Shown: positions 1 to 64,000 of the stretch, piece after piece | Layout: each line of letters starts with the position of its first letter | How positions within the stretch are numbered: the first letter of the stretch is position 1 | NCBI GenBank assembly: GCA_049325335.1 | Contig: JBMOMC010000038.1 | Coordinates: forward strand, 1-64,000 | DNA from: Nitrospirota bacterium | Lineage (GTDB): Bacteria > Nitrospirota > Nitrospiria > 2-01-FULL-66-17 | Length of the DNA stretch: 64,000 nt | Direction of reading: 5' to 3' | Made by a program: the position numbers and the translations under genes | The notes under the pieces: generated by a model | What the model was told of the DNA's origin: nothing | Database searches by the model: none | The model's input: only the letters and a program-made list of their open reading frames with translations

Positions 1-5
1 GAGTT

Positions 6-127
6 GTTCGGCGGCGCTCGCTTCGTTTGCGAGCCCCGCCGAGCGCGGCCTCTCACGCGCGCAACAACTCGCTGAGCTCGCGCCCCGTTCGGTGGACGGT
101 TGCGAGCGAAGCGAGCGTCCACCGAAC
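6..127 (-). repeat. attC-like imperfect palindrome(s) / ORF-less first integron cassette, probably continuing beyond the window start
   Basis: Perfect 12-bp inverted repeat GTTCGGTGGACG (87-98)/CGTCCACCGAAC (116-127). Related hairpin at 6-44 in the opposite orientation, both with a GCTCGCTTCG core. 1-8 is the inverse of 63-70. R''-like ACCGAAC/GCCGAAC boxes on the minus strand. Confidence 0.6.
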
Positions 128-140
128 ATAGTATTAGACG
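121..140 (-). promoter_or_regulatory. attI: putative attI recombination site
   Basis: Minus strand reads CGTCTAATACTAT-G^TTCGGT, an L-box/R-box arrangement ~100 bp upstream of and divergent from intI. R box deviates from GTTRRRY at one position. Confidence 0.55.
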
Positions 141-154
141 ACACCCGTGTCGTC

Positions 155-183
155 TTTAATTACGACAGCGGTTCACGTATAAT
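155..183 (+). promoter_or_regulatory. putative intI promoter
   Basis: TATAAT at 178-183 with weak TTTAAT -35 at 17-bp spacing; adjacent 9-bp inverted repeat at 136-155. Confidence 0.4.
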
Positions 184-225
184 CCTCTCTCTCAAGAAAG
201 TCAATCACTTCTGGAGGGCCCGGCC

Positions 226-1224
226 ATGATGTCGCCTTATAAGACGACGGATTCGGGAACTTTACAGAAACCACGATTGCTTGATCGCCTACGGGACGCG
301 ATCCGGGTGCGGCATTACAGTATCCGGACCGAGCAGGCCTACACCCACTGGGTGCGGCGGTTCATTTTCTTCCACAACAAGCGACACCCAGACGAGATGG
401 GGCGTCCTGAGATCGAGGCGTTCCTGACGCATCTGGCGGTCGAGGGCCATGTGGCTGCGTCCACCCAGAACCAGGCGCTCAACGCGATCGTCTTCCTGTA
501 CAAAGAGGTCCTTAAGCGGGAAGTGGGGCAGTTTGAGAAGATGGTGTGGGCCAAACGCAGCCAACGCGTGCCGGTGGTGTTGACGATCTCAGAGGTGACG
601 ACGGTGCTCAACCACATTGAGGGCGTGGCCGCCCTGATGGCTCGCTTGCTATATGGGTCGGGCCTACGCCTGATGGAATGTTGCCAACTGCGCGTGAAGG
701 ATCTGGATTTTGATTATCGGCAAATCACCGTGCGAGACGGTAAGGGCGCGAAGGACCGCGTGACCATGCTTCCTGCCTCACTGGTCGAGCCGATCAAGGG
801 GCATCTCCCAAGCGTCAAAGCGCTCCACGAACGTGATCTGGCCGAGGGGTTCGGCGCCGTGTATTTGCCGAATGCGCTTGAACGCAAGTATCCGAACGCG
901 AACCGCGAGTGGGGCTGGCAGTATGTGTTCCCGGCGTCCCATCGATCGGTCGATCCACGGTCGGGCGTGACCCGCCGCCACCACGTCGATCCTTCGGTGG
1001 CGCAACGGGCGGTCCGGCGGGCCGTGCGGTTGGCCGGGCTCACGAAGCCCGCCACCTGCCACACGTTTCGGCACTCGTTCGCCACTCATCTGCTTGCCAG
1101 TGGGTCGGATATCCGAACCGTGCAAGAGTTGCTCGGCCATCAAGACGTGAGTACGACGATGATCTATACCCACGTGCTCAAGCAGGGTGGACTGGGTGTG
1201 AAGAGCCCGTTGGATCTCGTCTAA
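226..1224 (+). CDS. intI: integron integrase (tyrosine recombinase)
   Basis: [18 protein letters not shown] and LLGH...TTMIYTH catalytic motifs plus the integron-specific insertion [20 protein letters not shown]...DPRSG..RRHH. Confidence 0.97.
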
Positions 1225-1266
1225 TCAGGACGGTTCTTGTTTCGACCCTTTGTTGGGGAGATTGCG

Positions 1267-1656
1267 GTGAGCGGGATCACGTCGCGGCAACTCAAGGCGT
1301 TGTGGGCGCTATCGCATCGCGCGGGGTTGGATGATGCCGCGTTGCACGCGTTGGTGGCGTCGCGGACCGGTCGTGCGTCGGTGCGTGAGCTGCTGCAACG
1401 TGAGGCGGGGGCGCTGATCGAGGAGTTGGCGGCCGCGGTGGAAGGGCGGCCGGTGGTGGTCACACGGCCGGGGGCGGCCACGCGGGCGCAGGAGGCCATG
1501 TTGGCGCGGTTGGCCGACGAGATGCGGTGGCCGCCGGAGCGGTTGCCCGCGCTCGCGCGGCGTATGTACGGGGCGCGGGCGATCGGGGAATTGACCGTGA
1601 AGCAGGCGTCGGGGCTGATCGAGGCGTTAAAGGCGATGGCGACGCGAGCGGCGTGA
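1267..1656 (+). CDS. gemA: Mu-like phage GemA/gp16 (DUF1018) family protein
   Basis: GLDD..L.ALV..RTGR.S.REL and C-terminal QASGLIEALKAM motifs; GTG start preceded by GGGGAG. Confidence 0.75.
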   Translation: MSGITSRQLKALWALSHRAGLDDAALHALVASRTGRASVRELLQREAGALIEELAAAVEGRPVVVTRPGAATRAQEAMLARLADEMRWPPERLPALARRMYGARAIGELTVKQASGLIEALKAMATRAA

Positions 1657-1661
1657 ACACG

Positions 1662-1691
1662 GTTGGTCGGCCAGCCGGTTGACCGGCCAAC
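1662..1691. terminator. hairpin between convergent genes
   Basis: GTTGGTCGGCCAGCC/GGTTGACCGGCCAAC dyad with G:U pairs. Confidence 0.45.
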
Positions 1692-1702
1692 GCCCTCGTG
1701 TG

Positions 1703-2140
1703 TTATCGGCCGCGCGGCGGCGGGGTGTGGGAGGTTTGAAACCGTTGTTCTTCGCGCGCGACCCGTTCCAAGTGTTCGGTCAGGTTTTGGCACGGCACGC
1801 AGAGGCGCGCAAAGGGTTCGGCCTTGAGCCGGGCGATGGGGATGGCGCGGCGGCAGGCGTCGCAGACCCCGTAGCTGCGCGCGTCCATTCGGCGAAACGC
1901 TTCGGCGATGTCTTTGTAGGTGCGGTAGCGCATTTCCAGCAGTGCGTAGTCCACGCCCTCGCCCAGGTCCTTGGCGGCCAGATCTTCCACGTCCATGACC
2001 AGGTCGGGCTCTCGCGCGCCCGGGGTGGAGAGGCGGCGCCCGAGTTGCGTTTCGATGTCGCGCACCGTGCGCTCGCGCACGCCATGCAGCAGGGCCAGGA
2101 GTTCGTTGCGTCGTTGGGGACTGATGCGGGGACGCGTCAT
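1703..2140 (-). CDS. TraR/DksA C4-type zinc finger protein
   Basis: YGVCDACRRAIPIARLKAEPFARLCVPCQ. Confidence 0.9.
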   Translation of the reverse strand: MTRPRISPQRRNELLALLHGVRERTVRDIETQLGRRLSTPGAREPDLVMDVEDLAAKDLGEGVDYALLEMRYRTYKDIAEAFRRMDARSYGVCDACRRAIPIARLKAEPFARLCVPCQNLTEHLERVAREEQRFQTSHTPPPRGR

Positions 2141-2742
2141 GACGTAACTTCGTCGGCGCGCCGGTCGCCCGGCCGCCTGGACCCGACGGCGTGCCCGTTG
2201 TGGCGGGGCGTGCGGATCACGGTGCTGGCTTGCGGGCCCTTGTTGCCGTCGGTTTCCACGTACCGCACGGTTTCCCCGACTTCGAGGTGATCAAACGCCT
2301 CGTGCAATACGCTGTGGCGGTGAAAATAAATGTCGCGGCCGTCCGGGGTTTCGAGGAACCCGTAGTCTTCCACCGGGAAAAGGCGGCTGACCCGGGCTTC
2401 GGGCTGCGCCGCAGGACGGGGGACGACGGCGTCGATGCGCTGTTGCCGTCGGCGGTCGCGCAGGCGGCGGCGGGCCGCGTCGAACGCGTCGCGGATCGCC
2501 ACGTACAGATCCTCATGGCTCTCGCGTTTGATGACGAGTTCGGCGCCCGGGATGGTCACATCGATCCGCACGTGATACAGCACGCCGTGGTGCTGGTGTT
2601 TGTGCGGTTTTTCCACCAGGATCCGGCACCCGATGATCTGGTTGTCGACGGTTTCAAGCCGCGCCGCCTTCTCCTGAATCGTGGCTTTGGCCGCGTCCGA
2701 CAGCGACATGTTGCGCACGGTGATTTGCAGCGGATGTTTCAT
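2137..2742 (-). CDS. HPF/RaiA ribosome-associated domain fused to a cold-shock domain
   Basis: MKHPLQITVRN...HEDLYVAIRDAFDAARRRL followed by YGFLETPDGRDIYFH...GNKGPQA. Confidence 0.9.
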   Translation of the reverse strand: MKHPLQITVRNMSLSDAAKATIQEKAARLETVDNQIIGCRILVEKPHKHQHHGVLYHVRIDVTIPGAELVIKRESHEDLYVAIRDAFDAARRRLRDRRRQQRIDAVVPRPAAQPEARVSRLFPVEDYGFLETPDGRDIYFHRHSVLHEAFDHLEVGETVRYVETDGNKGPQASTVIRTPRHNGHAVGSRRPGDRRADEVTS

Positions 2743-3108
2743 GCGGGACTCCTTTGGTGACGGCCGCGCGCGCCGCGACCTCGTGGATGCCGTTGACGGC
2801 TTCACCGTACCAGACCCGGGCGGCGGAGCAGCAGCCCTCGCCGGAGGGAGGGCGACGACGCAAGAGGGGGATCATCTCTCCCTGAAAATAGGTAGGCGGC
2901 CCGGAGTCGATGCCGCAGGGGGTGGGCGATGGTCGGACGCACCACCCCCCATTTGGGGGGTTCCAATTTAAGGGGAGACGCGTCCACAATATCCCTCCGA
3001 ATCTCCCTCCTGCGAGGTCACTCGCAACGACAGACAGGCGTGAATGTCGGTTGGCTCACCATGGGCGACGAGAACGGGTGGTGTCCCGTTCGCTGAGGAG
3101 GCGGTGAC

Positions 3109-3888
3109 ATGGACGTAACGCTTGATCGAGCGGAACGCGCGCACGACGGGATCTCCACTGCGGCCCGCGCGGACCACGGGCTCGCACGCCTGGAGGCGCC
3201 CCGCGCGGGCGACGACGTCTTCGGCGCGCTGGCGCGCGAGTGCGCCGTGGCCGAGGAGCGCCGGGTCATCGCGGGTGAATTACACGACGGGGTGGCGCAA
3301 TCGGTGGCCGCGCTGAGCGTTCAGGCGGCCACCGTGCATTCCCTGTTGGCGCGGGGCGCCGTCGCGGGCGCGCGGCGCGAACTGGCCGCGATGCGGGAGG
3401 TGATCGCGGACGCGGACCACGACGTGCGGCGGATGCTCGCGGAGTTGCGCACCGTGCCGGCGGCGTATCACGGGTCGTTCGCGGGGGCGCTGGACGAGCA
3501 GATCGCCGCGTTCGGCCGGCGCACCGGGCTGCGCGTCGAGCTGACCGGCAAGGCCCGTCTGGCCGCGTTGTCGGCAGGCCAGCAGGCCGAGGTGTTTCGG
3601 ATCATCCGGGAAGCGCTGGCCAATGTCCGGAAACACGCGGGGGCGCGCCGCGTTCGGATCGCGTGTGAACGGGACAACGGCCGGTGCGTGGTGCGGATCA
3701 CGGACGACGGGGTGGGGTTCGATCCCGCGGCCATGAGCGAGTCGGACGGCCGGTCCGTGGGCACGTCGATGTTGCGCGAACGCGCGGCCAAGGCGCGCGG
3801 CCGGTTGACCATCGAGTCGCGGCCGGGGCGGGGGACGACGGTGAGCGTGTCGGTGCCGGTTGCCGCGGCCGACGAGCGGAGCGCGTGA
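3109..3888 (+). CDS. HisKA_3 (NarX/UhpB-type) histidine kinase without TM or sensor domain
   Basis: ERRVIAGELHDGVAQ H-box, EALANVRKHA N-box, DDGVGFD G1 box. Confidence 0.9.
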   Translation: MDVTLDRAERAHDGISTAARADHGLARLEAPRAGDDVFGALARECAVAEERRVIAGELHDGVAQSVAALSVQAATVHSLLARGAVAGARRELAAMREVIADADHDVRRMLAELRTVPAAYHGSFAGALDEQIAAFGRRTGLRVELTGKARLAALSAGQQAEVFRIIREALANVRKHAGARRVRIACERDNGRCVVRITDDGVGFDPAAMSESDGRSVGTSMLRERAAKARGRLTIESRPGRGTTVSVSVPVAAADERSA

Positions 3889-4649
3889 TGAGCCCCACGC
3901 GTTCGCGCGAGCGCCGGATCACGGCGTTGGTGGTGGATGACCACACGTTGCTGCGCAAAGGGCTCGTGACCCTGCTCACCGACCGCGGGATCGAGGTCGT
4001 GGGCGAGGCCAAGGACGGGCGATCCGGCATCGAGCAGGCCGTCGCGCTTAGGCCGGACGTCATTTTGATGGACGTGAACATGCCGGCGTGCGGGGGCATC
4101 GAAGCGACCCGCGCCATTTACGAGGGGCTGCCCGACTCGCGGGTGCTGATGTTGACCGTCTCGGATGACGACGAGCACTTGTTCGCCGCGGTGAAGGCGG
4201 GTGCCCGGGGGTACGTGCTCAAGACCGTGGACCCCGACGAATTAGTGAACGCGATCGAACGGGTGGTGAACGGCGAGGCCGTCATTCCGCACCACATGGC
4301 CTTGAAGTTCGTGCACCAGTTCGCGGCCATGGCTCGGGGTCGGGTCTCACCGATGGCCGGAGCAACCCAAATGTTGACCACGCGCGAGGAGGATATTTTG
4401 CGTCAGTTGGCCAACGGCGCGACGAATAAAGAAATTGCTAGAGTTCTCGTCATTTCGGAGCATACGGTTAAGATTCACTTAAAGAATATTCTCAAGAAAT
4501 TACGCGTGAGTAACCGCACGCAGGCCGCGATCTACGCGCAACGACACGGGCTGGTGTCGGCCGCGACGCCGGCCGTGTCCAAGGACTCGAGACCAGGAGG
4601 GGCCTTGCGTGCGCCGGACCGCCATCGGGAGCCCTCCGGTTCGAGGTAG
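3888..4649 (+). CDS. NarL/LuxR-family response regulator
   Basis: VVDDH...PDVILMDVNMP receiver domain; LTTREEDILRQLANGATNKEIA...TVKIHLKNILKKL HTH. ATG overlaps the kinase stop. Confidence 0.95.
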   Translation: MSPTRSRERRITALVVDDHTLLRKGLVTLLTDRGIEVVGEAKDGRSGIEQAVALRPDVILMDVNMPACGGIEATRAIYEGLPDSRVLMLTVSDDDEHLFAAVKAGARGYVLKTVDPDELVNAIERVVNGEAVIPHHMALKFVHQFAAMARGRVSPMAGATQMLTTREEDILRQLANGATNKEIARVLVISEHTVKIHLKNILKKLRVSNRTQAAIYAQRHGLVSAATPAVSKDSRPGGALRAPDRHREPSGSR

Positions 4650-4778
4650 GGTGATCCCTCGATTGTTCCGGTCGGATCGACTGAAGGGGGCATGGCGTTT
4701 TTGTCGGGTGGGTGGTACACATGAGCGGTGAGCCACGGGCTCGCCGGCTTAGGGTGATGGGATACCGGAAAGGAGCAT

Positions 4779-5225
4779 ATGCGGACGGAATCTGCCTGTG
4801 AGGTGCCTGCCAAGAATCTGTCGGACGCCGAGGCGCGACGCCTCATGGGAGGGGGGACGACCATTGCGGTAGTGGGGTGTTCGACGAATCCGGAAAAGCC
4901 GGCGCACTTCGTGCCCAAGTACTTGCAGGAGCAGGGGTACACCATTATCCCGGTGAATCCCACGGCGACCGGCGAAATTTTGGGGAAGACCGTGTACCCG
5001 TCGCTGCGCGCAGTGCCGGTACCGGTGGATATCGTGGACATCTTCAGGCCGGCCGCGGACGTGCCTCCGATCGTGGAGGAGGCGATCGCGATCAAGGCCC
5101 AGGCCGTCTGGATGCAGGAAGGTATCGTGCACAACGCCGCGGCCGACCGCGCCCGGGCCGCGGGGCTGCAGGTGGTGATGAACAAGTGTATGAAGAAAGT
5201 CCACGCGGGGCAGTCGGGAGCGTGA
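4779..5225 (+). CDS. CoA-binding protein (YccU-like)
   Basis: TIAVVGCS.NP.KP...YLQEQGY.IIPVNP, VDIVDIFR, VWMQEG; AAGGAG RBS. Confidence 0.93.
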   Translation: MRTESACEVPAKNLSDAEARRLMGGGTTIAVVGCSTNPEKPAHFVPKYLQEQGYTIIPVNPTATGEILGKTVYPSLRAVPVPVDIVDIFRPAADVPPIVEEAIAIKAQAVWMQEGIVHNAAADRARAAGLQVVMNKCMKKVHAGQSGA

Positions 5226-5275
5226 GTATCCGCTGGGAACGTTTATGAGGGCGGTTTTCCACAGAAAAGGAGGGC

Positions 5276-5788
5276 ATGATGGCGGACGCAAAAACACTTG
5301 AGGTGGGGGAAATTGAAAAGACGTCGGCAAAACGGGACGAATCGTTATGGACGAGCCTGGCAAAGCTCGAACGCGACATGGAGCGGATGGTCGAGGGGTT
5401 CTGGGGACGGTCGTTCCCGTTGGCGCGGGATGTCGAGCGCTTCTTGGGATTGCCGGCCATCCGTGAGATGCCGGTGGAAATGTACGACGACAAGGATGAT
5501 CTGGTGGTGAAAGCGGAACTGCCCGGCGTGACCAAGCAGGACCTGGAGGTGACGCTCGCGGACAACCGCCTGACCATCTCGGCCGAGAAAAAGCGCGAAA
5601 CCGAGAAGCGGGAAAAGGGTCGGTACATGGCTGAAGTGGGTTATGGACGCTGCGTGCGAACCCTTGAGCTGCCGGTCGGGATCGTTCCCGACAAGGCCAA
5701 AGCCTCGCTGAAGAATGGTCAGTTGGAGATTCGGCTTCCTCGGACCGAGGATGCCAAACGCCGCGAGGTGAAAATCAGCGTGGAGTAG
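5276..5788 (+). CDS. small heat-shock protein Hsp20/alpha-crystallin
   Basis: VVKAELPGV, LTISAEK, ASLKNGQLEIRLP; AAGGAGG RBS. Confidence 0.95.
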   Translation: MMADAKTLEVGEIEKTSAKRDESLWTSLAKLERDMERMVEGFWGRSFPLARDVERFLGLPAIREMPVEMYDDKDDLVVKAELPGVTKQDLEVTLADNRLTISAEKKRETEKREKGRYMAEVGYGRCVRTLELPVGIVPDKAKASLKNGQLEIRLPRTEDAKRREVKISVE

Positions 5789-5912
5789 GGATCGTGGAGG
5801 GCTTCTCCGCTTCTGCGGAGGGGCGATGCGCATGCCGTGCCGTCTGGCACGGGGCAGGGTCTCGGCGCGGGAGGCCGCGCGTAGCGCACGACGCACGCGA
5901 GGGGGGAGGGAC

Positions 5913-6401
5913 ATGAGCGTCACGAAGCGGCTGAAAGAGTATCTTGACGAGAACGGGGCCGGATACGAGGTGATCGAACACCCGCCGACGCTCAGCGCTC
6001 CGGCCACCGCCGAGGCGCTCCACGTTCCGGGGAAAACCGTGGCCAAGGTGGTAATGATCAAGGACGGCCCGGACGACGTGATGACCGTGCTGCCCGCGAG
6101 CTTGAAGGTGGACGTGCTGCGCATCCAGGAAGTGCTCGGCCACCGGTGGAACCGTCGCATCCGGCTGGCCACGGAATCCGAGTTCGCCAAGTTGTTTCCC
6201 GACTGCGAAGTGGGGATGATGCCGCCGTTCGGTAATCTGTACGGCCTGGACGTGGTGGTGGACTCCTCGCTGACCGAGGACGAGGCGATCGTGTTCCCGG
6301 CCGGCAATTCCCGCGAATCGATCCGCATGCGGTACGACGATTACGAGCGGCTGGTCATCCCGCGCGTGGTGGATTTCGGGTCGAACGTGTTGGGTCGCTG
6401 A
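5913..6401 (+). CDS. YbaK/EbsC aminoacyl-tRNA deacylase family protein
   Basis: AKVVMIK, RLATESEFAKLFPDCEVGMMPPFG; GGAGG RBS. Confidence 0.92.
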   Translation: MSVTKRLKEYLDENGAGYEVIEHPPTLSAPATAEALHVPGKTVAKVVMIKDGPDDVMTVLPASLKVDVLRIQEVLGHRWNRRIRLATESEFAKLFPDCEVGMMPPFGNLYGLDVVVDSSLTEDEAIVFPAGNSRESIRMRYDDYERLVIPRVVDFGSNVLGR

Positions 6402-6467
6402 GCCCACAACGGGCCGGTCGATTCGGTCGAGGCAACCGATCGTTCCACGGGCCTCTTGAGCGATCTA

Positions 6468-8333
6468 CTAAAATCGTTCGGCGAGGCTGTCGAGATCCTC
6501 AAGCCCGTTGACCGGGCTGCACAACACGCTGTTGCGGGAGTTGCTGGCCGGCAGGTAGTAGTACATCCTGCCGATGTGCCGAACCACCATCTTTTGGAGC
6601 CGGAGCTTAGCGAGGGCCGGATTCGCGGGCTCGCCGAAGAAGCGCGGATCCATGCGCGCGGAGGACACCACGGCGGTGCGGTCCGTGTCGCGCCACGAGA
6701 ACGCATACCGCCACGACCTCCCTCGGATGTACATGTCTTGGTCCGTCAGCGCGATCAGGACCGCATCGTGTTCCGTCGCCGGTGTCGCGTGGCGCCGCCT
6801 GACCAGGTCGAGGAGCGCTTCGGCGATCACCTGTTCGCGGTCCCAGTCGAACGGGCTGTCTTCGCCTTCGAAACTGACGCTGGGCAACACGGTGGCGGTG
6901 ATGTGGTAGCGCCCGCGGTACAAGTCCGCCAGACGGAACGCTTCCTCGCGTGGGAAATCCCCCACCGGTGCGAAATAGATCGGACCGCTTCCAGTCAGCG
7001 CAGGCGCGGGTCCGGCTGGCAGGTCCTTGTCGAGGCAATCCACGTCGTTCAGCGCGTCGAGCGCGAGGCGACGAATCTCTTCTGCATGGGGCGGTCCTTC
7101 GAAGTAGCTCAGTCGGACGATTTCATAGAGTCCCTCTTTCCCCCAGTCCGTGGCCACCTCGGCGTATGGATAGGCGCCGGGCGCGATGGCGCCGGCTCTG
7201 AGCCGCGCGGCCTCGTACTGTCCGATGACGCACCGCAGATCCAGATAGGGACTGTGGATCACGAAGATCAGGGCGAGGAATCCGGCCGCCGCGGCATAGT
7301 TCGTGGCGGCGAACCGAGGGCCGTGGCGCGGACCGACCACGGAAGCGATCAGGTATCCGAACGCGTATAAGGCGAGCATCGTCACGCACAGGATTTCGGT
7401 CACCGCGGACCACGTCCAGGCCGATCGCATCGCGTCATCAGTGATCCAATAGCCGTAGAGAGCCAACCCTACGGGCAAGATCGCGGTCGTGGCGGTTCGT
7501 CCGGCGTGAACCCATCGATGCAGCGGATCGCCGGTTCTTCCCTCCGGGTACGACGCGTTGAGCCCCAGCACGGCCAGGAGGGCGACCGGGAGGATCAATG
7601 GCGCCCCTGAACCGTGCCAAGGCGGAGCCAGCAGCGCGAGCGACATGGACGCCGTGAAGGCCAGCAGTGCGACCGCCAAAACCGGGAGCAACCACGGCAA
7701 GTTTCGCGCCCCCCGTTCGTACACCCGATGGAGCGCCGGTTCATAGGTTCGGCACATGATGACGCCGAGTCCGAAGGACAACGCGTTGATCGGGTTGAGC
7801 GCGATGTCGGATTGATCGCGATACGGGACCTGTTGTGCGGCGATGAACCAGATGATCACGAACAGGATCTGTCCCACGACGGCATAGGTCAGCGCCGTCC
7901 ATGCCGCGATCACCGCGGTGAACACCGTTTGCCACGCGGTTCGGCACACCAGGGGGTACGGCAACCGCCACGAGCCGACGGTCAACGCGGCGCGCACCAA
8001 CGAACTCAGCACGATGCCGGCCGCGGCCATGGCGACAGTGAACGGGATCAACACGGCCGGGGCTCGTCCGGGGGAGTCGATGGCGCCGCCGACGTGGACC
8101 GCGAGCGGGGCGAGGAGCAGGCCGAACAGCCCTGCGTAGGCCCAGATTCGGAGGTCGCGAACCGCGACGAGCGTCAGTTGCAAAAAGAGTGGAACGCCGA
8201 CGGCCAGGGTGTACCAGAGCGTGCGCGACGCATAATCATCGCCGACCACCCTCGGTAACAGGACGAGCAGCGCGCTCTGGCCCAGCGCGATTCCCGCGAT
8301 GCACACCGCGTATCGTCGATCGAATGCGCCCAT
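6468..8333 (-). CDS. multi-TM membrane protein (DUF4153-like) with a C-terminal degenerate archaemetzincin-like domain
   Basis: About 10 hydrophobic segments; C-terminal LIALTDQDMY...YAF...AVVSSARMDP...RLQKMVVRHIG...SVL.SP. Confidence 0.65.
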   Translation of the reverse strand: MGAFDRRYAVCIAGIALGQSALLVLLPRVVGDDYASRTLWYTLAVGVPLFLQLTLVAVRDLRIWAYAGLFGLLLAPLAVHVGGAIDSPGRAPAVLIPFTVAMAAAGIVLSSLVRAALTVGSWRLPYPLVCRTAWQTVFTAVIAAWTALTYAVVGQILFVIIWFIAAQQVPYRDQSDIALNPINALSFGLGVIMCRTYEPALHRVYERGARNLPWLLPVLAVALLAFTASMSLALLAPPWHGSGAPLILPVALLAVLGLNASYPEGRTGDPLHRWVHAGRTATTAILPVGLALYGYWITDDAMRSAWTWSAVTEILCVTMLALYAFGYLIASVVGPRHGPRFAATNYAAAAGFLALIFVIHSPYLDLRCVIGQYEAARLRAGAIAPGAYPYAEVATDWGKEGLYEIVRLSYFEGPPHAEEIRRLALDALNDVDCLDKDLPAGPAPALTGSGPIYFAPVGDFPREEAFRLADLYRGRYHITATVLPSVSFEGEDSPFDWDREQVIAEALLDLVRRRHATPATEHDAVLIALTDQDMYIRGRSWRYAFSWRDTDRTAVVSSARMDPRFFGEPANPALAKLRLQKMVVRHIGRMYYYLPASNSRNSVLCSPVNGLEDLDSLAERF

Positions 8334-8689
8334 TGGGTCTCCGGCTCCGTCGGAATGCGCGTAAAGTATAGCCGCAACCCCGTGGGAGCGCGTCTACGGC
8401 CCGCACTCCGAACGAGGGGGGCGCGGCGGGACGTTGCGACACGAGAGCCGGAGCAGCCGAGGAAAACTGTGGACGAACGCGTGACAATACGCGACCGACC
8501 AAGGGGAAACCATCCCGGACGAATCGATCGTGCGAAGCGCTTGGACCGCGACGCGTTCGACCCGAAGGCCGCGCCGCCCGGGATCGCGAACATGGAGCAG
8601 GCCACGGTCGTCCCTTCCCAACCCGAGGCATGGAGAACCATGCTGGAGGGCACGATCAGAAACACGTACCACGCCCCGGCGTCGAAGGT

Positions 8690-9154
8690 TTAGGCGACGC
8701 GTTTGTGTTCCGGGTTCCCGTTCCGGCTGTCCGCGATCTGCGGTGCGCACGTGTTGACCCAGGTGACAATTACCCACGCGGCGGCGGCAACGATCGCGAT
8801 CACGAAGGCCCAGTTGTAGACTGGTTGTCCGCCTTTACCGAGCAGCGGGCCGAGCCCCAACAACGCGACGTGGTACGCGAGCGGCAGCACCACCAACACG
8901 GCAACCGGAACCACTATTGCACGGAACGGGCCGAGCCATTTCCAGTCGTCGGATTGATCCGCCGCGATCTGCCGGGCACCGAAGAAGATCGTGACCAGGG
9001 CCGCGCCGTACCCGATGAACTGCACGAGATTCGACGCCCGGAATTTCCCGATCGTGGCTTCCCGAAAGAGGGGGATCTGTCCGAGAATCGCGGCGAACAC
9101 GGCCGCCAACGCGACGGCCACGCCGTATTGCATTATCCATCTCTTGGTGTGCAT
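8690..9154 (-). CDS. hypothetical 4-TM membrane protein
   Basis: MHTKRWIMQYGVAVALAAVF...; four hydrophobic helices; GAGGGAG RBS. Confidence 0.75.
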   Translation of the reverse strand: MHTKRWIMQYGVAVALAAVFAAILGQIPLFREATIGKFRASNLVQFIGYGAALVTIFFGARQIAADQSDDWKWLGPFRAIVVPVAVLVVLPLAYHVALLGLGPLLGKGGQPVYNWAFVIAIVAAAAWVIVTWVNTCAPQIADSRNGNPEHKRVA

Positions 9155-9375
9155 GTTTGCTCCCTCGCGTGTGTCCCGCCCTCGATCGGACGGCGAACGG
9201 GTGCGCCGACTAACCAGAGGGAGAACGTTGGCAAGCATAGCATACTGCGTCGGGGCTGTCGTTGTGAGTCGGGGCCTGAACGTGTGATACGGTTCAGTCG
9301 ATACGTTCAAGGAGTCGATGATGGAACAGCCATGACGATCGAGCCGATCGGGAAGCCCCCACCGAGTCGGCTCGT

Positions 9376-9609
9376 TTATGCCGCTTTCTTGAGTCGTGGC
9401 CGGGGGTGCCCGTTGGGCGCGGCGTTGGCCCGGGGCGAAGCGGGGGAACGTCCCCATGCGGCCTTGATCTCTTGTTCGGCCCGGAGCCAATCTTCGACGT
9501 GGTGTCCGTGGACCCGGCCGCGCTGCTCAAAGAGTTGGTAGGCGCGTTCGGTGATCTTGACGTGGAGCGGGAAATCGTGGGGTGCTGACGCAGACTGTTG
9601 GCGGCTCAT
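9376..9609 (-). CDS. DUF2934 domain protein
   Basis: ITERAYQLFEQRGR.HGH.VEDWLRAEQEI. Confidence 0.88.
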   Translation of the reverse strand: MSRQQSASAPHDFPLHVKITERAYQLFEQRGRVHGHHVEDWLRAEQEIKAAWGRSPASPRANAAPNGHPRPRLKKAA

Positions 9610-9750
9610 GCGAGCGATCCTCCCTGGTGAGTCGTGACAACCCTGCCGCCGCGTCGCGCGGCGGCGGACAACGGAAGGAAATGTACCACGCTTTGTCGGA
9701 AACGCCACCACGAACCCGCGGTCCCGATCGGCTCCGGAGGGCGTGGGCGG

Positions 9751-11436
9751 TTACAGCGACCGGTTTTGCGCCAGCAACATCGTGGCATCCTCCGCCGGGA
9801 GCGGCGGACTGAAAAAGTACCCTTGGATCTCGTCGCATTTGAGCGCCCGAAGGAATTCCAACTGCTCGGCGGTTTCCACGCCCTCCGCGACCGTTTTGAG
9901 GTTGAGGTGCTGGGCCATGGTGACGACCGCTCGGACGATCCCGGCGTCGTTGGAGTCCGTGGTGATGTGTTGGATAAACGACCGATCGATTTTGAGTTTG
10001 TGGATGGGAAAATGTTTCAGGTAGCTCAAGGACGAATAACCGGTGCCGAAATCGTCGATCGAGATGCCGACGCCCATCGCGGCCAATGCGCGAAGCGGGA
10101 CCAACGCCTTCTCCACGTTCTGCAACAGGCTCTCGGTCAGTTCCAGTTCCAGGCCGCTCGGATCCAGATCCGCCTGTTTGAGCGCGAGTTCCACGGTGTT
10201 GACGATGTCTTGTTGTTGGAATTGGCGCGCCGAGAGGTTGACGGAGACGCGCAGATCCCGGTGTCCGGCGGCGCGCCACCGTTTGGTTTGCGCGCACACG
10301 TCGTGAAGAAACCGACGCCCCATTGGGATGATCAACCCGGTTTCCTCCGCCAACGGGATAAACTGCGAGGGGGACACCATGCCCAATTCCGGGTGTTTCC
10401 AGCGCATCAGCGCTTCCATGCCGATCACCCGCCGCGTCGAGAGGTCAACCAGCGGTTGATAGTAGGGCAGGAACTCCTCGCGTTCGAGTCCGTACCGTAA
10501 CGATTGGTCCAAGGCCAGCCACTCGGAGATTTTGGCGTTCATCTCCGCGAGGTAGAAGTTGTAGTGGTTTCGGCCCTGTTCCTTGGAGCGATACATCGCG
10601 ATGTCGGTTTTTCTGAGCAGGGACTCCGCATCGGTCCCGTCGTCCGGACAAATGCTGATACCGATGCTCGCCGAGGTGAACAACTCGTGGGCGCCGACCC
10701 GAAACGGTTTGCCGAAGCGATCTACGACTTTCTGGGCGAGCACCGCGATATCGTTGGTCTGCGCCACGTCGGCCAAGATGATGGCGAACTCGTCTCCGCC
10801 CAGACGCGCCACGGTGTCCCCGTCGCGCACGCAGCTAAGTAACCGGGCCGCCACCTCCTGCAACAGGAGATCTCCCACGCTGTGTCCCAAGGTGTCGTTG
10901 ATGCGCTTGAAGTGGTCGAGATCCAGAAACAAGACGGCGACCAGACGCGTATGCCAGGGAATGCGCGAGGTCGCCTGGTTCAGGCGGTCGAAGAACAGGG
11001 CGCGGTTGGGCAGTCCCGTCAACTCGTCGTGAAAGGCTTTGAACTCGACCCGACTCAAATACCCACGGAGAATATCCGTCTGCGTGAGGATTCCCACCAC
11101 CCGCTGCTCGTGGTCCGTGACCGCGATGCGTCGGATGCCGCGTGAGCCGAGGATCTTTCCCGCGTCGTCCAACGACGACCCGGCGTGCACCGTAATTAAG
11201 GGGCTGGACATGATGTCGGACGCCACGGCGGGGACGGCCTGCCCGGTCAAGGAACACCCCGTGATTTTGACGATGTCGCGTTCGCTGATCATGCCCACGG
11301 GCTTGCTGTCTCGGCATACCACGAGGCAGGAGATCTTGTGCGCGAGCATGGCGGAGACGGCGTCGGCCACCGCCGCATGATGGTCGATCGATCGGACATC
11401 CTTCGTCATAAAATCGCTGACGACGAGTCCATTCAT
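9751..11436 (-). CDS. CBS-pair/GGDEF/EAL c-di-GMP metabolic enzyme
   Basis: Two CBS repeats; HDELTGLPNR, ARLGGDEF, MEALMRW, DDFGTGYSSL and AEGVE all intact. Confidence 0.96.
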   Translation of the reverse strand: MNGLVVSDFMTKDVRSIDHHAAVADAVSAMLAHKISCLVVCRDSKPVGMISERDIVKITGCSLTGQAVPAVASDIMSSPLITVHAGSSLDDAGKILGSRGIRRIAVTDHEQRVVGILTQTDILRGYLSRVEFKAFHDELTGLPNRALFFDRLNQATSRIPWHTRLVAVLFLDLDHFKRINDTLGHSVGDLLLQEVAARLLSCVRDGDTVARLGGDEFAIILADVAQTNDIAVLAQKVVDRFGKPFRVGAHELFTSASIGISICPDDGTDAESLLRKTDIAMYRSKEQGRNHYNFYLAEMNAKISEWLALDQSLRYGLEREEFLPYYQPLVDLSTRRVIGMEALMRWKHPELGMVSPSQFIPLAEETGLIIPMGRRFLHDVCAQTKRWRAAGHRDLRVSVNLSARQFQQQDIVNTVELALKQADLDPSGLELELTESLLQNVEKALVPLRALAAMGVGISIDDFGTGYSSLSYLKHFPIHKLKIDRSFIQHITTDSNDAGIVRAVVTMAQHLNLKTVAEGVETAEQLEFLRALKCDEIQGYFFSPPLPAEDATMLLAQNRSL

Positions 11437-11644
11437 GGCAAGGCCTCCACGCCGGGCGTCCTCACTAGGTCATGCGGTGTTGTGGGCTCGACAGGCCCAA
11501 TTTGCTTATCGGCCGGGCGGGACAAATTCTTTAGCGCTGGGCTTCGCTTGTGTTTTTCCCCGGAACTCGGTAGTCTGCACCGGTCTCAACCCTGGGCCGT
11601 TCCAACGGTCCAGCGGAATGCGCGCACAGACCAAGGAGGCGAGT

Positions 11645-12319
11645 ATGCAGACCTATCAACGCGCCGGTGAACCGGTGACCGCAACGGACGAGCCCAATGC
11701 CCGCGAAACGCTGCGTCGCGCGTTCGAGTCCACCTACCGGTGGTCCCCGGAGTTCAAGGGATTTCAGGCTCGGCTGTCGGTGTGGGAAGCGGGCAAACGA
11801 TCGGAAGGGACCGTCCGCGTGGAATTGCCGGAAACCATTGCCGTCACGCTGTCGGACCCGGACGCGCAGAAATGGGCCGAGGGGCAGATCGGCATGATGG
11901 CCGTGCACCGCGGACACCGCGCATTCGACCAGGCCGACGGCCGCCATACGCTCACGCTCGGGGAGGACGACGGGCATCCGCTGGGACGGCTGCTGCTGAT
12001 TCACGGCGACGGCATGAGCTCGCGGTACCGGGTGCTTGCCGATCAGATCCGCCAGATCAACCGGAGCATGGGGCCGGTGCGGTTCACCATCAACGTGGAA
12101 GACTCGGCGGCCACCTCAGACGGCCGGCGACTGACCACGCGCTACACCGTGTACTATTTCAACCCGCAGGACGGGTCGATCAAACAGGTGGACAGCATCA
12201 CCGATATCCACGCGGTGGTGAACGGCGTGTATCTGCCCGGCACGCGGCGCGTCATCGGCGCGGAGAACGGTGCGGTGCGGGTGCGGGTGATGGAGTTCAG
12301 CGGGCATCAACTCATCTAA
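11645..12319 (+). CDS. DUF3386 family protein
   Basis: ARETLRRAFESTYRW.PEFKGF...RYRV..DQIRQINR; AAGGAGG RBS. Confidence 0.8.
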   Translation: MQTYQRAGEPVTATDEPNARETLRRAFESTYRWSPEFKGFQARLSVWEAGKRSEGTVRVELPETIAVTLSDPDAQKWAEGQIGMMAVHRGHRAFDQADGRHTLTLGEDDGHPLGRLLLIHGDGMSSRYRVLADQIRQINRSMGPVRFTINVEDSAATSDGRRLTTRYTVYYFNPQDGSIKQVDSITDIHAVVNGVYLPGTRRVIGAENGAVRVRVMEFSGHQLI

Positions 12320-12336
12320 GGAGGCGCGGCGGAGCG

Positions 12337-12597
12337 ATGCGTTGTTCGAAGTGCCAGTGGACGGCCGTATCATTTGATTTGGAATCACGAACGTGGCGGT
12401 GCAAGCGCTGCCACGCCGAGGTGAAGGACTCGGGCGGGCCGGGGTTCACAAGCTCGGCGACGGCCGCTGCGCCCAAGAAACCGGCGGCCTCGCGTGCCGT
12501 GACCGTGGGCAAGGCCAAACCCGCGGCCAAGAAACAACCGGCTCGGGCCGCGGCGAGACTGGTAGCACGGAAGTCCTCGGCGCGGAAGAAACGATGA
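12337..12597 (+). CDS. small zinc-ribbon protein with Lys/Ala/Arg-rich tail
   Basis: MRCSKC...WRCKRC then PKKPAA..KAKPAAKK..RKSSARKKR; GGAG RBS; stop overlaps arsC start. Confidence 0.7.
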   Translation: MRCSKCQWTAVSFDLESRTWRCKRCHAEVKDSGGPGFTSSATAAAPKKPAASRAVTVGKAKPAAKKQPARAAARLVARKSSARKKR

Positions 12598-12944
12598 GCG
12601 CGGTCACGATCTACCACAACCCGCGCTGCGGCACCTCGCGCAAAACGTTGGACCTGATCCGCGCCAAAGGGATCGAACCGACCATCATTGAGTACCTCAA
12701 GACGCCAGTGTCCGCGTCCGAACTCGATCGCATCCTCTCGCTGCTCAAGATGGAACCGCGGGACCTAATGCGGAAAAAAGAAGACGAGTACAAGACTCTC
12801 AAGTTGGACCGGTCGGACCTCACGCGGAAAGAGCTCATCAACGCGATGGTTCAACATCCGATCTTAATCGAGCGGCCGATCGTTTTGTCCAAGGGCAAAG
12901 CCGCGCTGGGCCGTCCTCCGGAGAACGTGACCGCGATCCTTTAA
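12594..12944 (+). CDS. arsC: arsenate reductase (glutaredoxin type), ArsC/Spx family
   Basis: TIYHNPRCGTSR...YLKTP...HPILIERPIV...LGRPPE. Confidence 0.93.
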   Translation: MSAVTIYHNPRCGTSRKTLDLIRAKGIEPTIIEYLKTPVSASELDRILSLLKMEPRDLMRKKEDEYKTLKLDRSDLTRKELINAMVQHPILIERPIVLSKGKAALGRPPENVTAIL

Positions 12945-12983
12945 CAAAACCGGCGCAAGGACCGCGAGGATCCCTGCGCCGGT
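12945..12983 (-). terminator. intrinsic terminator
   Basis: 13-bp stem (12949-12961/12971-12983, one mismatch) followed by a short U-tract on the minus strand; between convergent genes. Confidence 0.55.
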
Positions 12984-13004
12984 GGCGAAGATTGGTTCGA
13001 GTCC

Positions 13005-13502
13005 TTACCCGCCCATCTGCATGAACAGCCCGGTCCCGTGCGAGGATGAGGCCATGAAAAAGAGCATCGGGATGGACAGCATCACGTTCACGCGCGACGC
13101 GAGGAACGCCTTGCGCGCGGCCGCGGCCTTCTCTTCGGGCTTGGCCGGTTTTAAGCCCAACACCAACTTTTGATTCGGCCAGATGATGCCCCACACGTTG
13201 AAGAGCATGATCGTGCCGAGCCACGCGCCCATCCCGATGATGGCATCCGGGCCTTGCAGCGTGAACGCGCTGACCAAACGAGGGCCCAGTAAGCCCGCGC
13301 CGAAAATCCATGTGGCCAACGCGGCCCACCGGAACCAAAAGAGGGCGCGCGGCACCAGATGTTTAAACGCCTCGGCTTTGGCTTCGGGCGAAACGGATTT
13401 CAGAAACGGCACCTGCACGGCGTTGAAGTAGTACAGCAACCCGATCCAGGTAATACCCGCCAGGAAGTGGCCCCAACGAAAGATGATCGAGATTCCTTGC
13501 AT
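13005..13502 (-). CDS. urate hydroxylase PuuD N-terminal-like (Urate_ox_N) membrane protein
   Basis: FRWGHFLAGITWIGLLYYFN, ALFWFRWAA, MLFNVWGIIWPNQK, ASRVNVMLSIPMLFFM. Confidence 0.85.
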   Translation of the reverse strand: MQGISIIFRWGHFLAGITWIGLLYYFNAVQVPFLKSVSPEAKAEAFKHLVPRALFWFRWAALATWIFGAGLLGPRLVSAFTLQGPDAIIGMGAWLGTIMLFNVWGIIWPNQKLVLGLKPAKPEEKAAAARKAFLASRVNVMLSIPMLFFMASSSHGTGLFMQMGG

Positions 13503-13516
13503 GTCGGCGTCCTCCC

Positions 13517-13609
13517 TCAGACCAACGCGTTGACGAGAAGGTATAACACTAAGGTCAACGCAAAACCGAGGCCGATGGTGGTCGGCAGCGAATCGAGTGG
13601 ATTCGTCAT
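13517..13609 (-). CDS. 30-aa single-TM small protein (not in the ORF track)
   Basis: MTNPLDSLPTTIGLGFALTLVLYLLVNALV* with AGGAGG RBS; its stop is followed directly by the GGGAGG RBS of the PuuD-like gene. Confidence 0.7.
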   Translation of the reverse strand: MTNPLDSLPTTIGLGFALTLVLYLLVNALV

Positions 13610-13831
13610 ACGAACGTCCTCCTGTAGGTATCGGTATGACGCGAAGGTCCGTCTCGCGTCCATCATAGATCAACCGCCGGTATCATAGTCAGGGGCATGC
13701 CGTAAGTCAACGGTCGGGTATGATCCTGGTGTCGAGCGGTCGGCGCCGGCCTGACTCTGTCAAGCAACGCAATGTGATATGCTACGCCCGCGAATGCCAG
13801 GCGCGGGCCGCACCCGCATTGCCACGGGATC

Positions 13832-14821
13832 ATGACCACACCGCTGACTGAACACGACGCGTCCGTGCACGCCGACTCGCCCCCAATCGAAGCGGAACCC
13901 ATCCGGCCGTCCGGTCTCGCGCAGCGCGTGGCGTGGGCGTTGCTGCGGGGCGTCCAATGTGGCGTCACGATGATCCCCCTGCGCGCGGCGTTGTGGATCG
14001 CGCGTCGGTTGGGCGACATCGCGTATTACGCGGTCTACCCGCGGACCGCGATTGCGTTGACGCAGATCGCGGACGCCATGCCGGATCTGTCGCGGTCGCG
14101 ACAACGGGCGATCATTCGCGAGATGTACCGGCAGTTCGCGCAAGGCGTGGTGGAGTTCCTCCGACTGCCGCACACGGTGGCGACCGGCCGGCTCGATCAA
14201 TTGGTCGCGGTGGACGGGGAAGACATGGTGCGCAAGGCGTATGCGCAAGGCAAGGGCCTGCTCATTCTGACCGCACACTACGGCAATTTCGAATTGCTGT
14301 CCACGTTTTTTGCGGCCCATGGGTACCAGGTCAACCTGGTCACGCGCCGTCTGAAGAACGGCGCTCTCGATCGGTTCTGGGCCGAGCAACGCCGTCGGCT
14401 CAAGATTCGCGCGATCTTCAAAGAGCAGTCGCTCAAGGAAGTCATCGCCCGGTTGCGGCGCAACGAGGCCATGGGCTATGTCCTGGATCAGAACATGGGA
14501 CTTGGCCAGGGCGTGTTCGTGGATTTCTTCGGCCGCCCCGCATGTACGCTCGGCGTGGTGGCGGTGCTGGCCAAACGGTTCGACAGCCCCGTGATCCCGG
14601 TGTTCATCGCGAGAGATCGACACGACCCCACGCGCCACCGCATCGTGTTCGAGCCGCCCGTGCCGTTCGAGAGCCGAGCCGGGGACAAATCGGACGCGGA
14701 TATCGTGGACAACACCCAGCGCTACACCGCGATCATCGAACGCCGCGTGCGTGACCGGCCGGACCACTGGATCTGGATCCATAAACGCTGGAAGACGAGG
14801 CCGCCGCAAAAAACGGGATAG
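13832..14821 (+). CDS. lpxL: lipid A lauroyl/myristoyl acyltransferase (HtrB/LpxL family)
   Basis: LTAHYGNFE, VLDQ, FVDFFG, PDHWIWIHKRWK. Confidence 0.92.
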   Translation: MTTPLTEHDASVHADSPPIEAEPIRPSGLAQRVAWALLRGVQCGVTMIPLRAALWIARRLGDIAYYAVYPRTAIALTQIADAMPDLSRSRQRAIIREMYRQFAQGVVEFLRLPHTVATGRLDQLVAVDGEDMVRKAYAQGKGLLILTAHYGNFELLSTFFAAHGYQVNLVTRRLKNGALDRFWAEQRRRLKIRAIFKEQSLKEVIARLRRNEAMGYVLDQNMGLGQGVFVDFFGRPACTLGVVAVLAKRFDSPVIPVFIARDRHDPTRHRIVFEPPVPFESRAGDKSDADIVDNTQRYTAIIERRVRDRPDHWIWIHKRWKTRPPQKTG

Positions 14822-14825
14822 GGGC

Positions 14826-15054
14826 ATGGCCGAAGCGTTGATCCCCAAACACGGCGGGTACCGCAAACTTAAAAGCTTTCAGGTGGCGCAGCTCTCGTTA
14901 TGATGTCCCGGTGCGGTTTCGTGAGCGCTACATTGCCGTGGCGACGGCGCTTTTGGACCGCCAGATCGCGGCGCAAGCCAAGAGCTTTGAAACCCAAGGC
15001 GGGTTCACTGAACGGCTGTACCGGACGCGCTCTGCGAATAGAAGTTGGCGGTAG
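14826..15054 (+). pseudogene. four-helix-bundle suffix-domain protein remnant (frameshift plus large internal deletion)
   Basis: MAEALIPKHGGYRKLKSFQVAQL, frameshift near 14895, then YDVPVRFRERYI fused to AVATALLDRQIAAQAKSFETQGGFTERLYRTR*. Confidence 0.8.
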
Positions 15055-15143
15055 CAGTGCTCTCCGTCTTGCATTGCCCCGCGGTCTTATGGCACCATCC
15101 CGGTGTTCGGTACGGTCTGGCATGCATATAGAAGGAGCCCGTC

Positions 15144-15524
15144 GTGATTCAAGTTGCGCGTCGTTTCGTGGGAACGGTTCATTTTTTTCAAGGACCGTCC
15201 AAGAGTAATCCGGTCGCCTTGTACGCCCGCAAGCAGGGGGCGGATTTTGTGATCGCGGCGGTCATCGAGCCGTGGAACACGGTGTTGGGGGCCGGCCCGA
15301 CCATCAATAAGGCGGCAGGCAATTTCGAGATCAATTGGAAGGCGCAGCCGATCCCCGCGGAGCAGTACTCGGGGCCGCATTGGGAAGAGGGGATCAAGGC
15401 CGAGAAACCCGCGCCGCCTCCCAAACCGGCGGCGCCGGCTCCGGCAGCGGGAACGGCCGCCGCGCCGGCTCAGTCAGCTCCGGCGCCGGCAGCACCGCCT
15501 GCCGCAGAATCGCCGGCGTCCTAG
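15144..15524 (+). CDS. hypothetical protein with Pro/Ala-rich tail
   Basis: AAGGAG RBS before GTG; globular-looking N-terminus; PAAPAPAA tail. Confidence 0.75.
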   Translation: MIQVARRFVGTVHFFQGPSKSNPVALYARKQGADFVIAAVIEPWNTVLGAGPTINKAAGNFEINWKAQPIPAEQYSGPHWEEGIKAEKPAPPPKPAAPAPAAGTAAAPAQSAPAPAAPPAAESPAS

Positions 15525-15537
15525 CGCGATCGTGAGG

Positions 15538-15825
15538 TTACCCGCGCCATTCGCTCGGCGAGTACGCGTGGACAGTGAGCGCATGAATCGCGCCTTGCAT
15601 TTCTTCGTGCAGAACCTGATGCACCAGACGCCGGCGGTCCAGGGCATTGAGTCCCTCGAACTTGGACGACACCACGTCCACGGCGAAGTGTCCGCCGCCC
15701 ATGCGCGCGCCCGCATGGCCCGCGTGTTTCCAGGATTCGTCTTCGACCGCCACGTGGACCGCGTCCAGGTCTTTGAGGAGTTTTTGTTCGATCATGGTTT
15801 TGGTGGCGTGAGATCGTGTCGTCAT
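15538..15825 (-). CDS. bolA: BolA family protein
   Basis: VEDESWKHAGH...HF.V.VVS.KFEG...RRRLV..VL.EEM..AIHAL. Confidence 0.93.
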   Translation of the reverse strand: MTTRSHATKTMIEQKLLKDLDAVHVAVEDESWKHAGHAGARMGGGHFAVDVVSSKFEGLNALDRRRLVHQVLHEEMQGAIHALTVHAYSPSEWRG

Positions 15826-15903
15826 AGGGGCGGTTGATCGAGGAGAATGTTGGCCGCAGCGTACCGCGATTGGGGGGCGCGCTGCAAGTTCGCAAAGGAG
15901 GCG

Positions 15904-16065
15904 ATGATGCCGGCAGGTGAATCCGAATACAAAGGCAATCCCATGCTCGTGTTGACCCAGGGACCAGAAGACCGATTTCCGTTTCAGTTCGGCCTCAAAA
16001 AGGCCAAACTGATTTTGGAGCACCTGGATGACATCAAGGCTTTTGTCGCCAAGCACTCCAAGTAA
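15904..16065 (+). CDS. small hypothetical protein
   Basis: AAGGAGG RBS; SEYKGNPML.L...DRFPFQFGLKKAKLILEHLDDIKAFV. Confidence 0.8.
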   Translation: MMPAGESEYKGNPMLVLTQGPEDRFPFQFGLKKAKLILEHLDDIKAFVAKHSK

Positions 16066-16072
16066 GCCGCGC

Positions 16073-16708
16073 ATGAAACCGCATCGCGCGCCGCGCCTCT
16101 CGGTGCATCCCGACAATCCGCAGGGCCGTCACATCGCCCGTGCGGTCGAGGGGCTCAAGAACGGGGGGATCATCGTATACCCCACCGACACGGTCTACGG
16201 CCTGGGCTGCGACATCACCCAGCGGGACGCCATCGATCGGATCATCAAGATCAAGGGCCGCGACCCGAAGAAGCCGATGTCGTTCGTGTGCGCCGACCTC
16301 ACGCACATCAGCCAGTACGCGAGCGTGTCTGATTTCGCGTACAAGATCCTCAAACGGCATCTGCCGGGACCCTACACGTTCGTGCTGCCGGCCAGCCGCG
16401 ACACACCCAAGATCCTGCAATCCAAACAACGCACCGTGGGCATCCGCATTCCCGACCACCCGGTGCCGCTCGCGTTGGTCAAAGAACTCGGCGAACCCTT
16501 GCTCTCCACCAGCGCGAACCGGACCAGCGAGGAGACGGTGTCCGATCCGGACGATCTGGAAGATCAATTCGGACACGACGTGGATTACATCGTGGAATGC
16601 GGGCCGCTGCCGGTGATGCCGTCGAGCGTGATTTCGCTGGTGGATGATCGGGTGGAGATTCTTCGAGAGGGGGCGGGCGACGTCGAGCCCTTCCGCGCCC
16701 TGGCGTAG
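16073..16708 (+). CDS. tsaC: L-threonylcarbamoyladenylate synthase, Sua5/YciO/YrdC family (YciO-like)
   Basis: HPDNPQ.R, YPTDTVYGLGC, KGR, LPGPYTFVL, GIRIPD, STSAN. Confidence 0.93.
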   Translation: MKPHRAPRLSVHPDNPQGRHIARAVEGLKNGGIIVYPTDTVYGLGCDITQRDAIDRIIKIKGRDPKKPMSFVCADLTHISQYASVSDFAYKILKRHLPGPYTFVLPASRDTPKILQSKQRTVGIRIPDHPVPLALVKELGEPLLSTSANRTSEETVSDPDDLEDQFGHDVDYIVECGPLPVMPSSVISLVDDRVEILREGAGDVEPFRALA

Positions 16709-16877
16709 AGCCTGTCCATGAGCGGTCATCTACGGCGTTGTCACTTCGGCTTCGCGTCCTCACGTACGACTCAGTACGCTGCGGTGCGAACCCTCGTTCC
16801 GCCTTACGACCCACCTTTAGAAATCACAATGTCGGAAGTCCCCGAAGGGGGCATCTGACGCGCTCCTGAACTGGCTC
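16708..16877. mobile_element. MITE-like palindromic element
   Basis: 17-bp imperfect terminal inverted repeats (14/17); internal TCCTCACGTACGACTCAGTACGCT core shared with 25355-25378. Confidence 0.55.
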
Positions 16878-16907
16878 CGCTCCGCGACTGATGCGGAGCG
16901 GAGCCAG
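16871..16907. terminator. perfect 15-bp hairpin between convergent genes
   Basis: CTGGCTCCGCTCCGC-N7-GCGGAGCGGAGCCAG. Confidence 0.6.
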
Positions 16908-16934
16908 ACCGCAAACTTTACAAGTGCATTTGCC

Positions 16935-16960
16935 GTCATTCCCACGGAGGTGGGAATCCA
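16935..16960. repeat. ATTCCC-N8-GGGAAT REP (dRS3-like)
   Basis: GTC-ATTCCC-ACGGAGGT-GGGAAT-CC; second copy at 32072-32096. Confidence 0.7.
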
Positions 16961-16966
16961 GGGGCC

Positions 16967-18574
16967 TTAGCTTACCCGCCCGTGCTTTTCTAATAAACTT
17001 CTTACCATCTTTCCTTTTTCTTCGTACGGCGGTCGCGACAGGTCTTCGATCGTGCAGGGGATGCGGTAGGTCCAGTTGTGTGGGCCGACCGTGGCGGGGA
17101 CGTTGATTTGGTCGTCGTGGCCGAACACGTCTTGGAAGGGGAGGAGCACCAGGCCGGAGCCGGAGCTAAAGATACGGTCCAGGATCATTTGGTGCCAGTC
17201 GTCGGTGAAGGCGTGGGGCTGCATCGCGCCGGCGCGTTCCGCCTCGTCGGGATCGAACAACTCCAGGAATGCCTCGCGCTCCCAGTCCTCGGCGGTTTTC
17301 CACCAGACTGACAGGGTGGTGGTGTCGTGGGTGCCGGTGGTGGCCATCGACGCGAACGGGTAGTCCGATGGATCGCGGTACACGCCGTCGTCTCGCTCCC
17401 AGCGCAGGACTTTGTGGCCCGCGATGCCCATCCGTCCCAGCGTCGCGCGCACAAATGGCGGGATCAGGCCCAGGTCTTCCGCGATCGGTACGGACTTCCC
17501 GCGTTCTTCCGCGATCATGGTGAGGAAGACTTCGCCTCGTCGAATTTGTTCGGGTTCCTCGGTCGGTTCGAATCGCGATGTCTCGCCTTTGGCCATCATC
17601 CAGACGCGAAACAGTCCCACCACGTGGTCGATGCGCACGAGGTCGAACCACTCGCGGACGATCCGCATGCGCTGCCGCCACCACGGGAACTTTGCGGCCT
17701 CGACCACGGACCAGCGAAATAAGGGCAACCCCCAATCCTGTTCTGGGTAAGCGGGCTCCACGGGCGCGCCGATGCTGTGCGTGAGGTCGAAGTCGCCTTG
17801 GCGCGACCACACGTCCGCGCTGTCTCGGCTGACCAGAAACGGCAGGTCGCCCGCGATCTTGATGCCCAGGCGCTCGGCTTCGCGTCGCACGGCTTGCCAC
17901 TGCTCCCACAACGCCCACTGCTGGTACTGGATGTACAGCAGGTCCTTGAAGTGCTCCACGTCCACGCGGGCGAGCGCGTCGGACGCAGCCTGTTTCTGTC
18001 GGTCGGGCCACTCGGACCAGTCGCGGTGCTGGTGTAAGGTCTTGAGCACGCGGAATCTGGCGAAGGGAGTCAACCACTTGGAATTGGCTTCGCGAAAATC
18101 CCGGAACGCCTGGCCGCGGTCGCTGTACGGACCCCCGTGTTTGGTGAGAAAGTCGGCGAATGCGGCGCGCAGCACGCGGTCTTTGAACTCTCGCACCGCC
18201 CGAAACTGCACGCGATCCTCGCGGCGCCAGGCGGCCAAATCACGCGTCGCGTGCTCGTCGGACAACAGCCCTTGGGCGGTTGGTGACTCCGCCGCGTCTT
18301 CCCACTGATCGAGCGCCAGGTAGATCGGGTCCGAGGCCAGGCCGCTCAACGCTTGATAGGGACACGTCTCGCCGGGCCCCATCTCGTTCATGGGGAGGAG
18401 TTGGACCACTCCGAACCCGCACTGCTTCATCCACACCATGAATGCGGGTAGGTCGCCGAAGTCGCCGATGCCCCCGTTGCGTTCGGATCGCAACGCGGAC
18501 AGTGGGACCATGACGCCGGCCGTTTTTCGGGGCAGGAAGGGGAGCGGGAATTCGATGGGGCTCACGGCAGACAT
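16967..18574 (-). CDS. malQ: 4-alpha-glucanotransferase (amylomaltase, GH77)
   Basis: GGIGDFG, QLLPMN, IAGDLPF, RIDHVVG, IAEDLG, TGTHD, INVPATVG..NWTYR. Confidence 0.95.
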   Translation of the reverse strand: MSAVSPIEFPLPFLPRKTAGVMVPLSALRSERNGGIGDFGDLPAFMVWMKQCGFGVVQLLPMNEMGPGETCPYQALSGLASDPIYLALDQWEDAAESPTAQGLLSDEHATRDLAAWRREDRVQFRAVREFKDRVLRAAFADFLTKHGGPYSDRGQAFRDFREANSKWLTPFARFRVLKTLHQHRDWSEWPDRQKQAASDALARVDVEHFKDLLYIQYQQWALWEQWQAVRREAERLGIKIAGDLPFLVSRDSADVWSRQGDFDLTHSIGAPVEPAYPEQDWGLPLFRWSVVEAAKFPWWRQRMRIVREWFDLVRIDHVVGLFRVWMMAKGETSRFEPTEEPEQIRRGEVFLTMIAEERGKSVPIAEDLGLIPPFVRATLGRMGIAGHKVLRWERDDGVYRDPSDYPFASMATTGTHDTTTLSVWWKTAEDWEREAFLELFDPDEAERAGAMQPHAFTDDWHQMILDRIFSSGSGLVLLPFQDVFGHDDQINVPATVGPHNWTYRIPCTIEDLSRPPYEEKGKMVRSLLEKHGRVS

Positions 18575-18659
18575 CCTCCGAGGGGCGAATGTTTGTAACA
18601 GGAACCGATCTGCGCTGCAAGTCGAGTCTCCGTGCAGGGTACGGTCGTGGACTACAGTT

Positions 18660-18682
18660 CCCTCCCCCCTTGCGGGGGAGGG
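18660..18682. repeat. CCCTCCCCC-N5-GGGGGAGGG REP-like palindrome
   Basis: Perfect 9-bp stem in the divergent malQ/arc intergenic region. Confidence 0.55.
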
Positions 18683-18781
18683 GTAGCCGTGTGCGATGCG
18701 CTCACCCGTTGATTGAATAACCGCGCGTCACGTTGGTATGATGGGTTTCGCGTCGTGCCCGCGTGAACTGAGAGAGTGCAG

Positions 18782-20488
18782 ATGAGCGATCGACGTCCCA
18801 TTCCCCCCGAATCCCGATCTCCGCGGTCTTCCGCGTCCGACGAGTCCCTGTTGGGACTGATCGACCGGTGTCTTGCGTCGTTGCCGGAGAACGATCCGAA
18901 ACAGAAGTGGCTGTACCGCATCCGTCACTTGGTGCTCCAGGACGAGCGCGCGCGGCGCGACGCCGAGACCGAGTCCCAGAAACTCAAAGGTGTGGTCGAG
19001 AAACTCACGGCGCCGGCCAACCGAATCGGCATCGTGGTCGGCGTGCCTGGAGCCGATGTTGTCCGCGTGGTGGTTGGCGGCGCGGAATACTGGGCGGGAG
19101 TTGATCCCCGACTCGCATGCGGCGACATCAAGATCGGGGTGCAGGTCCTGGTCAACGAAGCGTTTGCGGTCATCAAGGTGCTGGGGTACGAGTCCGGCGG
19201 TCCCGCGCTCCGAGTGGTGGACGCGCTCGCGGACGGCCGCATCCGCATCGGGCAGGAGGCGGGCGGGCAGTCGTCGTTCGTGATCCGAAGCGCGGACCTC
19301 GTCGGGGTAGAGATTCACGCCGGGGACGAGGTGCGCGTGGATTCGAGCCATCGCGTGGCCATCGAGCGCCTGGAGACCAAGGGCAGCCGCGACCGCGTGT
19401 TGGACGAGACGCCGGACGTGACGTGGGAGCAGATCGGCGGGCAACGCGAAGCCATTGCCGCGATCCGAAAATCCATCGAAGCGCCGCTCCTGCACGCGGA
19501 CACGTTCGCGCGGTTTCAGTTCTCGCCGCCCAAGGGATTCCTGCTGTTCGGCCCTCCGGGCTGCGGCAAAACCATGATCGGTAAGGCCACGGCTGCGAGC
19601 CTGGCTGCGTCATTGGCCGCCGGCGCGCAAGGCGAGCAAGGCGAGAATGAGAAGGTACGCGGCGCGTTCCTGCACGTGAAAGGTCCCGAGATTCTCAACA
19701 TGTGGCTGGGCGAGTCCGAGCGCCTGGTTCGCGACCTGTTCGCGCAGGCGCGCGCGCGGCGCAAGGCCGGCCTGTTGCCCGTGATCTTTATCGACGAAGC
19801 CGAGTCTATTCTGGGCACGCGGCGATCCGTGCGTGCGCTGAACATCGCCAACACATTGGTTCCCATGTTTTGCGCGGAGATGGACGGGGTCTCGTCGCTG
19901 CGCGACGTGGTGATCATCCTGGCGTCCAACCGGCCCGATTTGATCGACCCCGCGATTCTGCGTCCGGGCCGCATCGATCGCAAGATCAAGGTGACGCGGC
20001 CGGGGCGTGAGGATGCCGCCGAAATTTTCAAGCTCCATCTTGGAACCGTGCCGGTTGATCCCACTCTCGTGAAGGAACATGGCGACGAAGCAACGGCCCG
20101 CACCGCACTCGCAACCGTGGCGACCGACCAGGTGTTTGGGCGCAGCGCAGCGAATCGGGTGCTCGCAGTCCGCCTGCGCAGCGGGCTACGCGAGACCTTA
20201 TATCGCGGCGACGTAGTCAGCGGCGCCATTCTCGCCGCGATCGTCCAGCGCGCCAAGGAACGTGCGATCGAACGCGCCGTGGGCGGGGATCAGACGGCAG
20301 GAGTTGGCGTCGAGGATTTGACCGCAGCGATCGACGCGGAATTTTCTCAGGGCGAGATTTTACCTCCCGACGACACCGCGGATGAGTGGTTGAAATTACT
20401 GGACCATGACCCACAACACGTGGTGGGCGTATCTTCCTTCCGTGCCGGGCGGGAAGGTGCTGAACGCCCCGTGCACGTTATCGTGTAA
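18782..20488 (+). CDS. arc: proteasome-associated AAA ATPase ARC/Mpa
   Basis: Coiled coil plus OB-fold N-terminus; PDVTWEQIGG, Walker A GPPGCGKT, HVKGPEILN, Walker B IFIDEAE, SNRPDLIDPAILRPGRIDRKI. Confidence 0.95.
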   Translation: MSDRRPIPPESRSPRSSASDESLLGLIDRCLASLPENDPKQKWLYRIRHLVLQDERARRDAETESQKLKGVVEKLTAPANRIGIVVGVPGADVVRVVVGGAEYWAGVDPRLACGDIKIGVQVLVNEAFAVIKVLGYESGGPALRVVDALADGRIRIGQEAGGQSSFVIRSADLVGVEIHAGDEVRVDSSHRVAIERLETKGSRDRVLDETPDVTWEQIGGQREAIAAIRKSIEAPLLHADTFARFQFSPPKGFLLFGPPGCGKTMIGKATAASLAASLAAGAQGEQGENEKVRGAFLHVKGPEILNMWLGESERLVRDLFAQARARRKAGLLPVIFIDEAESILGTRRSVRALNIANTLVPMFCAEMDGVSSLRDVVIILASNRPDLIDPAILRPGRIDRKIKVTRPGREDAAEIFKLHLGTVPVDPTLVKEHGDEATARTALATVATDQVFGRSAANRVLAVRLRSGLRETLYRGDVVSGAILAAIVQRAKERAIERAVGGDQTAGVGVEDLTAAIDAEFSQGEILPPDDTADEWLKLLDHDPQHVVGVSSFRAGREGAERPVHVIV

Positions 20489-20495
20489 GAGCCTG

Positions 20496-22061
20496 ATGTC
20501 TTCGTCCTCCAATTCCGACTCTCCCGCCGTTGGCCTGATGGGTATCGAGACCGAGTACGGCGTCACGCGGGACGGGGTGGGGGAGGTGGACCACGTCGTG
20601 GAGTCCATGGAACTGGTGCGGGCCTATTTGGACCGTCCGTTTCGGCGGCAGTGGAATTACCGGGGCGAGAATCCGCACCGCGACGCGCGCGGGTTCAGCG
20701 TGGACCGGTTGGAGCAGGACGCGGAGGAAGACGAGTTCGTGGCGCGCGAGGCGTCGCGCAAGTTTTCGTTCGCGGACATGAAGAGCGACCTGGTTCTGGC
20801 GAACGGCGCGCGGTTTTACAACGACCACACGCATCCCGAGTACTCCACGCCGGAGTGCCGGTCGCTTCGCGATCTGGTGGCGCACGACCGGGCCGGGGAG
20901 TCGATCGTGTGGGAGGCGGTGCGACGCCGCAACCAACGGCTCGAAGCCGCGGGCAAACTCGGCGACGTGTCGGTCTACAAGAACAATACGGATTTTCACG
21001 GCCACAGCTACGGATGCCACGACAACTATCTGATGCCAAGGAGCGTGCCGTTCGAGCGGATCGCGGCCGGGCTGATTCCGTTTTTGATCTCCCGCCAAGT
21101 CTTCGCTGGCGCGGGCAAGGTGGGCGTGGAGTCGGGGAGCAGGCATACGCCCCAGGGCTACCAGCTCTCGCAGCGCGCCGATTTTATGGAGACCGAGTTG
21201 AGCGTGAACACCATGCACAACCGGCCCATCGTGAACACGCGCGACGAACCCCACGCCGACCCGTCGCGATTCCGGCGATTGCACTTGATCCTGGGCGACG
21301 CGAACATGTGTGAGTACGCCACGGCGCTGAAGGTGGGAACCACGCGCGCGGTATTGGAATTGATCGCGCGCCATGCGGCGCCTGACGTGGCAGTCGCAAA
21401 ACCGGTATTCGCGGCCAGGGCCATTTCGCTGGATCCCGAGTTGAAGGCGACGGTCGGGTTGCGTGACGGGCGGCTGATGAGTGGCCTGGAACTCCAACAG
21501 GCGTACCTTGATGCGGCACGACGACATCTCGCGGGCCTTGATCAAGAAACCGATTGGCTACTCGGCGAGTGGGAATCCACCTTGGTTGCGTTGAGCCGCG
21601 ATCGGTCGTCCTTGCGAGGGCGAATTGATTGGATCACTAAGCGGTGGCTGCTGGACACATTCGCCGAAGACGCCCATGTCGCGTGGGATGATCCGTGGCT
21701 GACCAGCCTTGATCTGGCATACCATCATCTGGACCCGGAACGTGGGTTGTTTCGGGGATTGGAAGCGGAAGGTGCGACGGCGAGCGTCGCAACTCTCGAA
21801 TCGGTTGATCGCGCGGTCCGCGAAGCGCCGAGCGACACTCGTGCCGCGATTCGCGGGTTGTGCGTGACGCGGTTCGGGAATGAGGTGGAATCCGTGCAGT
21901 GGGAACGCGTCACCGCGACGGACGGCGCGGTGTTGGATCTGAATGGTCTCGTGGACCCCGACGACGTGGCGCAGATATACGCCGTACTCCGCGAAGCACC
22001 AAGCCTCGCGGATGCAATCCGCGCGGTTCAGCAACCCTTGGCACAACGAGGTCACGCATGA
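20496..22061 (+). CDS. dop: Dop/PafA2 deamidase-deconjugase
   Basis: MGIETEYG, Dop-specific WNYRGENPHRDARGF loop, NGARFYNDHTHPEYSTPEC, YKNNTD..G.SYGCHDNY, NTRDEPHAD. Confidence 0.93.
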   Translation: MSSSSNSDSPAVGLMGIETEYGVTRDGVGEVDHVVESMELVRAYLDRPFRRQWNYRGENPHRDARGFSVDRLEQDAEEDEFVAREASRKFSFADMKSDLVLANGARFYNDHTHPEYSTPECRSLRDLVAHDRAGESIVWEAVRRRNQRLEAAGKLGDVSVYKNNTDFHGHSYGCHDNYLMPRSVPFERIAAGLIPFLISRQVFAGAGKVGVESGSRHTPQGYQLSQRADFMETELSVNTMHNRPIVNTRDEPHADPSRFRRLHLILGDANMCEYATALKVGTTRAVLELIARHAAPDVAVAKPVFAARAISLDPELKATVGLRDGRLMSGLELQQAYLDAARRHLAGLDQETDWLLGEWESTLVALSRDRSSLRGRIDWITKRWLLDTFAEDAHVAWDDPWLTSLDLAYHHLDPERGLFRGLEAEGATASVATLESVDRAVREAPSDTRAAIRGLCVTRFGNEVESVQWERVTATDGAVLDLNGLVDPDDVAQIYAVLREAPSLADAIRAVQQPLAQRGHA

Positions 22062-22240
22062 TGAACATGGATACGGAACGTCGCGAACGGCCGCTGGACC
22101 CGACGCCCAAACCCCGGGAAGAGGAACAGGGGCCAAAGCGTCCTGACGTGGGCTCGCCGGAGCGGGACAATCTAATGAAGCGGATGAGACAAGTCGATCC
22201 CAAACAGGCGGAGCGTTATCGGCAGCGAACCGGCGAGTAG
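22058..22240 (+). CDS. ubact: ubiquitin-like protein UBact (Pup analogue), 60 aa
   Basis: Charged, disordered small protein; LMKRMRQVDPKQAERYRQRTGE C-terminus; located between dop and prcB; GAGG RBS. Confidence 0.95.
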   Translation: MMNMDTERRERPLDPTPKPREEEQGPKRPDVGSPERDNLMKRMRQVDPKQAERYRQRTGE

Positions 22241-22247
22241 TGCTGTT

Positions 22248-22319
22248 TCGTAGGGGCGCACCGCGTGCGCCCGATGTTTGTCCGGACCGAAGGCGGGCGC
22301 ACGCGGTGCGCCCCTACGA
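22248..22319. repeat. GTAG-type REPIN (inverted REP doublet)
   Basis: Perfect 26-bp arms (22248-22273/22294-22319) with a 20-bp spacer; each arm is GTAG plus an internal palindrome GGGCGCAC..GTGCGCCC. Confidence 0.85.
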
Positions 22320-22331
22320 GAAAGGGAATCG

Positions 22332-23108
22332 GTGCGAGGGGATTTTCTCGAAGTGTTGAAGTCGAATGGCTATGCGTGGACGCCGCAAGTGACGGGCGGG
22401 GTGGTCAATCCCGCGGCGATTACGCACGGGACCACGGTGATCGCGATGAAGTATCGCGACGGGGTCATTGTCGCGGGGGATCGGCGGGCGACCGCGGGTA
22501 ATGTGGTGATGCACGATCGGACCGAGAAGGTGCTGGATCTGGATCGGCACAGCGTGCTGGCGATCGCGGGGGTGCCGGCCACCGCGTTTGAGATGGCGCG
22601 GGTGCTCGATCACTCGTTCAAGTACTATCGCCGCAGCCAGCTCCAGGATTTGAGTCTGGAAGGCAAGTTGCGCGCGTTGTCCAAGCTTCTACGTGAAAAC
22701 GTGCCCATGGCGGTGCAGGGCATCGGCGCGGTGGCGCCGATCTTTGCCGGGTACGACCTCGACACCAACGCGGCCAAGATCTTTTTCTACGACATCTTGG
22801 GCGCGGAGTTCGAAGGCGTGGAGTACGCGGTGTCGGGGTCCGGGTCGCCAACGATCCGCGGCATCGTGTATTACCTGCACCGCTGGGGACCGCAACGCGT
22901 GGCTGACCTCGTTGCGAATGACGCGACCGTGTTGGCGCTCCGACTGTTGGATAGCGCCGCGGAGTTCGACTCCGCCACTGGCGGGGTCAAGGGCACGGAC
23001 GGCTTGTATCCCGTGGTGAAATTGATCACGCGAGACGGGATCACGCCGGTACCGGTGGACCATCTCCGTCGGTTGTACGCCGATCAGGTGGAGGCGCGAG
23101 ATGTTTGA
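22332..23108 (+). CDS. prcB: 20S proteasome beta subunit
   Basis: Propeptide ending THG/TT (catalytic Thr1), GDRRATAG, SGSGS, AAEFDSATGG. Confidence 0.95.
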   Translation: MRGDFLEVLKSNGYAWTPQVTGGVVNPAAITHGTTVIAMKYRDGVIVAGDRRATAGNVVMHDRTEKVLDLDRHSVLAIAGVPATAFEMARVLDHSFKYYRRSQLQDLSLEGKLRALSKLLRENVPMAVQGIGAVAPIFAGYDLDTNAAKIFFYDILGAEFEGVEYAVSGSGSPTIRGIVYYLHRWGPQRVADLVANDATVLALRLLDSAAEFDSATGGVKGTDGLYPVVKLITRDGITPVPVDHLRRLYADQVEARDV

Positions 23109-23880
23109 GGAGCCGTACCGCTGGACCGAGGCGGTCGGCAACCGCCGCGCGTACGTTGACGCGCAGTTCGCGCAAGGCAGCCCGGTGGCGGCGTTGTCGT
23201 ACCGCGACGGCGTGGTACTGGCCACGTTTCAACGTGGGATTCCCAAACTCTACGAGGTCTACGACCGCATTGCCTTGGGCGGTCTCGGTCATCCCGCGGA
23301 TCTGGAATCCTTGCGCGCGGCCGCGTTGGACATGGCGCACGTGGAGGGGTTCAATCGCTCGCCGTCGGACGTGACCGCCATGCGCCTGGTCAAGTACGGC
23401 CTCGCGCCCATCGCCAAACGCGCGTACGAGGAATTGTTTCGGGCTCCGCTGCTCGCGCGGGTGCTGTTGGCGCAGGTCGGGGCCACGCGTGCGCAGGATG
23501 TCTTGGTGACATTGGATTATGACGGCGGGTTCGAAACCGTATCGGGGCGCGCGGCCGTGGCGCCCTCGTCCGAAGCGTCCCTGGCCATGCTCGCCCGGTT
23601 GGACGCGGCCGGGCCGTGGGACGACGCGCCGCTCGCGCAGGCGTTGCCCGCCGCGCTGCGAGCCTGGGCCGTGGGGGACCTCGCGCAGTCCTCGGACGTT
23701 GCCGCGCCCGCTCCGGACGATGCGCGGCTGACCGAACACCTCAAGGCGTGCTGCGCGGACCGGCGGATCGAAGTCGCGGTGCTGGATCGCGCGCTGCCGG
23801 GAAGTTCCAAGTACCGGGCGCTCTCGCCGGACGAAGTCTCGCAGACACTCGTTCCTTGGCTGGGCGAGGCGGCGCGTTAG
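23101..23880 (+). CDS. prcA: 20S proteasome alpha subunit
   Basis: KLYEVYDRIA..G.G..ADLE.LR, IEVAVLDR; overlaps prcB. Confidence 0.92.
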   Translation: MFEEPYRWTEAVGNRRAYVDAQFAQGSPVAALSYRDGVVLATFQRGIPKLYEVYDRIALGGLGHPADLESLRAAALDMAHVEGFNRSPSDVTAMRLVKYGLAPIAKRAYEELFRAPLLARVLLAQVGATRAQDVLVTLDYDGGFETVSGRAAVAPSSEASLAMLARLDAAGPWDDAPLAQALPAALRAWAVGDLAQSSDVAAPAPDDARLTEHLKACCADRRIEVAVLDRALPGSSKYRALSPDEVSQTLVPWLGEAAR

Positions 23881-23892
23881 CGCCGGCGTCCC

Positions 23893-25302
23893 GTGCTCGA
23901 CCGCATCGTCGGCGTTGAAACCGAGTACGGCGTTCTGGCGCACGCCGACAACCGGTTTCGCGCGCCCGAACGCATCGCCCACCGCGTGCGCGACGTGGTG
24001 TTTCACGAACAGCGGCGCGGGGTGATCGACCTTCACCACCGCGATTACGACGAACCCGTGGGCAACGGCGGGTTCCTGCTCAACGCGGGCCGGCTGTACG
24101 TGGACATGGGGCACATCGAGTACGCGAGCCCGGAGTGCGCCACGCTCGCGGACGCGGTGGCGTACGAACGTGCGGGCGATCTGATCGTGCAGCGCGCGTT
24201 GGAGGCCGCGGGTTTGGCCGACGAGGCGTCGATGATCAAGAACAACATCGACCACGAAACCGACGCCACGTTCGGGTCTCACGAAAACTACCTGGTGCGC
24301 CGGTCATTCCCGTTCACGCGGGAAGGGCTCAATCGCCTGGTGCCGTTTTTGGTCACGCGCCAGATTTTCGCCGGGGCTGGACGGGTCGGGGCCGCGCGCT
24401 CCGCATCGGGGCTGGTGCGAATCGGCGAAGACGCGGAGCGGCCCGACGTGGATTTTCAGATCGCGCAGCGGTCCGACCATATCGTCAATGAGTTTTTCCA
24501 GTGGGTGCAGGGCAATCGGGCGATTGTGAACACGCGCGACGAGCCGCTCGCGGACCCCGAGAAATATCGACGCATTCATTTGCTGCTGGGCGATTCGAAC
24601 CTGTGCGAGGTCGCCATGGCGCTCAAGATTGGCACGACCTCGCTGGTATTGCGGTTGATCGAGGATCACGCGTGTCCGGACGACCTGGCGTTGACCGACG
24701 CGGTGGACGCGCTGCACGCGATCTCGCGCGATCCCGAGCGGCGATGGCTGGTGGAGTTGGAGGACGGACGCACCATGTCCGCGATCGACGTGCAGGAGCG
24801 GTACGCGGAGGCTGCGCGGGCGCGGTATTTCGGGCGGGACGAGGAAATGGATTGGGTGCTCGATGAGTGGGAGCGCGTGCTGGTTGATCTGCGCGGCGAC
24901 TACGACGCGCTGGTTGGGCGGGTGGATTGGGCGTCCAAACTCTGGCTCTTAGAACACTTCCGGCGCGCGGAAGGACTCCACTGGCACGACCGGTGGATCA
25001 AGAGTCTGGATCTGGCGTACCACAACCTTGAGCCGTCGCGCGGACTGTATTTTGCGTTGGCGGACGAGGGGCGGGTGCGTCGGTACGTCACGGACGAAGC
25101 GGCAGACCTGGCCGCGGACAACCCCCCGCGGAACACGCGCGCGTTCGGCCGGGGCGAAGCCATTCGCCGGATGATGGCCGGCGACGCGCGCTACGTCATC
25201 ACCTGGTCGGGCCTGATGGTCGAGGGCAAGCCGCCGTTGCGAATGCCGGATCCGTTCAAGACGTATACGGACGCGGTCGCCGCCCAACTCGGCGCGGCCT
25301 GA
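23893..25302 (+). CDS. pafA: Pup/UBact--protein ligase PafA
   Basis: RIVGVETEYG, FLLNAGRLYVDMGHIEYASPEC, KNN.D, HENYL, NTRDEPLAD, DLAYH, C-terminal DPF. Confidence 0.93.
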   Translation: MLDRIVGVETEYGVLAHADNRFRAPERIAHRVRDVVFHEQRRGVIDLHHRDYDEPVGNGGFLLNAGRLYVDMGHIEYASPECATLADAVAYERAGDLIVQRALEAAGLADEASMIKNNIDHETDATFGSHENYLVRRSFPFTREGLNRLVPFLVTRQIFAGAGRVGAARSASGLVRIGEDAERPDVDFQIAQRSDHIVNEFFQWVQGNRAIVNTRDEPLADPEKYRRIHLLLGDSNLCEVAMALKIGTTSLVLRLIEDHACPDDLALTDAVDALHAISRDPERRWLVELEDGRTMSAIDVQERYAEAARARYFGRDEEMDWVLDEWERVLVDLRGDYDALVGRVDWASKLWLLEHFRRAEGLHWHDRWIKSLDLAYHNLEPSRGLYFALADEGRVRRYVTDEAADLAADNPPRNTRAFGRGEAIRRMMAGDARYVITWSGLMVEGKPPLRMPDPFKTYTDAVAAQLGAA

Positions 25303-25308
25303 CGGCAG

Positions 25309-25429
25309 CAGGTTGCTGAAAAAGTCCGTCTGCTGCGTTCTCGTTCGTCGGAACTCCTCGCGTACGACTCAGTACGCTCCGGGTTCCTCCTCACTGCAGC
25401 CTTGCGGCCGGAGCTTTTTGAGCAGCCTG
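25309..25429. mobile_element. MITE-like element
   Basis: Terminal inverted repeats CAGGTTGCTGAAAAAG / CTTTTTGAGCAGCCTG (14/16); internal stem-loop core shared with the element at 16708-16877. Confidence 0.65.
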
Positions 25430-25444
25430 TTAGAACCTAGGATA

Positions 25445-26095
25445 TTAGAACCGGTAGCCTACGGACATTCCGATCCCTGGATACGCCCCCCGCATGCGCG
25501 AGTAGATCAGTTCCCAGTGCAGGGCCTTGGGGCGATCGAGGCGAGTGACGCGGCCCACGCTCAAGGCGTAGTAGTTGCGAGAGGCTAAGGTGTCGTCTCC
25601 TGATTGGCCGTGCAGGTCAAATCCCAGCCGTCCGGCGACGAACATATCGGGAAATCGTTTCACCGGACGCGATTCGACGGCCCAGTACACGGGAAGAAAA
25701 CTGAAGGCGTTTGAGTCGGCCTGAGATTGAAAAAGGTCTAGGTCGATTCCCGGGCCGCCAAGGAGGTCGTAGGGCAACGGCGCGCGCATCTCGGCAGAAA
25801 CCCCGACCCCGATCCGCGATCGGTCTCCACGCCGGTAAGCGATCGTCGAACGCACTACATACTCGCGTTGTTCGATCGTGAGGCTGGTTGGGGTTCCCGG
25901 CGCGGTTTGGGGGCTGGTGGCAGGCTGCGTGGGCGGACTTGCCGTAGGGGCCGGACTCGGCGTCGTCGCCGGCGGCGGTGTCTGGGGTTCCGCGGCCCAT
26001 CCCGCTGCGGCGAGGATCCATACGCTGAAAGTCAGGGATGCGGCGGTTGAGAGGGAGGACCGCGTGATGACACACCCGCGATTTGTCCAGTGCAT
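25445..26095 (-). CDS. putative secreted/outer-membrane beta-barrel protein (start uncertain)
   Basis: Signal-like segment (FSVWILAAAGWA), P/T-rich linker, amphipathic beta strands, C-terminal MSVGYRF. Confidence 0.6.
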   Translation of the reverse strand: MHWTNRGCVITRSSLSTAASLTFSVWILAAAGWAAEPQTPPPATTPSPAPTASPPTQPATSPQTAPGTPTSLTIEQREYVVRSTIAYRRGDRSRIGVGVSAEMRAPLPYDLLGGPGIDLDLFQSQADSNAFSFLPVYWAVESRPVKRFPDMFVAGRLGFDLHGQSGDDTLASRNYYALSVGRVTRLDRPKALHWELIYSRMRGAYPGIGMSVGYRF

Positions 26096-26236
26096 TGAGC
26101 CGATAACGGTTCCTGTGTCGGTCACGAACAATACGAGCGAAGGCCCTCCTGCTTGGACATCGAGCCCCGCGAAAATCATCCCAGACTAGCACAGTTGATG
26201 GCGTGTTGGATAGGTGCCCTCTCGGCGTGTTCGTCC

Positions 26237-26265
26237 TTGAGGACGCGCAGCTCCGGTGTTATAAT
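26237..26265 (+). promoter_or_regulatory. sigma70-type promoter with extended -10
   Basis: TTGAGG-N17-TATAAT with TGn, ~30 bp upstream of the ATG at 26298. Confidence 0.6.
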
Positions 26266-26297
26266 CGCGCGCTTTCGACGGTTGATCATCCCTGGAA

Positions 26298-27143
26298 ATG
26301 GATACGATACGCCTGTCTTCTCAGCGATGGAACGGCGCTCGCGGGCCGCGACGGATCGTGTGCCTCACGCCGGAAAGCGCGGACATTCTGTACGCGCTTG
26401 GCGCGGGGGAGCGCGTGGTCGGCGTCAGCGGGTACACCGTGACGCCGCCGGAGGCTCGCCGAAAACCCAAAGTGGGGGCGTATACCACGGTGGATATTGA
26501 TCGGGTGACGGCGCTCGAACCGGATCTGGTGGTCGCGTATTCGGATTTGCAGGCCGACGTCACCGCGGCGCTGACCAGGCGCGGCGCGACCGTGTTGCAC
26601 CTGAACCAACGCACGTTCGACGGCTTGTGCCATGCCGTGGAACTGCTGGGAGGCGTGGTCGGGGAACCGGACGCCGCCGTCGAATTGATCGGTCGCATCC
26701 GCGGCGAGTGCGCGTCGGCCAGCCGGGCCGCGCGGTCGTTGCCGCGACGGCCGAGAGTGTACTTTGAGGAGTGGGACGATCCCTTGATTTCCGGTATTGG
26801 GTGGGTCAGCGAAGCGGTGGCCATCGCGGGCGGCGACGACGTGTTCGCGGATCTGAATCGCTCCGGCGCTGCGCGCGAGCGGGTGGTGTCCGCGGATGAG
26901 GTGCGCCGCCGCGACCCGGACATCGTGTTCGCGTCATGGTGCGGCAAAAAAGTCCGGACCGAACGGATCGCGGCGCGGCCGGGCTGGCAAGACATCGCGG
27001 CGATTCGCGACGGACACGTCTACGAGATCAAGTCCGCGTATATTCTTCAGCCGGGTCCCAGCGTGTTGACCGGGGTGCGCCAGATGGCGGATCGCATCGC
27101 GGCGTGGTCGACCGGCGCTCCGGGAGCGGCGCGTCCCTCGTGA
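26298..27143 (+). CDS. BtuF-like cobalamin/Fe-complex binding protein (no signal peptide)
   Basis: PRRIVCLTPE...GERVVGVSGY..P...KPKV, VYFEEWDDP, PDIVFASWCGKK, ILQPGP. Confidence 0.88.
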   Translation: MDTIRLSSQRWNGARGPRRIVCLTPESADILYALGAGERVVGVSGYTVTPPEARRKPKVGAYTTVDIDRVTALEPDLVVAYSDLQADVTAALTRRGATVLHLNQRTFDGLCHAVELLGGVVGEPDAAVELIGRIRGECASASRAARSLPRRPRVYFEEWDDPLISGIGWVSEAVAIAGGDDVFADLNRSGAARERVVSADEVRRRDPDIVFASWCGKKVRTERIAARPGWQDIAAIRDGHVYEIKSAYILQPGPSVLTGVRQMADRIAAWSTGAPGAARPS

Positions 27144-28102
27144 GCCGGTCCGCGATCATCACCGCCTCAGGACTCGTCAAGCGGTTCGGCAAAACCGCGG
27201 CGGTGGACGGCCTGTCCCTCGAAATGTACGAGGGCGAGGTCTTCGGCCTACTCGGTCCCAACGGCGCGGGCAAAACCACCACGATGCGCATGCTCATTAC
27301 GTTGCTCCGGCCCGATGCCGGCGAGATCGTGGTGGGCGGGTGCCGGGTGCGGGATGAGGCGGAGCGCGTACGGAGTCTGATCGGCTATATTCCGCAGGAG
27401 CGCGCCATCGATCGCGCGCTCACGGGGCGCGAGCACCTCGCGTTGTTCGCGGATTTGTACCACCTGCCAAAAGCCGAAGGCCGCGAACGGTCCCGATGGG
27501 CGTTGAAGATGGTGGACCTGGAGGACCGCGCGGACGAGGTGGTCATGAATTACTCCGGTGGGATGAAGAAACGCCTGGAGATCGCGTGCGGGTTGATCCA
27601 TCGTCCCAAGATTCTGTTCCTGGACGAGCCCACCTTAGGGCTCGACGTGGAGAGTCGGACCTTGATCTGGCGGCATATCCGCGAGCTCAAATCACAGGGC
27701 ATGACCATGGTGATGAGCACGAATTACTTGGATGAGGCGGATCAGTTGTGCGACCGCATCGCGATCATCGCGCAGGGCAAGTTGGCTGCGCTGGGAACCC
27801 CGCGCCAACTCAAAGAGAGCCTGCAGGGCGATGTGTTGTCGCTCACGCCCGAAGGGGCGGACACGGCGTCGCTCGAACGCCTGGCGATCGCGCTCAAAGG
27901 GTTGGAGGGCGTGGTGAACGTGGTGCGCCGCGAAGGCTCGCTCGAACTTCGGGTCACGCCGTCTCGCGCGATTCTCAACCGTGTGTTGGATGCGGTGGCC
28001 ACGCAGGGTGCTCGCTTGGAGGCCATTCAGTACACGAGGCCGAGCCTGGAGAAGGTGTTTATCCACTACACGGGGCGGCAGATCAAGGACGAGTGGGCGT
28101 AG
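27140..28102 (+). CDS. ABC-2 type transporter ATP-binding protein (DrrA-like)
   Basis: GPNGAGKTT, YSGGMKKRL, LFLDEPTLGLD. Confidence 0.95.
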   Translation: MSRSAIITASGLVKRFGKTAAVDGLSLEMYEGEVFGLLGPNGAGKTTTMRMLITLLRPDAGEIVVGGCRVRDEAERVRSLIGYIPQERAIDRALTGREHLALFADLYHLPKAEGRERSRWALKMVDLEDRADEVVMNYSGGMKKRLEIACGLIHRPKILFLDEPTLGLDVESRTLIWRHIRELKSQGMTMVMSTNYLDEADQLCDRIAIIAQGKLAALGTPRQLKESLQGDVLSLTPEGADTASLERLAIALKGLEGVVNVVRREGSLELRVTPSRAILNRVLDAVATQGARLEAIQYTRPSLEKVFIHYTGRQIKDEWA

Positions 28103-28105
28103 TAA

Positions 28106-28933
28106 GTGATTGAGCCGGTGACCGGGGGAACCGGGGAACCGGAGAAAACACGAACAGGACACACGATGTCTCCATATCTTCAAGAAACCATGGCCATGAC
28201 ACGGCGTTGGTTCCAGCGATTTCGCCGCGAGCCCATGAGCATTATTTTCGGGCTGACCCAGCCGGTGTTGTGGCTGGTGTTGTTCGGCAATCTGTTTCGT
28301 AGCGCCACCGCGATACCGGGCATGCAGGCGCCGAGCTACATCGCGTTCATGACCGGAGGGGTGGTGGTAATGACGGTGCTCAACAGCGGATTGGCCGGCG
28401 GGATCGAATTGCTCTTCGACAAGGAGAACGGGTTTCTGGAGCGCCTGATGGCCTCGCCGATCAAACGCAGTTCGCTGATCATCAGCCGGTTTCTGTTCGT
28501 CACTGCTCTCACCGGCTTGCAAGCGTTGATGATTCTGGGCATGGCGTTTCTGTTCGGCGTGGTGCCGGCAACCGGGTGGATGGGCGTGGCGCTGATTCTT
28601 GTGATCGGGATGATGCTCGGCATCGGGTTTACCGCGATTTCGCTCGGCCTCGCGTTTTCCATGAAGGGACACGGCGGGTTTTTCGCCTTGTTGGGGTTCA
28701 TCACCTTGCCGTTGATCTTTATGAGCAGTGCGCTCGCGCCGTTGGAGAGCATGCCGACGTGGCTGGCGGTGATCGCGCAGCTCAACCCGATGACGTACGC
28801 CATCGACGCGGTGCGTGGACTGATTCTCACCGGATGGCACATTCACATCGTCAAGGTCTTGGTGATTTTGGCGGTGTTCGACGCGGCGTGTCTGGCGTGG
28901 AGTAATCGCATCCTGCTACGCGGCATGCGCTAG
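28106..28933 (+). CDS. ABC-2 type transporter permease (start may be 28166)
   Basis: QPVLWLVLFG, DKENGFLERLM.SP, MP.WL..IA.LNPMTYAIDAVR; six TM segments. Confidence 0.93.
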   Translation: MIEPVTGGTGEPEKTRTGHTMSPYLQETMAMTRRWFQRFRREPMSIIFGLTQPVLWLVLFGNLFRSATAIPGMQAPSYIAFMTGGVVVMTVLNSGLAGGIELLFDKENGFLERLMASPIKRSSLIISRFLFVTALTGLQALMILGMAFLFGVVPATGWMGVALILVIGMMLGIGFTAISLGLAFSMKGHGGFFALLGFITLPLIFMSSALAPLESMPTWLAVIAQLNPMTYAIDAVRGLILTGWHIHIVKVLVILAVFDAACLAWSNRILLRGMR

Positions 28934-28956
28934 CGCGGGGAGCCGTCCGTGCGCGG

Positions 28957-30097
28957 GTGTTCGCGGCGTGGTTGGCGCGCATCGCCCCTGAGCAGGCTTC
29001 AAACCGGGTAGAACGGAGGCGACGCCATGCCGAACGAGAACCTGGACCGGTCTCGGGGACGCAGGTGGAGGGCGCCGGGGCCGCGGCCAATGCAGGCGGC
29101 ATCGCGGCCGGCGGCAACGCCACGATCAACAACTACCACTACAAGACTACCCAGGTCCGTGGCTATATGCGGGACAAGGGCCCCTTGGCGTACAAAGGCA
29201 TGGGGAATCCCGTCCACTCCTGGGACACGGCGCTTAAGGGGGAAATTGCGGTCAGTGACTTGCGAGAGCTGCTGCTGAATGACTCCGTGCAGCACGAGAC
29301 GTTGATCCATCAACCCAAGAGAGTCTCCGTGAAGGGGTTGCTGTATCCGAGCGCATTGCTGGTCTCCGGGTGGTGGGAGTCTCGGATCAAGTAACTCGAA
29401 GGCACGACCTGGCGAAACGGGATTCAGGAATGGCTGTTCAGCGGATTTCATTCTTGGGGACCGTCGTGGGACTTTACCTGGGATTTTGAGCGTCGGGAAC
29501 CGGAGGCGAGTAAACCGTCGTTCGTGGCCAAACTCGGGGACGGGGATGAAGCCAATTCCATTCCGGTCATCATCCCGGCGGACAAAGCGAAACGGCTCGC
29601 TGAAAAATTCCAAGAACGCGGCCACGAAATCCATGTCGGCGTGAGCGGCGTGATGGCGACGGTTGACGGCGTGTTGTGCCATCGCAGCCATTGTCCCGAC
29701 GCCAAACGCCTCGGCCTAGTGGGCGGCATTCTGGATTTTTGTCTCTGGCTCCAACCCGGGGAGGACGAACATAAGATCCGTCTCGATCGACAGAAGCCCG
29801 AGATCTATTCCGGCTACCTCTGGGAAGTGCCTGGCGCCGAAGGAATGGGTGAAAGAAGGCGCCGCGTTGGAACTCAACGACGTGTATTTCGTCTGGGAGC
29901 ATACGAATTTCGCCGATCAAGACTCGGTCCGGTACAACCTGGACAGCCTCGAACATAAGGAACGATATCTCCGGACGCAGCACGATCACGGCGAGTTCGT
30001 GTTGCTCCAAAAATCCTCGCTGCTGGTCCATGGCTCGCCCATTTGGAGCAAACAAGAATTTTACGACTTCTTCCTGCAAAAGGACGAGGATATTTAG
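28957..30097 (+). pseudogene. disrupted hypothetical gene (in-frame TAA at 29392-29394; +1 frameshift at ~29822)
   Basis: The frame continues after TAA (LEGTTWRNGIQEWLFSGFHSWGPSWDFTW...) into the 29524 ORF; removing one G from TGGG gives YSGYLWKCLAPKEW joining the 29849-30097 ORF. Confidence 0.7.
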
Positions 30098-30109
30098 CGC
30101 GCCTTCGCC

Positions 30110-30976
30110 TCACCGCCGAAGGCGAATCTCGAAAAGCTTGGGCCAGTACTTCCCGGTGACGAAGAGCCGGTTGTGCTCCGCGTCGTAGGCGATGCCGTTG
30201 AGGACATCGACCGCGGCCGTGCGATCGGCGGCGGGCAGGAGTCCGCGCAGATCAACGCGGCCCGTCACCAGACCGGATTGCGGCGCGATGATCACGATGT
30301 CGTCGCTCCGCCACACGTTGGCGTAGATCTCGCCGTTGACGAATTCCAGCTCGTTCAGCTTGCCGACCGGCTGACCGTTGTCCGTGACCGTGACGCGACC
30401 GGTCTCATCAAACGTAACGGGATCGAAAAACCGCAAATCGGCGGTGCCGTCGCTCATGATCAGCCGGCTCCGATCGTGCGTGAGCCCCCACCCTTCACCG
30501 GGATAAGCGACCGTGCCTTGCGGCACAAACGTGTCGAGGTCGTAGCGAAACCCCACGCGTGATTGCCACGTCAACTGGATCAGTTGGTTCCCCCAGTCGG
30601 CGAGCCCTTCGGCAAAATGTTCCTCCGCCACCGGGCGCCTCTGGAGGACCTCGCCCGTTTCCAAACGGACTTTTCTCAGACTCGATTGCCCGTTGAGCCC
30701 GGTGCTCTCGAACAAGAATCCGTCGCGATAGAGCAGGCCCTGGGTGAATGCCGTGGGGTCGTGGGGATACACCTTGACGACCTCGTACCCATATCGCGGA
30801 GATTCGGCCGTACGCGAGGGGCCCGGGGCTTGGCGCGTCCCGGTCTGGAACCAGAGCACGAACGCCGCGCCGACTACTCCGACCGCCAACACGGCCGTCA
30901 GCGCCCGGTGGCGGGAATTCTTCCGCGTCGTTGGTCGGCGCGGGACAGGCCGCCTGACGCGCGAGTGTTTCGCCAT
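30110..30976 (-). CDS. glutaminyl-peptide cyclotransferase (plant/bacterial type)
   Basis: YPHD..AFTQGL, ESTG.NG.S, FAEGL, QLTW, GEGWGLT, LNELE, VLNGIAYD, TGKYWP; N-terminal TM anchor. Confidence 0.95.
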   Translation of the reverse strand: MAKHSRVRRPVPRRPTTRKNSRHRALTAVLAVGVVGAAFVLWFQTGTRQAPGPSRTAESPRYGYEVVKVYPHDPTAFTQGLLYRDGFLFESTGLNGQSSLRKVRLETGEVLQRRPVAEEHFAEGLADWGNQLIQLTWQSRVGFRYDLDTFVPQGTVAYPGEGWGLTHDRSRLIMSDGTADLRFFDPVTFDETGRVTVTDNGQPVGKLNELEFVNGEIYANVWRSDDIVIIAPQSGLVTGRVDLRGLLPAADRTAAVDVLNGIAYDAEHNRLFVTGKYWPKLFEIRLRR

Positions 30977-31018
30977 GTGGGGATTGTACACGGAGCGACG
31001 AACTCCGGGCGGCGCTTG

Positions 31019-31195
31019 TCAACCGAACGCCGAGGCCACCCAGTCACCGAGCAGATACGTCACCGTCACCACCGCCAGCCCGATTCCCACGAGTTGGGCG
31101 ATCACGGGGAGCGGGGAGAGTTGCTTGCGCTGGTGAATCGCACGTGGAGCCCGACGGTCAGGCCGAATGAATGCCGGTACCGATGCCCCTGCCAC
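31019..31195 (-). CDS. possible 58-aa single-TM protein
   Basis: GTG...PVIAQLVGIGLAVVTVTYLLGDWVASAFG*; fills the xth-QC gap on the same strand; no clear RBS. Confidence 0.35.
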   Translation of the reverse strand: MAGASVPAFIRPDRRAPRAIHQRKQLSPLPVIAQLVGIGLAVVTVTYLLGDWVASAFG

Positions 31196-31244
31196 TCTTA
31201 CAAATGGGACGGTAAACGATGTGGAAAGAGGGCGTTTTCAGTAA

Positions 31245-32021
31245 TCAGATGCCGTTGAACTCCGCCCACACCACGGTATGGTCGGACGCTTTGGGCGCGC
31301 GGCGGGGTTCGATATCGACCGCCACTTCCTTGCATTTGGAGACGAGAGGAGGGGTGGCGAGAATATGGTCGATTCTCCAGCCCTTGTTCTTTTCAATGTT
31401 GTCCGGCCGTAAGTAATCCCAGAAGGTGAATTGCTGCCGGTCGGGGTAGAGCGCCCGGAACGTGTCCACGAATCCCCACGCCACCGTGTCCTTATACGCC
31501 TTGCGCGCGTCTTCGTGAAAACACACGTGTTTGAGGTGCTTCTCGGGGCTATGCACGTCGATGGGTTCAGGCGCCACGTTCAGATCGCCCAACCAGATGG
31601 CCGGACGGTCGGGCGAGAGATATTTCTTAAAGTAAATTTTTAATCGTTTAAACCACTCCAATTTGTACGCATACTTAGGGGAGTCGATCTCAAAACCCTG
31701 CGGCACGTATGTGTTGATGATGGGGATGCCCCGCACCACCACGCGCGCGAGGCGCGCTTCGTCGGGCGGTTCGCCGTTGTCCAAGCCGAAGGAGATCTCG
31801 TCGAAGGGATCTTTACTGAACACCGCGACCCCGTTGTACGCCTTCATCCCGCGATACGCGATGTGGTAGCCGGTCTCCTTGAGCGCGGCTTCCGGGAACT
31901 CGCTGTCCTGCACCTTGGTCTCCTGGAGGCACAGGACGTCGGGTTGGTGTTCCGCCAGCCAGGTAGTCACGGCGTTGAGGCGCATGCGGACCGAATTGAC
32001 ATTGAACGTGGCGATTTTCAT
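31245..32021 (-). CDS. xth: exodeoxyribonuclease III
   Basis: MKIATFNVNSVR, LQETK, YNGVA, GDLNVAP, FTFWDY, GWRIDHIL, SDH. Confidence 0.97.
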   Translation of the reverse strand: MKIATFNVNSVRMRLNAVTTWLAEHQPDVLCLQETKVQDSEFPEAALKETGYHIAYRGMKAYNGVAVFSKDPFDEISFGLDNGEPPDEARLARVVVRGIPIINTYVPQGFEIDSPKYAYKLEWFKRLKIYFKKYLSPDRPAIWLGDLNVAPEPIDVHSPEKHLKHVCFHEDARKAYKDTVAWGFVDTFRALYPDRQQFTFWDYLRPDNIEKNKGWRIDHILATPPLVSKCKEVAVDIEPRRAPKASDHTVVWAEFNGI

Positions 32022-32071
32022 GGGAGTGTATCGTAGCAGGTTGGCGGAATCAGGGCAACTAACGTGAGGAC

Positions 32072-32096
32072 GTCATTCCCGAGAAGGCGGGAGTCC
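32072..32096. repeat. ATTCCC-N8-GGGAGT REP (dRS3-like), second copy
   Basis: GTC-ATTCCC-GAGAAGGC-GGGAGT-CC. Confidence 0.6.
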
Positions 32097-32142
32097 GGCG
32101 CGCTGTCGCCTGCAAGAAGTTCCTAATAATCCATAATTTCGA

Positions 32143-32172
32143 TTGACTTCGCTCATCCTAATTCTCTACATT
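32143..32172 (+). promoter_or_regulatory. putative sigma70 promoter of the giant-protein operon
   Basis: TTGACT-N18-TACATT in an AT-rich patch; this would favour ATG 32196/32202 over GTG 32175 as the start. Confidence 0.45.
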
Positions 32173-32174
32173 TA

Positions 32175-35100
32175 GTGGAAGGGTCTCGGAATTCCATGTT
32201 CATGGCTGGTTCAGTCGGCCCGCGCGTCCGCGGCCATACAGACAGTGGTATATCGTGGCGTGCCCGTCTACTGCCGGGCCTGGCGTTCGCGTGTCTGGTC
32301 GGACTTGGTTTCGGCATTGCAGCGCCTCCATCCGTCGCGGCTGGAACGGATGTCTCGTCTGACGTCGGGAACCGACTAGACGCGGAGCTCCAGACCCTTC
32401 GTGGCACCGCGGATGCGATCCTGAGCGATCTCAGGGCGGGAGGGACCGGCTCATCCGGCTTGGACGCGTTGCGCGGGAGCGCGGACCGGGTGCGCGCGTT
32501 GGACACGCTCGTGCGCGGTCGGTTCGGTCGCGTCGAGGCCACGCTTCGCGAACATTCCGCGTCGTCAGCGCTCTTGGGGCGCCGCGATGCGGCCGCGGCT
32601 GCGTACGAGGCCGCGGCCGATGCGGTCCTGGCCTCGCTCTCCGCGTTGGACGCCGCGTCCCGTGGGGACCGCGCTGTGCTGACGGGTGTTTTGGAGCGGT
32701 TGATCAACGCATTGGCCGACGTGACGCCGTCCCAGGAAGACCGACGTCCGCTTGGGATCGATCTGCCGTATCATCCGCTCGACCTGCCCACGGTCTCGCC
32801 GCGCAGGACCCCGACTGTAACGCCGGCATATCTTGCCGCATCGTTAGTCGCCCCGGCGCCCGAAGACCTGGCGGGGACGACGTCCGATGCCGTTGCGGCG
32901 CAGGCCGAGGCCTCCGGATACGATCCCATCGCCTTGTTTGAGTTCGTCCAGCAGTCCATCGACACCGAGTTTTACGACGGCGTGCTCAAGGGCGCGGACG
33001 GCGCGCTGCGCGAGCGGCGCGCCAATGACGCGGATCAAGCCGTGCTGCTGGTCGCGCTGCTGCGCGCGGCCGGGACGCCCGCGCGGTTCGTGCACGGCGT
33101 CATCGAAATTTCGGCCGAGCAGGCCGCGGCGTGGACCTCCGTGGGGTCTGCGCAACGCGCCGCCGACCTCTTTGGGCGCGCCGGGATTCCGTACGAGCCG
33201 GTTCGGCGCGGCGGGGGCATCGGCGCGTTCAGGATCGAGCACACGTGGGTGGAAGCCTACGTGTCCTACGGCAACTACCGCGGCGCGCCGTTGGACACCG
33301 GGGGCAAGGCGTGGGTTGCGCTCGACCCGTCGTTCAAAGCCTATCGGTACGAAACCGGCCTCGACGTCCTTGGGGAGATGGGATTCAGCGCCGATGCCTT
33401 GGCCACGGAGTACTTAGCGCAGCCGCAAACGATGGATCCAGTGGCCGTGTTACGCGCGCGGATCACCGAGTATCTGACCGCGAATCGGCCGGGCGCGTCG
33501 ATCGACCAGGCCATGGGCCGCCGGGTGTTGGACGAGCCGCGCGCGGGATTGCTGCCGAACACGTTGCCGTACGCCACCGTGGCCGTGACCGACGAATTTG
33601 CGGCCCTGCCTACCGAGCGGACACATCGCGTGCGTGTGCGCGCGGCCGCGGATAACGGGGACGCGTTCGACGTGACGTTGCCCGCGTCGGAATTCGTCGG
33701 GCATCGCATCACGCTCTCGTATGTGCCCGCCACGGTCGAGGACCATGTCGCGGTCAACGCGTTCTTGCGGCTGGACAACACGCCCGCGTACTTGGTGGCG
33801 CTGCGCCCAGTGCTCAAGGTGGACGGGGTGGTGCGCGCGGCCGGAGAGCGGTCGGTCCGGATGGGCGCATACCATGACCTGACCATTGAACTGCACGGGA
33901 CGCGCGGGTCCGCGGAAACCACGGACTCCTTGCTCGCGGGGGGGTACTACGCGCTGGGATTCGGCTCCCACGCGGCCGCGTACACGCCGTCGTCGGAGCC
34001 GTCCCCCCGGGACACCGAGCCGCCGGCCGGCGACCTGTTGTTCCAAATGGCCTCCGAGTACCTTGACGCCTGGAATCGGGCCGAGGAGGATTTGGCCGCG
34101 ATGACGCGCGTGGCCGTGGTGCGGCCGCTGCCGTCGGTTGTGATGGTGGGCAGCGTGTACGGCCGGACAGTCCTGTTCGGTCGTCCCCAGACCGTTGATT
34201 GGCGCGGGGTGTTTGTGGACGCCAATTTTCGCGCGAGCGACGCGATCCCCGCGGGCAACGACGCGACACGCGCGGGGGCGTTCTTACGATTGTCCGGTCT
34301 GGCCGGCTCCGTGCTTGAGCGCTCGGTGTTGGCCCAGAAACTCGGGGCCGAGGCCGTCTCCACGGTGTCACTGATTCAGTCCGCGCGCGCAAACGGGGAG
34401 CCAATCGAAGAGATCGACGCGTCGAACGCGTCGGTCATCGCGTCGCTGAGTACGTCGGACAACGTGAAGGCCGAGGTGACCGACGCGGTGAATCGCGGCT
34501 GGCGCGTGACGATTCCGCGGTCGGATCTGATCCGCGATCGATTCCACGGCATCGGCTACATCGTGCGCGATCCCGCGTCAGGCGGCGCCGGGTATTTCAT
34601 TTCCGGCTCATTGGCGGGCGGGATCACCATCAACGACGCGCGAAATTGGGTGGAGCAGGCGTACGCCGATGCGCTCCATTTTGCGTACACGCCGCCGCCC
34701 AATCCGGATCCCACCGCCGCGCTATACATCTTTAAGGTCGCCATCAGCAACAACCAGAACGGAATCGCGGGCGAGCCCGCGGAGAGCCCGTTGTTTGTGT
34801 GGGTGCTCGACCGGGACGGGCGGCCGGTGATGGGCGCGGACGTGACGTTCCAGATCGTCTCCGGGGGCGGCCAATTCGACGCGGCGGGCGCGCAGAGCGT
34901 GACCGCGACGACGGACTATCTCGGCATCGCGGCCGCAACGCCGATCTGGGGCCGTCACACCGCCGACGCGCCGTTCTACCTGATGGCGAATGCAGGCGAT
35001 CCCCAGCCCACGCAAGTGGGACACAATCTGGTCACCGCCCGGGTGCAGGGTTCGGGGGGGCACATTCCGCTTTCTGCGCCGTTCCAGGCGTTTGCCTACC

Positions 35101-38100
35101 CCGGCGAACCGCACCATATTCGCAAGGTGTTGGGGGAAGGGAATCAATCGCTCGCTGGCACGGCCGCTGGTACGTTGCGGGCGCGAGTGGAAGATCAATA
35201 CGACAACACGATCTCCAATATCGACGTCCTGTTCCGGGTCGTACCGGCCGAACCCCGGGTGGGCGCCGCTCTGCCCTCGAGCGCGCAGAACATGGTCGTC
35301 TACTCCCAAGATCCGCCCTGTCCGAACGAGAATCCCGTGATCGGCGACTGCGGGGGCGTGGCGTCCCTCGCGGTGACCACGTCCGTATTCGGGGCCTCGG
35401 TCGAGACGATCCTGGGCGATACCATTGCGACCAGGTATGGCGTGCAAGCATCGGTGCCGTCCGCGCCCGGGGTGGCCGCCGAGACGTTCGCGCTATTTGC
35501 GGTCGGCCGACGGGATTACGACGCCCCCGGGTACGCGCCGCCCACGCTGATGATGTCGCAACTGTCTCTGGTCAATGACCGCGGCGAGTTGCTCAACAGC
35601 GCCAAGGTCGGGACCTCGTTCGCGCGACCGTTGGGCGTGGCGTTGTACCTGATCGAGGATCGCTTCCTCATGGTCCCGACCGGGGCGCCGTGCGGACCCA
35701 ATGAAACGGACCCGCCGTGTTATGAAGTGCGGTCGTTGGCGACCAGCCGCATCCGTCCCGTCGATATTCAGCGCACGGGGCCGGATATCACATACCCCAC
35801 GGTGACGCCGGACGCAGTTTCGGTTCCGAAACAAAGTGAGACCGCCAATATCGCTTTCAACGCAATTGCCGGTGGTGGCAGTGTGGTCCCACCGGTGCAG
35901 AATGCGCCGGGCCACGGCCTGGGCCAGGGCCGGTACGAGGCCGTGCTGACGGTCGGATCGAATCCCGTGCTCAACCGGGTCGAGGTGGACGCCACCGCAA
36001 CCATTTGGTTGCCGGACATCAACCTGCACGCATCCAGCGCCGCCGGAACCGTGACTCCAAGACTCGTCACCATGCGGCCGGGCCAAGACTTCCTGGGATT
36101 GGTCAACCACGATCCCTTGCAACCCAGATTCGGCGGCAATCCGTTGACCGTCACGCACGAAGTCTTTGGGGTCCGCGCGACCATCCCGACGCCTCCCGTG
36201 GCGTTGATCGGTCCCAGTGGGCTGGTGGCCTTCGACGCGGACGTGAACTACTTGATCGAGCCGGCGGGCTACGCGGCGCAGACCGCGGACGTGGATCTTT
36301 TCGAGGTGAAGACCGGCGCGCCGGATGAGTGGCTCGGATACGTGGTGGGCGACCATGCGTCCGGCGCGGGCGCCGGCACGATTCTCCAGGGCATGTTCTT
36401 CAATCCGGCCAAGCGGTATCGCGCCAAGGTGGTGTTGAACCGAGGCAGCGAGGTTGAGCTCGCCAGCGGCCTGGAATCGCTGGACGCGTACTTGCGCGAG
36501 CCCCTGCGGTTGGATTTCGGGTCCAAGAAGCACGCGGAGGAGCAACACCGACAGAAGAAGGAACGGGATCTGGCCGCGATCTTCCAGGCCGAGAAAGCCG
36601 CGTTGGTCGGCGTGATCCAGCAGGGGCTGATCGAAGGGGCGGCGTGCGGGATTCCCACCGGCGCGCCGATCGCGATTATCGAGCAAGGCAGCGGCGCCTG
36701 TTTTTGGAAGGACAGGTTCGCGACCGACCCGGTGGGCACGTGCGCGGCGTTTCAGCCCGAAGTGAGCGATCACGACTACGAAGTGTTCGTGCCCTCCGCG
36801 TACATGCCGGGCACCGACACCTCGGGCGCGGCGTGTCTGGTCAATCATCTCAACAAGGCCGGGCAAGATTCGGAACTCGCGGACGTGACGTTTTTCCCGA
36901 TGTCGAAGGAGGATTTCGAGCGCGGGCGGCTCAACGTCATGCCGCCGGTCGTGCCGGGCGGATCGGATCCCACCGGCGACCTGGGCCTGGGCCGACAGTC
37001 GCTCCTGCTCAAATGGCTGCTGGAAGGCGAGTACGTCACCGGCATCGCCGGGTTGTCCGTTCCCGCGGTCGGCGGGCAGGTACGGCCGTTGGACGCGATT
37101 CTCGAAGACCTGCGAACCACGCCGTACATGGACGGCGAGCCCACCGGCATCCCGCGGTTGGAAGGCCACGAGTGGGCGGCGCTGCAGGAGTTCAACCTGT
37201 TCAAGTCCGGCGCGCACCTGCGCCTCAAGGGCCAAGCCGTTGATCAACGCAGCGGCCTCTTCGAGCGGCTCCAGAAGGAAGTGCACGACGTGGCCAAGGC
37301 CGGGATCAGGGCCGTGATGGCGCGGCTCGCGACCGACGAGCGCGCGAATCGGCGGCTGTTCATCGCGCGTCCGGAGTACAACTCGGGTGCGGGCTGCCTG
37401 ACCGGGACCGAGGACCCCTCGCGGCCGCGGCCGCCCGCGAGTCTGTTCCCCAAGCGGTGCGACTCGTTCGAGGAGCACGTGGCCTCCACAGCGGTCAAGA
37501 GTCTGCGTGACGGATATGGACTCTTCACGCCCGAACAGACAGCTATGATCTACAACCTGTACCGCGTGAAAGCCGACGCGACGTGCGCCGCCCCCGGCTG
37601 CACCACCCGAATCATGGATGAAGCGGAAGCCAACCGGTTCGTGGCGAGCGCGTACGACTTAATCCGGCAGGTGAGCGCCGACACGGAAGCGATCTACCTC
37701 TCAACGGTCGGCAACGACTCGGCCAACGCGGTCCAGCGCGCGGCCAATTTGTCCACCGCCCGGACCAAGGCCTTGGAGGCGCAAGCCACGGTGAAGCGCA
37801 CGCCCACGACCCGGGTGCTCAACGCCAGCGTGTTGTCGTTCGAGAACGTCGAGGTCGCGCAGGACAGCGACGCTACCAACGGGGTGACGCCCCCCCGGCA
37901 CGTCGTCCCGGTCGTCGATTTCGGCGAGCGATTCCTCGACGTGGCCCGCACCGTGAGCGGCAGCCCGATTCTCGACCCCAACGGCGACGAACAACCCTTG
38001 ATGAAGACCGCGCTCCCGGGCGATCAGACCCGCTACGTGCGAGCCTTGCTCGATCCGAATCATACGATTCGTCAGTGTGAGCCCACGGCCAACTTCACGG

Positions 38101-41100
38101 GTTTTTACGCGCATCCGCTCACGTTCAGCGATCCCGGGACCATTCCGTCGCTGCCGGATCAGCCGCCGTTGCCGGGATCGTTTCCCGCGCCGCCGCAGGA
38201 GTGTCTGGATCATCCGGCCCCGCGCCTGCGCGTGGACAAGACCGTTAATGGGCAACCGGATATCAAAGTGGCGCCCGGGACCGAGGTGTCGATCGTCAAC
38301 AAGGTGACCAACACCGGGGCGGTCCCCCTCACCGGGGTGACCCTCACGGATCTGTTGACGAACAGGACCTACGGGCCGATCTCCTTGGCGCCCGGATCGA
38401 GCCGCGTGTTTCCCGCCGCGCGGTTTACGCCCACGCAATTCGGAAAAGAATTAATCGGTCCCACCGAGGCCGTCGGCTTCATCGCGGCCGGGGGCGTCGT
38501 GCAAGCATGGGACAGCGTGGTGATCGACGTGATGGCGCCGCCGTGCGACAACGCCATCGTGCTATTGAGTCCGGACCCGAATCCGTACAACCCGACGAAC
38601 GGCGATCCGGTGTCCGAGGTCATGCAGGGGGGCTCGTTGTACCGGCATTACCGCGTGCTGGACGCGCGCACCGGGGCGCCCATTGCCACTGCCACGGTCG
38701 GGTTGCTCGTGAACGGTGCGGCCCAGACCGCGCAGACGGACGCGGACGGGTACATGATCCACACGCTCGTTCCGGATGAGACCGATCCCTTGGGACTGAA
38801 GATCGAGGCCGGGGCCATCGGCGCGCCAGGCACGACGGTGCCGGTGGTATTGGTCAGCGTCAACGGCAACCCCAGCACGTGCGGACAGCGCTTTGACGCG
38901 ACGGTGAATCCCCGCGAATTTACCCGCGCGATCAAGGCGGGATCGAGCATGAAGCTGGCGGCTTCGTTCGCCGCGATGACGGTCAACGGCAAAGAAGGCT
39001 TCGGCATGGATCTGAGCCTCGACGGCACGCCGGCCGGGGATACCAAGCTGACCTTCGGTCGCACGAACAACGTGGAACTGGGTGTGGGGGTCAAGGCCAC
39101 CGCGGCCAAATTCCGTGTGAAGTTGATCGGCACGGCGTCGCTGGCCAACGTGGGAGTCAGCGCGGGCGCTTCGGGATTTCTCATGCTGAGCGACAAATAC
39201 GAGTTTCCGTTCCCATTGAATCTGGACAGCACGTTGGCGCTCGGCCACCTGTTCCTCGGGACATTGAGTCTGGCGTCCAACAGCATGAATCCAGCATTGG
39301 GCGGACCAGTCACGGCACGGTTGCTGGACGAGGTCTACAACCGGTTCTTGGGCGTGGACGCGTATCGCGTGTCGTACGGTCCGTCGATGGGGCTCAAGGT
39401 CACGGCGGGAGGGAGCCTCACCGGGCCGGTCGTGAATCTGCAAAGGACCGGCATTCCCTTGCTCCAAGACGTCGGGCTGCGCATCGGGGTGGAGGGATCG
39501 GTGGACGCGGCGGTGACCGCGGCGTTTACCATGAAGCCCCCTAAAAATGAGTTCGTGACCAGCGTGGAGTACAACGCGGCCGCGAACATCTCGGGCGGGT
39601 TGGACGTCGGGAAACTCAGGTCGCTTCCTAATGCCCCCAAGCCGTCCGCGATCGCCAAGACCGTGGATGACGTGAAGTTTCGTTTCAACGGCGGCATTTC
39701 CGGCAGCATCAAGTTCGCGACGACCATCGACACGGCCGCGAGTCCGCTGGAACTCAAAAAAGTGGAGGTGTCGATCTCCGGCCAGAAAGGCTTCGGGTAC
39801 AAACTGCCGTTCGGTCAGCAAGCCGGGGCTGACGTGTCGGCGCTCGGGTACACCGACTCTACCGAGTTCGCGGTGACCGACCCGGCCAAGATCGATGAAG
39901 CGGTCACGACCATCACCACCATTCAACTGCTCGCCCCGCTGTACGCGAGCCCGGTCACCACGGAACTGATCGGCCCCTCGTTGTTGGGCGAGCGGATCGC
40001 GGAACTGGTTCGTCTGTTCGACCAGTATGAAGACAAGCGAGAGCGAGGACAAGGCGTGGAACTCCCCGTGGGCTTGGAAGGCGCGCTGTTCGGAACCGGG
40101 CTGGAGGGCGAAGTGGCGCTCAAGTTGGATCGGAGCGTTGAGTACGCGACGGAAAAGGGCGCGGTGCGGGACGGACAGAAGTTCAAACTCGAAACCTACG
40201 ACAAGAATGATCCGCTCGTGCCTCCATCAGGCATGCCGGTGGTCGAGTCGATTGTGGATCAAATGATCTCGGCCATCAGCCATGAAATCGTCTCCGCGTT
40301 CACGCGCGTGGTGAGCGCGATCGTGCCCAATCCCACGAATCCGTTCTCGATGATTCCCGTACGATTTTCGCCGTCGGGCGCGGATCTCACGATCAACAAT
40401 GCGGCCGAGCCGCAAGCCTTTAACGTGGACTTATTGGCCTACAAGTATCAGCCGATCTCCGGGCCGGTGGGGCCCATTGTTCAGGATCCGTCGGACGCCG
40501 CCGGGCCCGGCGACAAGCCGCACTTCGGGGTGGGCGGATTTTTCCAGTACGGCCCGTATGGGAAAACGCTGGCCGCGGCCGCGACATTGACCATTTATTA
40601 CGAGCCGTACGAGGTGGCGAGCCTGGATGAGTCGTCGCTGGCCATCTATAAGTGGAACACCGCGGCGTTGGACTGGGAGTATGTGGGCGGGACGGTTACG
40701 CCCATCGGGACGGGACTCTTCGGCAGCGTGACCGCGCAAATCAATGCGCTGGGCCTGTACACCCTGGCGCCGGCCATGCCCAGCGGGAAATTCGGGTACA
40801 CGGCGACGGCCACGGTCTCGTCCGGCCAGCCCGCGACCACGACGGTCCATTACACCAGTCAGTCGCTCCGGATGAATCACGGCGGCGCGGTGCCCGACGG
40901 CACACTGTTCACCGTGCTCACGTCGTGGCCGGATGCCAGCGCCGTGGTGCCGTTCGGGACCGTGACTACGCCGGATGAGGACCTGTTGACCGACGGTGTG
41001 CAGGTGCGGTCTCAGAGCGGGGTGATCCGGTTCACCGCGGAGTATCCGGGCGCGTTTGGGGCGGTGCGCGTGTTGGCGTATCCGACCGAAGGCACGGCGT

Positions 41101-41129
41101 TCGGTGAACAGATGATGGTGTACCCATGA
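32175..41129 (+). CDS. ~2980-aa secreted protein with transglutaminase-like domain and multiple Ig-like domains
   Basis: Signal-like segment; TGase-fold motifs ANDADQA..LVALLRAAG.PARFV.G, HTWVE, W..LDPS; Big_1-like (V.D.DGRPV.GA.VTF) and DUF11-like (VTNTG.VPLTGVTLTD) domains. Confidence 0.85.
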   Translation: MEGSRNSMFMAGSVGPRVRGHTDSGISWRARLLPGLAFACLVGLGFGIAAPPSVAAGTDVSSDVGNRLDAELQTLRGTADAILSDLRAGGTGSSGLDALRGSADRVRALDTLVRGRFGRVEATLREHSASSALLGRRDAAAAAYEAAADAVLASLSALDAASRGDRAVLTGVLERLINALADVTPSQEDRRPLGIDLPYHPLDLPTVSPRRTPTVTPAYLAASLVAPAPEDLAGTTSDAVAAQAEASGYDPIALFEFVQQSIDTEFYDGVLKGADGALRERRANDADQAVLLVALLRAAGTPARFVHGVIEISAEQAAAWTSVGSAQRAADLFGRAGIPYEPVRRGGGIGAFRIEHTWVEAYVSYGNYRGAPLDTGGKAWVALDPSFKAYRYETGLDVLGEMGFSADALATEYLAQPQTMDPVAVLRARITEYLTANRPGASIDQAMGRRVLDEPRAGLLPNTLPYATVAVTDEFAALPTERTHRVRVRAAADNGDAFDVTLPASEFVGHRITLSYVPATVEDHVAVNAFLRLDNTPAYLVALRPVLKVDGVVRAAGERSVRMGAYHDLTIELHGTRGSAETTDSLLAGGYYALGFGSHAAAYTPSSEPSPRDTEPPAGDLLFQMASEYLDAWNRAEEDLAAMTRVAVVRPLPSVVMVGSVYGRTVLFGRPQTVDWRGVFVDANFRASDAIPAGNDATRAGAFLRLSGLAGSVLERSVLAQKLGAEAVSTVSLIQSARANGEPIEEIDASNASVIASLSTSDNVKAEVTDAVNRGWRVTIPRSDLIRDRFHGIGYIVRDPASGGAGYFISGSLAGGITINDARNWVEQAYADALHFAYTPPPNPDPTAALYIFKVAISNNQNGIAGEPAESPLFVWVLDRDGRPVMGADVTFQIVSGGGQFDAAGAQSVTATTDYLGIAAATPIWGRHTADAPFYLMANAGDPQPTQVGHNLVTARVQGSGGHIPLSAPFQAFAYPGEPHHIRKVLGEGNQSLAGTAAGTLRARVEDQYDNTISNIDVLFRVVPAEPRVGAALPSSAQNMVVYSQDPPCPNENPVIGDCGGVASLAVTTSVFGASVETILGDTIATRYGVQASVPSAPGVAAETFALFAVGRRDYDAPGYAPPTLMMSQLSLVNDRGELLNSAKVGTSFARPLGVALYLIEDRFLMVPTGAPCGPNETDPPCYEVRSLATSRIRPVDIQRTGPDITYPTVTPDAVSVPKQSETANIAFNAIAGGGSVVPPVQNAPGHGLGQGRYEAVLTVGSNPVLNRVEVDATATIWLPDINLHASSAAGTVTPRLVTMRPGQDFLGLVNHDPLQPRFGGNPLTVTHEVFGVRATIPTPPVALIGPSGLVAFDADVNYLIEPAGYAAQTADVDLFEVKTGAPDEWLGYVVGDHASGAGAGTILQGMFFNPAKRYRAKVVLNRGSEVELASGLESLDAYLREPLRLDFGSKKHAEEQHRQKKERDLAAIFQAEKAALVGVIQQGLIEGAACGIPTGAPIAIIEQGSGACFWKDRFATDPVGTCAAFQPEVSDHDYEVFVPSAYMPGTDTSGAACLVNHLNKAGQDSELADVTFFPMSKEDFERGRLNVMPPVVPGGSDPTGDLGLGRQSLLLKWLLEGEYVTGIAGLSVPAVGGQVRPLDAILEDLRTTPYMDGEPTGIPRLEGHEWAALQEFNLFKSGAHLRLKGQAVDQRSGLFERLQKEVHDVAKAGIRAVMARLATDERANRRLFIARPEYNSGAGCLTGTEDPSRPRPPASLFPKRCDSFEEHVASTAVKSLRDGYGLFTPEQTAMIYNLYRVKADATCAAPGCTTRIMDEAEANRFVASAYDLIRQVSADTEAIYLSTVGNDSANAVQRAANLSTARTKALEAQATVKRTPTTRVLNASVLSFENVEVAQDSDATNGVTPPRHVVPVVDFGERFLDVARTVSGSPILDPNGDEQPLMKTALPGDQTRYVRALLDPNHTIRQCEPTANFTGFYAHPLTFSDPGTIPSLPDQPPLPGSFPAPPQECLDHPAPRLRVDKTVNGQPDIKVAPGTEVSIVNKVTNTGAVPLTGVTLTDLLTNRTYGPISLAPGSSRVFPAARFTPTQFGKELIGPTEAVGFIAAGGVVQAWDSVVIDVMAPPCDNAIVLLSPDPNPYNPTNGDPVSEVMQGGSLYRHYRVLDARTGAPIATATVGLLVNGAAQTAQTDADGYMIHTLVPDETDPLGLKIEAGAIGAPGTTVPVVLVSVNGNPSTCGQRFDATVNPREFTRAIKAGSSMKLAASFAAMTVNGKEGFGMDLSLDGTPAGDTKLTFGRTNNVELGVGVKATAAKFRVKLIGTASLANVGVSAGASGFLMLSDKYEFPFPLNLDSTLALGHLFLGTLSLASNSMNPALGGPVTARLLDEVYNRFLGVDAYRVSYGPSMGLKVTAGGSLTGPVVNLQRTGIPLLQDVGLRIGVEGSVDAAVTAAFTMKPPKNEFVTSVEYNAAANISGGLDVGKLRSLPNAPKPSAIAKTVDDVKFRFNGGISGSIKFATTIDTAASPLELKKVEVSISGQKGFGYKLPFGQQAGADVSALGYTDSTEFAVTDPAKIDEAVTTITTIQLLAPLYASPVTTELIGPSLLGERIAELVRLFDQYEDKRERGQGVELPVGLEGALFGTGLEGEVALKLDRSVEYATEKGAVRDGQKFKLETYDKNDPLVPPSGMPVVESIVDQMISAISHEIVSAFTRVVSAIVPNPTNPFSMIPVRFSPSGADLTINNAAEPQAFNVDLLAYKYQPISGPVGPIVQDPSDAAGPGDKPHFGVGGFFQYGPYGKTLAAAATLTIYYEPYEVASLDESSLAIYKWNTAALDWEYVGGTVTPIGTGLFGSVTAQINALGLYTLAPAMPSGKFGYTATATVSSGQPATTTVHYTSQSLRMNHGGAVPDGTLFTVLTSWPDASAVVPFGTVTTPDEDLLTDGVQVRSQSGVIRFTAEYPGAFGAVRVLAYPTEGTAFGEQMMVYP

Positions 41130-41995
41130 GGGAGCGGAGCGTGATGACCGGACAGTGGATCTGGCGCGTCGCCTTGGCCGCGATCGTCCTGCTGGGGGTG
41201 GCGGATGTGCGAGCGGCGGTGGCGGAGCGTACGGGACGGGCGGTGGCGGAGGTCGGGAATCAGTCCATCGCGGTGGAGACGTTTGAAGCACGCCTGGCCG
41301 CGGAACGCAAACGGGCGGTGGCGGAGAATCGGGTCGACGCGTTCGGCTCGCCCGCTAAACGGAAACTGCTCGATCAATTGGTCGAGACCAAGCTGTTTGC
41401 GATCAACGCGCGTGCCGCCGGGCTGGATCAGCGGCCCGACGTGAAGCGCAAGATCGAAGAGGCGGTGGACGATGTGCTGGCGCGAGCCATGAGGGACGAT
41501 GTGGCGGCGTCCCTTGATCTCAGTCAACCGGCTCTTCGCGCCTATTACGACGCGCATCCCGGCGAGTTCGAGGTGCCTGGACGGGTACGGGCGCGTCACG
41601 TGGTGGTCAAGACGCGCCCCGAGGCCGTGGCCCTGCTTGGGAAGTTGAAACGGGGCGCGGACGTTGCGGCGTTGGCGCGGGAGCAAAACATCGACTCCAC
41701 GCGCGAGAGCGGGGGCGACCTGGGCTGGGTGAAGCGCGGCGTGATGGTGGCGCCGTTCGAGACCGCGTTGTTCGCATTGCACGCGGGCGAGCTCAGCCCG
41801 GTGGTACAGACCTCCTACGGGTTTCATGTGATCAAGGCCGAGGAAATCGAATCACCCAAGCCCAAGCCGTTCGACGCGGTTGCGGGGGAAATTCGTGAGA
41901 CGCTCATCGCGAAGGACGTCGAGCGGTTGCGGGCCGAGTTGGCGACGCGTCACCGGGTCACGGTTCACGAAGAGGCACTCAAATCCATCCGCTGA
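41126..41995 (+). CDS. secreted parvulin/PpiC-type peptidyl-prolyl isomerase (PrsA/SurA-like)
   Basis: Signal peptide; VRARHVVV, GGDLGW..RG.MV.PFE.ALF, PVVQTSYGFHVIK. Confidence 0.95.
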   Translation: MRERSVMTGQWIWRVALAAIVLLGVADVRAAVAERTGRAVAEVGNQSIAVETFEARLAAERKRAVAENRVDAFGSPAKRKLLDQLVETKLFAINARAAGLDQRPDVKRKIEEAVDDVLARAMRDDVAASLDLSQPALRAYYDAHPGEFEVPGRVRARHVVVKTRPEAVALLGKLKRGADVAALAREQNIDSTRESGGDLGWVKRGVMVAPFETALFALHAGELSPVVQTSYGFHVIKAEEIESPKPKPFDAVAGEIRETLIAKDVERLRAELATRHRVTVHEEALKSIR

Positions 41996-42408
41996 TGCGA
42001 GCGATTCTCGTTGGGGCGCTGCTGACCGGGGTGTGGCACTTGCCCGCCGCGGTTAACGCGGCCGAGTTCGGCGCGGACCAGCCGGTCACGTCGCTAACCC
42101 TGATCGCCAGCGACGATGTGCGGGCCGTGGTGCGGTTCGGCCACGGGCCGCAACTCACGATCGCGGTGGGCGATCGCGTGGGCCAAACGCGCGCCGAGGT
42201 GCGTGAAATCGCGCCGGGCCGGGTGGTGCTCGATGACGCGGCCACGGAAACGAGTGGACGGATCAATCGAGCCGTCGTGGTGTTGAGCGAAGGCACACCG
42301 GGTGGCACGCGGTATACGTCCGATCCCGGTACGGTGCCGCCGAAGGCCGTCAAGCCGGTGGTGACCGCGCCGCCGGGAACGGATCGAGGGAACACGAGCG
42401 GACGGTGA
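41995..42408 (+). CDS. small secreted protein with PilP/GspC-HR-like beta domain
   Basis: Signal peptide; AVVRFGHG..LTIAVGDRVGQTRAEVREIAPGRVVL; start and stop overlap the neighbouring genes (TGATG). Confidence 0.7.
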   Translation: MRAILVGALLTGVWHLPAAVNAAEFGADQPVTSLTLIASDDVRAVVRFGHGPQLTIAVGDRVGQTRAEVREIAPGRVVLDDAATETSGRINRAVVVLSEGTPGGTRYTSDPGTVPPKAVKPVVTAPPGTDRGNTSGR

Positions 42409-45400
42409 TGTCACGCACTGCATTACATAGGGCTCAGGCTCCACGGCGCGCGCTTCGGGCCGCGCTCGCCGGATGGCTCACGGCCGTCTCGTGGCTCACG
42501 TTCGCCGGGTCGGCATCCGCCCAGAGCCTCTATGCCAAAACCGTGGAGGATCGCAGCCACGTCACCGTGATGGAGTTCGGCGGCGTGTACGATCGCCAAC
42601 CCGAGGCCAACCGAACGTATGAACAGGCGGTTCGGGAGGCCATCGCCAAGGAATTCTTCCGCACGCACGCGGACGACTACGATATGCTCGTGACGTTCAC
42701 GCGGTTCCCGTACGCCCTGGGCACGGACGGCGAGGGCCTGCGGGTGGGTGGACGGTACTACAGCATCAAGAACGACGTGCAAGGCATCGGACTCGACCTG
42801 TTCGACTACTCCGCGCAGGCGGGCAGTCGCGGCAGACTGCAGGGCTACATCGACATGGGGCAGATCGACTCACGCGCCGCGGACCCCACGGATCCTTCGT
42901 TCGAGGAGACCTTATCGGTCCTGGCGCACGAGTTCGCCCACCGTTGGTCCGCCTTCGCCGCGTTTCAGGACGCGGGCGGGGCCAGGAGCATGGCGTTGTT
43001 GGGCCGCGACGGCGCGCACTGGAGTTTTCTCCTCAACAGCCAGAACTCGGTGATGTACGGCAACGAGTGGCGGGACAACGGCGACGGCACGTTCACCGCG
43101 GTCGGCCGTTCGCGCAGTTTCTACAGTCCACTGGATCTATATCTGATGGGCATGTTGGACCGCAGCCAGGTCCCGCCGTTTACGCTGATCGACAGCCCGG
43201 ACGTTGAGCCGGATCGTTTGCCCGAGGTCGGCGCCACGATCACGGGCACGGCGCGAACCGTCACAATCGACGACGTGATCGCGGCGCTCGGCGAGCGCGT
43301 GCCTTCGGCGGCCAACGCGCCGAAGCGGTTCAAACTGGGGTTCATCTTCCTGGTGCGTCCAGGCGAAACCGCGGACGGCTTGGAACTGTCTCGCATCAAC
43401 GCGATTCGCGACGGGTTCGCCACGCGGATGGTGATTCTGACGGGCGGGAAGTTGATCGCGGAAGTGTATCCGGACGCATTGCCGGCCGCGCCCGACTCGC
43501 CGCCCGCAGTGCTTCCGCCGTCGAGCGGAGCGCGGAGTACGCCTACAGACCTGGTGCAGGGCGTGGACTGGCTCCTCGCGCAGCAGGCCCAAGACGGCGC
43601 GTTCCGCGATACCCAGGCCACCGCGGTGCGTGATACCGCGAACGTGCTGGACCTGCTGCGCGAGATTCCTTCCACATATCTGTCGCATCAGCGCGGCCTG
43701 GCGTGGTTGACCTCGCTGACCGCGGCGGACAACGTGGATACGGTGTCGCGCCGAACCCTCGCGTTGTCGCCACAGTACGCGGCGCCTGACGCCACGTTCC
43801 TGATCGAAGCCGAGAACGCCTTGGGAGGCTGGGGCTTGCGGCGCGGGTATCTCAGCGACCCGCTCGACACGGCCTTGGCCTTGCGCGCGTTGGCGGACGT
43901 GGGTCAGGCGTCCGGCCTGCTCGGCCGCCGGATCGATGTGGAGATTCGCGGCACGCGCTACCTCGGGGTTCAGCCCGATATCGGTCTGCTCCTGTCGACG
44001 CAAAACGAGGACGGAGGCTGGGGCCTCAAACCCGGCGCGTCCAGCTCGATTCTCGCCACCGCCGCGGTCATGCGATTGGGCGAGCGTTACGCCGACTCGC
44101 ACCTGAATGCGGCGTTGGCGTCCGCGTTCGCGTGGTTGTCCGCGCAACAACGTGCCGACGGCGGATTCGGCGACCACGCCAGCACGCCTTATGAAACCGC
44201 CGAGGCCGCGCTGATCCTGCTGAAAACCACGTTCCCCAAAGCGAGCCTGATCGCGGCGCTCGACTATCTGCGCGGCACACAACTCGCGGACGGGAGTTGG
44301 AACGAGAGCGTGTACCAGACCGCGTTGGCGATCCGCGCGCTGAAGACCGCCGAACTGCCGAACGCGTCGGTAAGCGCGTCGCAGATCGTCATGATGCCCG
44401 CGAGTCCGGTCGAGGGGCAAGCGGTCGCGCTCCGCGTCCACGTGGCGAACGACGGGGTTCAAGAGTTCCGCGATGTGGTCGTGCGGATCTTCGACGGCGA
44501 CCCGGCCGCGGGCGGCGCGCTGATCGGGAGCGACGTGACGATCCCCCTGTTGCCGCCCCTGGCCCAGGTTCCCGTCGAGGTGGTCTGGGACACCACGGGA
44601 TTGGCTGGCGAGCACCGGATCGTGGTCGTGGTGGACCCGGACAACGCGATCGTGGAGTACAACGAGGCGGATAACCGCGCCGAGAAGACGATCGTGGTTC
44701 GCACGCCGCCGGTGGAACCGGACCTAGCGGTCGTGACCGCGGATCTCGCGTTCTTGCCGGTGTTCCTGCAGACGATTCCACAGTCCGAGATCTTGTCCGT
44801 CCGCGTCACCAACAACGGCCAGACCGCGGCGAGCGGGGTCGTGCTCCGCGTGTACGACGGCGATCCCGCGACGACCGGCGTTCAGGTCGGCGAGACGACG
44901 GTTGACGTGCCGGGTCGCGGCCATGCCCCCGCGTCGGTGTCGTTCGATGTCACGCGAACCGGCAGCCACCGGTATTGGGTGGTGCTCGATCCGACCAACG
45001 CCATCGTCGAAGCCGACGAGACCAACAACCGGGCGGCCATCACTTTGCCGGTGCAGAGCACGCTCGACTTCTTCGTGAACCCGGCCAGCGTGACATTGTC
45101 GCAAAGTCCGATCGCGCTCGGTACGAATCTGGTGGTGTCCGCCACGGTCGGCAACTCCGGAACCACGGACGCCTTCGGCGTGCAGCTTCGGGTGAGCCTG
45201 GACGATCCGGCCGGAGCGATCGACCTGGGCACGCAGACACTCGACCTGCCGTCCGGCGCCATGCGACCCGTATCCATCACGTGGCGCACGAGCCGGGCGG
45301 TCACCGGAGCGCCGGTGGTGATACGGATCGACGCGGATGACCGGTTCCCGGAAAACTCCGAGGCGAACAACGCGGCGAGCGTTCCGCTGACCGTGCAAGG

Positions 45401-48400
45401 CTCGACCGCGCCCAATCTCCGGGTGGCGTATCAGGACCTTGTGGTCAGCGCGCCGACTGATCAAGGCGGCACCGCAACCATCTCGGTGCCGGTCTCCAAT
45501 AACGGCTTCGCGGACGCGACCAACGTGGATGTGGTGTTCTACGAGGGCGCGCCAGAGGCCGGCGGCGTAGCCATCGGCGCGACGCAGCGGATCACGAGTC
45601 TGGCGCCCGGGGCGCAGACGCTGGTCTCCACCACATGGGGACCGATCCAGGCCGCGGGCACGCGGCTCATCACCGTGGTCGTGGATCCGGTAAATGCCCT
45701 GTCGGAGTTCGACGAGGAGGACAATTCTGCGTTCGTGACCGCGATCGTACGGTCGCGGCCCGACTTGTCCGTGACGGGTGCGAGCCTCGCCTTCTCGCCC
45801 GCGTTTCCCAGGGCGGGTGACGTGGTGGCCATCACCGCGTCGGTTTCCAATCTCGGCGACCAGCCCGCTTCGAACGTCCGCGCGAGGTTCTTCGACGGCG
45901 ATCCGGCTTCCGGCGGCGCGCAGATCGGCACGGATCAGGTCATCGCAACGATTCCCGGACTCGGCCAAGGCCAGGTACAGGCGGCCTACACCGCGTCCGA
46001 TTTGGGGACTCGCGCGATCTGGGTGCAGGTGGACCCGCTGAACGAGATCGTGGAACAAAGCGAGGCAAATAACAACGCGTCCAAGACGCTCGGCGTGCAG
46101 GACGCGTCCTTGTATTTCTCCAACGTGTATTTTTCGCCCAACGGCGACGGCGTGCAGGACTCCACGGACCTGTTCTTCCGCCTGGACGGCGCGCAGTCCG
46201 TCTCGTCGGTGCGAATCTTGAATCGTCACGGCGGACTCGTTCAGACCGCGTCCATGCCCACCCCTGCGCCGTCCTCCGGCAGCGTGCCGTGGGACGGGAC
46301 CGATGACCTCGGCAAGGTCGTGGCGGACGGGGAGTACACGTTCGTACTGGTCGCGCCGGACGGCCGGGATCTGGCGTCGGCCCGAGCCGTGGTGGACAAC
46401 AACGCGTTGTCGGTCATGGACGCGTTCGGTACCAAGTACCTGTTGGAAAACAACCTGACCTGCCAACGCCGGATCTTGATCGGTGACGGGTACGTGGTGC
46501 CGTATTACGAGGCGGGATGGCTGGCGGACGATACCGGCCTGGTGACCTGGGTGCCGACCATGGCGGTCACTACGTTTTATCACTGGAGCATTTTTGGGAC
46601 GTACACCATCTATGCGTTCTCCGAGGAGCCGGTCGGCGTGTACGTGACCGCGCCGGACGGCGCATCGCGACGCGTCACGCCGGATAGTTGGGCGATTCAT
46701 CAACCAGCGGGTGACGGCACGCAGATCCTTGACGTGAAAATCTCCCCGGATCAACAGAAAGTGTTGATCGCCACGTACCGGTATCGGATCAACGGGTACC
46801 CGTACGGCGGGTACAACCAGTTCCAGGTGACGAGCCCCGTCGAGTACTGGGTGGTCAATATCGATGGGTCCGGATTGGTCCGGGTGGTGAGCGCGAGCGG
46901 ATCGACGGCTACCGCACAGTGGGCGCCTGACAGCACGAAATTTTTGTTCTACAACTATGATCGCAACAGCGCGGACCACGCGAACATCCATATTGTGGCG
47001 GCCGATGGCAGCGGGGAAACGAGCTTTGTGTGGCGCGATCCCGCGATCAATGACCAGAGCTTTAACCATGCCGCGTGGTCCAAGGACGGCAGTCGGGTAT
47101 TGTACTCGGTGCTCGATGTGCAGCCGGCGACGGCCCCGGTCTACGCGAACCGGGTGTACGCCGTAAACCCGGACGGCACCGGCAAGGTCGTGGTCGGCAC
47201 GTCGGAGATTTACGGGTTCGGCAACCTCTACGGCGTCATATGGCTCGCGAACGATCGTTTCGCCATGCCCACGCAGGGCGTGATGACGCCGGACGGCTAC
47301 TTCACATACGGTAACATGGAGTACGGCCTGTGGCTATTCTCCACCACCGGTGATGCGCCGCAGCCGTTGACTCCCGGCATCTCGAATATCAGCGGGGAAA
47401 TCGCGCCATCACCGGACCAGCGATCCATCGCCTTTGTGGGATACGGCTGCGGTGTCAACTGCGACGGCGGTGGCAATCAAACGTCGACCGGCATTTGGCG
47501 CGTGGGCGTCGAAGGCCGGCCCGAACAAGTGTACGCGCCGACGCCTGATAACCAGGGGATCGGCTTCTTGAAGTGGTCTCCGGACGGATCGCGTCTGGCG
47601 TTTCGCGAGATTGTGATCACCCACGTTGAATATTGCGATGACGGCGAGGGCGGCGAGTACTTCTGCGGGCAAGGCTTCCCGGCCGCCGGCATCATCGACC
47701 TGGCTGATCGCTCCACGAATCTGATTCCTCTCTCGCCCCCCGGTGAACGGTATTCGTGGAGCGATTTCCAGATCCTCGGCCTGTTCCCGGAAGGCGACAC
47801 CGTGCTCATTCGAGATCCGGCCAGTCTGACGGCCTGGAGTCCGTCGGTCGGGCGACAAACGATTCTTCCGGTTGACGCCTACACCTGGCTGAACGACGCG
47901 CGATTCACGCCGTCGGGCAAGTACCTCCTCTACGGATCGAGGCGCGAATCGTTTGACGCGTCCGCGCCCTGTTGGAAGGGATCGTACAGCGTGGATACGT
48001 TCGCCATGACCTCGCTGCTGAACCTGACCGCGCAGATGACGTTCCAGCGCCAGGGCTCGCAGATCGTGATCCGCGGGATCGCGGAGGACCGAAACTTTGC
48101 GGACTACCGGTTGGAGTACGCGCCGGTCACGGCGCCCACGGCGTGGTCGCCGATCGGCGAGCCCAGCGAGGTGCCGGTGATCAACGGCGAATTGGGCCGA
48201 TGGATTCCGCCGTCCGAAGGCGCGTTCTTCGTGCGGCTACTCGCGCGCGATCGGGCCGGCAACCTGGCGCAGGCGAGAAAGCGCATCACCTGGGGGCTGG
48301 CGCCGAGCATCACCAATGTGACGGTGACGCCGCGCATGTTTTCGCCCAACAACGACGGCAGCGGCGACTCGGTGACCATCAACTATCTGGTCCTGGGCCC

Positions 48401-51400
48401 CGTGCACCTGGAGTTTGCGATCTACGACGGGGCCGACCGGTTGGTGCGCACGATCACGCAGGATCACGCGGTCATCGGGCCCGCATCCATTGCCTGGGAC
48501 GGCCGCGATGACGCCGGAAATTTCGTAACCGATGGCGGGTACCGGATCCACGTGATGGATTTTGATTTCTTCGTGACCGCGGACAGTACGCCGCCCAGCA
48601 CGGCGTTGGCGATCGGCAACGGGTTCCATACCGTGCCGGATCGCTACGAGTGCAGTGACTCGGGCGGCGCTCGCGTCTGCGCCCTGCGTCCCGGGCCCCT
48701 GGTGGAAGAGCCGTACCGGCTGTTGACCGGTCACGCCGTGGATGCCGAGTTGGCGCACTGGACCCTGGAAGTCGGGGAGGGCGTAAATCCGTCGGCCTGG
48801 ACTGTGGTCGATGAAGGCACCGGAGACGCGGCGCTCCGCGACGCACGCGGCAACATCTTCACCCCGGTCCAAGACGCGGTGCTGCGCCGTATCGAACGAT
48901 CGGAAGAGGCGGTAAACCGCAAGTATCGATTAACCGCGGTGGATCAGGCCGGAAACCGCAGCGTTACGCTCGCGGATCTTGCGCCCGAGGAAGTCATCCT
49001 GTACGCGTGGGACTCCCTGGCCGTGTCCACCGAGCGGATACTGGAGCAAACCCCTGGTTCGCATCTGCTCTCCATTGAGCAGACTGTGCGCGCGCCATTG
49101 TCCAGTCTCGTGGTCCAGTACCGATTGTTGGGCACCACGCTGTGGGTGGACGGCGCCGCGGTCTCGTTGCCGGGACCGCGCGTTAATCTGCCGTGGAACA
49201 ACAGCGGCCTGGTCCCGGGCAGGACCTACCAGGTGCGCGTGGTGGGGACTGATCTGGACGGTCGCCAACTCGTCTCGAACATGATGGCGATCCATTCCAA
49301 CCTGTTCGTGATGACGGGGATCGACGACGAAACCCAGGTCACGCAAGGGATCGCGAGCCTGGTGGATACGCTCACCGAAGTCCGTTTAGTGACGGCCGTG
49401 GGCGCTGAAGCGGACATCGGAACCAGCGTGCTCACCGCGCCGATTCCGATCGACATTGCGATCGCGGTCAACACCTCTAAATTGTGCGAGGACAGAATTC
49501 CGTCGATCCCGGTCCGATACCGCGGCGTGGGCGCGAGCGGGACGGTGTACTACTCCAATACCTTGGTGGCCCAAGGCCGGTGTCCCGGGTTGATGGGCGG
49601 GGGGTTGGGGGTGGACGGCGCGTTGCGCCTCGAGGCGCGGACATACCCCGCGCCCGCGTGCGGCGCGCCCACGCCGGGATCCGTGCAGATCACGCTGAGC
49701 AGCACCGGTTTGGTGATGGACGCCACGTTGGCGGTGCAGAGCGAGCCCAACGGGCCATTGGTGGATATTCCGGTCAGCGGGTTGCCGTTCCAGACTCAAA
49801 TCGACACGCGCACCAGACCCGAAGGCACGTACCTGGTACGCGCGCACGGGCGGCTGTTCCGGTCCGATGGCGACACGGCGGACGTGAGCGCCACCGCGCG
49901 GTTTATCGTGGACCGCGTGGCGCCGACCGCGGCGATCACGTATCCGGCAACGAACCAACTCTTATGTCCGATCATCACGACCGATCGCCCGGTCGTGGCG
50001 ATTGAAGGCATCGCAGAGGACGCGAACTTCGACCACTATGAAGTCGAATTCGGCGTCGGCGAGTCGCCGACGCAGTGGAGCCCGATTACGCAGGCCGCGG
50101 GCCAGACAATTGATACGCGGGCGCCGCGGCGCGGTATCTTGGCGAACTGGGACGTGACCGGCCTACCGGGCGGTACGTACACGCTGCGGTTGAACGTCTA
50201 CGACCAGGGCGGGAATCTCGTGTGCGTCACCGTGACGTTTACGCTAGCCGATCCAATGCGCGTCTCGAACGTCACCCCTGATCGACGACTGTTCTCGCCC
50301 AACGGAGACGGGGTGTACGATTCGATCGCCGTCGCGTACCAATTGAACAAGACCGCGAGCGTGCAGGCCCGCGTGTACCCGGTGGTCAACGGACAGGTCG
50401 GGGCCATGCCGGTGCGAAGCTTGCTCAACAACGTGCAGGAAGCCGAAGGAACCTCGTCGGTGATCTGGGACGGCGCCACGGATGTTGGGGCGCGCGCGCC
50501 GGACGGCGTGTACGCGGTGGTCGTAACCGCAACCGACGCGTGCGGTGTGATCGCGAGCGCGAGCGCGCAGGTCGAGGTGGATGCCACGCCGCCCGACGCG
50601 GCCATCGAATCGCCCCTGACAACGGACGTGTTACCCGTCATCGTGGAAGTTCTGGGGATTGCGACCGACGCGCACTTTGAGCGCTACCGGTTGGAGGTGT
50701 GGCCCGACGCGGATCCTGCGTCGGTCCGGTTGGTCGCGGGCACGGGTACGCAGGTCCGCTCAGGACGCCTGGGAATGTGGAACACGTTGGGCCGCGGCGG
50801 CGCGTATACGCTCCGGCTCACCGTGACGGATTTCGCGGGCAATCATCGGGAGTCGACCGTGTCGGTCATGGTGTCGCAGCTCGATCCGCTGATCAGCAGC
50901 CTGGCCGCGACCCCGGCGTTATTCTCGCCCAACGGGGACGGCCGACTGGATACCGTGGTCGCGGAGTACGGACTCACCGAGGACGCGGTGGTCGTCATCG
51001 ACGTGCTGGACGCCGCAGATGCCGTCATCGGAACGTTGGTCGATGCTACCGCGTTACGCGGTATCGCGCAGGCGAACTGGAACGGCCTGAGCGACGCGGG
51101 CGCGCCTGCGCCGGACGGCACGTATCGCATTCGCCTCCGGGCAACCGGAGTGGCAGACCCCACGCGCACGCAAACCGAGACGGTCCGGGTCGTGATCGAC
51201 GCGACCCCGCCCACGGTGACGCCGACAACGCCTGCTGACAATACGTTCCTGGCCTCGGCTCCGGTTCTCGCCGGGACGCTTAGCGATCTCAACTTGGAGC
51301 GGTACGAAATCACCTACGGCGGGAACGGGCCGCGATTGGTCTTCGACGAGGGAACGGACAACCGAGACGGGGTCACGTTCGGACCGCTGGCCGGCCTTTC

Positions 51401-54400
51401 GGATGGGCCATACAGTCTGACGTGGTCGGCCACGGATCTCGCGGGGAACGCGACCGAGCGCACCACCGCCTTTACGCTGGACACTACGTCACCCGCGGTC
51501 ACGCTGACCGCGCCGTCCGACAACGCGGTGGTGGGCGGCACGGTCTCGAACGTGGAAGTTCGGGGCTCGGCCGGGGATGTCAACCTTGCGGAGTGGACCC
51601 TGAGAGTTGGGGCGGGAACTGATCCGGCCACGTGGACCACGTTGGCGAGCGGGACCGCCGAGCCCGCAAGCGATCTCTTGGTCACCTGGGACACGACATC
51701 GGTGCCTGACGGGACGTACACATTGTCGCTGATCGCGACGGATCGCGCCGGCACGTCCGCGGAAACGCGTCGTGCCGTGGTCGTGGACAATACGGCGCCC
51801 ACCGCGAACCTCAGCTATCCAATCGATGGCGCCACGATCAGCACGCGGGTGAATCTGGTCGGGACCGCGATGGACGAGCACTTTGTCTCGGCGCTCATCG
51901 AAATTTCCGCAGGCGACTCGGGCTCGGCGTTCCAATTCGCGCCCATGGCCGTCCTGTCTCAGGCCGTGGATGACGATGAGTTGACGTCGTGGGGAACGGG
52001 AACGTGGCCGGCCGACGGCACGTACACGCTGCGGTTGACGGTGCAAGACACGGTCGGCCTGACCACGGCCCGCTCGATAACCGTGCACCTCGACACGCAA
52101 CCGCCTGACCCGCCGATTGACCTGACCGCCCAGGTGGAAACCCGGGATGACGTGCGCCTGATCTGGACCGCGAGTCCGAGCTTGGACGCCATCGGCTACT
52201 ACGTGTATCGCGGCGGGGCGAGGATCACCGCTGCGCCCGTGGTGGGGACCACCTATCTGGATCAGGACCTGTCCGACGGGGCGCACCGCTACACGGTGAC
52301 CGCGGTGGACCAGGGCGGCCTGGAGAGCGAGCCATCCAACGAAGCCCGAGTGGCCGTGGACCTGACGCCGCCGGCGGTACGGATTGCCACGCCGACCAAC
52401 AACGCAGTGGTCGGCGGCCTGGTCGATATCCGCGGCATTGCGGCCAGCGATGACTTTCGGGAGTATCGGATCCTGGTAGGCGACGGGGTTGCTCCCGCGA
52501 GCTTCACGTTGGTGCGACGTTCGCCCGTGCCGGTGACGAACGGGACATTGTCCGAGTGGGATTCCGTGGGCCGGTCCGAGAGTTCCTTGGTGACCATCCG
52601 GCTGGAAGCCGAGGATTTGGCGGGCAATGTTGGGATGCACCAGATCGCGGTCACGATCGATAACCTGCCGCCCGCCGCGCCGACCATCATATCCGCCGCG
52701 GCGACGGGGTCCGATATCGCGGTGGAGTGGTCCGCGAATACGGAGACGGATCTGGCAGGCTACCTGCTCTACAACAACGACGTGGTGGCGAACGTGCGTC
52801 GGATCGTGACCGGCAGCGTCACGCCGTACCTGCTGTCAGCGACGACATTCGCGGACCTGGGATTGCCGGACGGGACGTACCGCTACGTGGTGTTCGCCTT
52901 GGACCAGGCCGGGAACTACAGCGACCCCTCCAACACGATGACGGTAACGGTCGAAACCCGTCCGCCGAGGGCCACGATCGTCTCGCCGGCGACCGGGACG
53001 CGGACCCAGACCGCAGTCACGCTCGTGGCGACATCGCCGGATCAGGATGTGGCGTCCGTGCAGTTCCAGTTCAGGGCCGAGGCCGAGGTCACGTGGACGG
53101 ACCTGGGCGCGCCGAGGGCGTTTACCCCGTACCAAACGGTTTGGGATCCGACCGGCTTGCCCTATGGGAGCTATCAGTTCCGCGCCGTGGCGACCGACGT
53201 GAACATTAACACCGATCCCGCGCCGCCCGAGATCACGATCATCCACCAGGATCTCACTCCGCCTGGGGCGCCCACGGGCCTGGCGGCGCGCGTAACCGAA
53301 AGCAACTTGGATCTGACGTGGGCCGCCAACAATGAGACGGACCTGGCCGGGTATCATGTGTACCTCGTCGTGCCGGGGTCTGCGCCGATGCGGATCACAC
53401 CGAGCCCCGTACTGCAACCGTTGTTGAACCGTCCCGATATGAGCGACGAGAACTACACGTTCACGGTCACGGCGGTGGACAGCAGCGGCAACGAGAGCGC
53501 GCCGTCGAGCCCGGCCCAGGCGCGTGTGTATGTGGTCGGGTTGTCCGCTCCCGAGGCGTGCGTCACCGGCACGGAAACCGTGGTCACCGGGACCGGTGTG
53601 ACGCCGGGCAGTGTCGTGACGTTGTACCGCGAAGATCCGGCGGGAGGGGTGTTGATCGGCACCGCGACGGCGGGCACCGACGGATCGGTCCAATTTGCGG
53701 GCGTGATCCTTCCGCCAGGGCCGCAGCCGTTGTCCGCCCAGGCCATTGACCCGGCCGGGAACGTGAGCCGACGAGCCGTGAGCACGACCGTGGAACTCGC
53801 GCCGATTCCCGGCGCGCCGACCGGGCTGGCAGCCGGCGTGGCAGGATACGACGTGTCGTTGACCTGGGACCCTGGTGGTCCCTCGGTCAGCGGGTACCAC
53901 GTGTTCCGAGGCGCCACGCCGTTGGTCATCGGAACAACGCCCATCAGGGTGGCGGGTTCGCCGTTGGCGTCATCGTGGAGCAACTATTCCTACTACGGCC
54001 CCTCCCGGGCGTGGGACGAATCCTTGTCCACGTTCTGGATTCCGGCATCTTGGGATCCGGCTCCAGTCTGGCAGGTTGATTTCTACCAGTCCCACCTGGT
54101 GGCCGGCATTCGCCTGCAATGGTATAGCGACGCCTCGATGGTGTACGGGCCGATCAGTTTCAACGTGCAGGCGTGGAGCCATGACACGTGGATCACGGTC
54201 CAGACCTTCACCGGCGGCGCGCCGGCCGATAACGTGGTTGTGTTCCCGAGTCCGATCGAGACGATCCGGCTGCGGGTGGTGATGACGACCTGGCAGTACA
54301 GTCCCGCGTATCTCTACCTGGCTGAAGCGCAGATCTTGGGCCCCAATTACCTGGTGACGGGAACATCGTTCACGGATCCCGGCGTGCCCGATGGGCAACA

Positions 54401-57400
54401 CGCGTACCGATTGGTCGCGGTCAATGCGTGCAGCGTGGAGGGACCGGCCAGCGAACTCACGACGGCGGTCGGCGACGTAACGGCGCCCGGTGCGCCGATC
54501 GATTTGACGGCGACAGCGACGGGTTCGGACGTCGCGCTCTCCTGGACGACGCCGGCTGATCCCGACGTGGCGGGGTATATCGTGTACCGCGACGTCGGCG
54601 GTGCGTGGACCAGGCTTAACCCCACGCCGGTGCCGGCTATGAACTACGTCGATCCCGTGCTTCCCAACGGGACCTATCGGTATCGGGTGATTGCCGTGGA
54701 CACGGTCGGTAACCAGAGCGCGCCATCGAACGAGGCGCAGGCGTCCGTCAATGTCCCGTTGCCGAGTGGGCCGCTCGCATTGGCCGTGACCGCGCCGCTC
54801 GGCGGCGGACGTCTGGATCTGGCGTGGTCGCCCGGCGATCCGACTCAGTCGATCTTGGGATACCGTGTGTATCGATCAACCGTCGCGGGCGGACCATACG
54901 TTGACGTTGGGCAGAGCGTCGCAACGACGTACGCGGACCAGACCGTCACCAACGGCACGACCTACTACTATGTGGTGCGCGCCGCGGATGCGGCCGGTAA
55001 CGAAAGCGCCGCGTCCAACGAGTCGAGCGGCACGCCGCGCGATACGCTGACCCCTGAACCTCCGGTACTGCTGTTCCCGACCGATGCCGCTCATCCGATC
55101 ATTGTGACGGATGATGTGACGTTGGTCGGCGGGACCGCTGAACCGGGCGCGGTGGTCCGGCTGTTGAACGAGGGTATTTCACTGGGCGCGACCACCGCCC
55201 TGTCGGCGCATGACGTGGAGACGGTCGCCTTGCCGACCTTTCCGAACGGCGCGGTCGCGGTGTCGGCTGCTGACGCTCAGGTGGCGTATTTCGGCTGGCA
55301 CGACGGGGCCTCGGCCTATGTCCTGACTATCGTCAATGCGGACTCGGGCGACGTGACGTACGTGGCTGCGGCGGCGGACGGATCCAGCCCGGTGTTCACG
55401 CCGGACGGATCCCGCATCGCGTACGCCCGGTACGACGGGGCCGGGCCCTCAGGGTATGGACTGTTCGTCTATGATCTGGGCACGGGCTCTATTTCACGGG
55501 AGTCGGATCTGCCGGGAGGGATGTCTGATCCGGCATTTTCATCAGACGGCGACAAACTGGCGTTCTCCTACAACTCGCAAATTTGGGCCGTGGACCTGAC
55601 CGCGGCGTCTCCGGACGCCGACCAGGTCACGAGCGAGCCTGATTCCACGTATACACCATTGTGGTCGAACGACGGAGCAACGATCTTCTACATCACGTAC
55701 GCGGACACGGCGTGGGCATTGCGCCGGTTGGATACGGCAACGGGTATCGCAACCGACGTGGCCTTCCAGGTGGGGACCAGCCGGTTCAGTTTATCGCGAG
55801 ACGGGGCCACGTTGGCGTACGAGTCGGTGCAAAGCGGCCGGCCGGAATTGTGGCTGTACGACGTGGCCTCCGGCGCGCAGACTCCGGTTCCGCCGGGAGA
55901 CGAGGGGCGGTACGCGCCGTTGCTGGCCGCGGACGGCGCGTCGATCGTGTACATCAGCGAACCGTCCGGTGAGCCATTCCAGCTTCGGCGGCTCGACCCG
56001 GCAACCGGGGCGAGCGAGCTCTTGGCGACCGACTCGGGAGGTAACCCACCGTCGTGGACCGCCGGCGGCTCGTTACTCATGCCGCGCGACAACACTTTGC
56101 TGCACGTCCGGACCGCGGGATCCTTCCAGTTCAACGGCGTAGGCCTTGCCGCCGGGGACAACGTGTTCAGCGCGATCGCAATCGATGCCGCGGGGAATCC
56201 CAGCGCGCCGGCCGACCCCATCACGGTGACGTTGGATGTGTCGGCCCGTCCCGACCTGGCGGTGACGACCGCCGACGTGTTCGCGTATCCGCTCATGCCC
56301 ACGCCCACCGAACGCGTTCGGGTGGCCGCCACGATCCGCAACGCCGGCGCGTCCGCCGCGACCAACGTCGAAGTCGTCTTGTACGCGCTCGCGCCGTCCG
56401 GCGCACTCGCGCAGATCGGCCCGCTCCGGACCATTCCGGCTTTGGCGCCCGGTGCATCGTCGGTGGTCTCGGCTGACTGGCTCTCGCCCGCAACGGGCGG
56501 ACGGTATACGTTGGTGGTAGTTGTGGACCCGGTCGGCACTATCGCTGAAGTCTCCGAGACCAACAACACGGCGCGTCGCGACGTGTTGTTGGTCTCGGCC
56601 GGAGGCGCGCCCACGGTGTCGGTGAGAACCGACCATACGAGTTATTCGCCGTCCGGCAGGGTCTACGCGTTCGTGGAGGCCGCTAACCCGGGCGTGGCGG
56701 CGGATTTTGATCTAGAGGTCACGATCGAAGACGAAGCGGGCTTTACCGCCGCCACATTGCTGCGCCAGCGGCTGGCCGGATTCGGATACGCCGTCCGATC
56801 CTTTGCGGTGGATTGGAGCGCCGTCGGGGTGTACGGCGGGGCCTATCGCGCGCGGGCACGGCTCGTTCCCGCGAGCGGTCCCGCAATCGAGGCCGCGGCC
56901 GCATTTGTGATCGAGACCGACGCGCAGGCCGCGGCATCCGTATCCACGGATCGCAGCCTGTATCAGGCGGGCGACCTGGTGTCGATCTCCGGGCTGGTCC
57001 GCAATACGAGCGTGAACGCGGATCTCGCAGACCTGGTCGCGGTGATCGAGGTGATTGATGCGGGCGGCACGGTGGTTTCGCGCACCGAGCAGGCCGTGGC
57101 ACGACTGTTGTTGGGCGGGCAAGCCCGCGTTCAGGCACAGTGGGCCTCGCGGCCCGGCGTATTGACCGCGCGTCTGAGGGTCATGGGCCCGTCCGGCGAC
57201 CTGGCCGCGGCGTCGGCCCCGTTCTCGGTGTTGGGCGTGGTGCGTCTGGAAGGACAGGTTCTGGCCACCCCGGCCGTGATCGCCATCGGCGAGGCGTTTA
57301 CCATTGCGGCGTCGGCATCCAACTCCGGCACGTTGGATGCGAACGCGGTGGCGCTTCGACTGCGAGTGGCGTCGGCCGGATCGCAGGCCGTGGTACGGAC

Positions 57401-60400
57401 ATTCGACCGGGTTGTGGACCTGCCCGCAGGCTCTTCACGGCCCTGGCAGGTGGGGAGCGACGCCGCTGGTCTGGCGCCTGGTGCGTACACCGTGACCCTT
57501 GAGGCGGTCGGAACCTCGGTGCAGTCCCTGGCAAACGGCGCGCTGAATGTGGCGGATCGCGTCGCGCCCACGGTTTCGATCCTGACGCCGAGTGCCGGCG
57601 CGTTCTCTAACGCCGACGTTGCGTTCTCCGCCCGGGCGGCGGACGATGCTTCGGGCGTTGACCGGGTTGAATACCGGGTCGATAACGGTCCGTGGACTCG
57701 GTTGCCGATCGCCGATTTGGCGTTCGGACGATACGCAACCCTGTTCCCCGGCTCGCCGACCACCGAGGGAGCCCACACCCTGACGGTTCGTGCGTTCGAC
57801 AACGCGGGGAACGGGGACGAGACCTCGTCGTCTGATGCCAACCCGGTGTCCGTCGTGTTTACGATCGACGTGACCCCGCCGAGTATTGACATCGCAGGCG
57901 TGGTCGATGGCGTCACGTACGGCTCGGCTGTCACGCCCATGATCGCGGTCACGGACGCGAATCTCGCGACGCAGAGCACCCTGCTCAACGGCGCGGCGTT
58001 CACGAGCGGGACCCAGATCGGTAACGAGGGGTCGCACGTCTTGACCGTCACGGCCACAGACTTGGCGGGGAACGCGTCGAGCCGCGAGATGCGGTTCGTG
58101 ATCAGCGCAACAAGCAATCAGCCGCCCACGGCGCTCGACGATCACTACGACGTCCAGGAAGGAGCCGCCCTGGGGTCATTGCCGCCCGGCGTGTTGGCTA
58201 ATGATCTCGATGCCGACGATCCCACGAGTTCGCTGGTCGCGGTCATGGTGACGCCCCCCGCGAACGGGACGTTCACGCTTGGATCGGATGGTGGATTTGC
58301 CTATGGGCCTAACCCCGGATTTTCGGGCACGGACCAGTTCATCTACCGCGCGCAGGACCCGCATGGGGCGCAGAGCAACCTCGCGGTCGTGACCATCACG
58401 GTCATTCCGAATCCGCGGTTCACGCTGAGGGCCTCGGCTGCCCCGCTCAGGGGCTCGCTGGTCGTTGAGCCGGCTGGAACCCCGGCGATCTGCGTGGTCG
58501 GGGACCTGTGCTTCACGTACAACGCCGGTCAGCAAGTGACGCTGACGGTGGCCGCCGCAACGGGATTTGTTTTCACGGGGTGGACCGGCGACTGCGCGGG
58601 CCAGGATAACCCATGCCTGCTGACCATGGACGCGGACCAGAACGCGACCGCGCAATTGAACGCGATCCCGGCGGCGAACGCGGGCCCGGATCAGACCGTG
58701 CAGGTGACGAATACCGTGACATTGGACGGCGGCGCCTCGACCGATGCGGACGGCGACTCCTTGACGTTTGAGTGGTCGGTTGTGTCGCGACCGGTCGGTA
58801 GTGCGGCGGTTCTGTCGGACTCGATCGCGGTGAATCCCGCGTTTTATGTGGATCGCCCCGGCGCGTACGTTCTGTCGCTGGTCGTGCGCGACGGGGTGTC
58901 CGCGAGCGAGCCGGATACGGTAACGATCACCACCACGAATTCCGCGCCCGTGGCCAACGCGGGTCCCGATCAAACCGCCCGCGTGACCGACACCGTGCGT
59001 TTAGACGGCGGGGGATCGAGCGACGTGGACGGCGATCCGTTGGCGTTCCGGTGGACGATCACCGCGATGCCGCTCGGGAGCCTGGCAACGCTCTCTGATC
59101 CGAGCGTGGTTGCGCCGACGTTCCGCGTGGATTTGCCGGGTGAGTACGTGGTCGAACTGGTCGTCCATGACGGCGCCGTGGACAGCGCGCCGGACGGAAT
59201 CCGAATCAGCACCGAGAACACGGCGCCGGTCGCGATCGCGCGGGCCAGCGGTCCGGTTCGGGTCGCGGAGACCGTATTGCTGGACGGCGGCGATTCGTTC
59301 GACGTGGACGGCGACCCACTGACTTTCCGTTGGGCCCTGACCGTGCGGCCCGCGGATAGCGCGGCGGTCTTGTCGGATGCGACGGCGGTAGCGCCCACGT
59401 TTGTTGCGGATGTGGCTGGTGCGTACGTGGCGCAGTTGATCGTCACCGACGGCGCGGTGGACAGCCCGCCGGTCACGGTGAGCGTCACGACCGAGAACAC
59501 GCTGCCGGTGGCCGACGCGGGCCCGGATCAGACCGTGCCGGTCGGCGCGACGGCGACGCTCGACGGAGCCGGTTCATTTGACGCGGATGGGAATTCGTTG
59601 ACCTACCGGTGGGCGCTGACCGTGCAGCCGGCCGGAAGCGCGGCGGTCTTGTCTGATCCCACGGCTCCGTCGCCGAGCTTTGTGGTTGATCGGTCGGGGA
59701 CTTACGTGGCGCAGTTGATCGTCAACGATGGCACGGTGGAGAGCGCGCCCGACACGGTGACGCTTACCACCGTGAACTCCGCCCCCGTAGCCAATGCCGG
59801 AGCTGATCAAACCGTGGCGGTGGGGAGCGTAGTCCAACTGGACGGCGGGGGATCCTCCGACGCGGATGGGGACGCGCTCACGTACCAATGGGCGCTCACG
59901 GTCCAACCTGCGGGCAGCACCGCCGCGATTTCCGATCCGTCCGCGACGCGTCCGACGTTCACCGCGGATCAGGCCGGAACGTACGTCGCGCAACTCATGG
60001 TCGGCGACGGACTCCTCACCAGCTCGCCGGACACCGTGACCATTACAGCCACAAGCGCGCCATCACCGTGCAAGGACGACGAGGACGAGTGGGATGGAAC
60101 GGATCATGACAAGGACGATCATGGGAACGGGACCGGTCACGACAAGAACGACCACAAGGGTAAATATCACAAGGGCCGGCACCAAGATTGCGACCCCGAG
60201 CGCCGCGTGGATCTCGCACTCGCGGACCTAGATGCGCCGGAGACCACCAACGCATGCCAACAACGCGCTCGGATTTACTTAACGGTCCATAATCTGGGCA
60301 ACCGGACCGAACAGGCTATGGTGACCTTATACAAGGACGGTCAGCTGGTTAAGGTTTGGACCGACGTGAAGATTTCTCCCAAAAAGGATCATGGGGAGGA

Positions 60401-60608
60401 CCCGAAGGTAAAATTCACGTACGACTACGCGCCAAAGGAAGATGGGGGAAAGACCGTCACCTGGACCGCGACGGTCACGGTGGCCGGAGATATCGACCTA
60501 GTCAACAACACGGCCGGACCGGACCACACCAGGGGCAAGAGCTGTCAGCCCGATAAGCCACACGATCGTGACAAGGACCAATCAACCGATCATCACGAGA
60601 AATGGTAG
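42408..60608 (+). CDS. ~6066-aa giant secreted multidomain surface protein (HExxH peptidase-like, prenyltransferase-like alpha toroid, CARDB, FlgD-Ig, TolB-like propellers, FN3, PKD)
   Basis: Signal peptide (..SASA|Q); HEFAH; Q..DG[GS]W repeats; E..E.NN CARDB ends; four FSPN.DG motifs; WSPDG/SPDG repeats; FN3 W....GY.VYR repeats; ANAGPDQ PKD repeats. Confidence 0.92.
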   Translation: MSRTALHRAQAPRRALRAALAGWLTAVSWLTFAGSASAQSLYAKTVEDRSHVTVMEFGGVYDRQPEANRTYEQAVREAIAKEFFRTHADDYDMLVTFTRFPYALGTDGEGLRVGGRYYSIKNDVQGIGLDLFDYSAQAGSRGRLQGYIDMGQIDSRAADPTDPSFEETLSVLAHEFAHRWSAFAAFQDAGGARSMALLGRDGAHWSFLLNSQNSVMYGNEWRDNGDGTFTAVGRSRSFYSPLDLYLMGMLDRSQVPPFTLIDSPDVEPDRLPEVGATITGTARTVTIDDVIAALGERVPSAANAPKRFKLGFIFLVRPGETADGLELSRINAIRDGFATRMVILTGGKLIAEVYPDALPAAPDSPPAVLPPSSGARSTPTDLVQGVDWLLAQQAQDGAFRDTQATAVRDTANVLDLLREIPSTYLSHQRGLAWLTSLTAADNVDTVSRRTLALSPQYAAPDATFLIEAENALGGWGLRRGYLSDPLDTALALRALADVGQASGLLGRRIDVEIRGTRYLGVQPDIGLLLSTQNEDGGWGLKPGASSSILATAAVMRLGERYADSHLNAALASAFAWLSAQQRADGGFGDHASTPYETAEAALILLKTTFPKASLIAALDYLRGTQLADGSWNESVYQTALAIRALKTAELPNASVSASQIVMMPASPVEGQAVALRVHVANDGVQEFRDVVVRIFDGDPAAGGALIGSDVTIPLLPPLAQVPVEVVWDTTGLAGEHRIVVVVDPDNAIVEYNEADNRAEKTIVVRTPPVEPDLAVVTADLAFLPVFLQTIPQSEILSVRVTNNGQTAASGVVLRVYDGDPATTGVQVGETTVDVPGRGHAPASVSFDVTRTGSHRYWVVLDPTNAIVEADETNNRAAITLPVQSTLDFFVNPASVTLSQSPIALGTNLVVSATVGNSGTTDAFGVQLRVSLDDPAGAIDLGTQTLDLPSGAMRPVSITWRTSRAVTGAPVVIRIDADDRFPENSEANNAASVPLTVQGSTAPNLRVAYQDLVVSAPTDQGGTATISVPVSNNGFADATNVDVVFYEGAPEAGGVAIGATQRITSLAPGAQTLVSTTWGPIQAAGTRLITVVVDPVNALSEFDEEDNSAFVTAIVRSRPDLSVTGASLAFSPAFPRAGDVVAITASVSNLGDQPASNVRARFFDGDPASGGAQIGTDQVIATIPGLGQGQVQAAYTASDLGTRAIWVQVDPLNEIVEQSEANNNASKTLGVQDASLYFSNVYFSPNGDGVQDSTDLFFRLDGAQSVSSVRILNRHGGLVQTASMPTPAPSSGSVPWDGTDDLGKVVADGEYTFVLVAPDGRDLASARAVVDNNALSVMDAFGTKYLLENNLTCQRRILIGDGYVVPYYEAGWLADDTGLVTWVPTMAVTTFYHWSIFGTYTIYAFSEEPVGVYVTAPDGASRRVTPDSWAIHQPAGDGTQILDVKISPDQQKVLIATYRYRINGYPYGGYNQFQVTSPVEYWVVNIDGSGLVRVVSASGSTATAQWAPDSTKFLFYNYDRNSADHANIHIVAADGSGETSFVWRDPAINDQSFNHAAWSKDGSRVLYSVLDVQPATAPVYANRVYAVNPDGTGKVVVGTSEIYGFGNLYGVIWLANDRFAMPTQGVMTPDGYFTYGNMEYGLWLFSTTGDAPQPLTPGISNISGEIAPSPDQRSIAFVGYGCGVNCDGGGNQTSTGIWRVGVEGRPEQVYAPTPDNQGIGFLKWSPDGSRLAFREIVITHVEYCDDGEGGEYFCGQGFPAAGIIDLADRSTNLIPLSPPGERYSWSDFQILGLFPEGDTVLIRDPASLTAWSPSVGRQTILPVDAYTWLNDARFTPSGKYLLYGSRRESFDASAPCWKGSYSVDTFAMTSLLNLTAQMTFQRQGSQIVIRGIAEDRNFADYRLEYAPVTAPTAWSPIGEPSEVPVINGELGRWIPPSEGAFFVRLLARDRAGNLAQARKRITWGLAPSITNVTVTPRMFSPNNDGSGDSVTINYLVLGPVHLEFAIYDGADRLVRTITQDHAVIGPASIAWDGRDDAGNFVTDGGYRIHVMDFDFFVTADSTPPSTALAIGNGFHTVPDRYECSDSGGARVCALRPGPLVEEPYRLLTGHAVDAELAHWTLEVGEGVNPSAWTVVDEGTGDAALRDARGNIFTPVQDAVLRRIERSEEAVNRKYRLTAVDQAGNRSVTLADLAPEEVILYAWDSLAVSTERILEQTPGSHLLSIEQTVRAPLSSLVVQYRLLGTTLWVDGAAVSLPGPRVNLPWNNSGLVPGRTYQVRVVGTDLDGRQLVSNMMAIHSNLFVMTGIDDETQVTQGIASLVDTLTEVRLVTAVGAEADIGTSVLTAPIPIDIAIAVNTSKLCEDRIPSIPVRYRGVGASGTVYYSNTLVAQGRCPGLMGGGLGVDGALRLEARTYPAPACGAPTPGSVQITLSSTGLVMDATLAVQSEPNGPLVDIPVSGLPFQTQIDTRTRPEGTYLVRAHGRLFRSDGDTADVSATARFIVDRVAPTAAITYPATNQLLCPIITTDRPVVAIEGIAEDANFDHYEVEFGVGESPTQWSPITQAAGQTIDTRAPRRGILANWDVTGLPGGTYTLRLNVYDQGGNLVCVTVTFTLADPMRVSNVTPDRRLFSPNGDGVYDSIAVAYQLNKTASVQARVYPVVNGQVGAMPVRSLLNNVQEAEGTSSVIWDGATDVGARAPDGVYAVVVTATDACGVIASASAQVEVDATPPDAAIESPLTTDVLPVIVEVLGIATDAHFERYRLEVWPDADPASVRLVAGTGTQVRSGRLGMWNTLGRGGAYTLRLTVTDFAGNHRESTVSVMVSQLDPLISSLAATPALFSPNGDGRLDTVVAEYGLTEDAVVVIDVLDAADAVIGTLVDATALRGIAQANWNGLSDAGAPAPDGTYRIRLRATGVADPTRTQTETVRVVIDATPPTVTPTTPADNTFLASAPVLAGTLSDLNLERYEITYGGNGPRLVFDEGTDNRDGVTFGPLAGLSDGPYSLTWSATDLAGNATERTTAFTLDTTSPAVTLTAPSDNAVVGGTVSNVEVRGSAGDVNLAEWTLRVGAGTDPATWTTLASGTAEPASDLLVTWDTTSVPDGTYTLSLIATDRAGTSAETRRAVVVDNTAPTANLSYPIDGATISTRVNLVGTAMDEHFVSALIEISAGDSGSAFQFAPMAVLSQAVDDDELTSWGTGTWPADGTYTLRLTVQDTVGLTTARSITVHLDTQPPDPPIDLTAQVETRDDVRLIWTASPSLDAIGYYVYRGGARITAAPVVGTTYLDQDLSDGAHRYTVTAVDQGGLESEPSNEARVAVDLTPPAVRIATPTNNAVVGGLVDIRGIAASDDFREYRILVGDGVAPASFTLVRRSPVPVTNGTLSEWDSVGRSESSLVTIRLEAEDLAGNVGMHQIAVTIDNLPPAAPTIISAAATGSDIAVEWSANTETDLAGYLLYNNDVVANVRRIVTGSVTPYLLSATTFADLGLPDGTYRYVVFALDQAGNYSDPSNTMTVTVETRPPRATIVSPATGTRTQTAVTLVATSPDQDVASVQFQFRAEAEVTWTDLGAPRAFTPYQTVWDPTGLPYGSYQFRAVATDVNINTDPAPPEITIIHQDLTPPGAPTGLAARVTESNLDLTWAANNETDLAGYHVYLVVPGSAPMRITPSPVLQPLLNRPDMSDENYTFTVTAVDSSGNESAPSSPAQARVYVVGLSAPEACVTGTETVVTGTGVTPGSVVTLYREDPAGGVLIGTATAGTDGSVQFAGVILPPGPQPLSAQAIDPAGNVSRRAVSTTVELAPIPGAPTGLAAGVAGYDVSLTWDPGGPSVSGYHVFRGATPLVIGTTPIRVAGSPLASSWSNYSYYGPSRAWDESLSTFWIPASWDPAPVWQVDFYQSHLVAGIRLQWYSDASMVYGPISFNVQAWSHDTWITVQTFTGGAPADNVVVFPSPIETIRLRVVMTTWQYSPAYLYLAEAQILGPNYLVTGTSFTDPGVPDGQHAYRLVAVNACSVEGPASELTTAVGDVTAPGAPIDLTATATGSDVALSWTTPADPDVAGYIVYRDVGGAWTRLNPTPVPAMNYVDPVLPNGTYRYRVIAVDTVGNQSAPSNEAQASVNVPLPSGPLALAVTAPLGGGRLDLAWSPGDPTQSILGYRVYRSTVAGGPYVDVGQSVATTYADQTVTNGTTYYYVVRAADAAGNESAASNESSGTPRDTLTPEPPVLLFPTDAAHPIIVTDDVTLVGGTAEPGAVVRLLNEGISLGATTALSAHDVETVALPTFPNGAVAVSAADAQVAYFGWHDGASAYVLTIVNADSGDVTYVAAAADGSSPVFTPDGSRIAYARYDGAGPSGYGLFVYDLGTGSISRESDLPGGMSDPAFSSDGDKLAFSYNSQIWAVDLTAASPDADQVTSEPDSTYTPLWSNDGATIFYITYADTAWALRRLDTATGIATDVAFQVGTSRFSLSRDGATLAYESVQSGRPELWLYDVASGAQTPVPPGDEGRYAPLLAADGASIVYISEPSGEPFQLRRLDPATGASELLATDSGGNPPSWTAGGSLLMPRDNTLLHVRTAGSFQFNGVGLAAGDNVFSAIAIDAAGNPSAPADPITVTLDVSARPDLAVTTADVFAYPLMPTPTERVRVAATIRNAGASAATNVEVVLYALAPSGALAQIGPLRTIPALAPGASSVVSADWLSPATGGRYTLVVVVDPVGTIAEVSETNNTARRDVLLVSAGGAPTVSVRTDHTSYSPSGRVYAFVEAANPGVAADFDLEVTIEDEAGFTAATLLRQRLAGFGYAVRSFAVDWSAVGVYGGAYRARARLVPASGPAIEAAAAFVIETDAQAAASVSTDRSLYQAGDLVSISGLVRNTSVNADLADLVAVIEVIDAGGTVVSRTEQAVARLLLGGQARVQAQWASRPGVLTARLRVMGPSGDLAAASAPFSVLGVVRLEGQVLATPAVIAIGEAFTIAASASNSGTLDANAVALRLRVASAGSQAVVRTFDRVVDLPAGSSRPWQVGSDAAGLAPGAYTVTLEAVGTSVQSLANGALNVADRVAPTVSILTPSAGAFSNADVAFSARAADDASGVDRVEYRVDNGPWTRLPIADLAFGRYATLFPGSPTTEGAHTLTVRAFDNAGNGDETSSSDANPVSVVFTIDVTPPSIDIAGVVDGVTYGSAVTPMIAVTDANLATQSTLLNGAAFTSGTQIGNEGSHVLTVTATDLAGNASSREMRFVISATSNQPPTALDDHYDVQEGAALGSLPPGVLANDLDADDPTSSLVAVMVTPPANGTFTLGSDGGFAYGPNPGFSGTDQFIYRAQDPHGAQSNLAVVTITVIPNPRFTLRASAAPLRGSLVVEPAGTPAICVVGDLCFTYNAGQQVTLTVAAATGFVFTGWTGDCAGQDNPCLLTMDADQNATAQLNAIPAANAGPDQTVQVTNTVTLDGGASTDADGDSLTFEWSVVSRPVGSAAVLSDSIAVNPAFYVDRPGAYVLSLVVRDGVSASEPDTVTITTTNSAPVANAGPDQTARVTDTVRLDGGGSSDVDGDPLAFRWTITAMPLGSLATLSDPSVVAPTFRVDLPGEYVVELVVHDGAVDSAPDGIRISTENTAPVAIARASGPVRVAETVLLDGGDSFDVDGDPLTFRWALTVRPADSAAVLSDATAVAPTFVADVAGAYVAQLIVTDGAVDSPPVTVSVTTENTLPVADAGPDQTVPVGATATLDGAGSFDADGNSLTYRWALTVQPAGSAAVLSDPTAPSPSFVVDRSGTYVAQLIVNDGTVESAPDTVTLTTVNSAPVANAGADQTVAVGSVVQLDGGGSSDADGDALTYQWALTVQPAGSTAAISDPSATRPTFTADQAGTYVAQLMVGDGLLTSSPDTVTITATSAPSPCKDDEDEWDGTDHDKDDHGNGTGHDKNDHKGKYHKGRHQDCDPERRVDLALADLDAPETTNACQQRARIYLTVHNLGNRTEQAMVTLYKDGQLVKVWTDVKISPKKDHGEDPKVKFTYDYAPKEDGGKTVTWTATVTVAGDIDLVNNTAGPDHTRGKSCQPDKPHDRDKDQSTDHHEKW
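58660..60055 (+). repeat. five tandem 93-aa PKD/K319L-like repeats (279-bp period)
   Basis: Equivalent codons at 58674, 58953, 59232, 59511 and 59790, exactly 279 bp apart. Confidence 0.9.
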
Positions 60609-60669
60609 TCGTTGCGCGGAACGCCCGCTCATTTGAATCTGGGGAGAAGCGTCGAAGGTCTATGCGAGA

Positions 60670-61833
60670 TCATGTCGATCCGGTCGTGATATCGCCTTGA
60701 CGCTGATGCGCGAAACATTCGGGGCAAATGCCGTGGCTGAACGCGGCCTCGGTGTGATCGTGTAAATACACTTCAAGTTGATCCCAGGATCCCGCGTCGT
60801 TTCGGATTTTCTTACACCAGGCGCAAATAGGGATCATGCCGCGAAGAGTTTTGATTTCGTGGAGCGACTGTTCGAGCTGCTCGATAAGGGTGCCTTTGAC
60901 CTCTTCCCCTCGTGTACGCTCCACCAACACCGCAGCCAGGACCAAGGCCGTGACTGCCAGCACGCCGATGAACGTTTGTAGCAACAAGAGGGACTCATAC
61001 AGCGTGTTCTGGACAAATGGGCCGTGATGGTGAACCGTGCCCCAAATAGCGATTCCCGACATCAACACCAGGCCGGCCGTGGCGCCGTGTTGCCCGAAGC
61101 GGAATGTCGCCAACACTAGGAGGGGAACGGTTATATAGGCCAGGGCGCTTGTGAGGGACTGCCACGGGCTCCATCCGCCGAAAATCAAGAGCCCCACGCT
61201 GACTAGGAGCACTGTCAGGAGACCGGTTTCGACGAGACGCCACGGGTCGGCGGCGATCCGGGGCGGCTGGTTCCAGATCAGAAGAAACGGGGTAACGACG
61301 AGGATTCCGACGGTGTCTCCGAGCCACCAGGTCCACCAGTCGAATCCAAACTTAGACAACGGGGCAAACCCGGCCAGAACCATGGTGGCGACCCCGACAG
61401 TGGAGGCCACAACGCATATGAGCGGCGCGATCCACACAAACTGGAACACGTGTCCGGCCCGATCAAATAAGCCGTTGCGACCGATCCAGTGCCGTAACAG
61501 GACGGCCCCCAGCAGGGCTTGCATGGTGGATCCGGCGGCGATGCCGGACGATACCGCGAGGTGCGTACGCAAAGAAAACGTGTTGGTGGGGTCGAAGAAA
61601 TCCCAGAAATTGGCCAAAAACGCTCCGACCCAGATGCCGGGCCAGACGCGGTACCCAACGAGCAGGACCGCGGCCAACGCGATCCCCGAGGGTGGCCATA
61701 CCGCCGTGGCCTTATATTCCGGCGGTAACGCCAGGGTCAGTCCGAGTCGTGCCGTGGCCACATAAATGGCTGCCGTGGCGAACAGGACAACGACGGGTTT
61801 CAACCGAGAAAACAACCTCAGTAGTCGCGACAT
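60670..61833 (-). CDS. MASE1 membrane sensor protein with C-terminal 4-Cys domain
   Basis: AVWPPSGIALAA, WW.GD..GIL..TP; C-terminal IPICAWCKKIR...FSHGICPEC. Confidence 0.88.
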   Translation of the reverse strand: MSRLLRLFSRLKPVVVLFATAAIYVATARLGLTLALPPEYKATAVWPPSGIALAAVLLVGYRVWPGIWVGAFLANFWDFFDPTNTFSLRTHLAVSSGIAAGSTMQALLGAVLLRHWIGRNGLFDRAGHVFQFVWIAPLICVVASTVGVATMVLAGFAPLSKFGFDWWTWWLGDTVGILVVTPFLLIWNQPPRIAADPWRLVETGLLTVLLVSVGLLIFGGWSPWQSLTSALAYITVPLLVLATFRFGQHGATAGLVLMSGIAIWGTVHHHGPFVQNTLYESLLLLQTFIGVLAVTALVLAAVLVERTRGEEVKGTLIEQLEQSLHEIKTLRGMIPICAWCKKIRNDAGSWDQLEVYLHDHTEAAFSHGICPECFAHQRQGDITTGST

Positions 61834-62135
61834 GACGGTATTCTCCGCGATTGTTAGCGCGTCGGCCCGGCGTCCTTTTTAACGACGATTGAACCTACAA
61901 CAACGTCGGCGAGAAACGTGAGAAGGGCTGGGACATCGTGCGAGGAACAGTGAATCAATTCATGGTCATGACGGGCGTTGCATGGAGGTGGCGGCCGACT
62001 CAAGGCAGTCCTCCTCAGAGAGGGTGAGGCGCACCGTATTATAGTGGACGGCGTCTCGTGAGCTCAAGCCTCAGGCGAGGACAATGGACCAGTTACCGGT
62101 TCAGATAACGCCCTCGCGGAACAGTCCGTGTTCCT

Positions 62136-63161
62136 TTACGCCGCCAAGCGATCCGGCCGCCAGGCCAGACCCAGCATGAGGATGCGCCGCAGCAGCGCGT
62201 CGTACGAGAGGCGGACGGCCTTCGCGGACTCGGCGAAATCTTCGCCGTGGCCGATTTGGGGATTGGGGTTGGCTTCGAGGATGTAGACGTGGCCCTGCGC
62301 GTCAAGGCGCAGGTCCATGCGCGCGTACCCGGACAGGCCCAACACGCGATAGACGCGTTTGGCCAAGTGTTGGATGCGGTCGGGGAGGCCTTCGGGGAGG
62401 TCCGCGGCCACGCCTGACGCAATGCCGTACTTTTTCTGGTACGCCAGGCTCCATTTCACGCGCTGGGTGGCGATACGCGGGGCGTCATCTGGCATATGGC
62501 TCAGGTCTAACTCCCACACCGGGAACACCTGCAGCTTGTCGTTGCCCATCACGCCGACGTAGAGTTCGCGGCCTTCGATGTAGCGCTCCACGATCGCGGG
62601 CGTCTTCACGTGGTGGTGGATGAACGCCACGCGTTCGCGGAGCTTGTCGTCATCGGTCACGATCGAGGCTTGTGAGATCCCGAGCGAGGCTTCTTCGCAC
62701 ACGGATTTGACGATCAAGGGGAACTCCAGACGTTTGGGACGCAGGGGTTTGCGGCCGACCGGCACGACGATAAAATCGGGAAACGGGATACGGTGGTACG
62801 AGAGGACCTTTTTGGAAAGGCCCTTGTCGCGCGCAAGCATCAAGCCGCGCGGGTTGCACCCCGTATAGGGGATGCCCATCAGTTCGAGGAACGAGACCAC
62901 GTTCTGATCCCACAACACCACGTCGTTGAATTCTTCGAGCAGGTTGAACGCGATGTCGGGGTGGAATTCCTCGATCGACCGGCGCAACAGACCCAGGTCG
63001 CTGCGCACGCCGAGCGGCAGCACGGTATGTCCCATCCCGCGCAGGGTCGCCACGACCTCGTATTCGGTTTTCCACTCCGCCGCGTCCAGATCCGCGCCGC
63101 CGGCCGTCTCCGGCGGGATCAGATCTTCGTGCATCAACGCGACGATGCGCAGCTTCTTCAT
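62136..63161 (-). CDS. D-Ala-D-Ala ligase-like ATP-grasp protein
   Basis: PDIAFNLLE, IPYTG, DKGLSKK, FPLIVK...EASLGI, ERYIEGRE, YARMDLR, LEANPNP. Confidence 0.9.
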   Translation of the reverse strand: MKKLRIVALMHEDLIPPETAGGADLDAAEWKTEYEVVATLRGMGHTVLPLGVRSDLGLLRRSIEEFHPDIAFNLLEEFNDVVLWDQNVVSFLELMGIPYTGCNPRGLMLARDKGLSKKVLSYHRIPFPDFIVVPVGRKPLRPKRLEFPLIVKSVCEEASLGISQASIVTDDDKLRERVAFIHHHVKTPAIVERYIEGRELYVGVMGNDKLQVFPVWELDLSHMPDDAPRIATQRVKWSLAYQKKYGIASGVAADLPEGLPDRIQHLAKRVYRVLGLSGYARMDLRLDAQGHVYILEANPNPQIGHGEDFAESAKAVRLSYDALLRRILMLGLAWRPDRLAA

Positions 63162-64000
63162 AAGGCTACGCGGTGGCGCCCGCTATGCAGGTAGTTCATG
63201 GTCTGGACGGTCAGTAGGATGAGGAAATCCAGCTTCACCTCTTCGGGCGTTCCGGCGACCCGCAGGTCCAGTTCGCGACAGCGCGTGATCATGGATTCGA
63301 CGACCTTATCGATCGTGTATTGGTACGCGCCCGTCCATTCCGCCACGAGGCGTCGCGCCTCTTTACGGATGCGCGCGATGAACGCGGCTGCCCGCATGCC
63401 GTTGTGCGAGACCGTGTCGGCGGTGAAGAGTCGCTTGAGGTCCTGGTCGTAAAAGTGCGGATGTTCCAGCCCGTAGTGCGCGCGCCGCGCTTCATAGTGC
63501 TCGCGCAGGGTCTTGGTCAACGTCGGGAGGGGGTCCACCGTGTCCGTACGCGTTACCAGCGGCTGCGCCCCGGCCAGATCGCACATGAGGGCGTCCATGT
63601 ATTCGAGTTTCTTGAGCGCGGGCCATCCCGCGTACTGCGCGCGCCAATCAGATCGCGGGTTGAGCCACACCGCGAATGTCTCCGCGAAGTCTTCGTCCGG
63701 GTGGCTCTGCGCGTACCACAGGTCTAAGTGGAGGACGAACCGCTTGCTATAGGGTTTGGGCGTGTAATAGCGGGGGTACGGGACGTTGGATCGTCCGAAC
63801 AACTGTTTGCGTCGGGCGCGCAGCCGCAAACGGTACGCGTTTTCGATGGCATGCCCCACTTCGTGACGCAGAATCCTCATGCACCAATCGTGTGTTCCGC
63901 CTTCAACTTCAAGCATTTGTTGTAGTTCAAGTTTGGCGAGACGGGGATGGACCAGATAGAACGGGACCGCGATGCCGGGAATGCCGTCGGGCGTAAACCA
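63158..64000 (-). CDS. putative zinc-binding metallopeptidase (5' end beyond the window)
   Basis: HEVGH and YAQSHPDEDFAETF; the frame stays open to 64000 (WFTPDGIPGIAVPFYL.HPRL...); stop overlaps the ATP-grasp start. Confidence 0.88.
   Translation of the reverse strand, partial: WFTPDGIPGIAVPFYLVHPRLAKLELQQMLEVEGGTHDWCMRILRHEVGHAIENAYRLRLRARRKQLFGRSNVPYPRYYTPKPYSKRFVLHLDLWYAQSHPDEDFAETFAVWLNPRSDWRAQYAGWPALKKLEYMDALMCDLAGAQPLVTRTDTVDPLPTLTKTLREHYEARRAHYGLEHPHFYDQDLKRLFTADTVSHNGMRAAAFIARIRKEARRLVAEWTGAYQYTIDKVVESMITRCRELDLRVAGTPEEVKLDFLILLTVQTMNYLHSGRHRVAL

Follow-up and report, generated by a model that had tools for sequence, protein, structure and literature searches.

The window analysed here, the whole stretch of 64,000 nucleotides, spans positions 1–64000 of contig C38 of a 3.25 Mb genome that is 99% complete. 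Six open reading frames lie on its plus strand between positions 18782 and 25302, in the order arc-dop-ubact-prcB-prcA-‘pafA’. They are separated by gaps of 7, −4, 37, −8 and 12 nt, the third of which becomes 91 nt if prcB begins at its likelier start, 22332. The first-pass annotation had described six co-oriented, closely spaced genes in this order and named the system UBact; the ORF positions and family matches confirm the arrangement, and the small ORF passes the cut-offs of both UBact models, scoring 79.2 bits on NF033388 (cut-off 35) and 72.9 bits on PF20513 (cut-off 27.8). The profile checks suggested there (UBact, Pup_ligase, Proteasome) gave clear matches for the tag, for both PF03136 genes and for prcB (PF00227), while prcA responded only weakly, via TIGR03691. 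Of the six genes, only the tag passes the cut-off of its NCBIfam model; the five large ones stay short of the curated thresholds set for their actinobacterial equivalogs. The six-gene arrangement is not due to chance, since the complete set is present in 57 of 79 related loci, which were fetched via the last gene from the best 80 of the 188 confirmed stretches matched by it; most of the remaining 22 loci are on short or cut contigs. The locus is a real, intact UBact operon.

Among named relatives, those closest to the last gene belong to Nitrospirota, with 96%, 83% and 74% identity. The host had been described as diderm because of an lpxL gene in the same window. This lpxL-like gene (13832–14821) matches PF03279 above threshold, whereas it stays below the cut-off of each of 17 NCBIfam models, among them one for an actinobacterial acyltransferase; by itself it is therefore weak evidence. 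LpxA (349 bits, cut-off 231) and LpxC (331 bits, above its cut-off) are encoded in the genome; the host is therefore a diderm, Gram-negative bacterium, and the conclusion stands on other genes than the one first invoked.

The tag gene ubact (22058–22240, plus strand) encodes a protein of 60 residues with the C-terminus RYRQRTGE, and no alignment was obtained between it and the Pup encoded in the same genome. Of 109 distinct intact UBact tags, 77 end in TGE and 32 in TGQ, with two further tags being frameshifted, and the tag of one genome of the same genus ends in TGQ. The terminus of Pup also varies within the genus, being GGQ in the host genome and GGE in two Pups of the same genus. It follows from Pup biochemistry (PMC7947786) that a terminal Glu does not require deamidation, and it had been proposed on this basis that Dop would act mainly as a deconjugase. 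As a family trait this fails in the 32 tags that end in TGQ; the terminus flips freely between Glu and Gln, and the point about Dop therefore holds for the present strain only.

A perfect 23-bp inverted repeat (22250–22317, without strand assignment) follows the ubact stop codon, and the 98-nt ubact-prcB spacer folds at −70.9 kcal/mol. The repeat occurs as a variant in one genome of the same genus, while 13 further loci contain other hairpins or none. Its first 12 bases are found 36 times in the genome. It is a dispersed REP-like palindrome with no conserved place in the operon.

The first gene of the operon, arc (18782–20488, plus strand), encodes an ARC/Mpa-type AAA+ ATPase with an AAA domain and the proteasomal OB_N and OB_C domains. 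It scores 418.7 bits against TIGR03689 (cut-off 504.75), and its N-terminal tag-binding region is unlike that of Pup-type ARC. The protein ends in PVHVIV, and both the GQYL/HbYX motif and the penultimate Tyr are absent. The comparison was extended to 140 distinct UBact-type ARCs (closed ORFs of 520–660 amino acids, duplicates removed), a sample made up mostly of Nitrospira kin, with 78 of the 140 tails reading QII, and fetched with the window’s own proteins as queries. None of these 140 tails contains an aromatic penultimate residue or a GQYL/HbYX motif. The penultimate residue is Ile or Val in 136 of them and Ala or Ser in three, and one tail is frameshifted; the Ile/Val preference is conserved across phyla. 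All 17 Pup-type ARCs, by contrast, end in G-x-Y-L/F. The UBact-type tail aligns five residues shorter than the Pup type, as though T-G-H-Y-L had been deleted, and for this reason it may not reach the pocket on the α ring.

The β subunit of the 20S particle is encoded by prcB (22332–23108, plus strand; PF00227). The longest ORF begins at TTG 22278, but the GTG at 22332 is preferred as the start because most homologs have 257–259 residues and because it is preceded by GAAAGGGA. The propeptide ends with His-Gly, followed by Thr1, and both Asp17 and Lys33 are present, the latter being conserved in all 118 scored UBact-type β subunits. The adjoining gene prcA (23101–23880, plus strand) encodes a divergent 20S α subunit, which matches only the TIGR03691 profile, weakly, at 57 bits (cut-off 139), and also matches α subunits of solved actinobacterial structures with an E-value of 2e-7. 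In its docking pocket K52 and D144 are kept, while Gln replaces G23 and R26 and Leu replaces E119.

The same pattern is seen across 122 UBact and 19 Pup α subunits, numbered through an alignment with the Rhodococcus protein. K52 is present in all subunits of both types (122/122 and 19/19), and D144 in 121 of 122 UBact and all 19 Pup subunits. The position of E119 is invariably aliphatic in the UBact type and invariably Glu in the Pup type. G23, which presumably faces the docking Tyr, is Gln in 122/122 UBact and Gly in 19/19 Pup subunits. The position of R26 is Gln in 73 and Arg or Lys in 24 of the 122 UBact subunits, as opposed to Arg or Lys in all 19 of the Pup type. The N-terminal gate differs as well, the UBact type having an invariant EPYRW.

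According to the structural literature, mycobacterial Mpa docks via GQYL (PMC8755798; PMC12288473), which is described as essential for 20S opening (PMC12288473); the tail Tyr contacts R26 or E119 of the α subunit, the carboxylate contacts K52 and the backbone of the tail Gly contacts D144 (PMC9599533; 10.1101/249060), with the general HbYX background given in PMC4254994. The change of the Tyr-contacting positions, together with retention of the carboxylate-binding Lys, is consistent with a pocket that has been remodelled to accept an aliphatic tail.

A tblastn search of the genome revealed a second complete operon, of the Pup type, on contig C43 at about 190334–196709. Its order is arc-dop-pup-prcB-prcA-pafA, its arc ends in TGHYL, and its Pup has 65 residues, ends in GGQ and scores 75.9 bits on PF05639. 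Identity between corresponding products of the two operons is 38% for ARC, 36% for β and 29% (partial) for α. This second operon and the missing docking motif, which the first-pass annotation could not see, tell more than the features that it listed. Among 201 Nitrospirota genomes UBact was found in 50 and Pup in 77; 49 of the 50 UBact genomes contain both, and at least 27 genomes contain Pup only. Five complete or near-complete genomes were also checked, of which four carry four PF03136 genes and the fifth, lacking UBact, carries two. In Nitrospirota the UBact set is kept beside Pup. The verrucomicrobial genomes differ: PF03136 is represented by only two genes in each of the four reached via UBact-type loci, and likewise in seven of eight positives among 251 genomes of the phylum, one genome being common to both counts. 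These genomes possess the UBact pair only, and therefore the UBact set can work alone. Related enzyme clusters also bear Latescibacterota/Gemmatimonadota and Armatimonadota names.

Two genes of the operon belong to PF03136. The product of dop (20496–22061, plus strand), a deamidase/deconjugase homolog, scores 454.5 bits against TIGR03688, below the cut-off of 492.3. It carries the Dop loop, the catalytic Asp-His and the α-loop Thr equivalent to Acel T217, which in Dop clamps the terminal residue of the tag (PMC8599861). The Dop-loop motif W-x-Y/F-x-x-E is found in 128 of 128 UBact Dops and in all 19 Pup Dops, and T217 in all 127 scored UBact Dops.

The last gene (23893–25302, plus strand; PF03136), predicted to encode the UBact ligase, keeps the GxExE ATP motif and the catalytic residues Asp71, His130, Arg215 and His229, and has an α-loop of its own, HIVNEFFQWVQGNR. 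The Dop loop is missing from all 128 UBact last-gene proteins compared, and the position of the T217 clamp is Val or Ile in 126 of 126 scored. Two histidines of Dop are missing as well, one beside the catalytic Asp and one that stacks against the Trp of the Dop loop, the sequence being DEPL in 126 of 128. On the other hand, the PafA α-loop signature S-S-x-T-T-[R/S]-S-R is lacking, with VQ or IQ in place of its two threonines (126 of 126 scored), and an insertion that follows the catalytic Asp in 18 of 18 Pup PafA proteins occurs in none of the 128. PafA is weakened when both of these α-loop threonines are mutated (PMC7947786).

The last gene scores 342.1 bits on the PafA model TIGR03686 (cut-off 551.3) and 339.5 bits on the Dop model; against the sequences of solved structures Dop (275.7 bits) exceeds PafA (243.6 bits). 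Of the 22 published positions that discriminate Dop from PafA, read by eye from the alignment against a table in PMC7947786, four are PafA-like, four Dop-like and 14 neither. The structure model has a pLDDT of 90.5 and superimposes on Dop and PafA alike with TM scores of 0.84–0.85. A helical α-loop would be expected of a PafA; in the model it forms a strand and a loop, and in a control model of a Pup PafA this region is also a strand with a three-residue turn. The name pafA given at first is less secure than it seemed. The lost Dop loop and the retained ATP-binding and catalytic residues agree with it, the α-loop signature, the Asp insertion and the model score do not, and the protein lacks the full set of features of a typical PafA. 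Since verrucomicrobial UBact genomes have only two PF03136 genes, one of the UBact pair must be the ligase, and the last gene is the candidate because it alone of the pair lacks the Dop loop and the T217 Thr. From this elimination and from the loss of hydrolase features we infer that the last gene encodes the UBact ligase.

The origin of this enzyme was addressed with phylogenetic trees, all unrooted and with only three or four actinobacterial or actinobacteria-like rows per enzyme. A FastTree of 166 rows groups all Dops together with support 90 (unstarred). An IQ-TREE analysis (site-heterogeneous model LG+C20) of 44 chosen rows instead splits the proteins by system, with UBact Dop and ligase on one side and Pup Dop and PafA on the other (96/100), although with the function loops included a single clade of both ligases is not rejected (AU test, p 0.185). 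With 330 core columns that exclude the function loops the split receives 99, and the joint ligase clade is rejected (AU p 0.00018). Dropping also a 40-column segment suspected of tag contact leaves the split at 99, with AU p 0.021, and a tree of 60 rows, with 26 divergent cluster representatives added, keeps it at 98. Half-alignments give a weak signal. Since the two systems have homologous Dop loops, the simplest history would be a Dop-like ancestor with two separate origins of a ligase, and we lean towards the view that the UBact ligase arose independently of PafA. The grouping could instead be due to other groove positions having converged on a shared tag, to gene conversion in the distant past or to long branches. 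A single ancient split of Dop and PafA was deduced from a tree that keeps only the best hit per genome (PMC7947786).

The UBact operon encodes a complete set of components, and these likely form a self-contained circuit of tagging and degradation, parallel to the Pup circuit of contig C43. Gene content, family matches, catalytic motifs, the second operon and conserved differences at three interfaces are seen in the sequences; the steps of the circuit are proposed from them. The last gene would phosphorylate the terminal Glu of UBact with ATP and join UBact to lysines of the substrate, while Dop would remove UBact and, in lineages with a terminal Gln, also deamidate the tag. The ARC hexamer would bind UBact via its own N-terminal region and unfold the substrate. 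It would dock on its own α ring through the aliphatic (V/I)(V/I) tail. The carboxylate of this tail would meet the lysine that is invariant in the pocket, and the site that binds tyrosine in the Pup type would be hydrophobic in the UBact type. The β subunits would then cleave the substrate by means of Thr1. With distinct tags, tag receptors and docking codes, cross-talk between the two proteasomes would be prevented. More tentatively, and with some doubt on our part, UBact might represent a second, independently built system, in which the ligase came from a Dop-like hydrolase whose loop was lost separately, with an α-loop solution different from that of PafA, the ATPase opens a co-evolved 20S by a Tyr-free tail, and each cell runs two orthogonal circuits.

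The docking step invites a different explanation, in which UBact is conjugated but the ARC tail does not gate the 20S particle, so that ARC only unfolds or remodels its targets, or binds the α ring by other surfaces, and the 20S is opened otherwise. The shortened tail and the altered N-terminal gate of α agree with it, as does the essential role of GQYL in mycobacteria (PMC12288473). It is nevertheless unlikely, given that the operon retains prcB and prcA and their product keeps Thr1 and Lys33, that K52 never varies while the positions in contact with Tyr shift in a consistent direction, and that the penultimate Ile/Val is conserved in 136 of 140 tails and across phyla.

Doubt could also fall on the last gene, which might encode a second hydrolase or another amine-ligating enzyme. 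Attachment of UBact would then fall to the Dop-like gene, to a heterodimer of both or to the PafA of the Pup system. Against this, the protein has neither the Dop loop nor the T217 clamp, and both the His beside the catalytic Asp and the Trp-stacking His are gone; the verrucomicrobial genomes lack any further PF03136 gene, and a Dop can become a ligase by several mutational routes (PMC7947786). Its grouping with UBact Dop in the trees, PafA-like residues at only 4 of 22 positions, a higher score on solved Dop and a fold search that ranks Dop at or above PafA keep this explanation in view, as a distinctly improbable one. A still more distant prospect is that the two operons are interchangeable paralogs that share one pool of tags and enzymes and form mixed proteasomes. 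Both tags end in G[E/Q], verrucomicrobial G[EQ] tags were counted as Pup orthologs in 2008 (PMC2588565), and co-occurrence in Nitrospirota is nearly total; but the two tags do not align, the ARC N-termini, tails and α pockets all differ, and each system occurs alone, Pup in at least 27 genomes and UBact in Verrucomicrobiota. Such merging is very improbable, and the preferred reading is of two parallel circuits.

UBact-proteasome loci of Gram-negative bacteria were reportedly described by Lehmann et al. in 2017, by bioinformatics. In the literature searched, which did not include the text of that paper, no experiment on any UBact component was found, and no paper centred by its title on UBact and the proteasome. 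Nor did it contain a description of a Tyr-free bacterial ATPase tail or of the origin of the UBact ligase, although the 2017 paper may mention the tail or dual systems. UBact is mentioned in a single sentence in the available text of PMC11354881 and is absent from the searched text of PMC12288473 and of a 2026 PafA preprint; the searched text of PMC8223512 mentions neither Nitrospira nor Lehmann, and the searched part of PMC7203096 gave no relevant match.

If docking without Tyr is true, it would be an exception to the rule stated for eukaryotic and bacterial proteasome ATPases (PMC8755798). A ligase that came separately from Dop would mean that nature has repeated the conversion of a hydrolase to a ligase achieved by engineering, and it would qualify the single ancient split. 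Two insulated proteasomes in relatives of nitrifiers would provide an orthogonal pair for tagging and degradation. Their tryptic remnants, calculated from standard residue masses, differ (TGE, +287.11 Da, for UBact and GGE, +243.09 Da, for Pup), and both target sets would therefore be readable from one proteome. The comparison with Pup thus raises questions for the bench: Tyr-free docking, the origin of the ligase and the insulation of the two proteasomes.

The operon shares with the UBact loci of Gram-negative bacteria (PF20513, NF033388) the tag family, the terminus RYRQRTG[E/Q], the six-gene order and a Nitrospirota host. No feature distinguishes it from other UBact loci, as the tail, the α pocket and the ligase subfamily are family-wide. 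Proteasome-less pupylation of the Corynebacterium type likewise has an ARC that lacks the canonical docking tail; unlike it, the UBact operon holds both 20S genes with their active sites intact. Judged by its sequences, the operon resembles the Pup-proteasome system of actinobacteria and Nitrospirota in its working, with the same gene order, folds, ATP-binding and catalytic residues, Thr1 protease and terminal G[E/Q], and differs from it in the tag, the docking motif and the ligase signature. The tag cannot be aligned with Pup, ARC lacks G-x-Y-L, α is altered at G23, R26 and E119, and the ligase, unlike Pup PafA, has neither the S-S-x-T-T-[R/S]-S-R α-loop nor the insertion after the catalytic Asp. 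The UBact operon is common and catalogued, and the interest lies in these family-wide differences and not in the present locus.

The same genome carries, on a second contig (C43), a complete Pup-proteasome operon in the order arc-dop-pup-prcB-prcA-pafA, with a tag ending in GGQ (positions 190334–196709 of C43, corresponding to 6335–12710 of the fetched locus L001). It is adjoined by thiamine synthesis genes and a gene for an M23 peptidase.

In nine of 20 fetched Pup loci, belonging to families f2 and f3, pup has no companion genes of the system for about 6 kb to either side. No tag gene was found inside arc-dop-prcB-prcA-pafA in any of the six fetched operons of this kind, and in three of these tag-less operons the C-terminus of ARC is GHYF (solitary-pup and tag-less loci: L085–L092, L100 and L121–L126).

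Within the UBact operon of the window, a REP-like palindrome (22250–22317) follows ubact. It starts with the 12-mer GTAGGGGCGCAC, which occurs in 36 copies in the genome, commonly as inverted pairs. At the start of the contig (226–1224) lies a gene for a tyrosine recombinase whose N-terminal domain resembles that of integron integrases. Two giant ORFs on the same strand, one of 2984 residues with a transglutaminase-like domain (32175–41129) and one of 6067 residues with CARDB, FlgD, Ig, PKD, fn3 and F5/8 domains (42405–60608), flank a SurA/PPIC-type isomerase and an ORF of 137 residues; this region looks like a secreted surface-protein locus.

In the PafA/Dop family (PF03136), additional lineages that lack the Dop loop (P0144, P0172, P0183, P0184, P0215, P0148 and P0204) branch at different positions in the tree, which hints that the loop may have been lost more than twice. 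Locus L134 (G420:C43:25000–38291, from another genome) encodes one very divergent PF03136 protein of 768 residues, near which no proteasome genes were detected. Some verrucomicrobial genomes have a split UBact-type operon, with arc-dop at one site and a solitary ligase gene at another (L127–L130, L135 and L008).

The dop gene of the window (20496–22061) belongs to a group, the UBact Dops, most of which carry an H-D-N-Y motif. H-D-N-Y is present in 107 of 128 UBact Dops, while Pup Dop and both ligase groups have H-E-N-Y and never H-D-N-Y.

Follow-up and report, generated by a model that had tools for sequence, protein, structure and literature searches.

A run of four overlapping genes in Nitrospirota DNA, two of them encoding giant proteins, raises the question of what such a locus builds and how its products leave the cell. 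The original prediction took it for a dedicated module in which a periplasmic foldase and a secretin-type adaptor export two giant cargos that form a surface matrix, an adhesin or an antagonistic structure. Here we ask which of its genes belong together and what they are likely to do.

The window (the whole stretch of DNA that was analysed, 64,000 nt) carries the four co-directional ORFs, by ORF calls. Their coordinates (Table 1) and junctions were re-read as predicted: ATGA at 41126-41129 (genes 1/2), TGATG at 41993-41997 (genes 2/3) and TGATG at 42406-42410 (genes 3/4). Gene 4 would encode 6067 aa if begun at an in-frame GTG (42405). Signal-like N-termini had also been claimed, and a hydropathy scan found an apolar stretch there in 4/4 genes, strongest in genes 1 (residues 32-50) and 2. 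The promoter-like match ahead of gene 1 was observed once, against 0.2 expected in shuffles; no terminator-like site was found 3′ of gene 4. In GC and GC3 all four genes resemble most neighbours, and nothing in base composition thus points to recent import. A sequencing-run contig of even depth is identical to 31584-43592; that run may itself be the source, and the match therefore speaks for assembly consistency only. Matches in sequencing runs X2 and X3 were short scattered pieces only.

Table 1. Genes, domains and sites of the locus, in window coordinates
Feature	Position	Strand	Remarks
Promoter match, sigma-70-like (9/12)	32143..32172	+	weak, putative; just 5′ of gene 1
Gene 1	32175-41129	+	2984 aa, carrier; signal-like N-terminus, swappable tip
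Conserved carrier module, residues 95-825	32457..34649	+	homolog and model comparison
Transglutaminase core without catalytic Cys	32907..33329	+	Asp285 at Cys position; His356, Asp384 present
Ig-like linker, two Big_1 stretches	34749..36464	+	common to long toxin-bearing relatives
Mostly helical domain, residues ~1461-1900	36555..37874	+	conserved; no Pfam/NCBIfam match
Predicted 12-strand outer-membrane-type beta-barrel, residues ~2245-2660	38907..40154	+	structure model
Beta-rich C-terminal domains after barrel	40362..41126	+	conserved; no family match
Gene 2	41126-41995	+	289 aa, PpiC-type PPIase
Gene 3	41995-42408	+	137 aa, GspC-HR/PilP-like beta-domain, signal-like N-terminus
Gene 4	42408-60608	+	6066 aa, giant partner
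Zinc-metallopeptidase-like domain	42519..43499	+	HExxH (H174, E175, H178), H204, YLMG motif
Prenyltransferase/squalene-cyclase-like alpha-toroid, residues 383-650	43551..44354	+	predicted gene 1 docking site

The conserved unit is three genes (1, 3 and 4), not four. Its hosts are Nitrospirota, Desulfobacterota, Acidobacteriota and beta/gamma-proteobacteria, with two gene orders; cultured ones include Pseudoduganella violaceinigra DSM 15887, Geotalea toluenoxydans JCM 15764, Paucibacter sp. XJ19-41 and Trichlorobacter lovleyi. The gene 1 module forms 3687 clusters at E<=1e-30, and gene 4 homologs form at least 372, which puts the genes well outside what chance would give. Counts of linkage, which overstate independence (the genomes are kin, the searches partly overlap, and loci L222 and L225 are near-identical), are as follows: in a 400-genome sample of the same phylum the carrier module occurs in 38/39 toroid-positive genomes and the toroid in 38/51 carrier-positive ones; the carrier occurs in 17/18 genomes with a peptidase-plus-toroid giant; and it lies on the same contig and strand as the giant in 30 of the 39 loci with at least 8 kb of flank, 12 times within the flank, 3 times 11-14 kb upstream and 15 times 19-25 kb downstream. 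A conserved exported module is borne out. Conservation of the whole four-gene neighbourhood is not: the PPIase stands upstream of a gene 4 homolog in 1/80 loci. The exact four-gene copy was found in an Acidobacteriota genome (locus L121).

The carrier module of gene 1 runs from a helical segment through the transglutaminase fold and an Ig-like domain to a further alpha/beta domain. The transglutaminase fold that had been predicted is there (Transglut_core, E 1e-10; model Z 10.9 to 3isr and 9crn), and what was overlooked is the loss of the catalytic Cys: that column, its register checked against 3isr, holds Cys in 0/36 aligned rows, while His and Asp of the triad are kept in 26/36 and 25/36. 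In 9/36 rows a Cys follows one residue later, which gene 1 of this copy does not have. Gene 1 as a cross-linking enzyme was rejected because the catalytic Cys is absent from all 36 rows. Active transglutaminase-like enzymes, in contrast, use a Cys-His-Asp triad.

The mostly helical domain farther on also precedes variable tips on a second chassis that is free of transglutaminase. An Atlas search with it gave scores <=0.76 only, and the fold searches scarcely covered this domain (residues 1461-1900) and carrier residues ~590-820. Gene 1 itself has no RHS match, unlike many relatives, and its tip no toxin family among Pfam/NCBIfam matches. Both giants had been described as Ig-rich; this holds for gene 4 and for gene 1 in part only.

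Gene 4 begins with a peptidase-like domain and the toroid and continues with CARDB/FlgD/FN3/PKD Ig arrays, beta-propellers and an F5/8-type lectin; no C-terminal anchor motif was seen in it. Its HExxH motif and alpha-toroid had escaped the original prediction. The HExxH is kept in 120/120 homologs, as is the third His, H204. No family for the domain was found in Pfam, NCBIfam or PDB; Reprolysin matches reached only E 0.14-0.2, in 1-2 of 23 members. The toroid has QW-type repeats and a best PDB match at E 1e-41. It shares these repeats with squalene-hopene cyclases, prenyltransferases and alpha-2-macroglobulin; it differs from the cyclase and thioester toroids in its motifs, DxDD occurring in 1/75 rows and the CxEQ thioester in 0/75, and in offering a predicted protein-docking surface instead. 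A terpene cyclase or thioester function of the toroid was rejected.

The chains of genes 1 and 4 probably bind each other, to judge from complex prediction. Carrier module and toroid scored 0.84 together, against 0.00 for the best of 3 controls; this mark was reached by 116/157 solved complexes and 2/215 mismatched pairs, counts that apply only roughly here, where our own alignments were used. The runs share at least 92% of contacts, with partner pLDDT >=85. On the carrier side the predicted interface comprises residues 219-224, 365-381 with the NYRGA loop at 367-371, and 455-467, slightly more conserved than the average (0.58 vs 0.49); on the toroid side there is no difference (0.56 vs 0.56). 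Rather than two parallel cargos, as first proposed, the giants are a carrier of polymorphic-toxin type (gene 1) and the chain predicted to bind it (gene 4).

In type II secretion systems (T2SS) and type IV pili (T4P), the GspC homology region (GspC-HR) and PilP engage secretins. The gene 3 family matches T2SSC in 23/36 members and PilP in 9/36 at E<=0.1, below curated cut-offs where shown. The best 7 PDB profile matches of gene 3 are GspC/OutC/PilP, the best at only E 0.004, and its Atlas model resembles PilP at TM 0.51, which agrees with the PilP/GspC likeness predicted at the outset. A homolog search with the single sequence found only gene 3 itself. The family was collected from the neighbourhoods of gene 4 homologs. 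Of the peptidase-plus-toroid loci with enough flank, 47/54 have a gene 3 no more than 1.5 kb 5′ of the peptidase domain; of the peptidase-only loci, 0/11 do. The likeness to GspC-HR and PilP is in the small beta-domain, by profile and Atlas model. GspC has an inner-membrane anchor, a PDZ domain and a place in the gsp operon, whereas gene 3 has none of these and is encoded beside one substrate; PilP is a lipobox lipoprotein in pilMNOPQ, whereas gene 3 lies outside such an operon and has no Cys, hence no lipobox, its sole N-terminal feature being signal-like.

Secretin genes, which the original prediction had proposed to look for, do occur elsewhere in the genome: a complete gspC-M operon (a full T2SS), with its own gspC at C1:42435-43343, and a pilMNOPQ-like operon on contig C42. 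Among relatives, an orphan GspD lies immediately 5′ of the carrier at locus L269, and in genome G041 a short system adjoins gspC-D-E-F. GspD is above cut-off in only 58/78 system-bearing genomes by raw count. The genome with the exact four-gene copy (G431) has no GspD at E<=1e-60 and has other secretins. Gene 3 is a candidate secretin adaptor for gene 4, and export through a secretin appears likely on these sequence grounds.

The C-terminal tails of carriers are diverse, 140 of them forming 102 clusters. Tips in relatives match LHH, HNH, Tox-GHH, Tox-REase-7, RES, Tle1, lipase, phosphodiesterase and NlpC/P60, the genes behind them SMI1/SUKH, Imm26 and DUF4265; RHS is present in many relatives. 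Also seen are HINT domains, cognate genes in tandem and orphan cassettes of tips. Carriers L139 and L145 end in Ig-only tips, and two beta-proteobacterial loci have an ice-binding-like adhesive gene between both giants. Some short carriers have hydrophobic helical tips that look, by eye, like pore formers. Tips without a family match make up 7/21 of one set and 9/15 of another; since these are so many, the word toxin is backed for a minority only. The family is very probably a polymorphic-toxin platform.

The copy in the window departs from this pattern in its tip. The original prediction had found no autotransporter barrel; residues ~2245-2660 of gene 1 are now predicted to form a barrel, internal and not of the C-terminal autotransporter type, from one model with pLDDT ~35-85 per block and no Pfam match. 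It superimposes on the BrkA beta-domain (3qq2) with Z 17.0, rmsd 3.2 and 211 residues aligned, and apolar faces alternate with Gly/Ser/Thr faces along its strands. Its predicted geometry resembles BrkA, Hbp and AIDA-I as well as CymA, COG4313 and FapF (Z 13-17); compared with these type Va autotransporters and 12-14-strand channels, identity is 4-13% and the gene 1 barrel has helical insertions. A type Va barrel is C-terminal with an aromatic end, whereas this one ends near residue 2660 of 2984, is followed by ~325 residues, and the protein ends in Pro; a classical autotransporter was rejected. A possible ZU5 likeness of the last 250 residues found no support in family and profile searches. 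Foldseek with a 1200-aa tip model returned multi-Ig noise only. Six homologs, 40-43% identical over residues 1430-2984, keep the same tip.

Gene 2 is PpiC-type with a weak SurA-like N-domain and zero Cys, and so is not a lipoprotein. A PPIase follows the barrel-type tip in 8/14 loci and other tips in 0/9; it is cognate to the barrel tip and not part of the core system. Its rarity beside gene 4 and this association led us to reject it as a core component, and with that the dedicated export foldase of the original prediction falls. As 6/14 barrel loci lack it, it is more plausibly a helper than an immunity protein that is essential.

We tentatively favour a three-part platform for toxin delivery, its two chains exported through a secretin; the copy here is likely a surface anchor by way of the barrel tip. 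The linkage of the genes, the Cys loss, the likeness of gene 3 and, in relatives, variable tips beside immunity-type genes are the observed parts of this reading. All four chains would cross the inner membrane via Sec. The carrier would dock on the gene 4 alpha-toroid through its transglutaminase-fold module, and gene 3 would engage a type II-family secretin as GspC-HR and PilP do, so that the folded giant exits. The Ig/propeller/lectin stalk of gene 4 would provide reach and target binding, and its peptidase domain may mature or release the tip. The PPIase would chaperone the barrel, which would be inserted in the producer's outer membrane and hold gene 4 at the surface via the carrier module. 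Among the functions first proposed, an antagonistic one thus fits the family and an adhesin or anchor likely this copy. On the modelled barrel, the anchor role is an even call: it leaves unexplained how 2240 N-terminal residues get outside, and a chain inserted by BAM would need another route than a complex exported by the T2SS, which counts against the favoured reading as a whole. That the tip slot holds mostly effectors in relatives, and that the second chassis carries a lipase-type tip in place of the barrel, favours an effector.

The main rival, unlikely though worth weighing, is that the same platform is here a weapon: the complex would be exported folded, the barrel would insert in a competitor membrane as a pore or an effector that disrupts it, and the PPIase would be a holdase or immunity factor. 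The barrel occupies the slot of toxin-type domains in relatives, is swapped for lipase-type tips, lies away from the C-terminus, unlike autotransporter anchors, and has its PPIase where immunity genes sit; the pore-former-like tips of short carriers point the same way. However, the cognate gene is missing from six of the 14 barrel-tip loci, a PpiC-type foldase is outside known immunity families, and the tip of the six homologs is not diversified. We know of no monomeric 12-strand barrel toxin. It is improbable that the system is instead a surface degradative or adhesive machine (with protease, lipase and phosphodiesterase tips that would serve biofilm or the capture of nutrients) with toxin tips as a side branch: the invariant HExxH, the lectin and propeller domains, the Ig-only, phosphodiesterase and lipase tips and the ice-binding-like gene would suit it, but conflict systems are marked by just such nuclease tips with SUKH/SMI1, Imm26 or DUF4265 neighbours, HINT domains, cognate genes in tandem and orphan tip cassettes, and the tips are extremely diverse. 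A transglutaminase-cross-linked surface layer of two parallel cargos, exported by foldase and adaptor, is very improbable because the catalytic Cys is absent, and with it go the rarity of the PPIase and the polymorphic tips, against which stand only the signal-like N-termini and Ig domains of both giants and the exact copy in Acidobacteriota.

Inactive-transglutaminase toxins were described in 2012 as proteins with a signal peptide, a lost catalytic residue, RHS/Ig repeats and variable C-terminal toxins, entered under Sec/T2SS export, with a domain proposed to anchor the toxin through peptide binding; the table of that paper gives them no signature neighbour genes (Zhang 2012, PMC3482391). Gene 1 shares the signal-like N-terminus, Asp285 in place of Cys and a C-terminus variable among homologs, a likeness drawn from the features described there. 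It differs in that the domain is one part of a module of ~730 aa, linked to a toroid that is predicted to bind it and to a GspC/PilP-like gene, that many members are without RHS, and that a barrel tip and PPIase mark this copy (compare PMC3482391). A precedent for the T2SS route of an RHS antibacterial protein is Bcn-A of Xanthomonas perforans, whose activity is lost in an xpsD (T2SS) mutant; the word transglutaminase is absent from that report, the ORFs accessory to Bcn-A are small, and its passages on the protein name no giant partner (PMC7259588). The original prediction recognised no named system, and our search of the freely accessible literature likewise found none, nor a title or abstract on the partner, adaptor or complex. 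The comparison suggests a known kind, the inactive-transglutaminase polymorphic toxins, with partner, adaptor, and barrel tip with PPIase new here. Possibly this is a widespread, undescribed class of toxin delivery. The dead transglutaminase module would attach the carrier to a giant metallopeptidase-toroid-Ig stalk, and both would exit via a secretin, aided by a soluble GspC-like adaptor of their own that acts as a T2SS specificity factor encoded with its substrate. The exchangeable tip would be a nuclease, lipase, wall hydrolase or monomeric beta-barrel, the last for tethering or target-membrane insertion.

It has long been asked how the T2SS chooses its substrates, which are folded, and GspC-HR is central to the question. 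A stand-alone GspC-like gene that several phyla keep linked to a single giant substrate would allow a direct test of that choice. The toxins of 2012 had no known delivery partner, and the locus gives a candidate with a predicted interface. The findings also suggest that a membrane barrel, together with its chaperone, can take the place of a toxin in the tip slot. As the family is large and its tips mostly unannotated, it may be a reservoir of new antibacterial domains.

Gene 1 of the four-gene unit is a carrier with a swappable C-terminal tip. The carrier module, its first ~820 residues, was found in 3687 clusters at E<=1e-30, and sequences diverge beyond it: 140 tails (best 148 representatives) gave 102 clusters, a count inflated because the library was pre-clustered at 50%. 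Pfam gives gene 1 a Transglut_core match and few others, and the transglutaminase fold is borne out by its model (Z 10.9, rmsd 2.6, 131 aligned to the reference structure 3isr). The original prediction overlooked that the catalytic Cys is missing, its position being occupied by Asp285 when the register is set by alignment to 3isr. Cys stands there in none of 36 carrier rows and one residue later in nine; the catalytic His and Asp are likewise variable.

This carrier type is already in print; Zhang et al. 2012 (PMC3482391) list inactive-transglutaminase polymorphic toxins with Sec/T2SS export, and list no signature neighbours for them. Among 21 tips or cassette fragments scanned, eight matched enzyme or toxin families (LHH, HNH, RES, Ntox10, three hydrolases and a phosphodiesterase, two of them below cut-off), two Stv, two Ig only, two RHS only and seven none; another scan, of 15 tips, gave toxin families in three cases (Tox-REase-7, Tox-GHH and Tle1), HINT only in one, RHS only in two and no match in nine. 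NlpC/P60 was found in two and an M15-like domain in one of 47 short carriers. Genes downstream of tips include SMI1/SUKH (three loci), Imm26 and DUF4265, and relatives also show cognate genes in tandem and orphan tip cassettes. The window's copy works like the polymorphic-toxin carriers but was negative in both the RHS and the toxin-immunity test, and is therefore not filed as a toxin. Tips of Ig domains only occur at loci L089, L094, L136, L139 and L145; behind these carriers lie a ~185-aa lipoprotein-like gene and a ~815-850-aa secreted-looking protein lacking a Pfam match.

The fixed partners of the system are gene 4 and gene 3. On re-reading, the four ORFs, their lengths and their three overlapping junctions agree with the original prediction, as does domain search for gene 2 (a PpiC-type PPIase); it had passed over the HExxH domain and alpha-toroid that open gene 4. 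The domain array of gene 4 in Pfam comprises CARDB, FlgD, FN3, PKD, propeller and lectin, and its homologs form at least 372 clusters of 3,300-7,000 aa. HExxH and His204 of the peptidase are present in all 120 homologs examined, and the domain matched no named family in family or PDB searches. The toroid resembles squalene cyclases, with DxDD in one of 75 rows and the thioester motif in none. No shared C-terminal anchor motif was obvious in 40 C-termini viewed. By eye, Gln begins the likely mature N-terminus of gene 4 and of many homologs; on the opposite strand, ~1.2 kb upstream of gene 1, stands a gene for glutamine cyclotransferase.

Gene 3 is, by its sequence, GspC-HR/PilP-like, as had been proposed: of 36 members compared with family profiles 23 matched T2SSC and nine PilP (E<=0.1), and the seven top PDB matches were OutC, GspC or PilP (best E 0.004). 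It differs in having neither membrane anchor nor lipobox. The 80 titled gene-4 loci, from Nitrospirota, Desulfobacterota, Acidobacteriota and beta/gamma-proteobacteria, comprise 66 with peptidase and toroid, 11 with peptidase alone and three left unassigned; a gene-3 homolog stands directly upstream in 47 of the 54 peptidase + toroid loci whose flank reaches 900 nt, and none of the 11 peptidase-only loci has one there. The HExxH domain without toroid or gene 3 (L137, L151, L157, L160, L162, L180, L182, L183, L186, L187 and L189) is located in most cases close to the C-terminus of other large proteins that look secreted.

As to conservation of the four-gene neighbourhood, linkage of gene 3, gene 4 and carrier held up, while an exact four-gene copy appeared at only one of the 80 loci, L121 of an Acidobacteriota genome; three more contigs probably carry both giants, judging by contigs of identical length in two of the homolog searches. 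Two gene orders occur, carrier-immunity-gene 3-gene 4 and gene 3-gene 4-carrier(RHS)-immunity. The linkage and co-occurrence counts are descriptive, because the genomes are related to one another and the sets share members: the carrier is on the same contig and strand in 30 of 39 gene-4 loci flanked by 8 kb or more (within the flank in 12, 11-14 kb upstream in three and 19-25 kb downstream in 15) and is not so placed in the other nine, and among 400 same-phylum genomes it occurs in 38 of 39 toroid-positive ones, the toroid in 38 of 51 carrier-positive ones, and the full giant (peptidase + toroid) is accompanied by a carrier in 17 of 18. In short systems the carrier has ~1,000 aa, and the toroid protein paired with it lacks the peptidase.

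In the window's genome another carrier and another toroid gene lie at contig ends, and gene 3 is present once. This second carrier has a hydrophobic tip and a small membrane-protein neighbour and directly follows pilMNOPQ-aroK-aroB; the toroid-CARDB gene begins at the end of contig C7, and the ends of C42 and C7 may be adjacent in the genome. Similar ORFs of ~200-340 aa, which we take to resemble REP-associated tyrosine transposases, recur in the gap that separates gene 3 from the immunity-type gene (L122, L127, L130, L148, L149, L159, L197 and L198), which suggests an insertion hotspot. Other neighbours and large ORFs are listed in the table.

Coordinates of features in the window, its genome (G000) and related loci
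Feature	Coordinates	Strand
Glutamine cyclotransferase gene	window 30110-30991	-
MASE1 protein, D-Ala-D-Ala-ligase-like ATP-grasp protein and adjacent HExxH-containing protein, downstream of the four genes; no link with the module noticed	window 60670-63916	-
Second carrier	G000:C42:667-4233	
Toroid-CARDB gene	G000:C7:419424-426263	
~9,010-aa ORF, the genome's largest; small genes with secreted-looking products follow	G000:C7:191516-218548	-
pAdhesive_15 gene (ice-binding-like adhesive domain) between gene 4 and carrier, beta-proteobacteria	L201:12114-12974	
pAdhesive_15 gene, likewise	L211:3136-4014	

Modelling supports binding of carrier to toroid. The predicted complex of carrier residues 95-825 and toroid residues 383-650 scored 0.84 (best of three controls 0.00); the score mark is attained by solved complexes in 116 of 157 cases and by mismatched pairs in 2 of 215, rough figures here because our own alignments were used. 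Runs concur in at least 92% of contacts, with partner pLDDT at least 85. The predicted interface on the carrier consists of the NYRGA loop behind the catalytic His and residues 455-467; conservation is slightly raised on the carrier side and not on the toroid side. No similar complex was found among PDB matches of carrier or toroid, nor, in searches of an open-access library, any description of the toroid partner, adaptor, complex or barrel tip.

The original prediction, which reported no autotransporter barrel, overlooked a predicted membrane-type barrel in gene 1. The tip model of this gene (mean pLDDT 79, barrel lower) combines a helical domain and Ig domains with twelve long strands, and this modelled twelve-strand region matches the outer-membrane barrels BrkA (Z 17.0, rmsd 3.2, 211 aligned), CymA (16.6) and Hbp (16.5). 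In 24 sequences one face of the barrel strands is L/A/V/F/I-rich and the opposite face 49% G/S/T; Ig strands differ. Over residues 1430-2984, six close homologs show 40-43% identity, and five of the six are full-length proteins that include the transglutaminase module; ~20 proteins without a Transglut_core match show 26-35%. In such relatives without the module the shared helical domain precedes a barrel-type tip or others, e.g. lipase-type. A PPIase follows barrel-type tips at 8 of 14 loci (two near-identical) and other tips at 0 of 9, five of the 28 loci counted having no downstream sequence; among the 80 gene-4 loci it occurs at L121 only. We favour, at a shade under an even chance, a tip that serves as an anchor aided by the PPIase. 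Its weak point is topology, the barrel being internal with large domains at both ends, and the main rival, a membrane-attacking tip, is rather unlikely. A classical autotransporter was rejected because ~325 residues stand behind the barrel.

Another two-giant system, which lacks the transglutaminase module, was also seen (L222-L241, L254-L261; P0129-P0149). Its first giant, of PKD/Big_5 type, shares the helical domain and carries a variable tip, of barrel, lipase or unknown type; next come a small cognate gene and a CarboxypepD/Big_5 giant of 2,000-3,000+ aa.

Secretin genes, sought elsewhere in the window's genome as had been advised, comprise those of a complete T2SS operon and of a PilQ operon, besides two further secretins. 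By raw count, 58 of the 78 genomes that bear the system have a GspD above the cut-off. Most Acidobacteriota, including the L121 genome, lack a strong GspD match, and all five such genomes tested have other secretins. An orphan GspD lies directly ahead of the carrier at L269, and in genome G041 a short system adjoins gspC-D-E-F. Bcn-A of X. perforans, an RHS protein whose antibacterial activity is reported to depend on the T2SS (PMC7259588), offers a precedent.

Most likely, gene 3 would present the folded gene 4 protein to a secretin. The carrier would dock onto the toroid of gene 4, whose stalk would supply reach and binding, and the peptidase would mature or release the tip.
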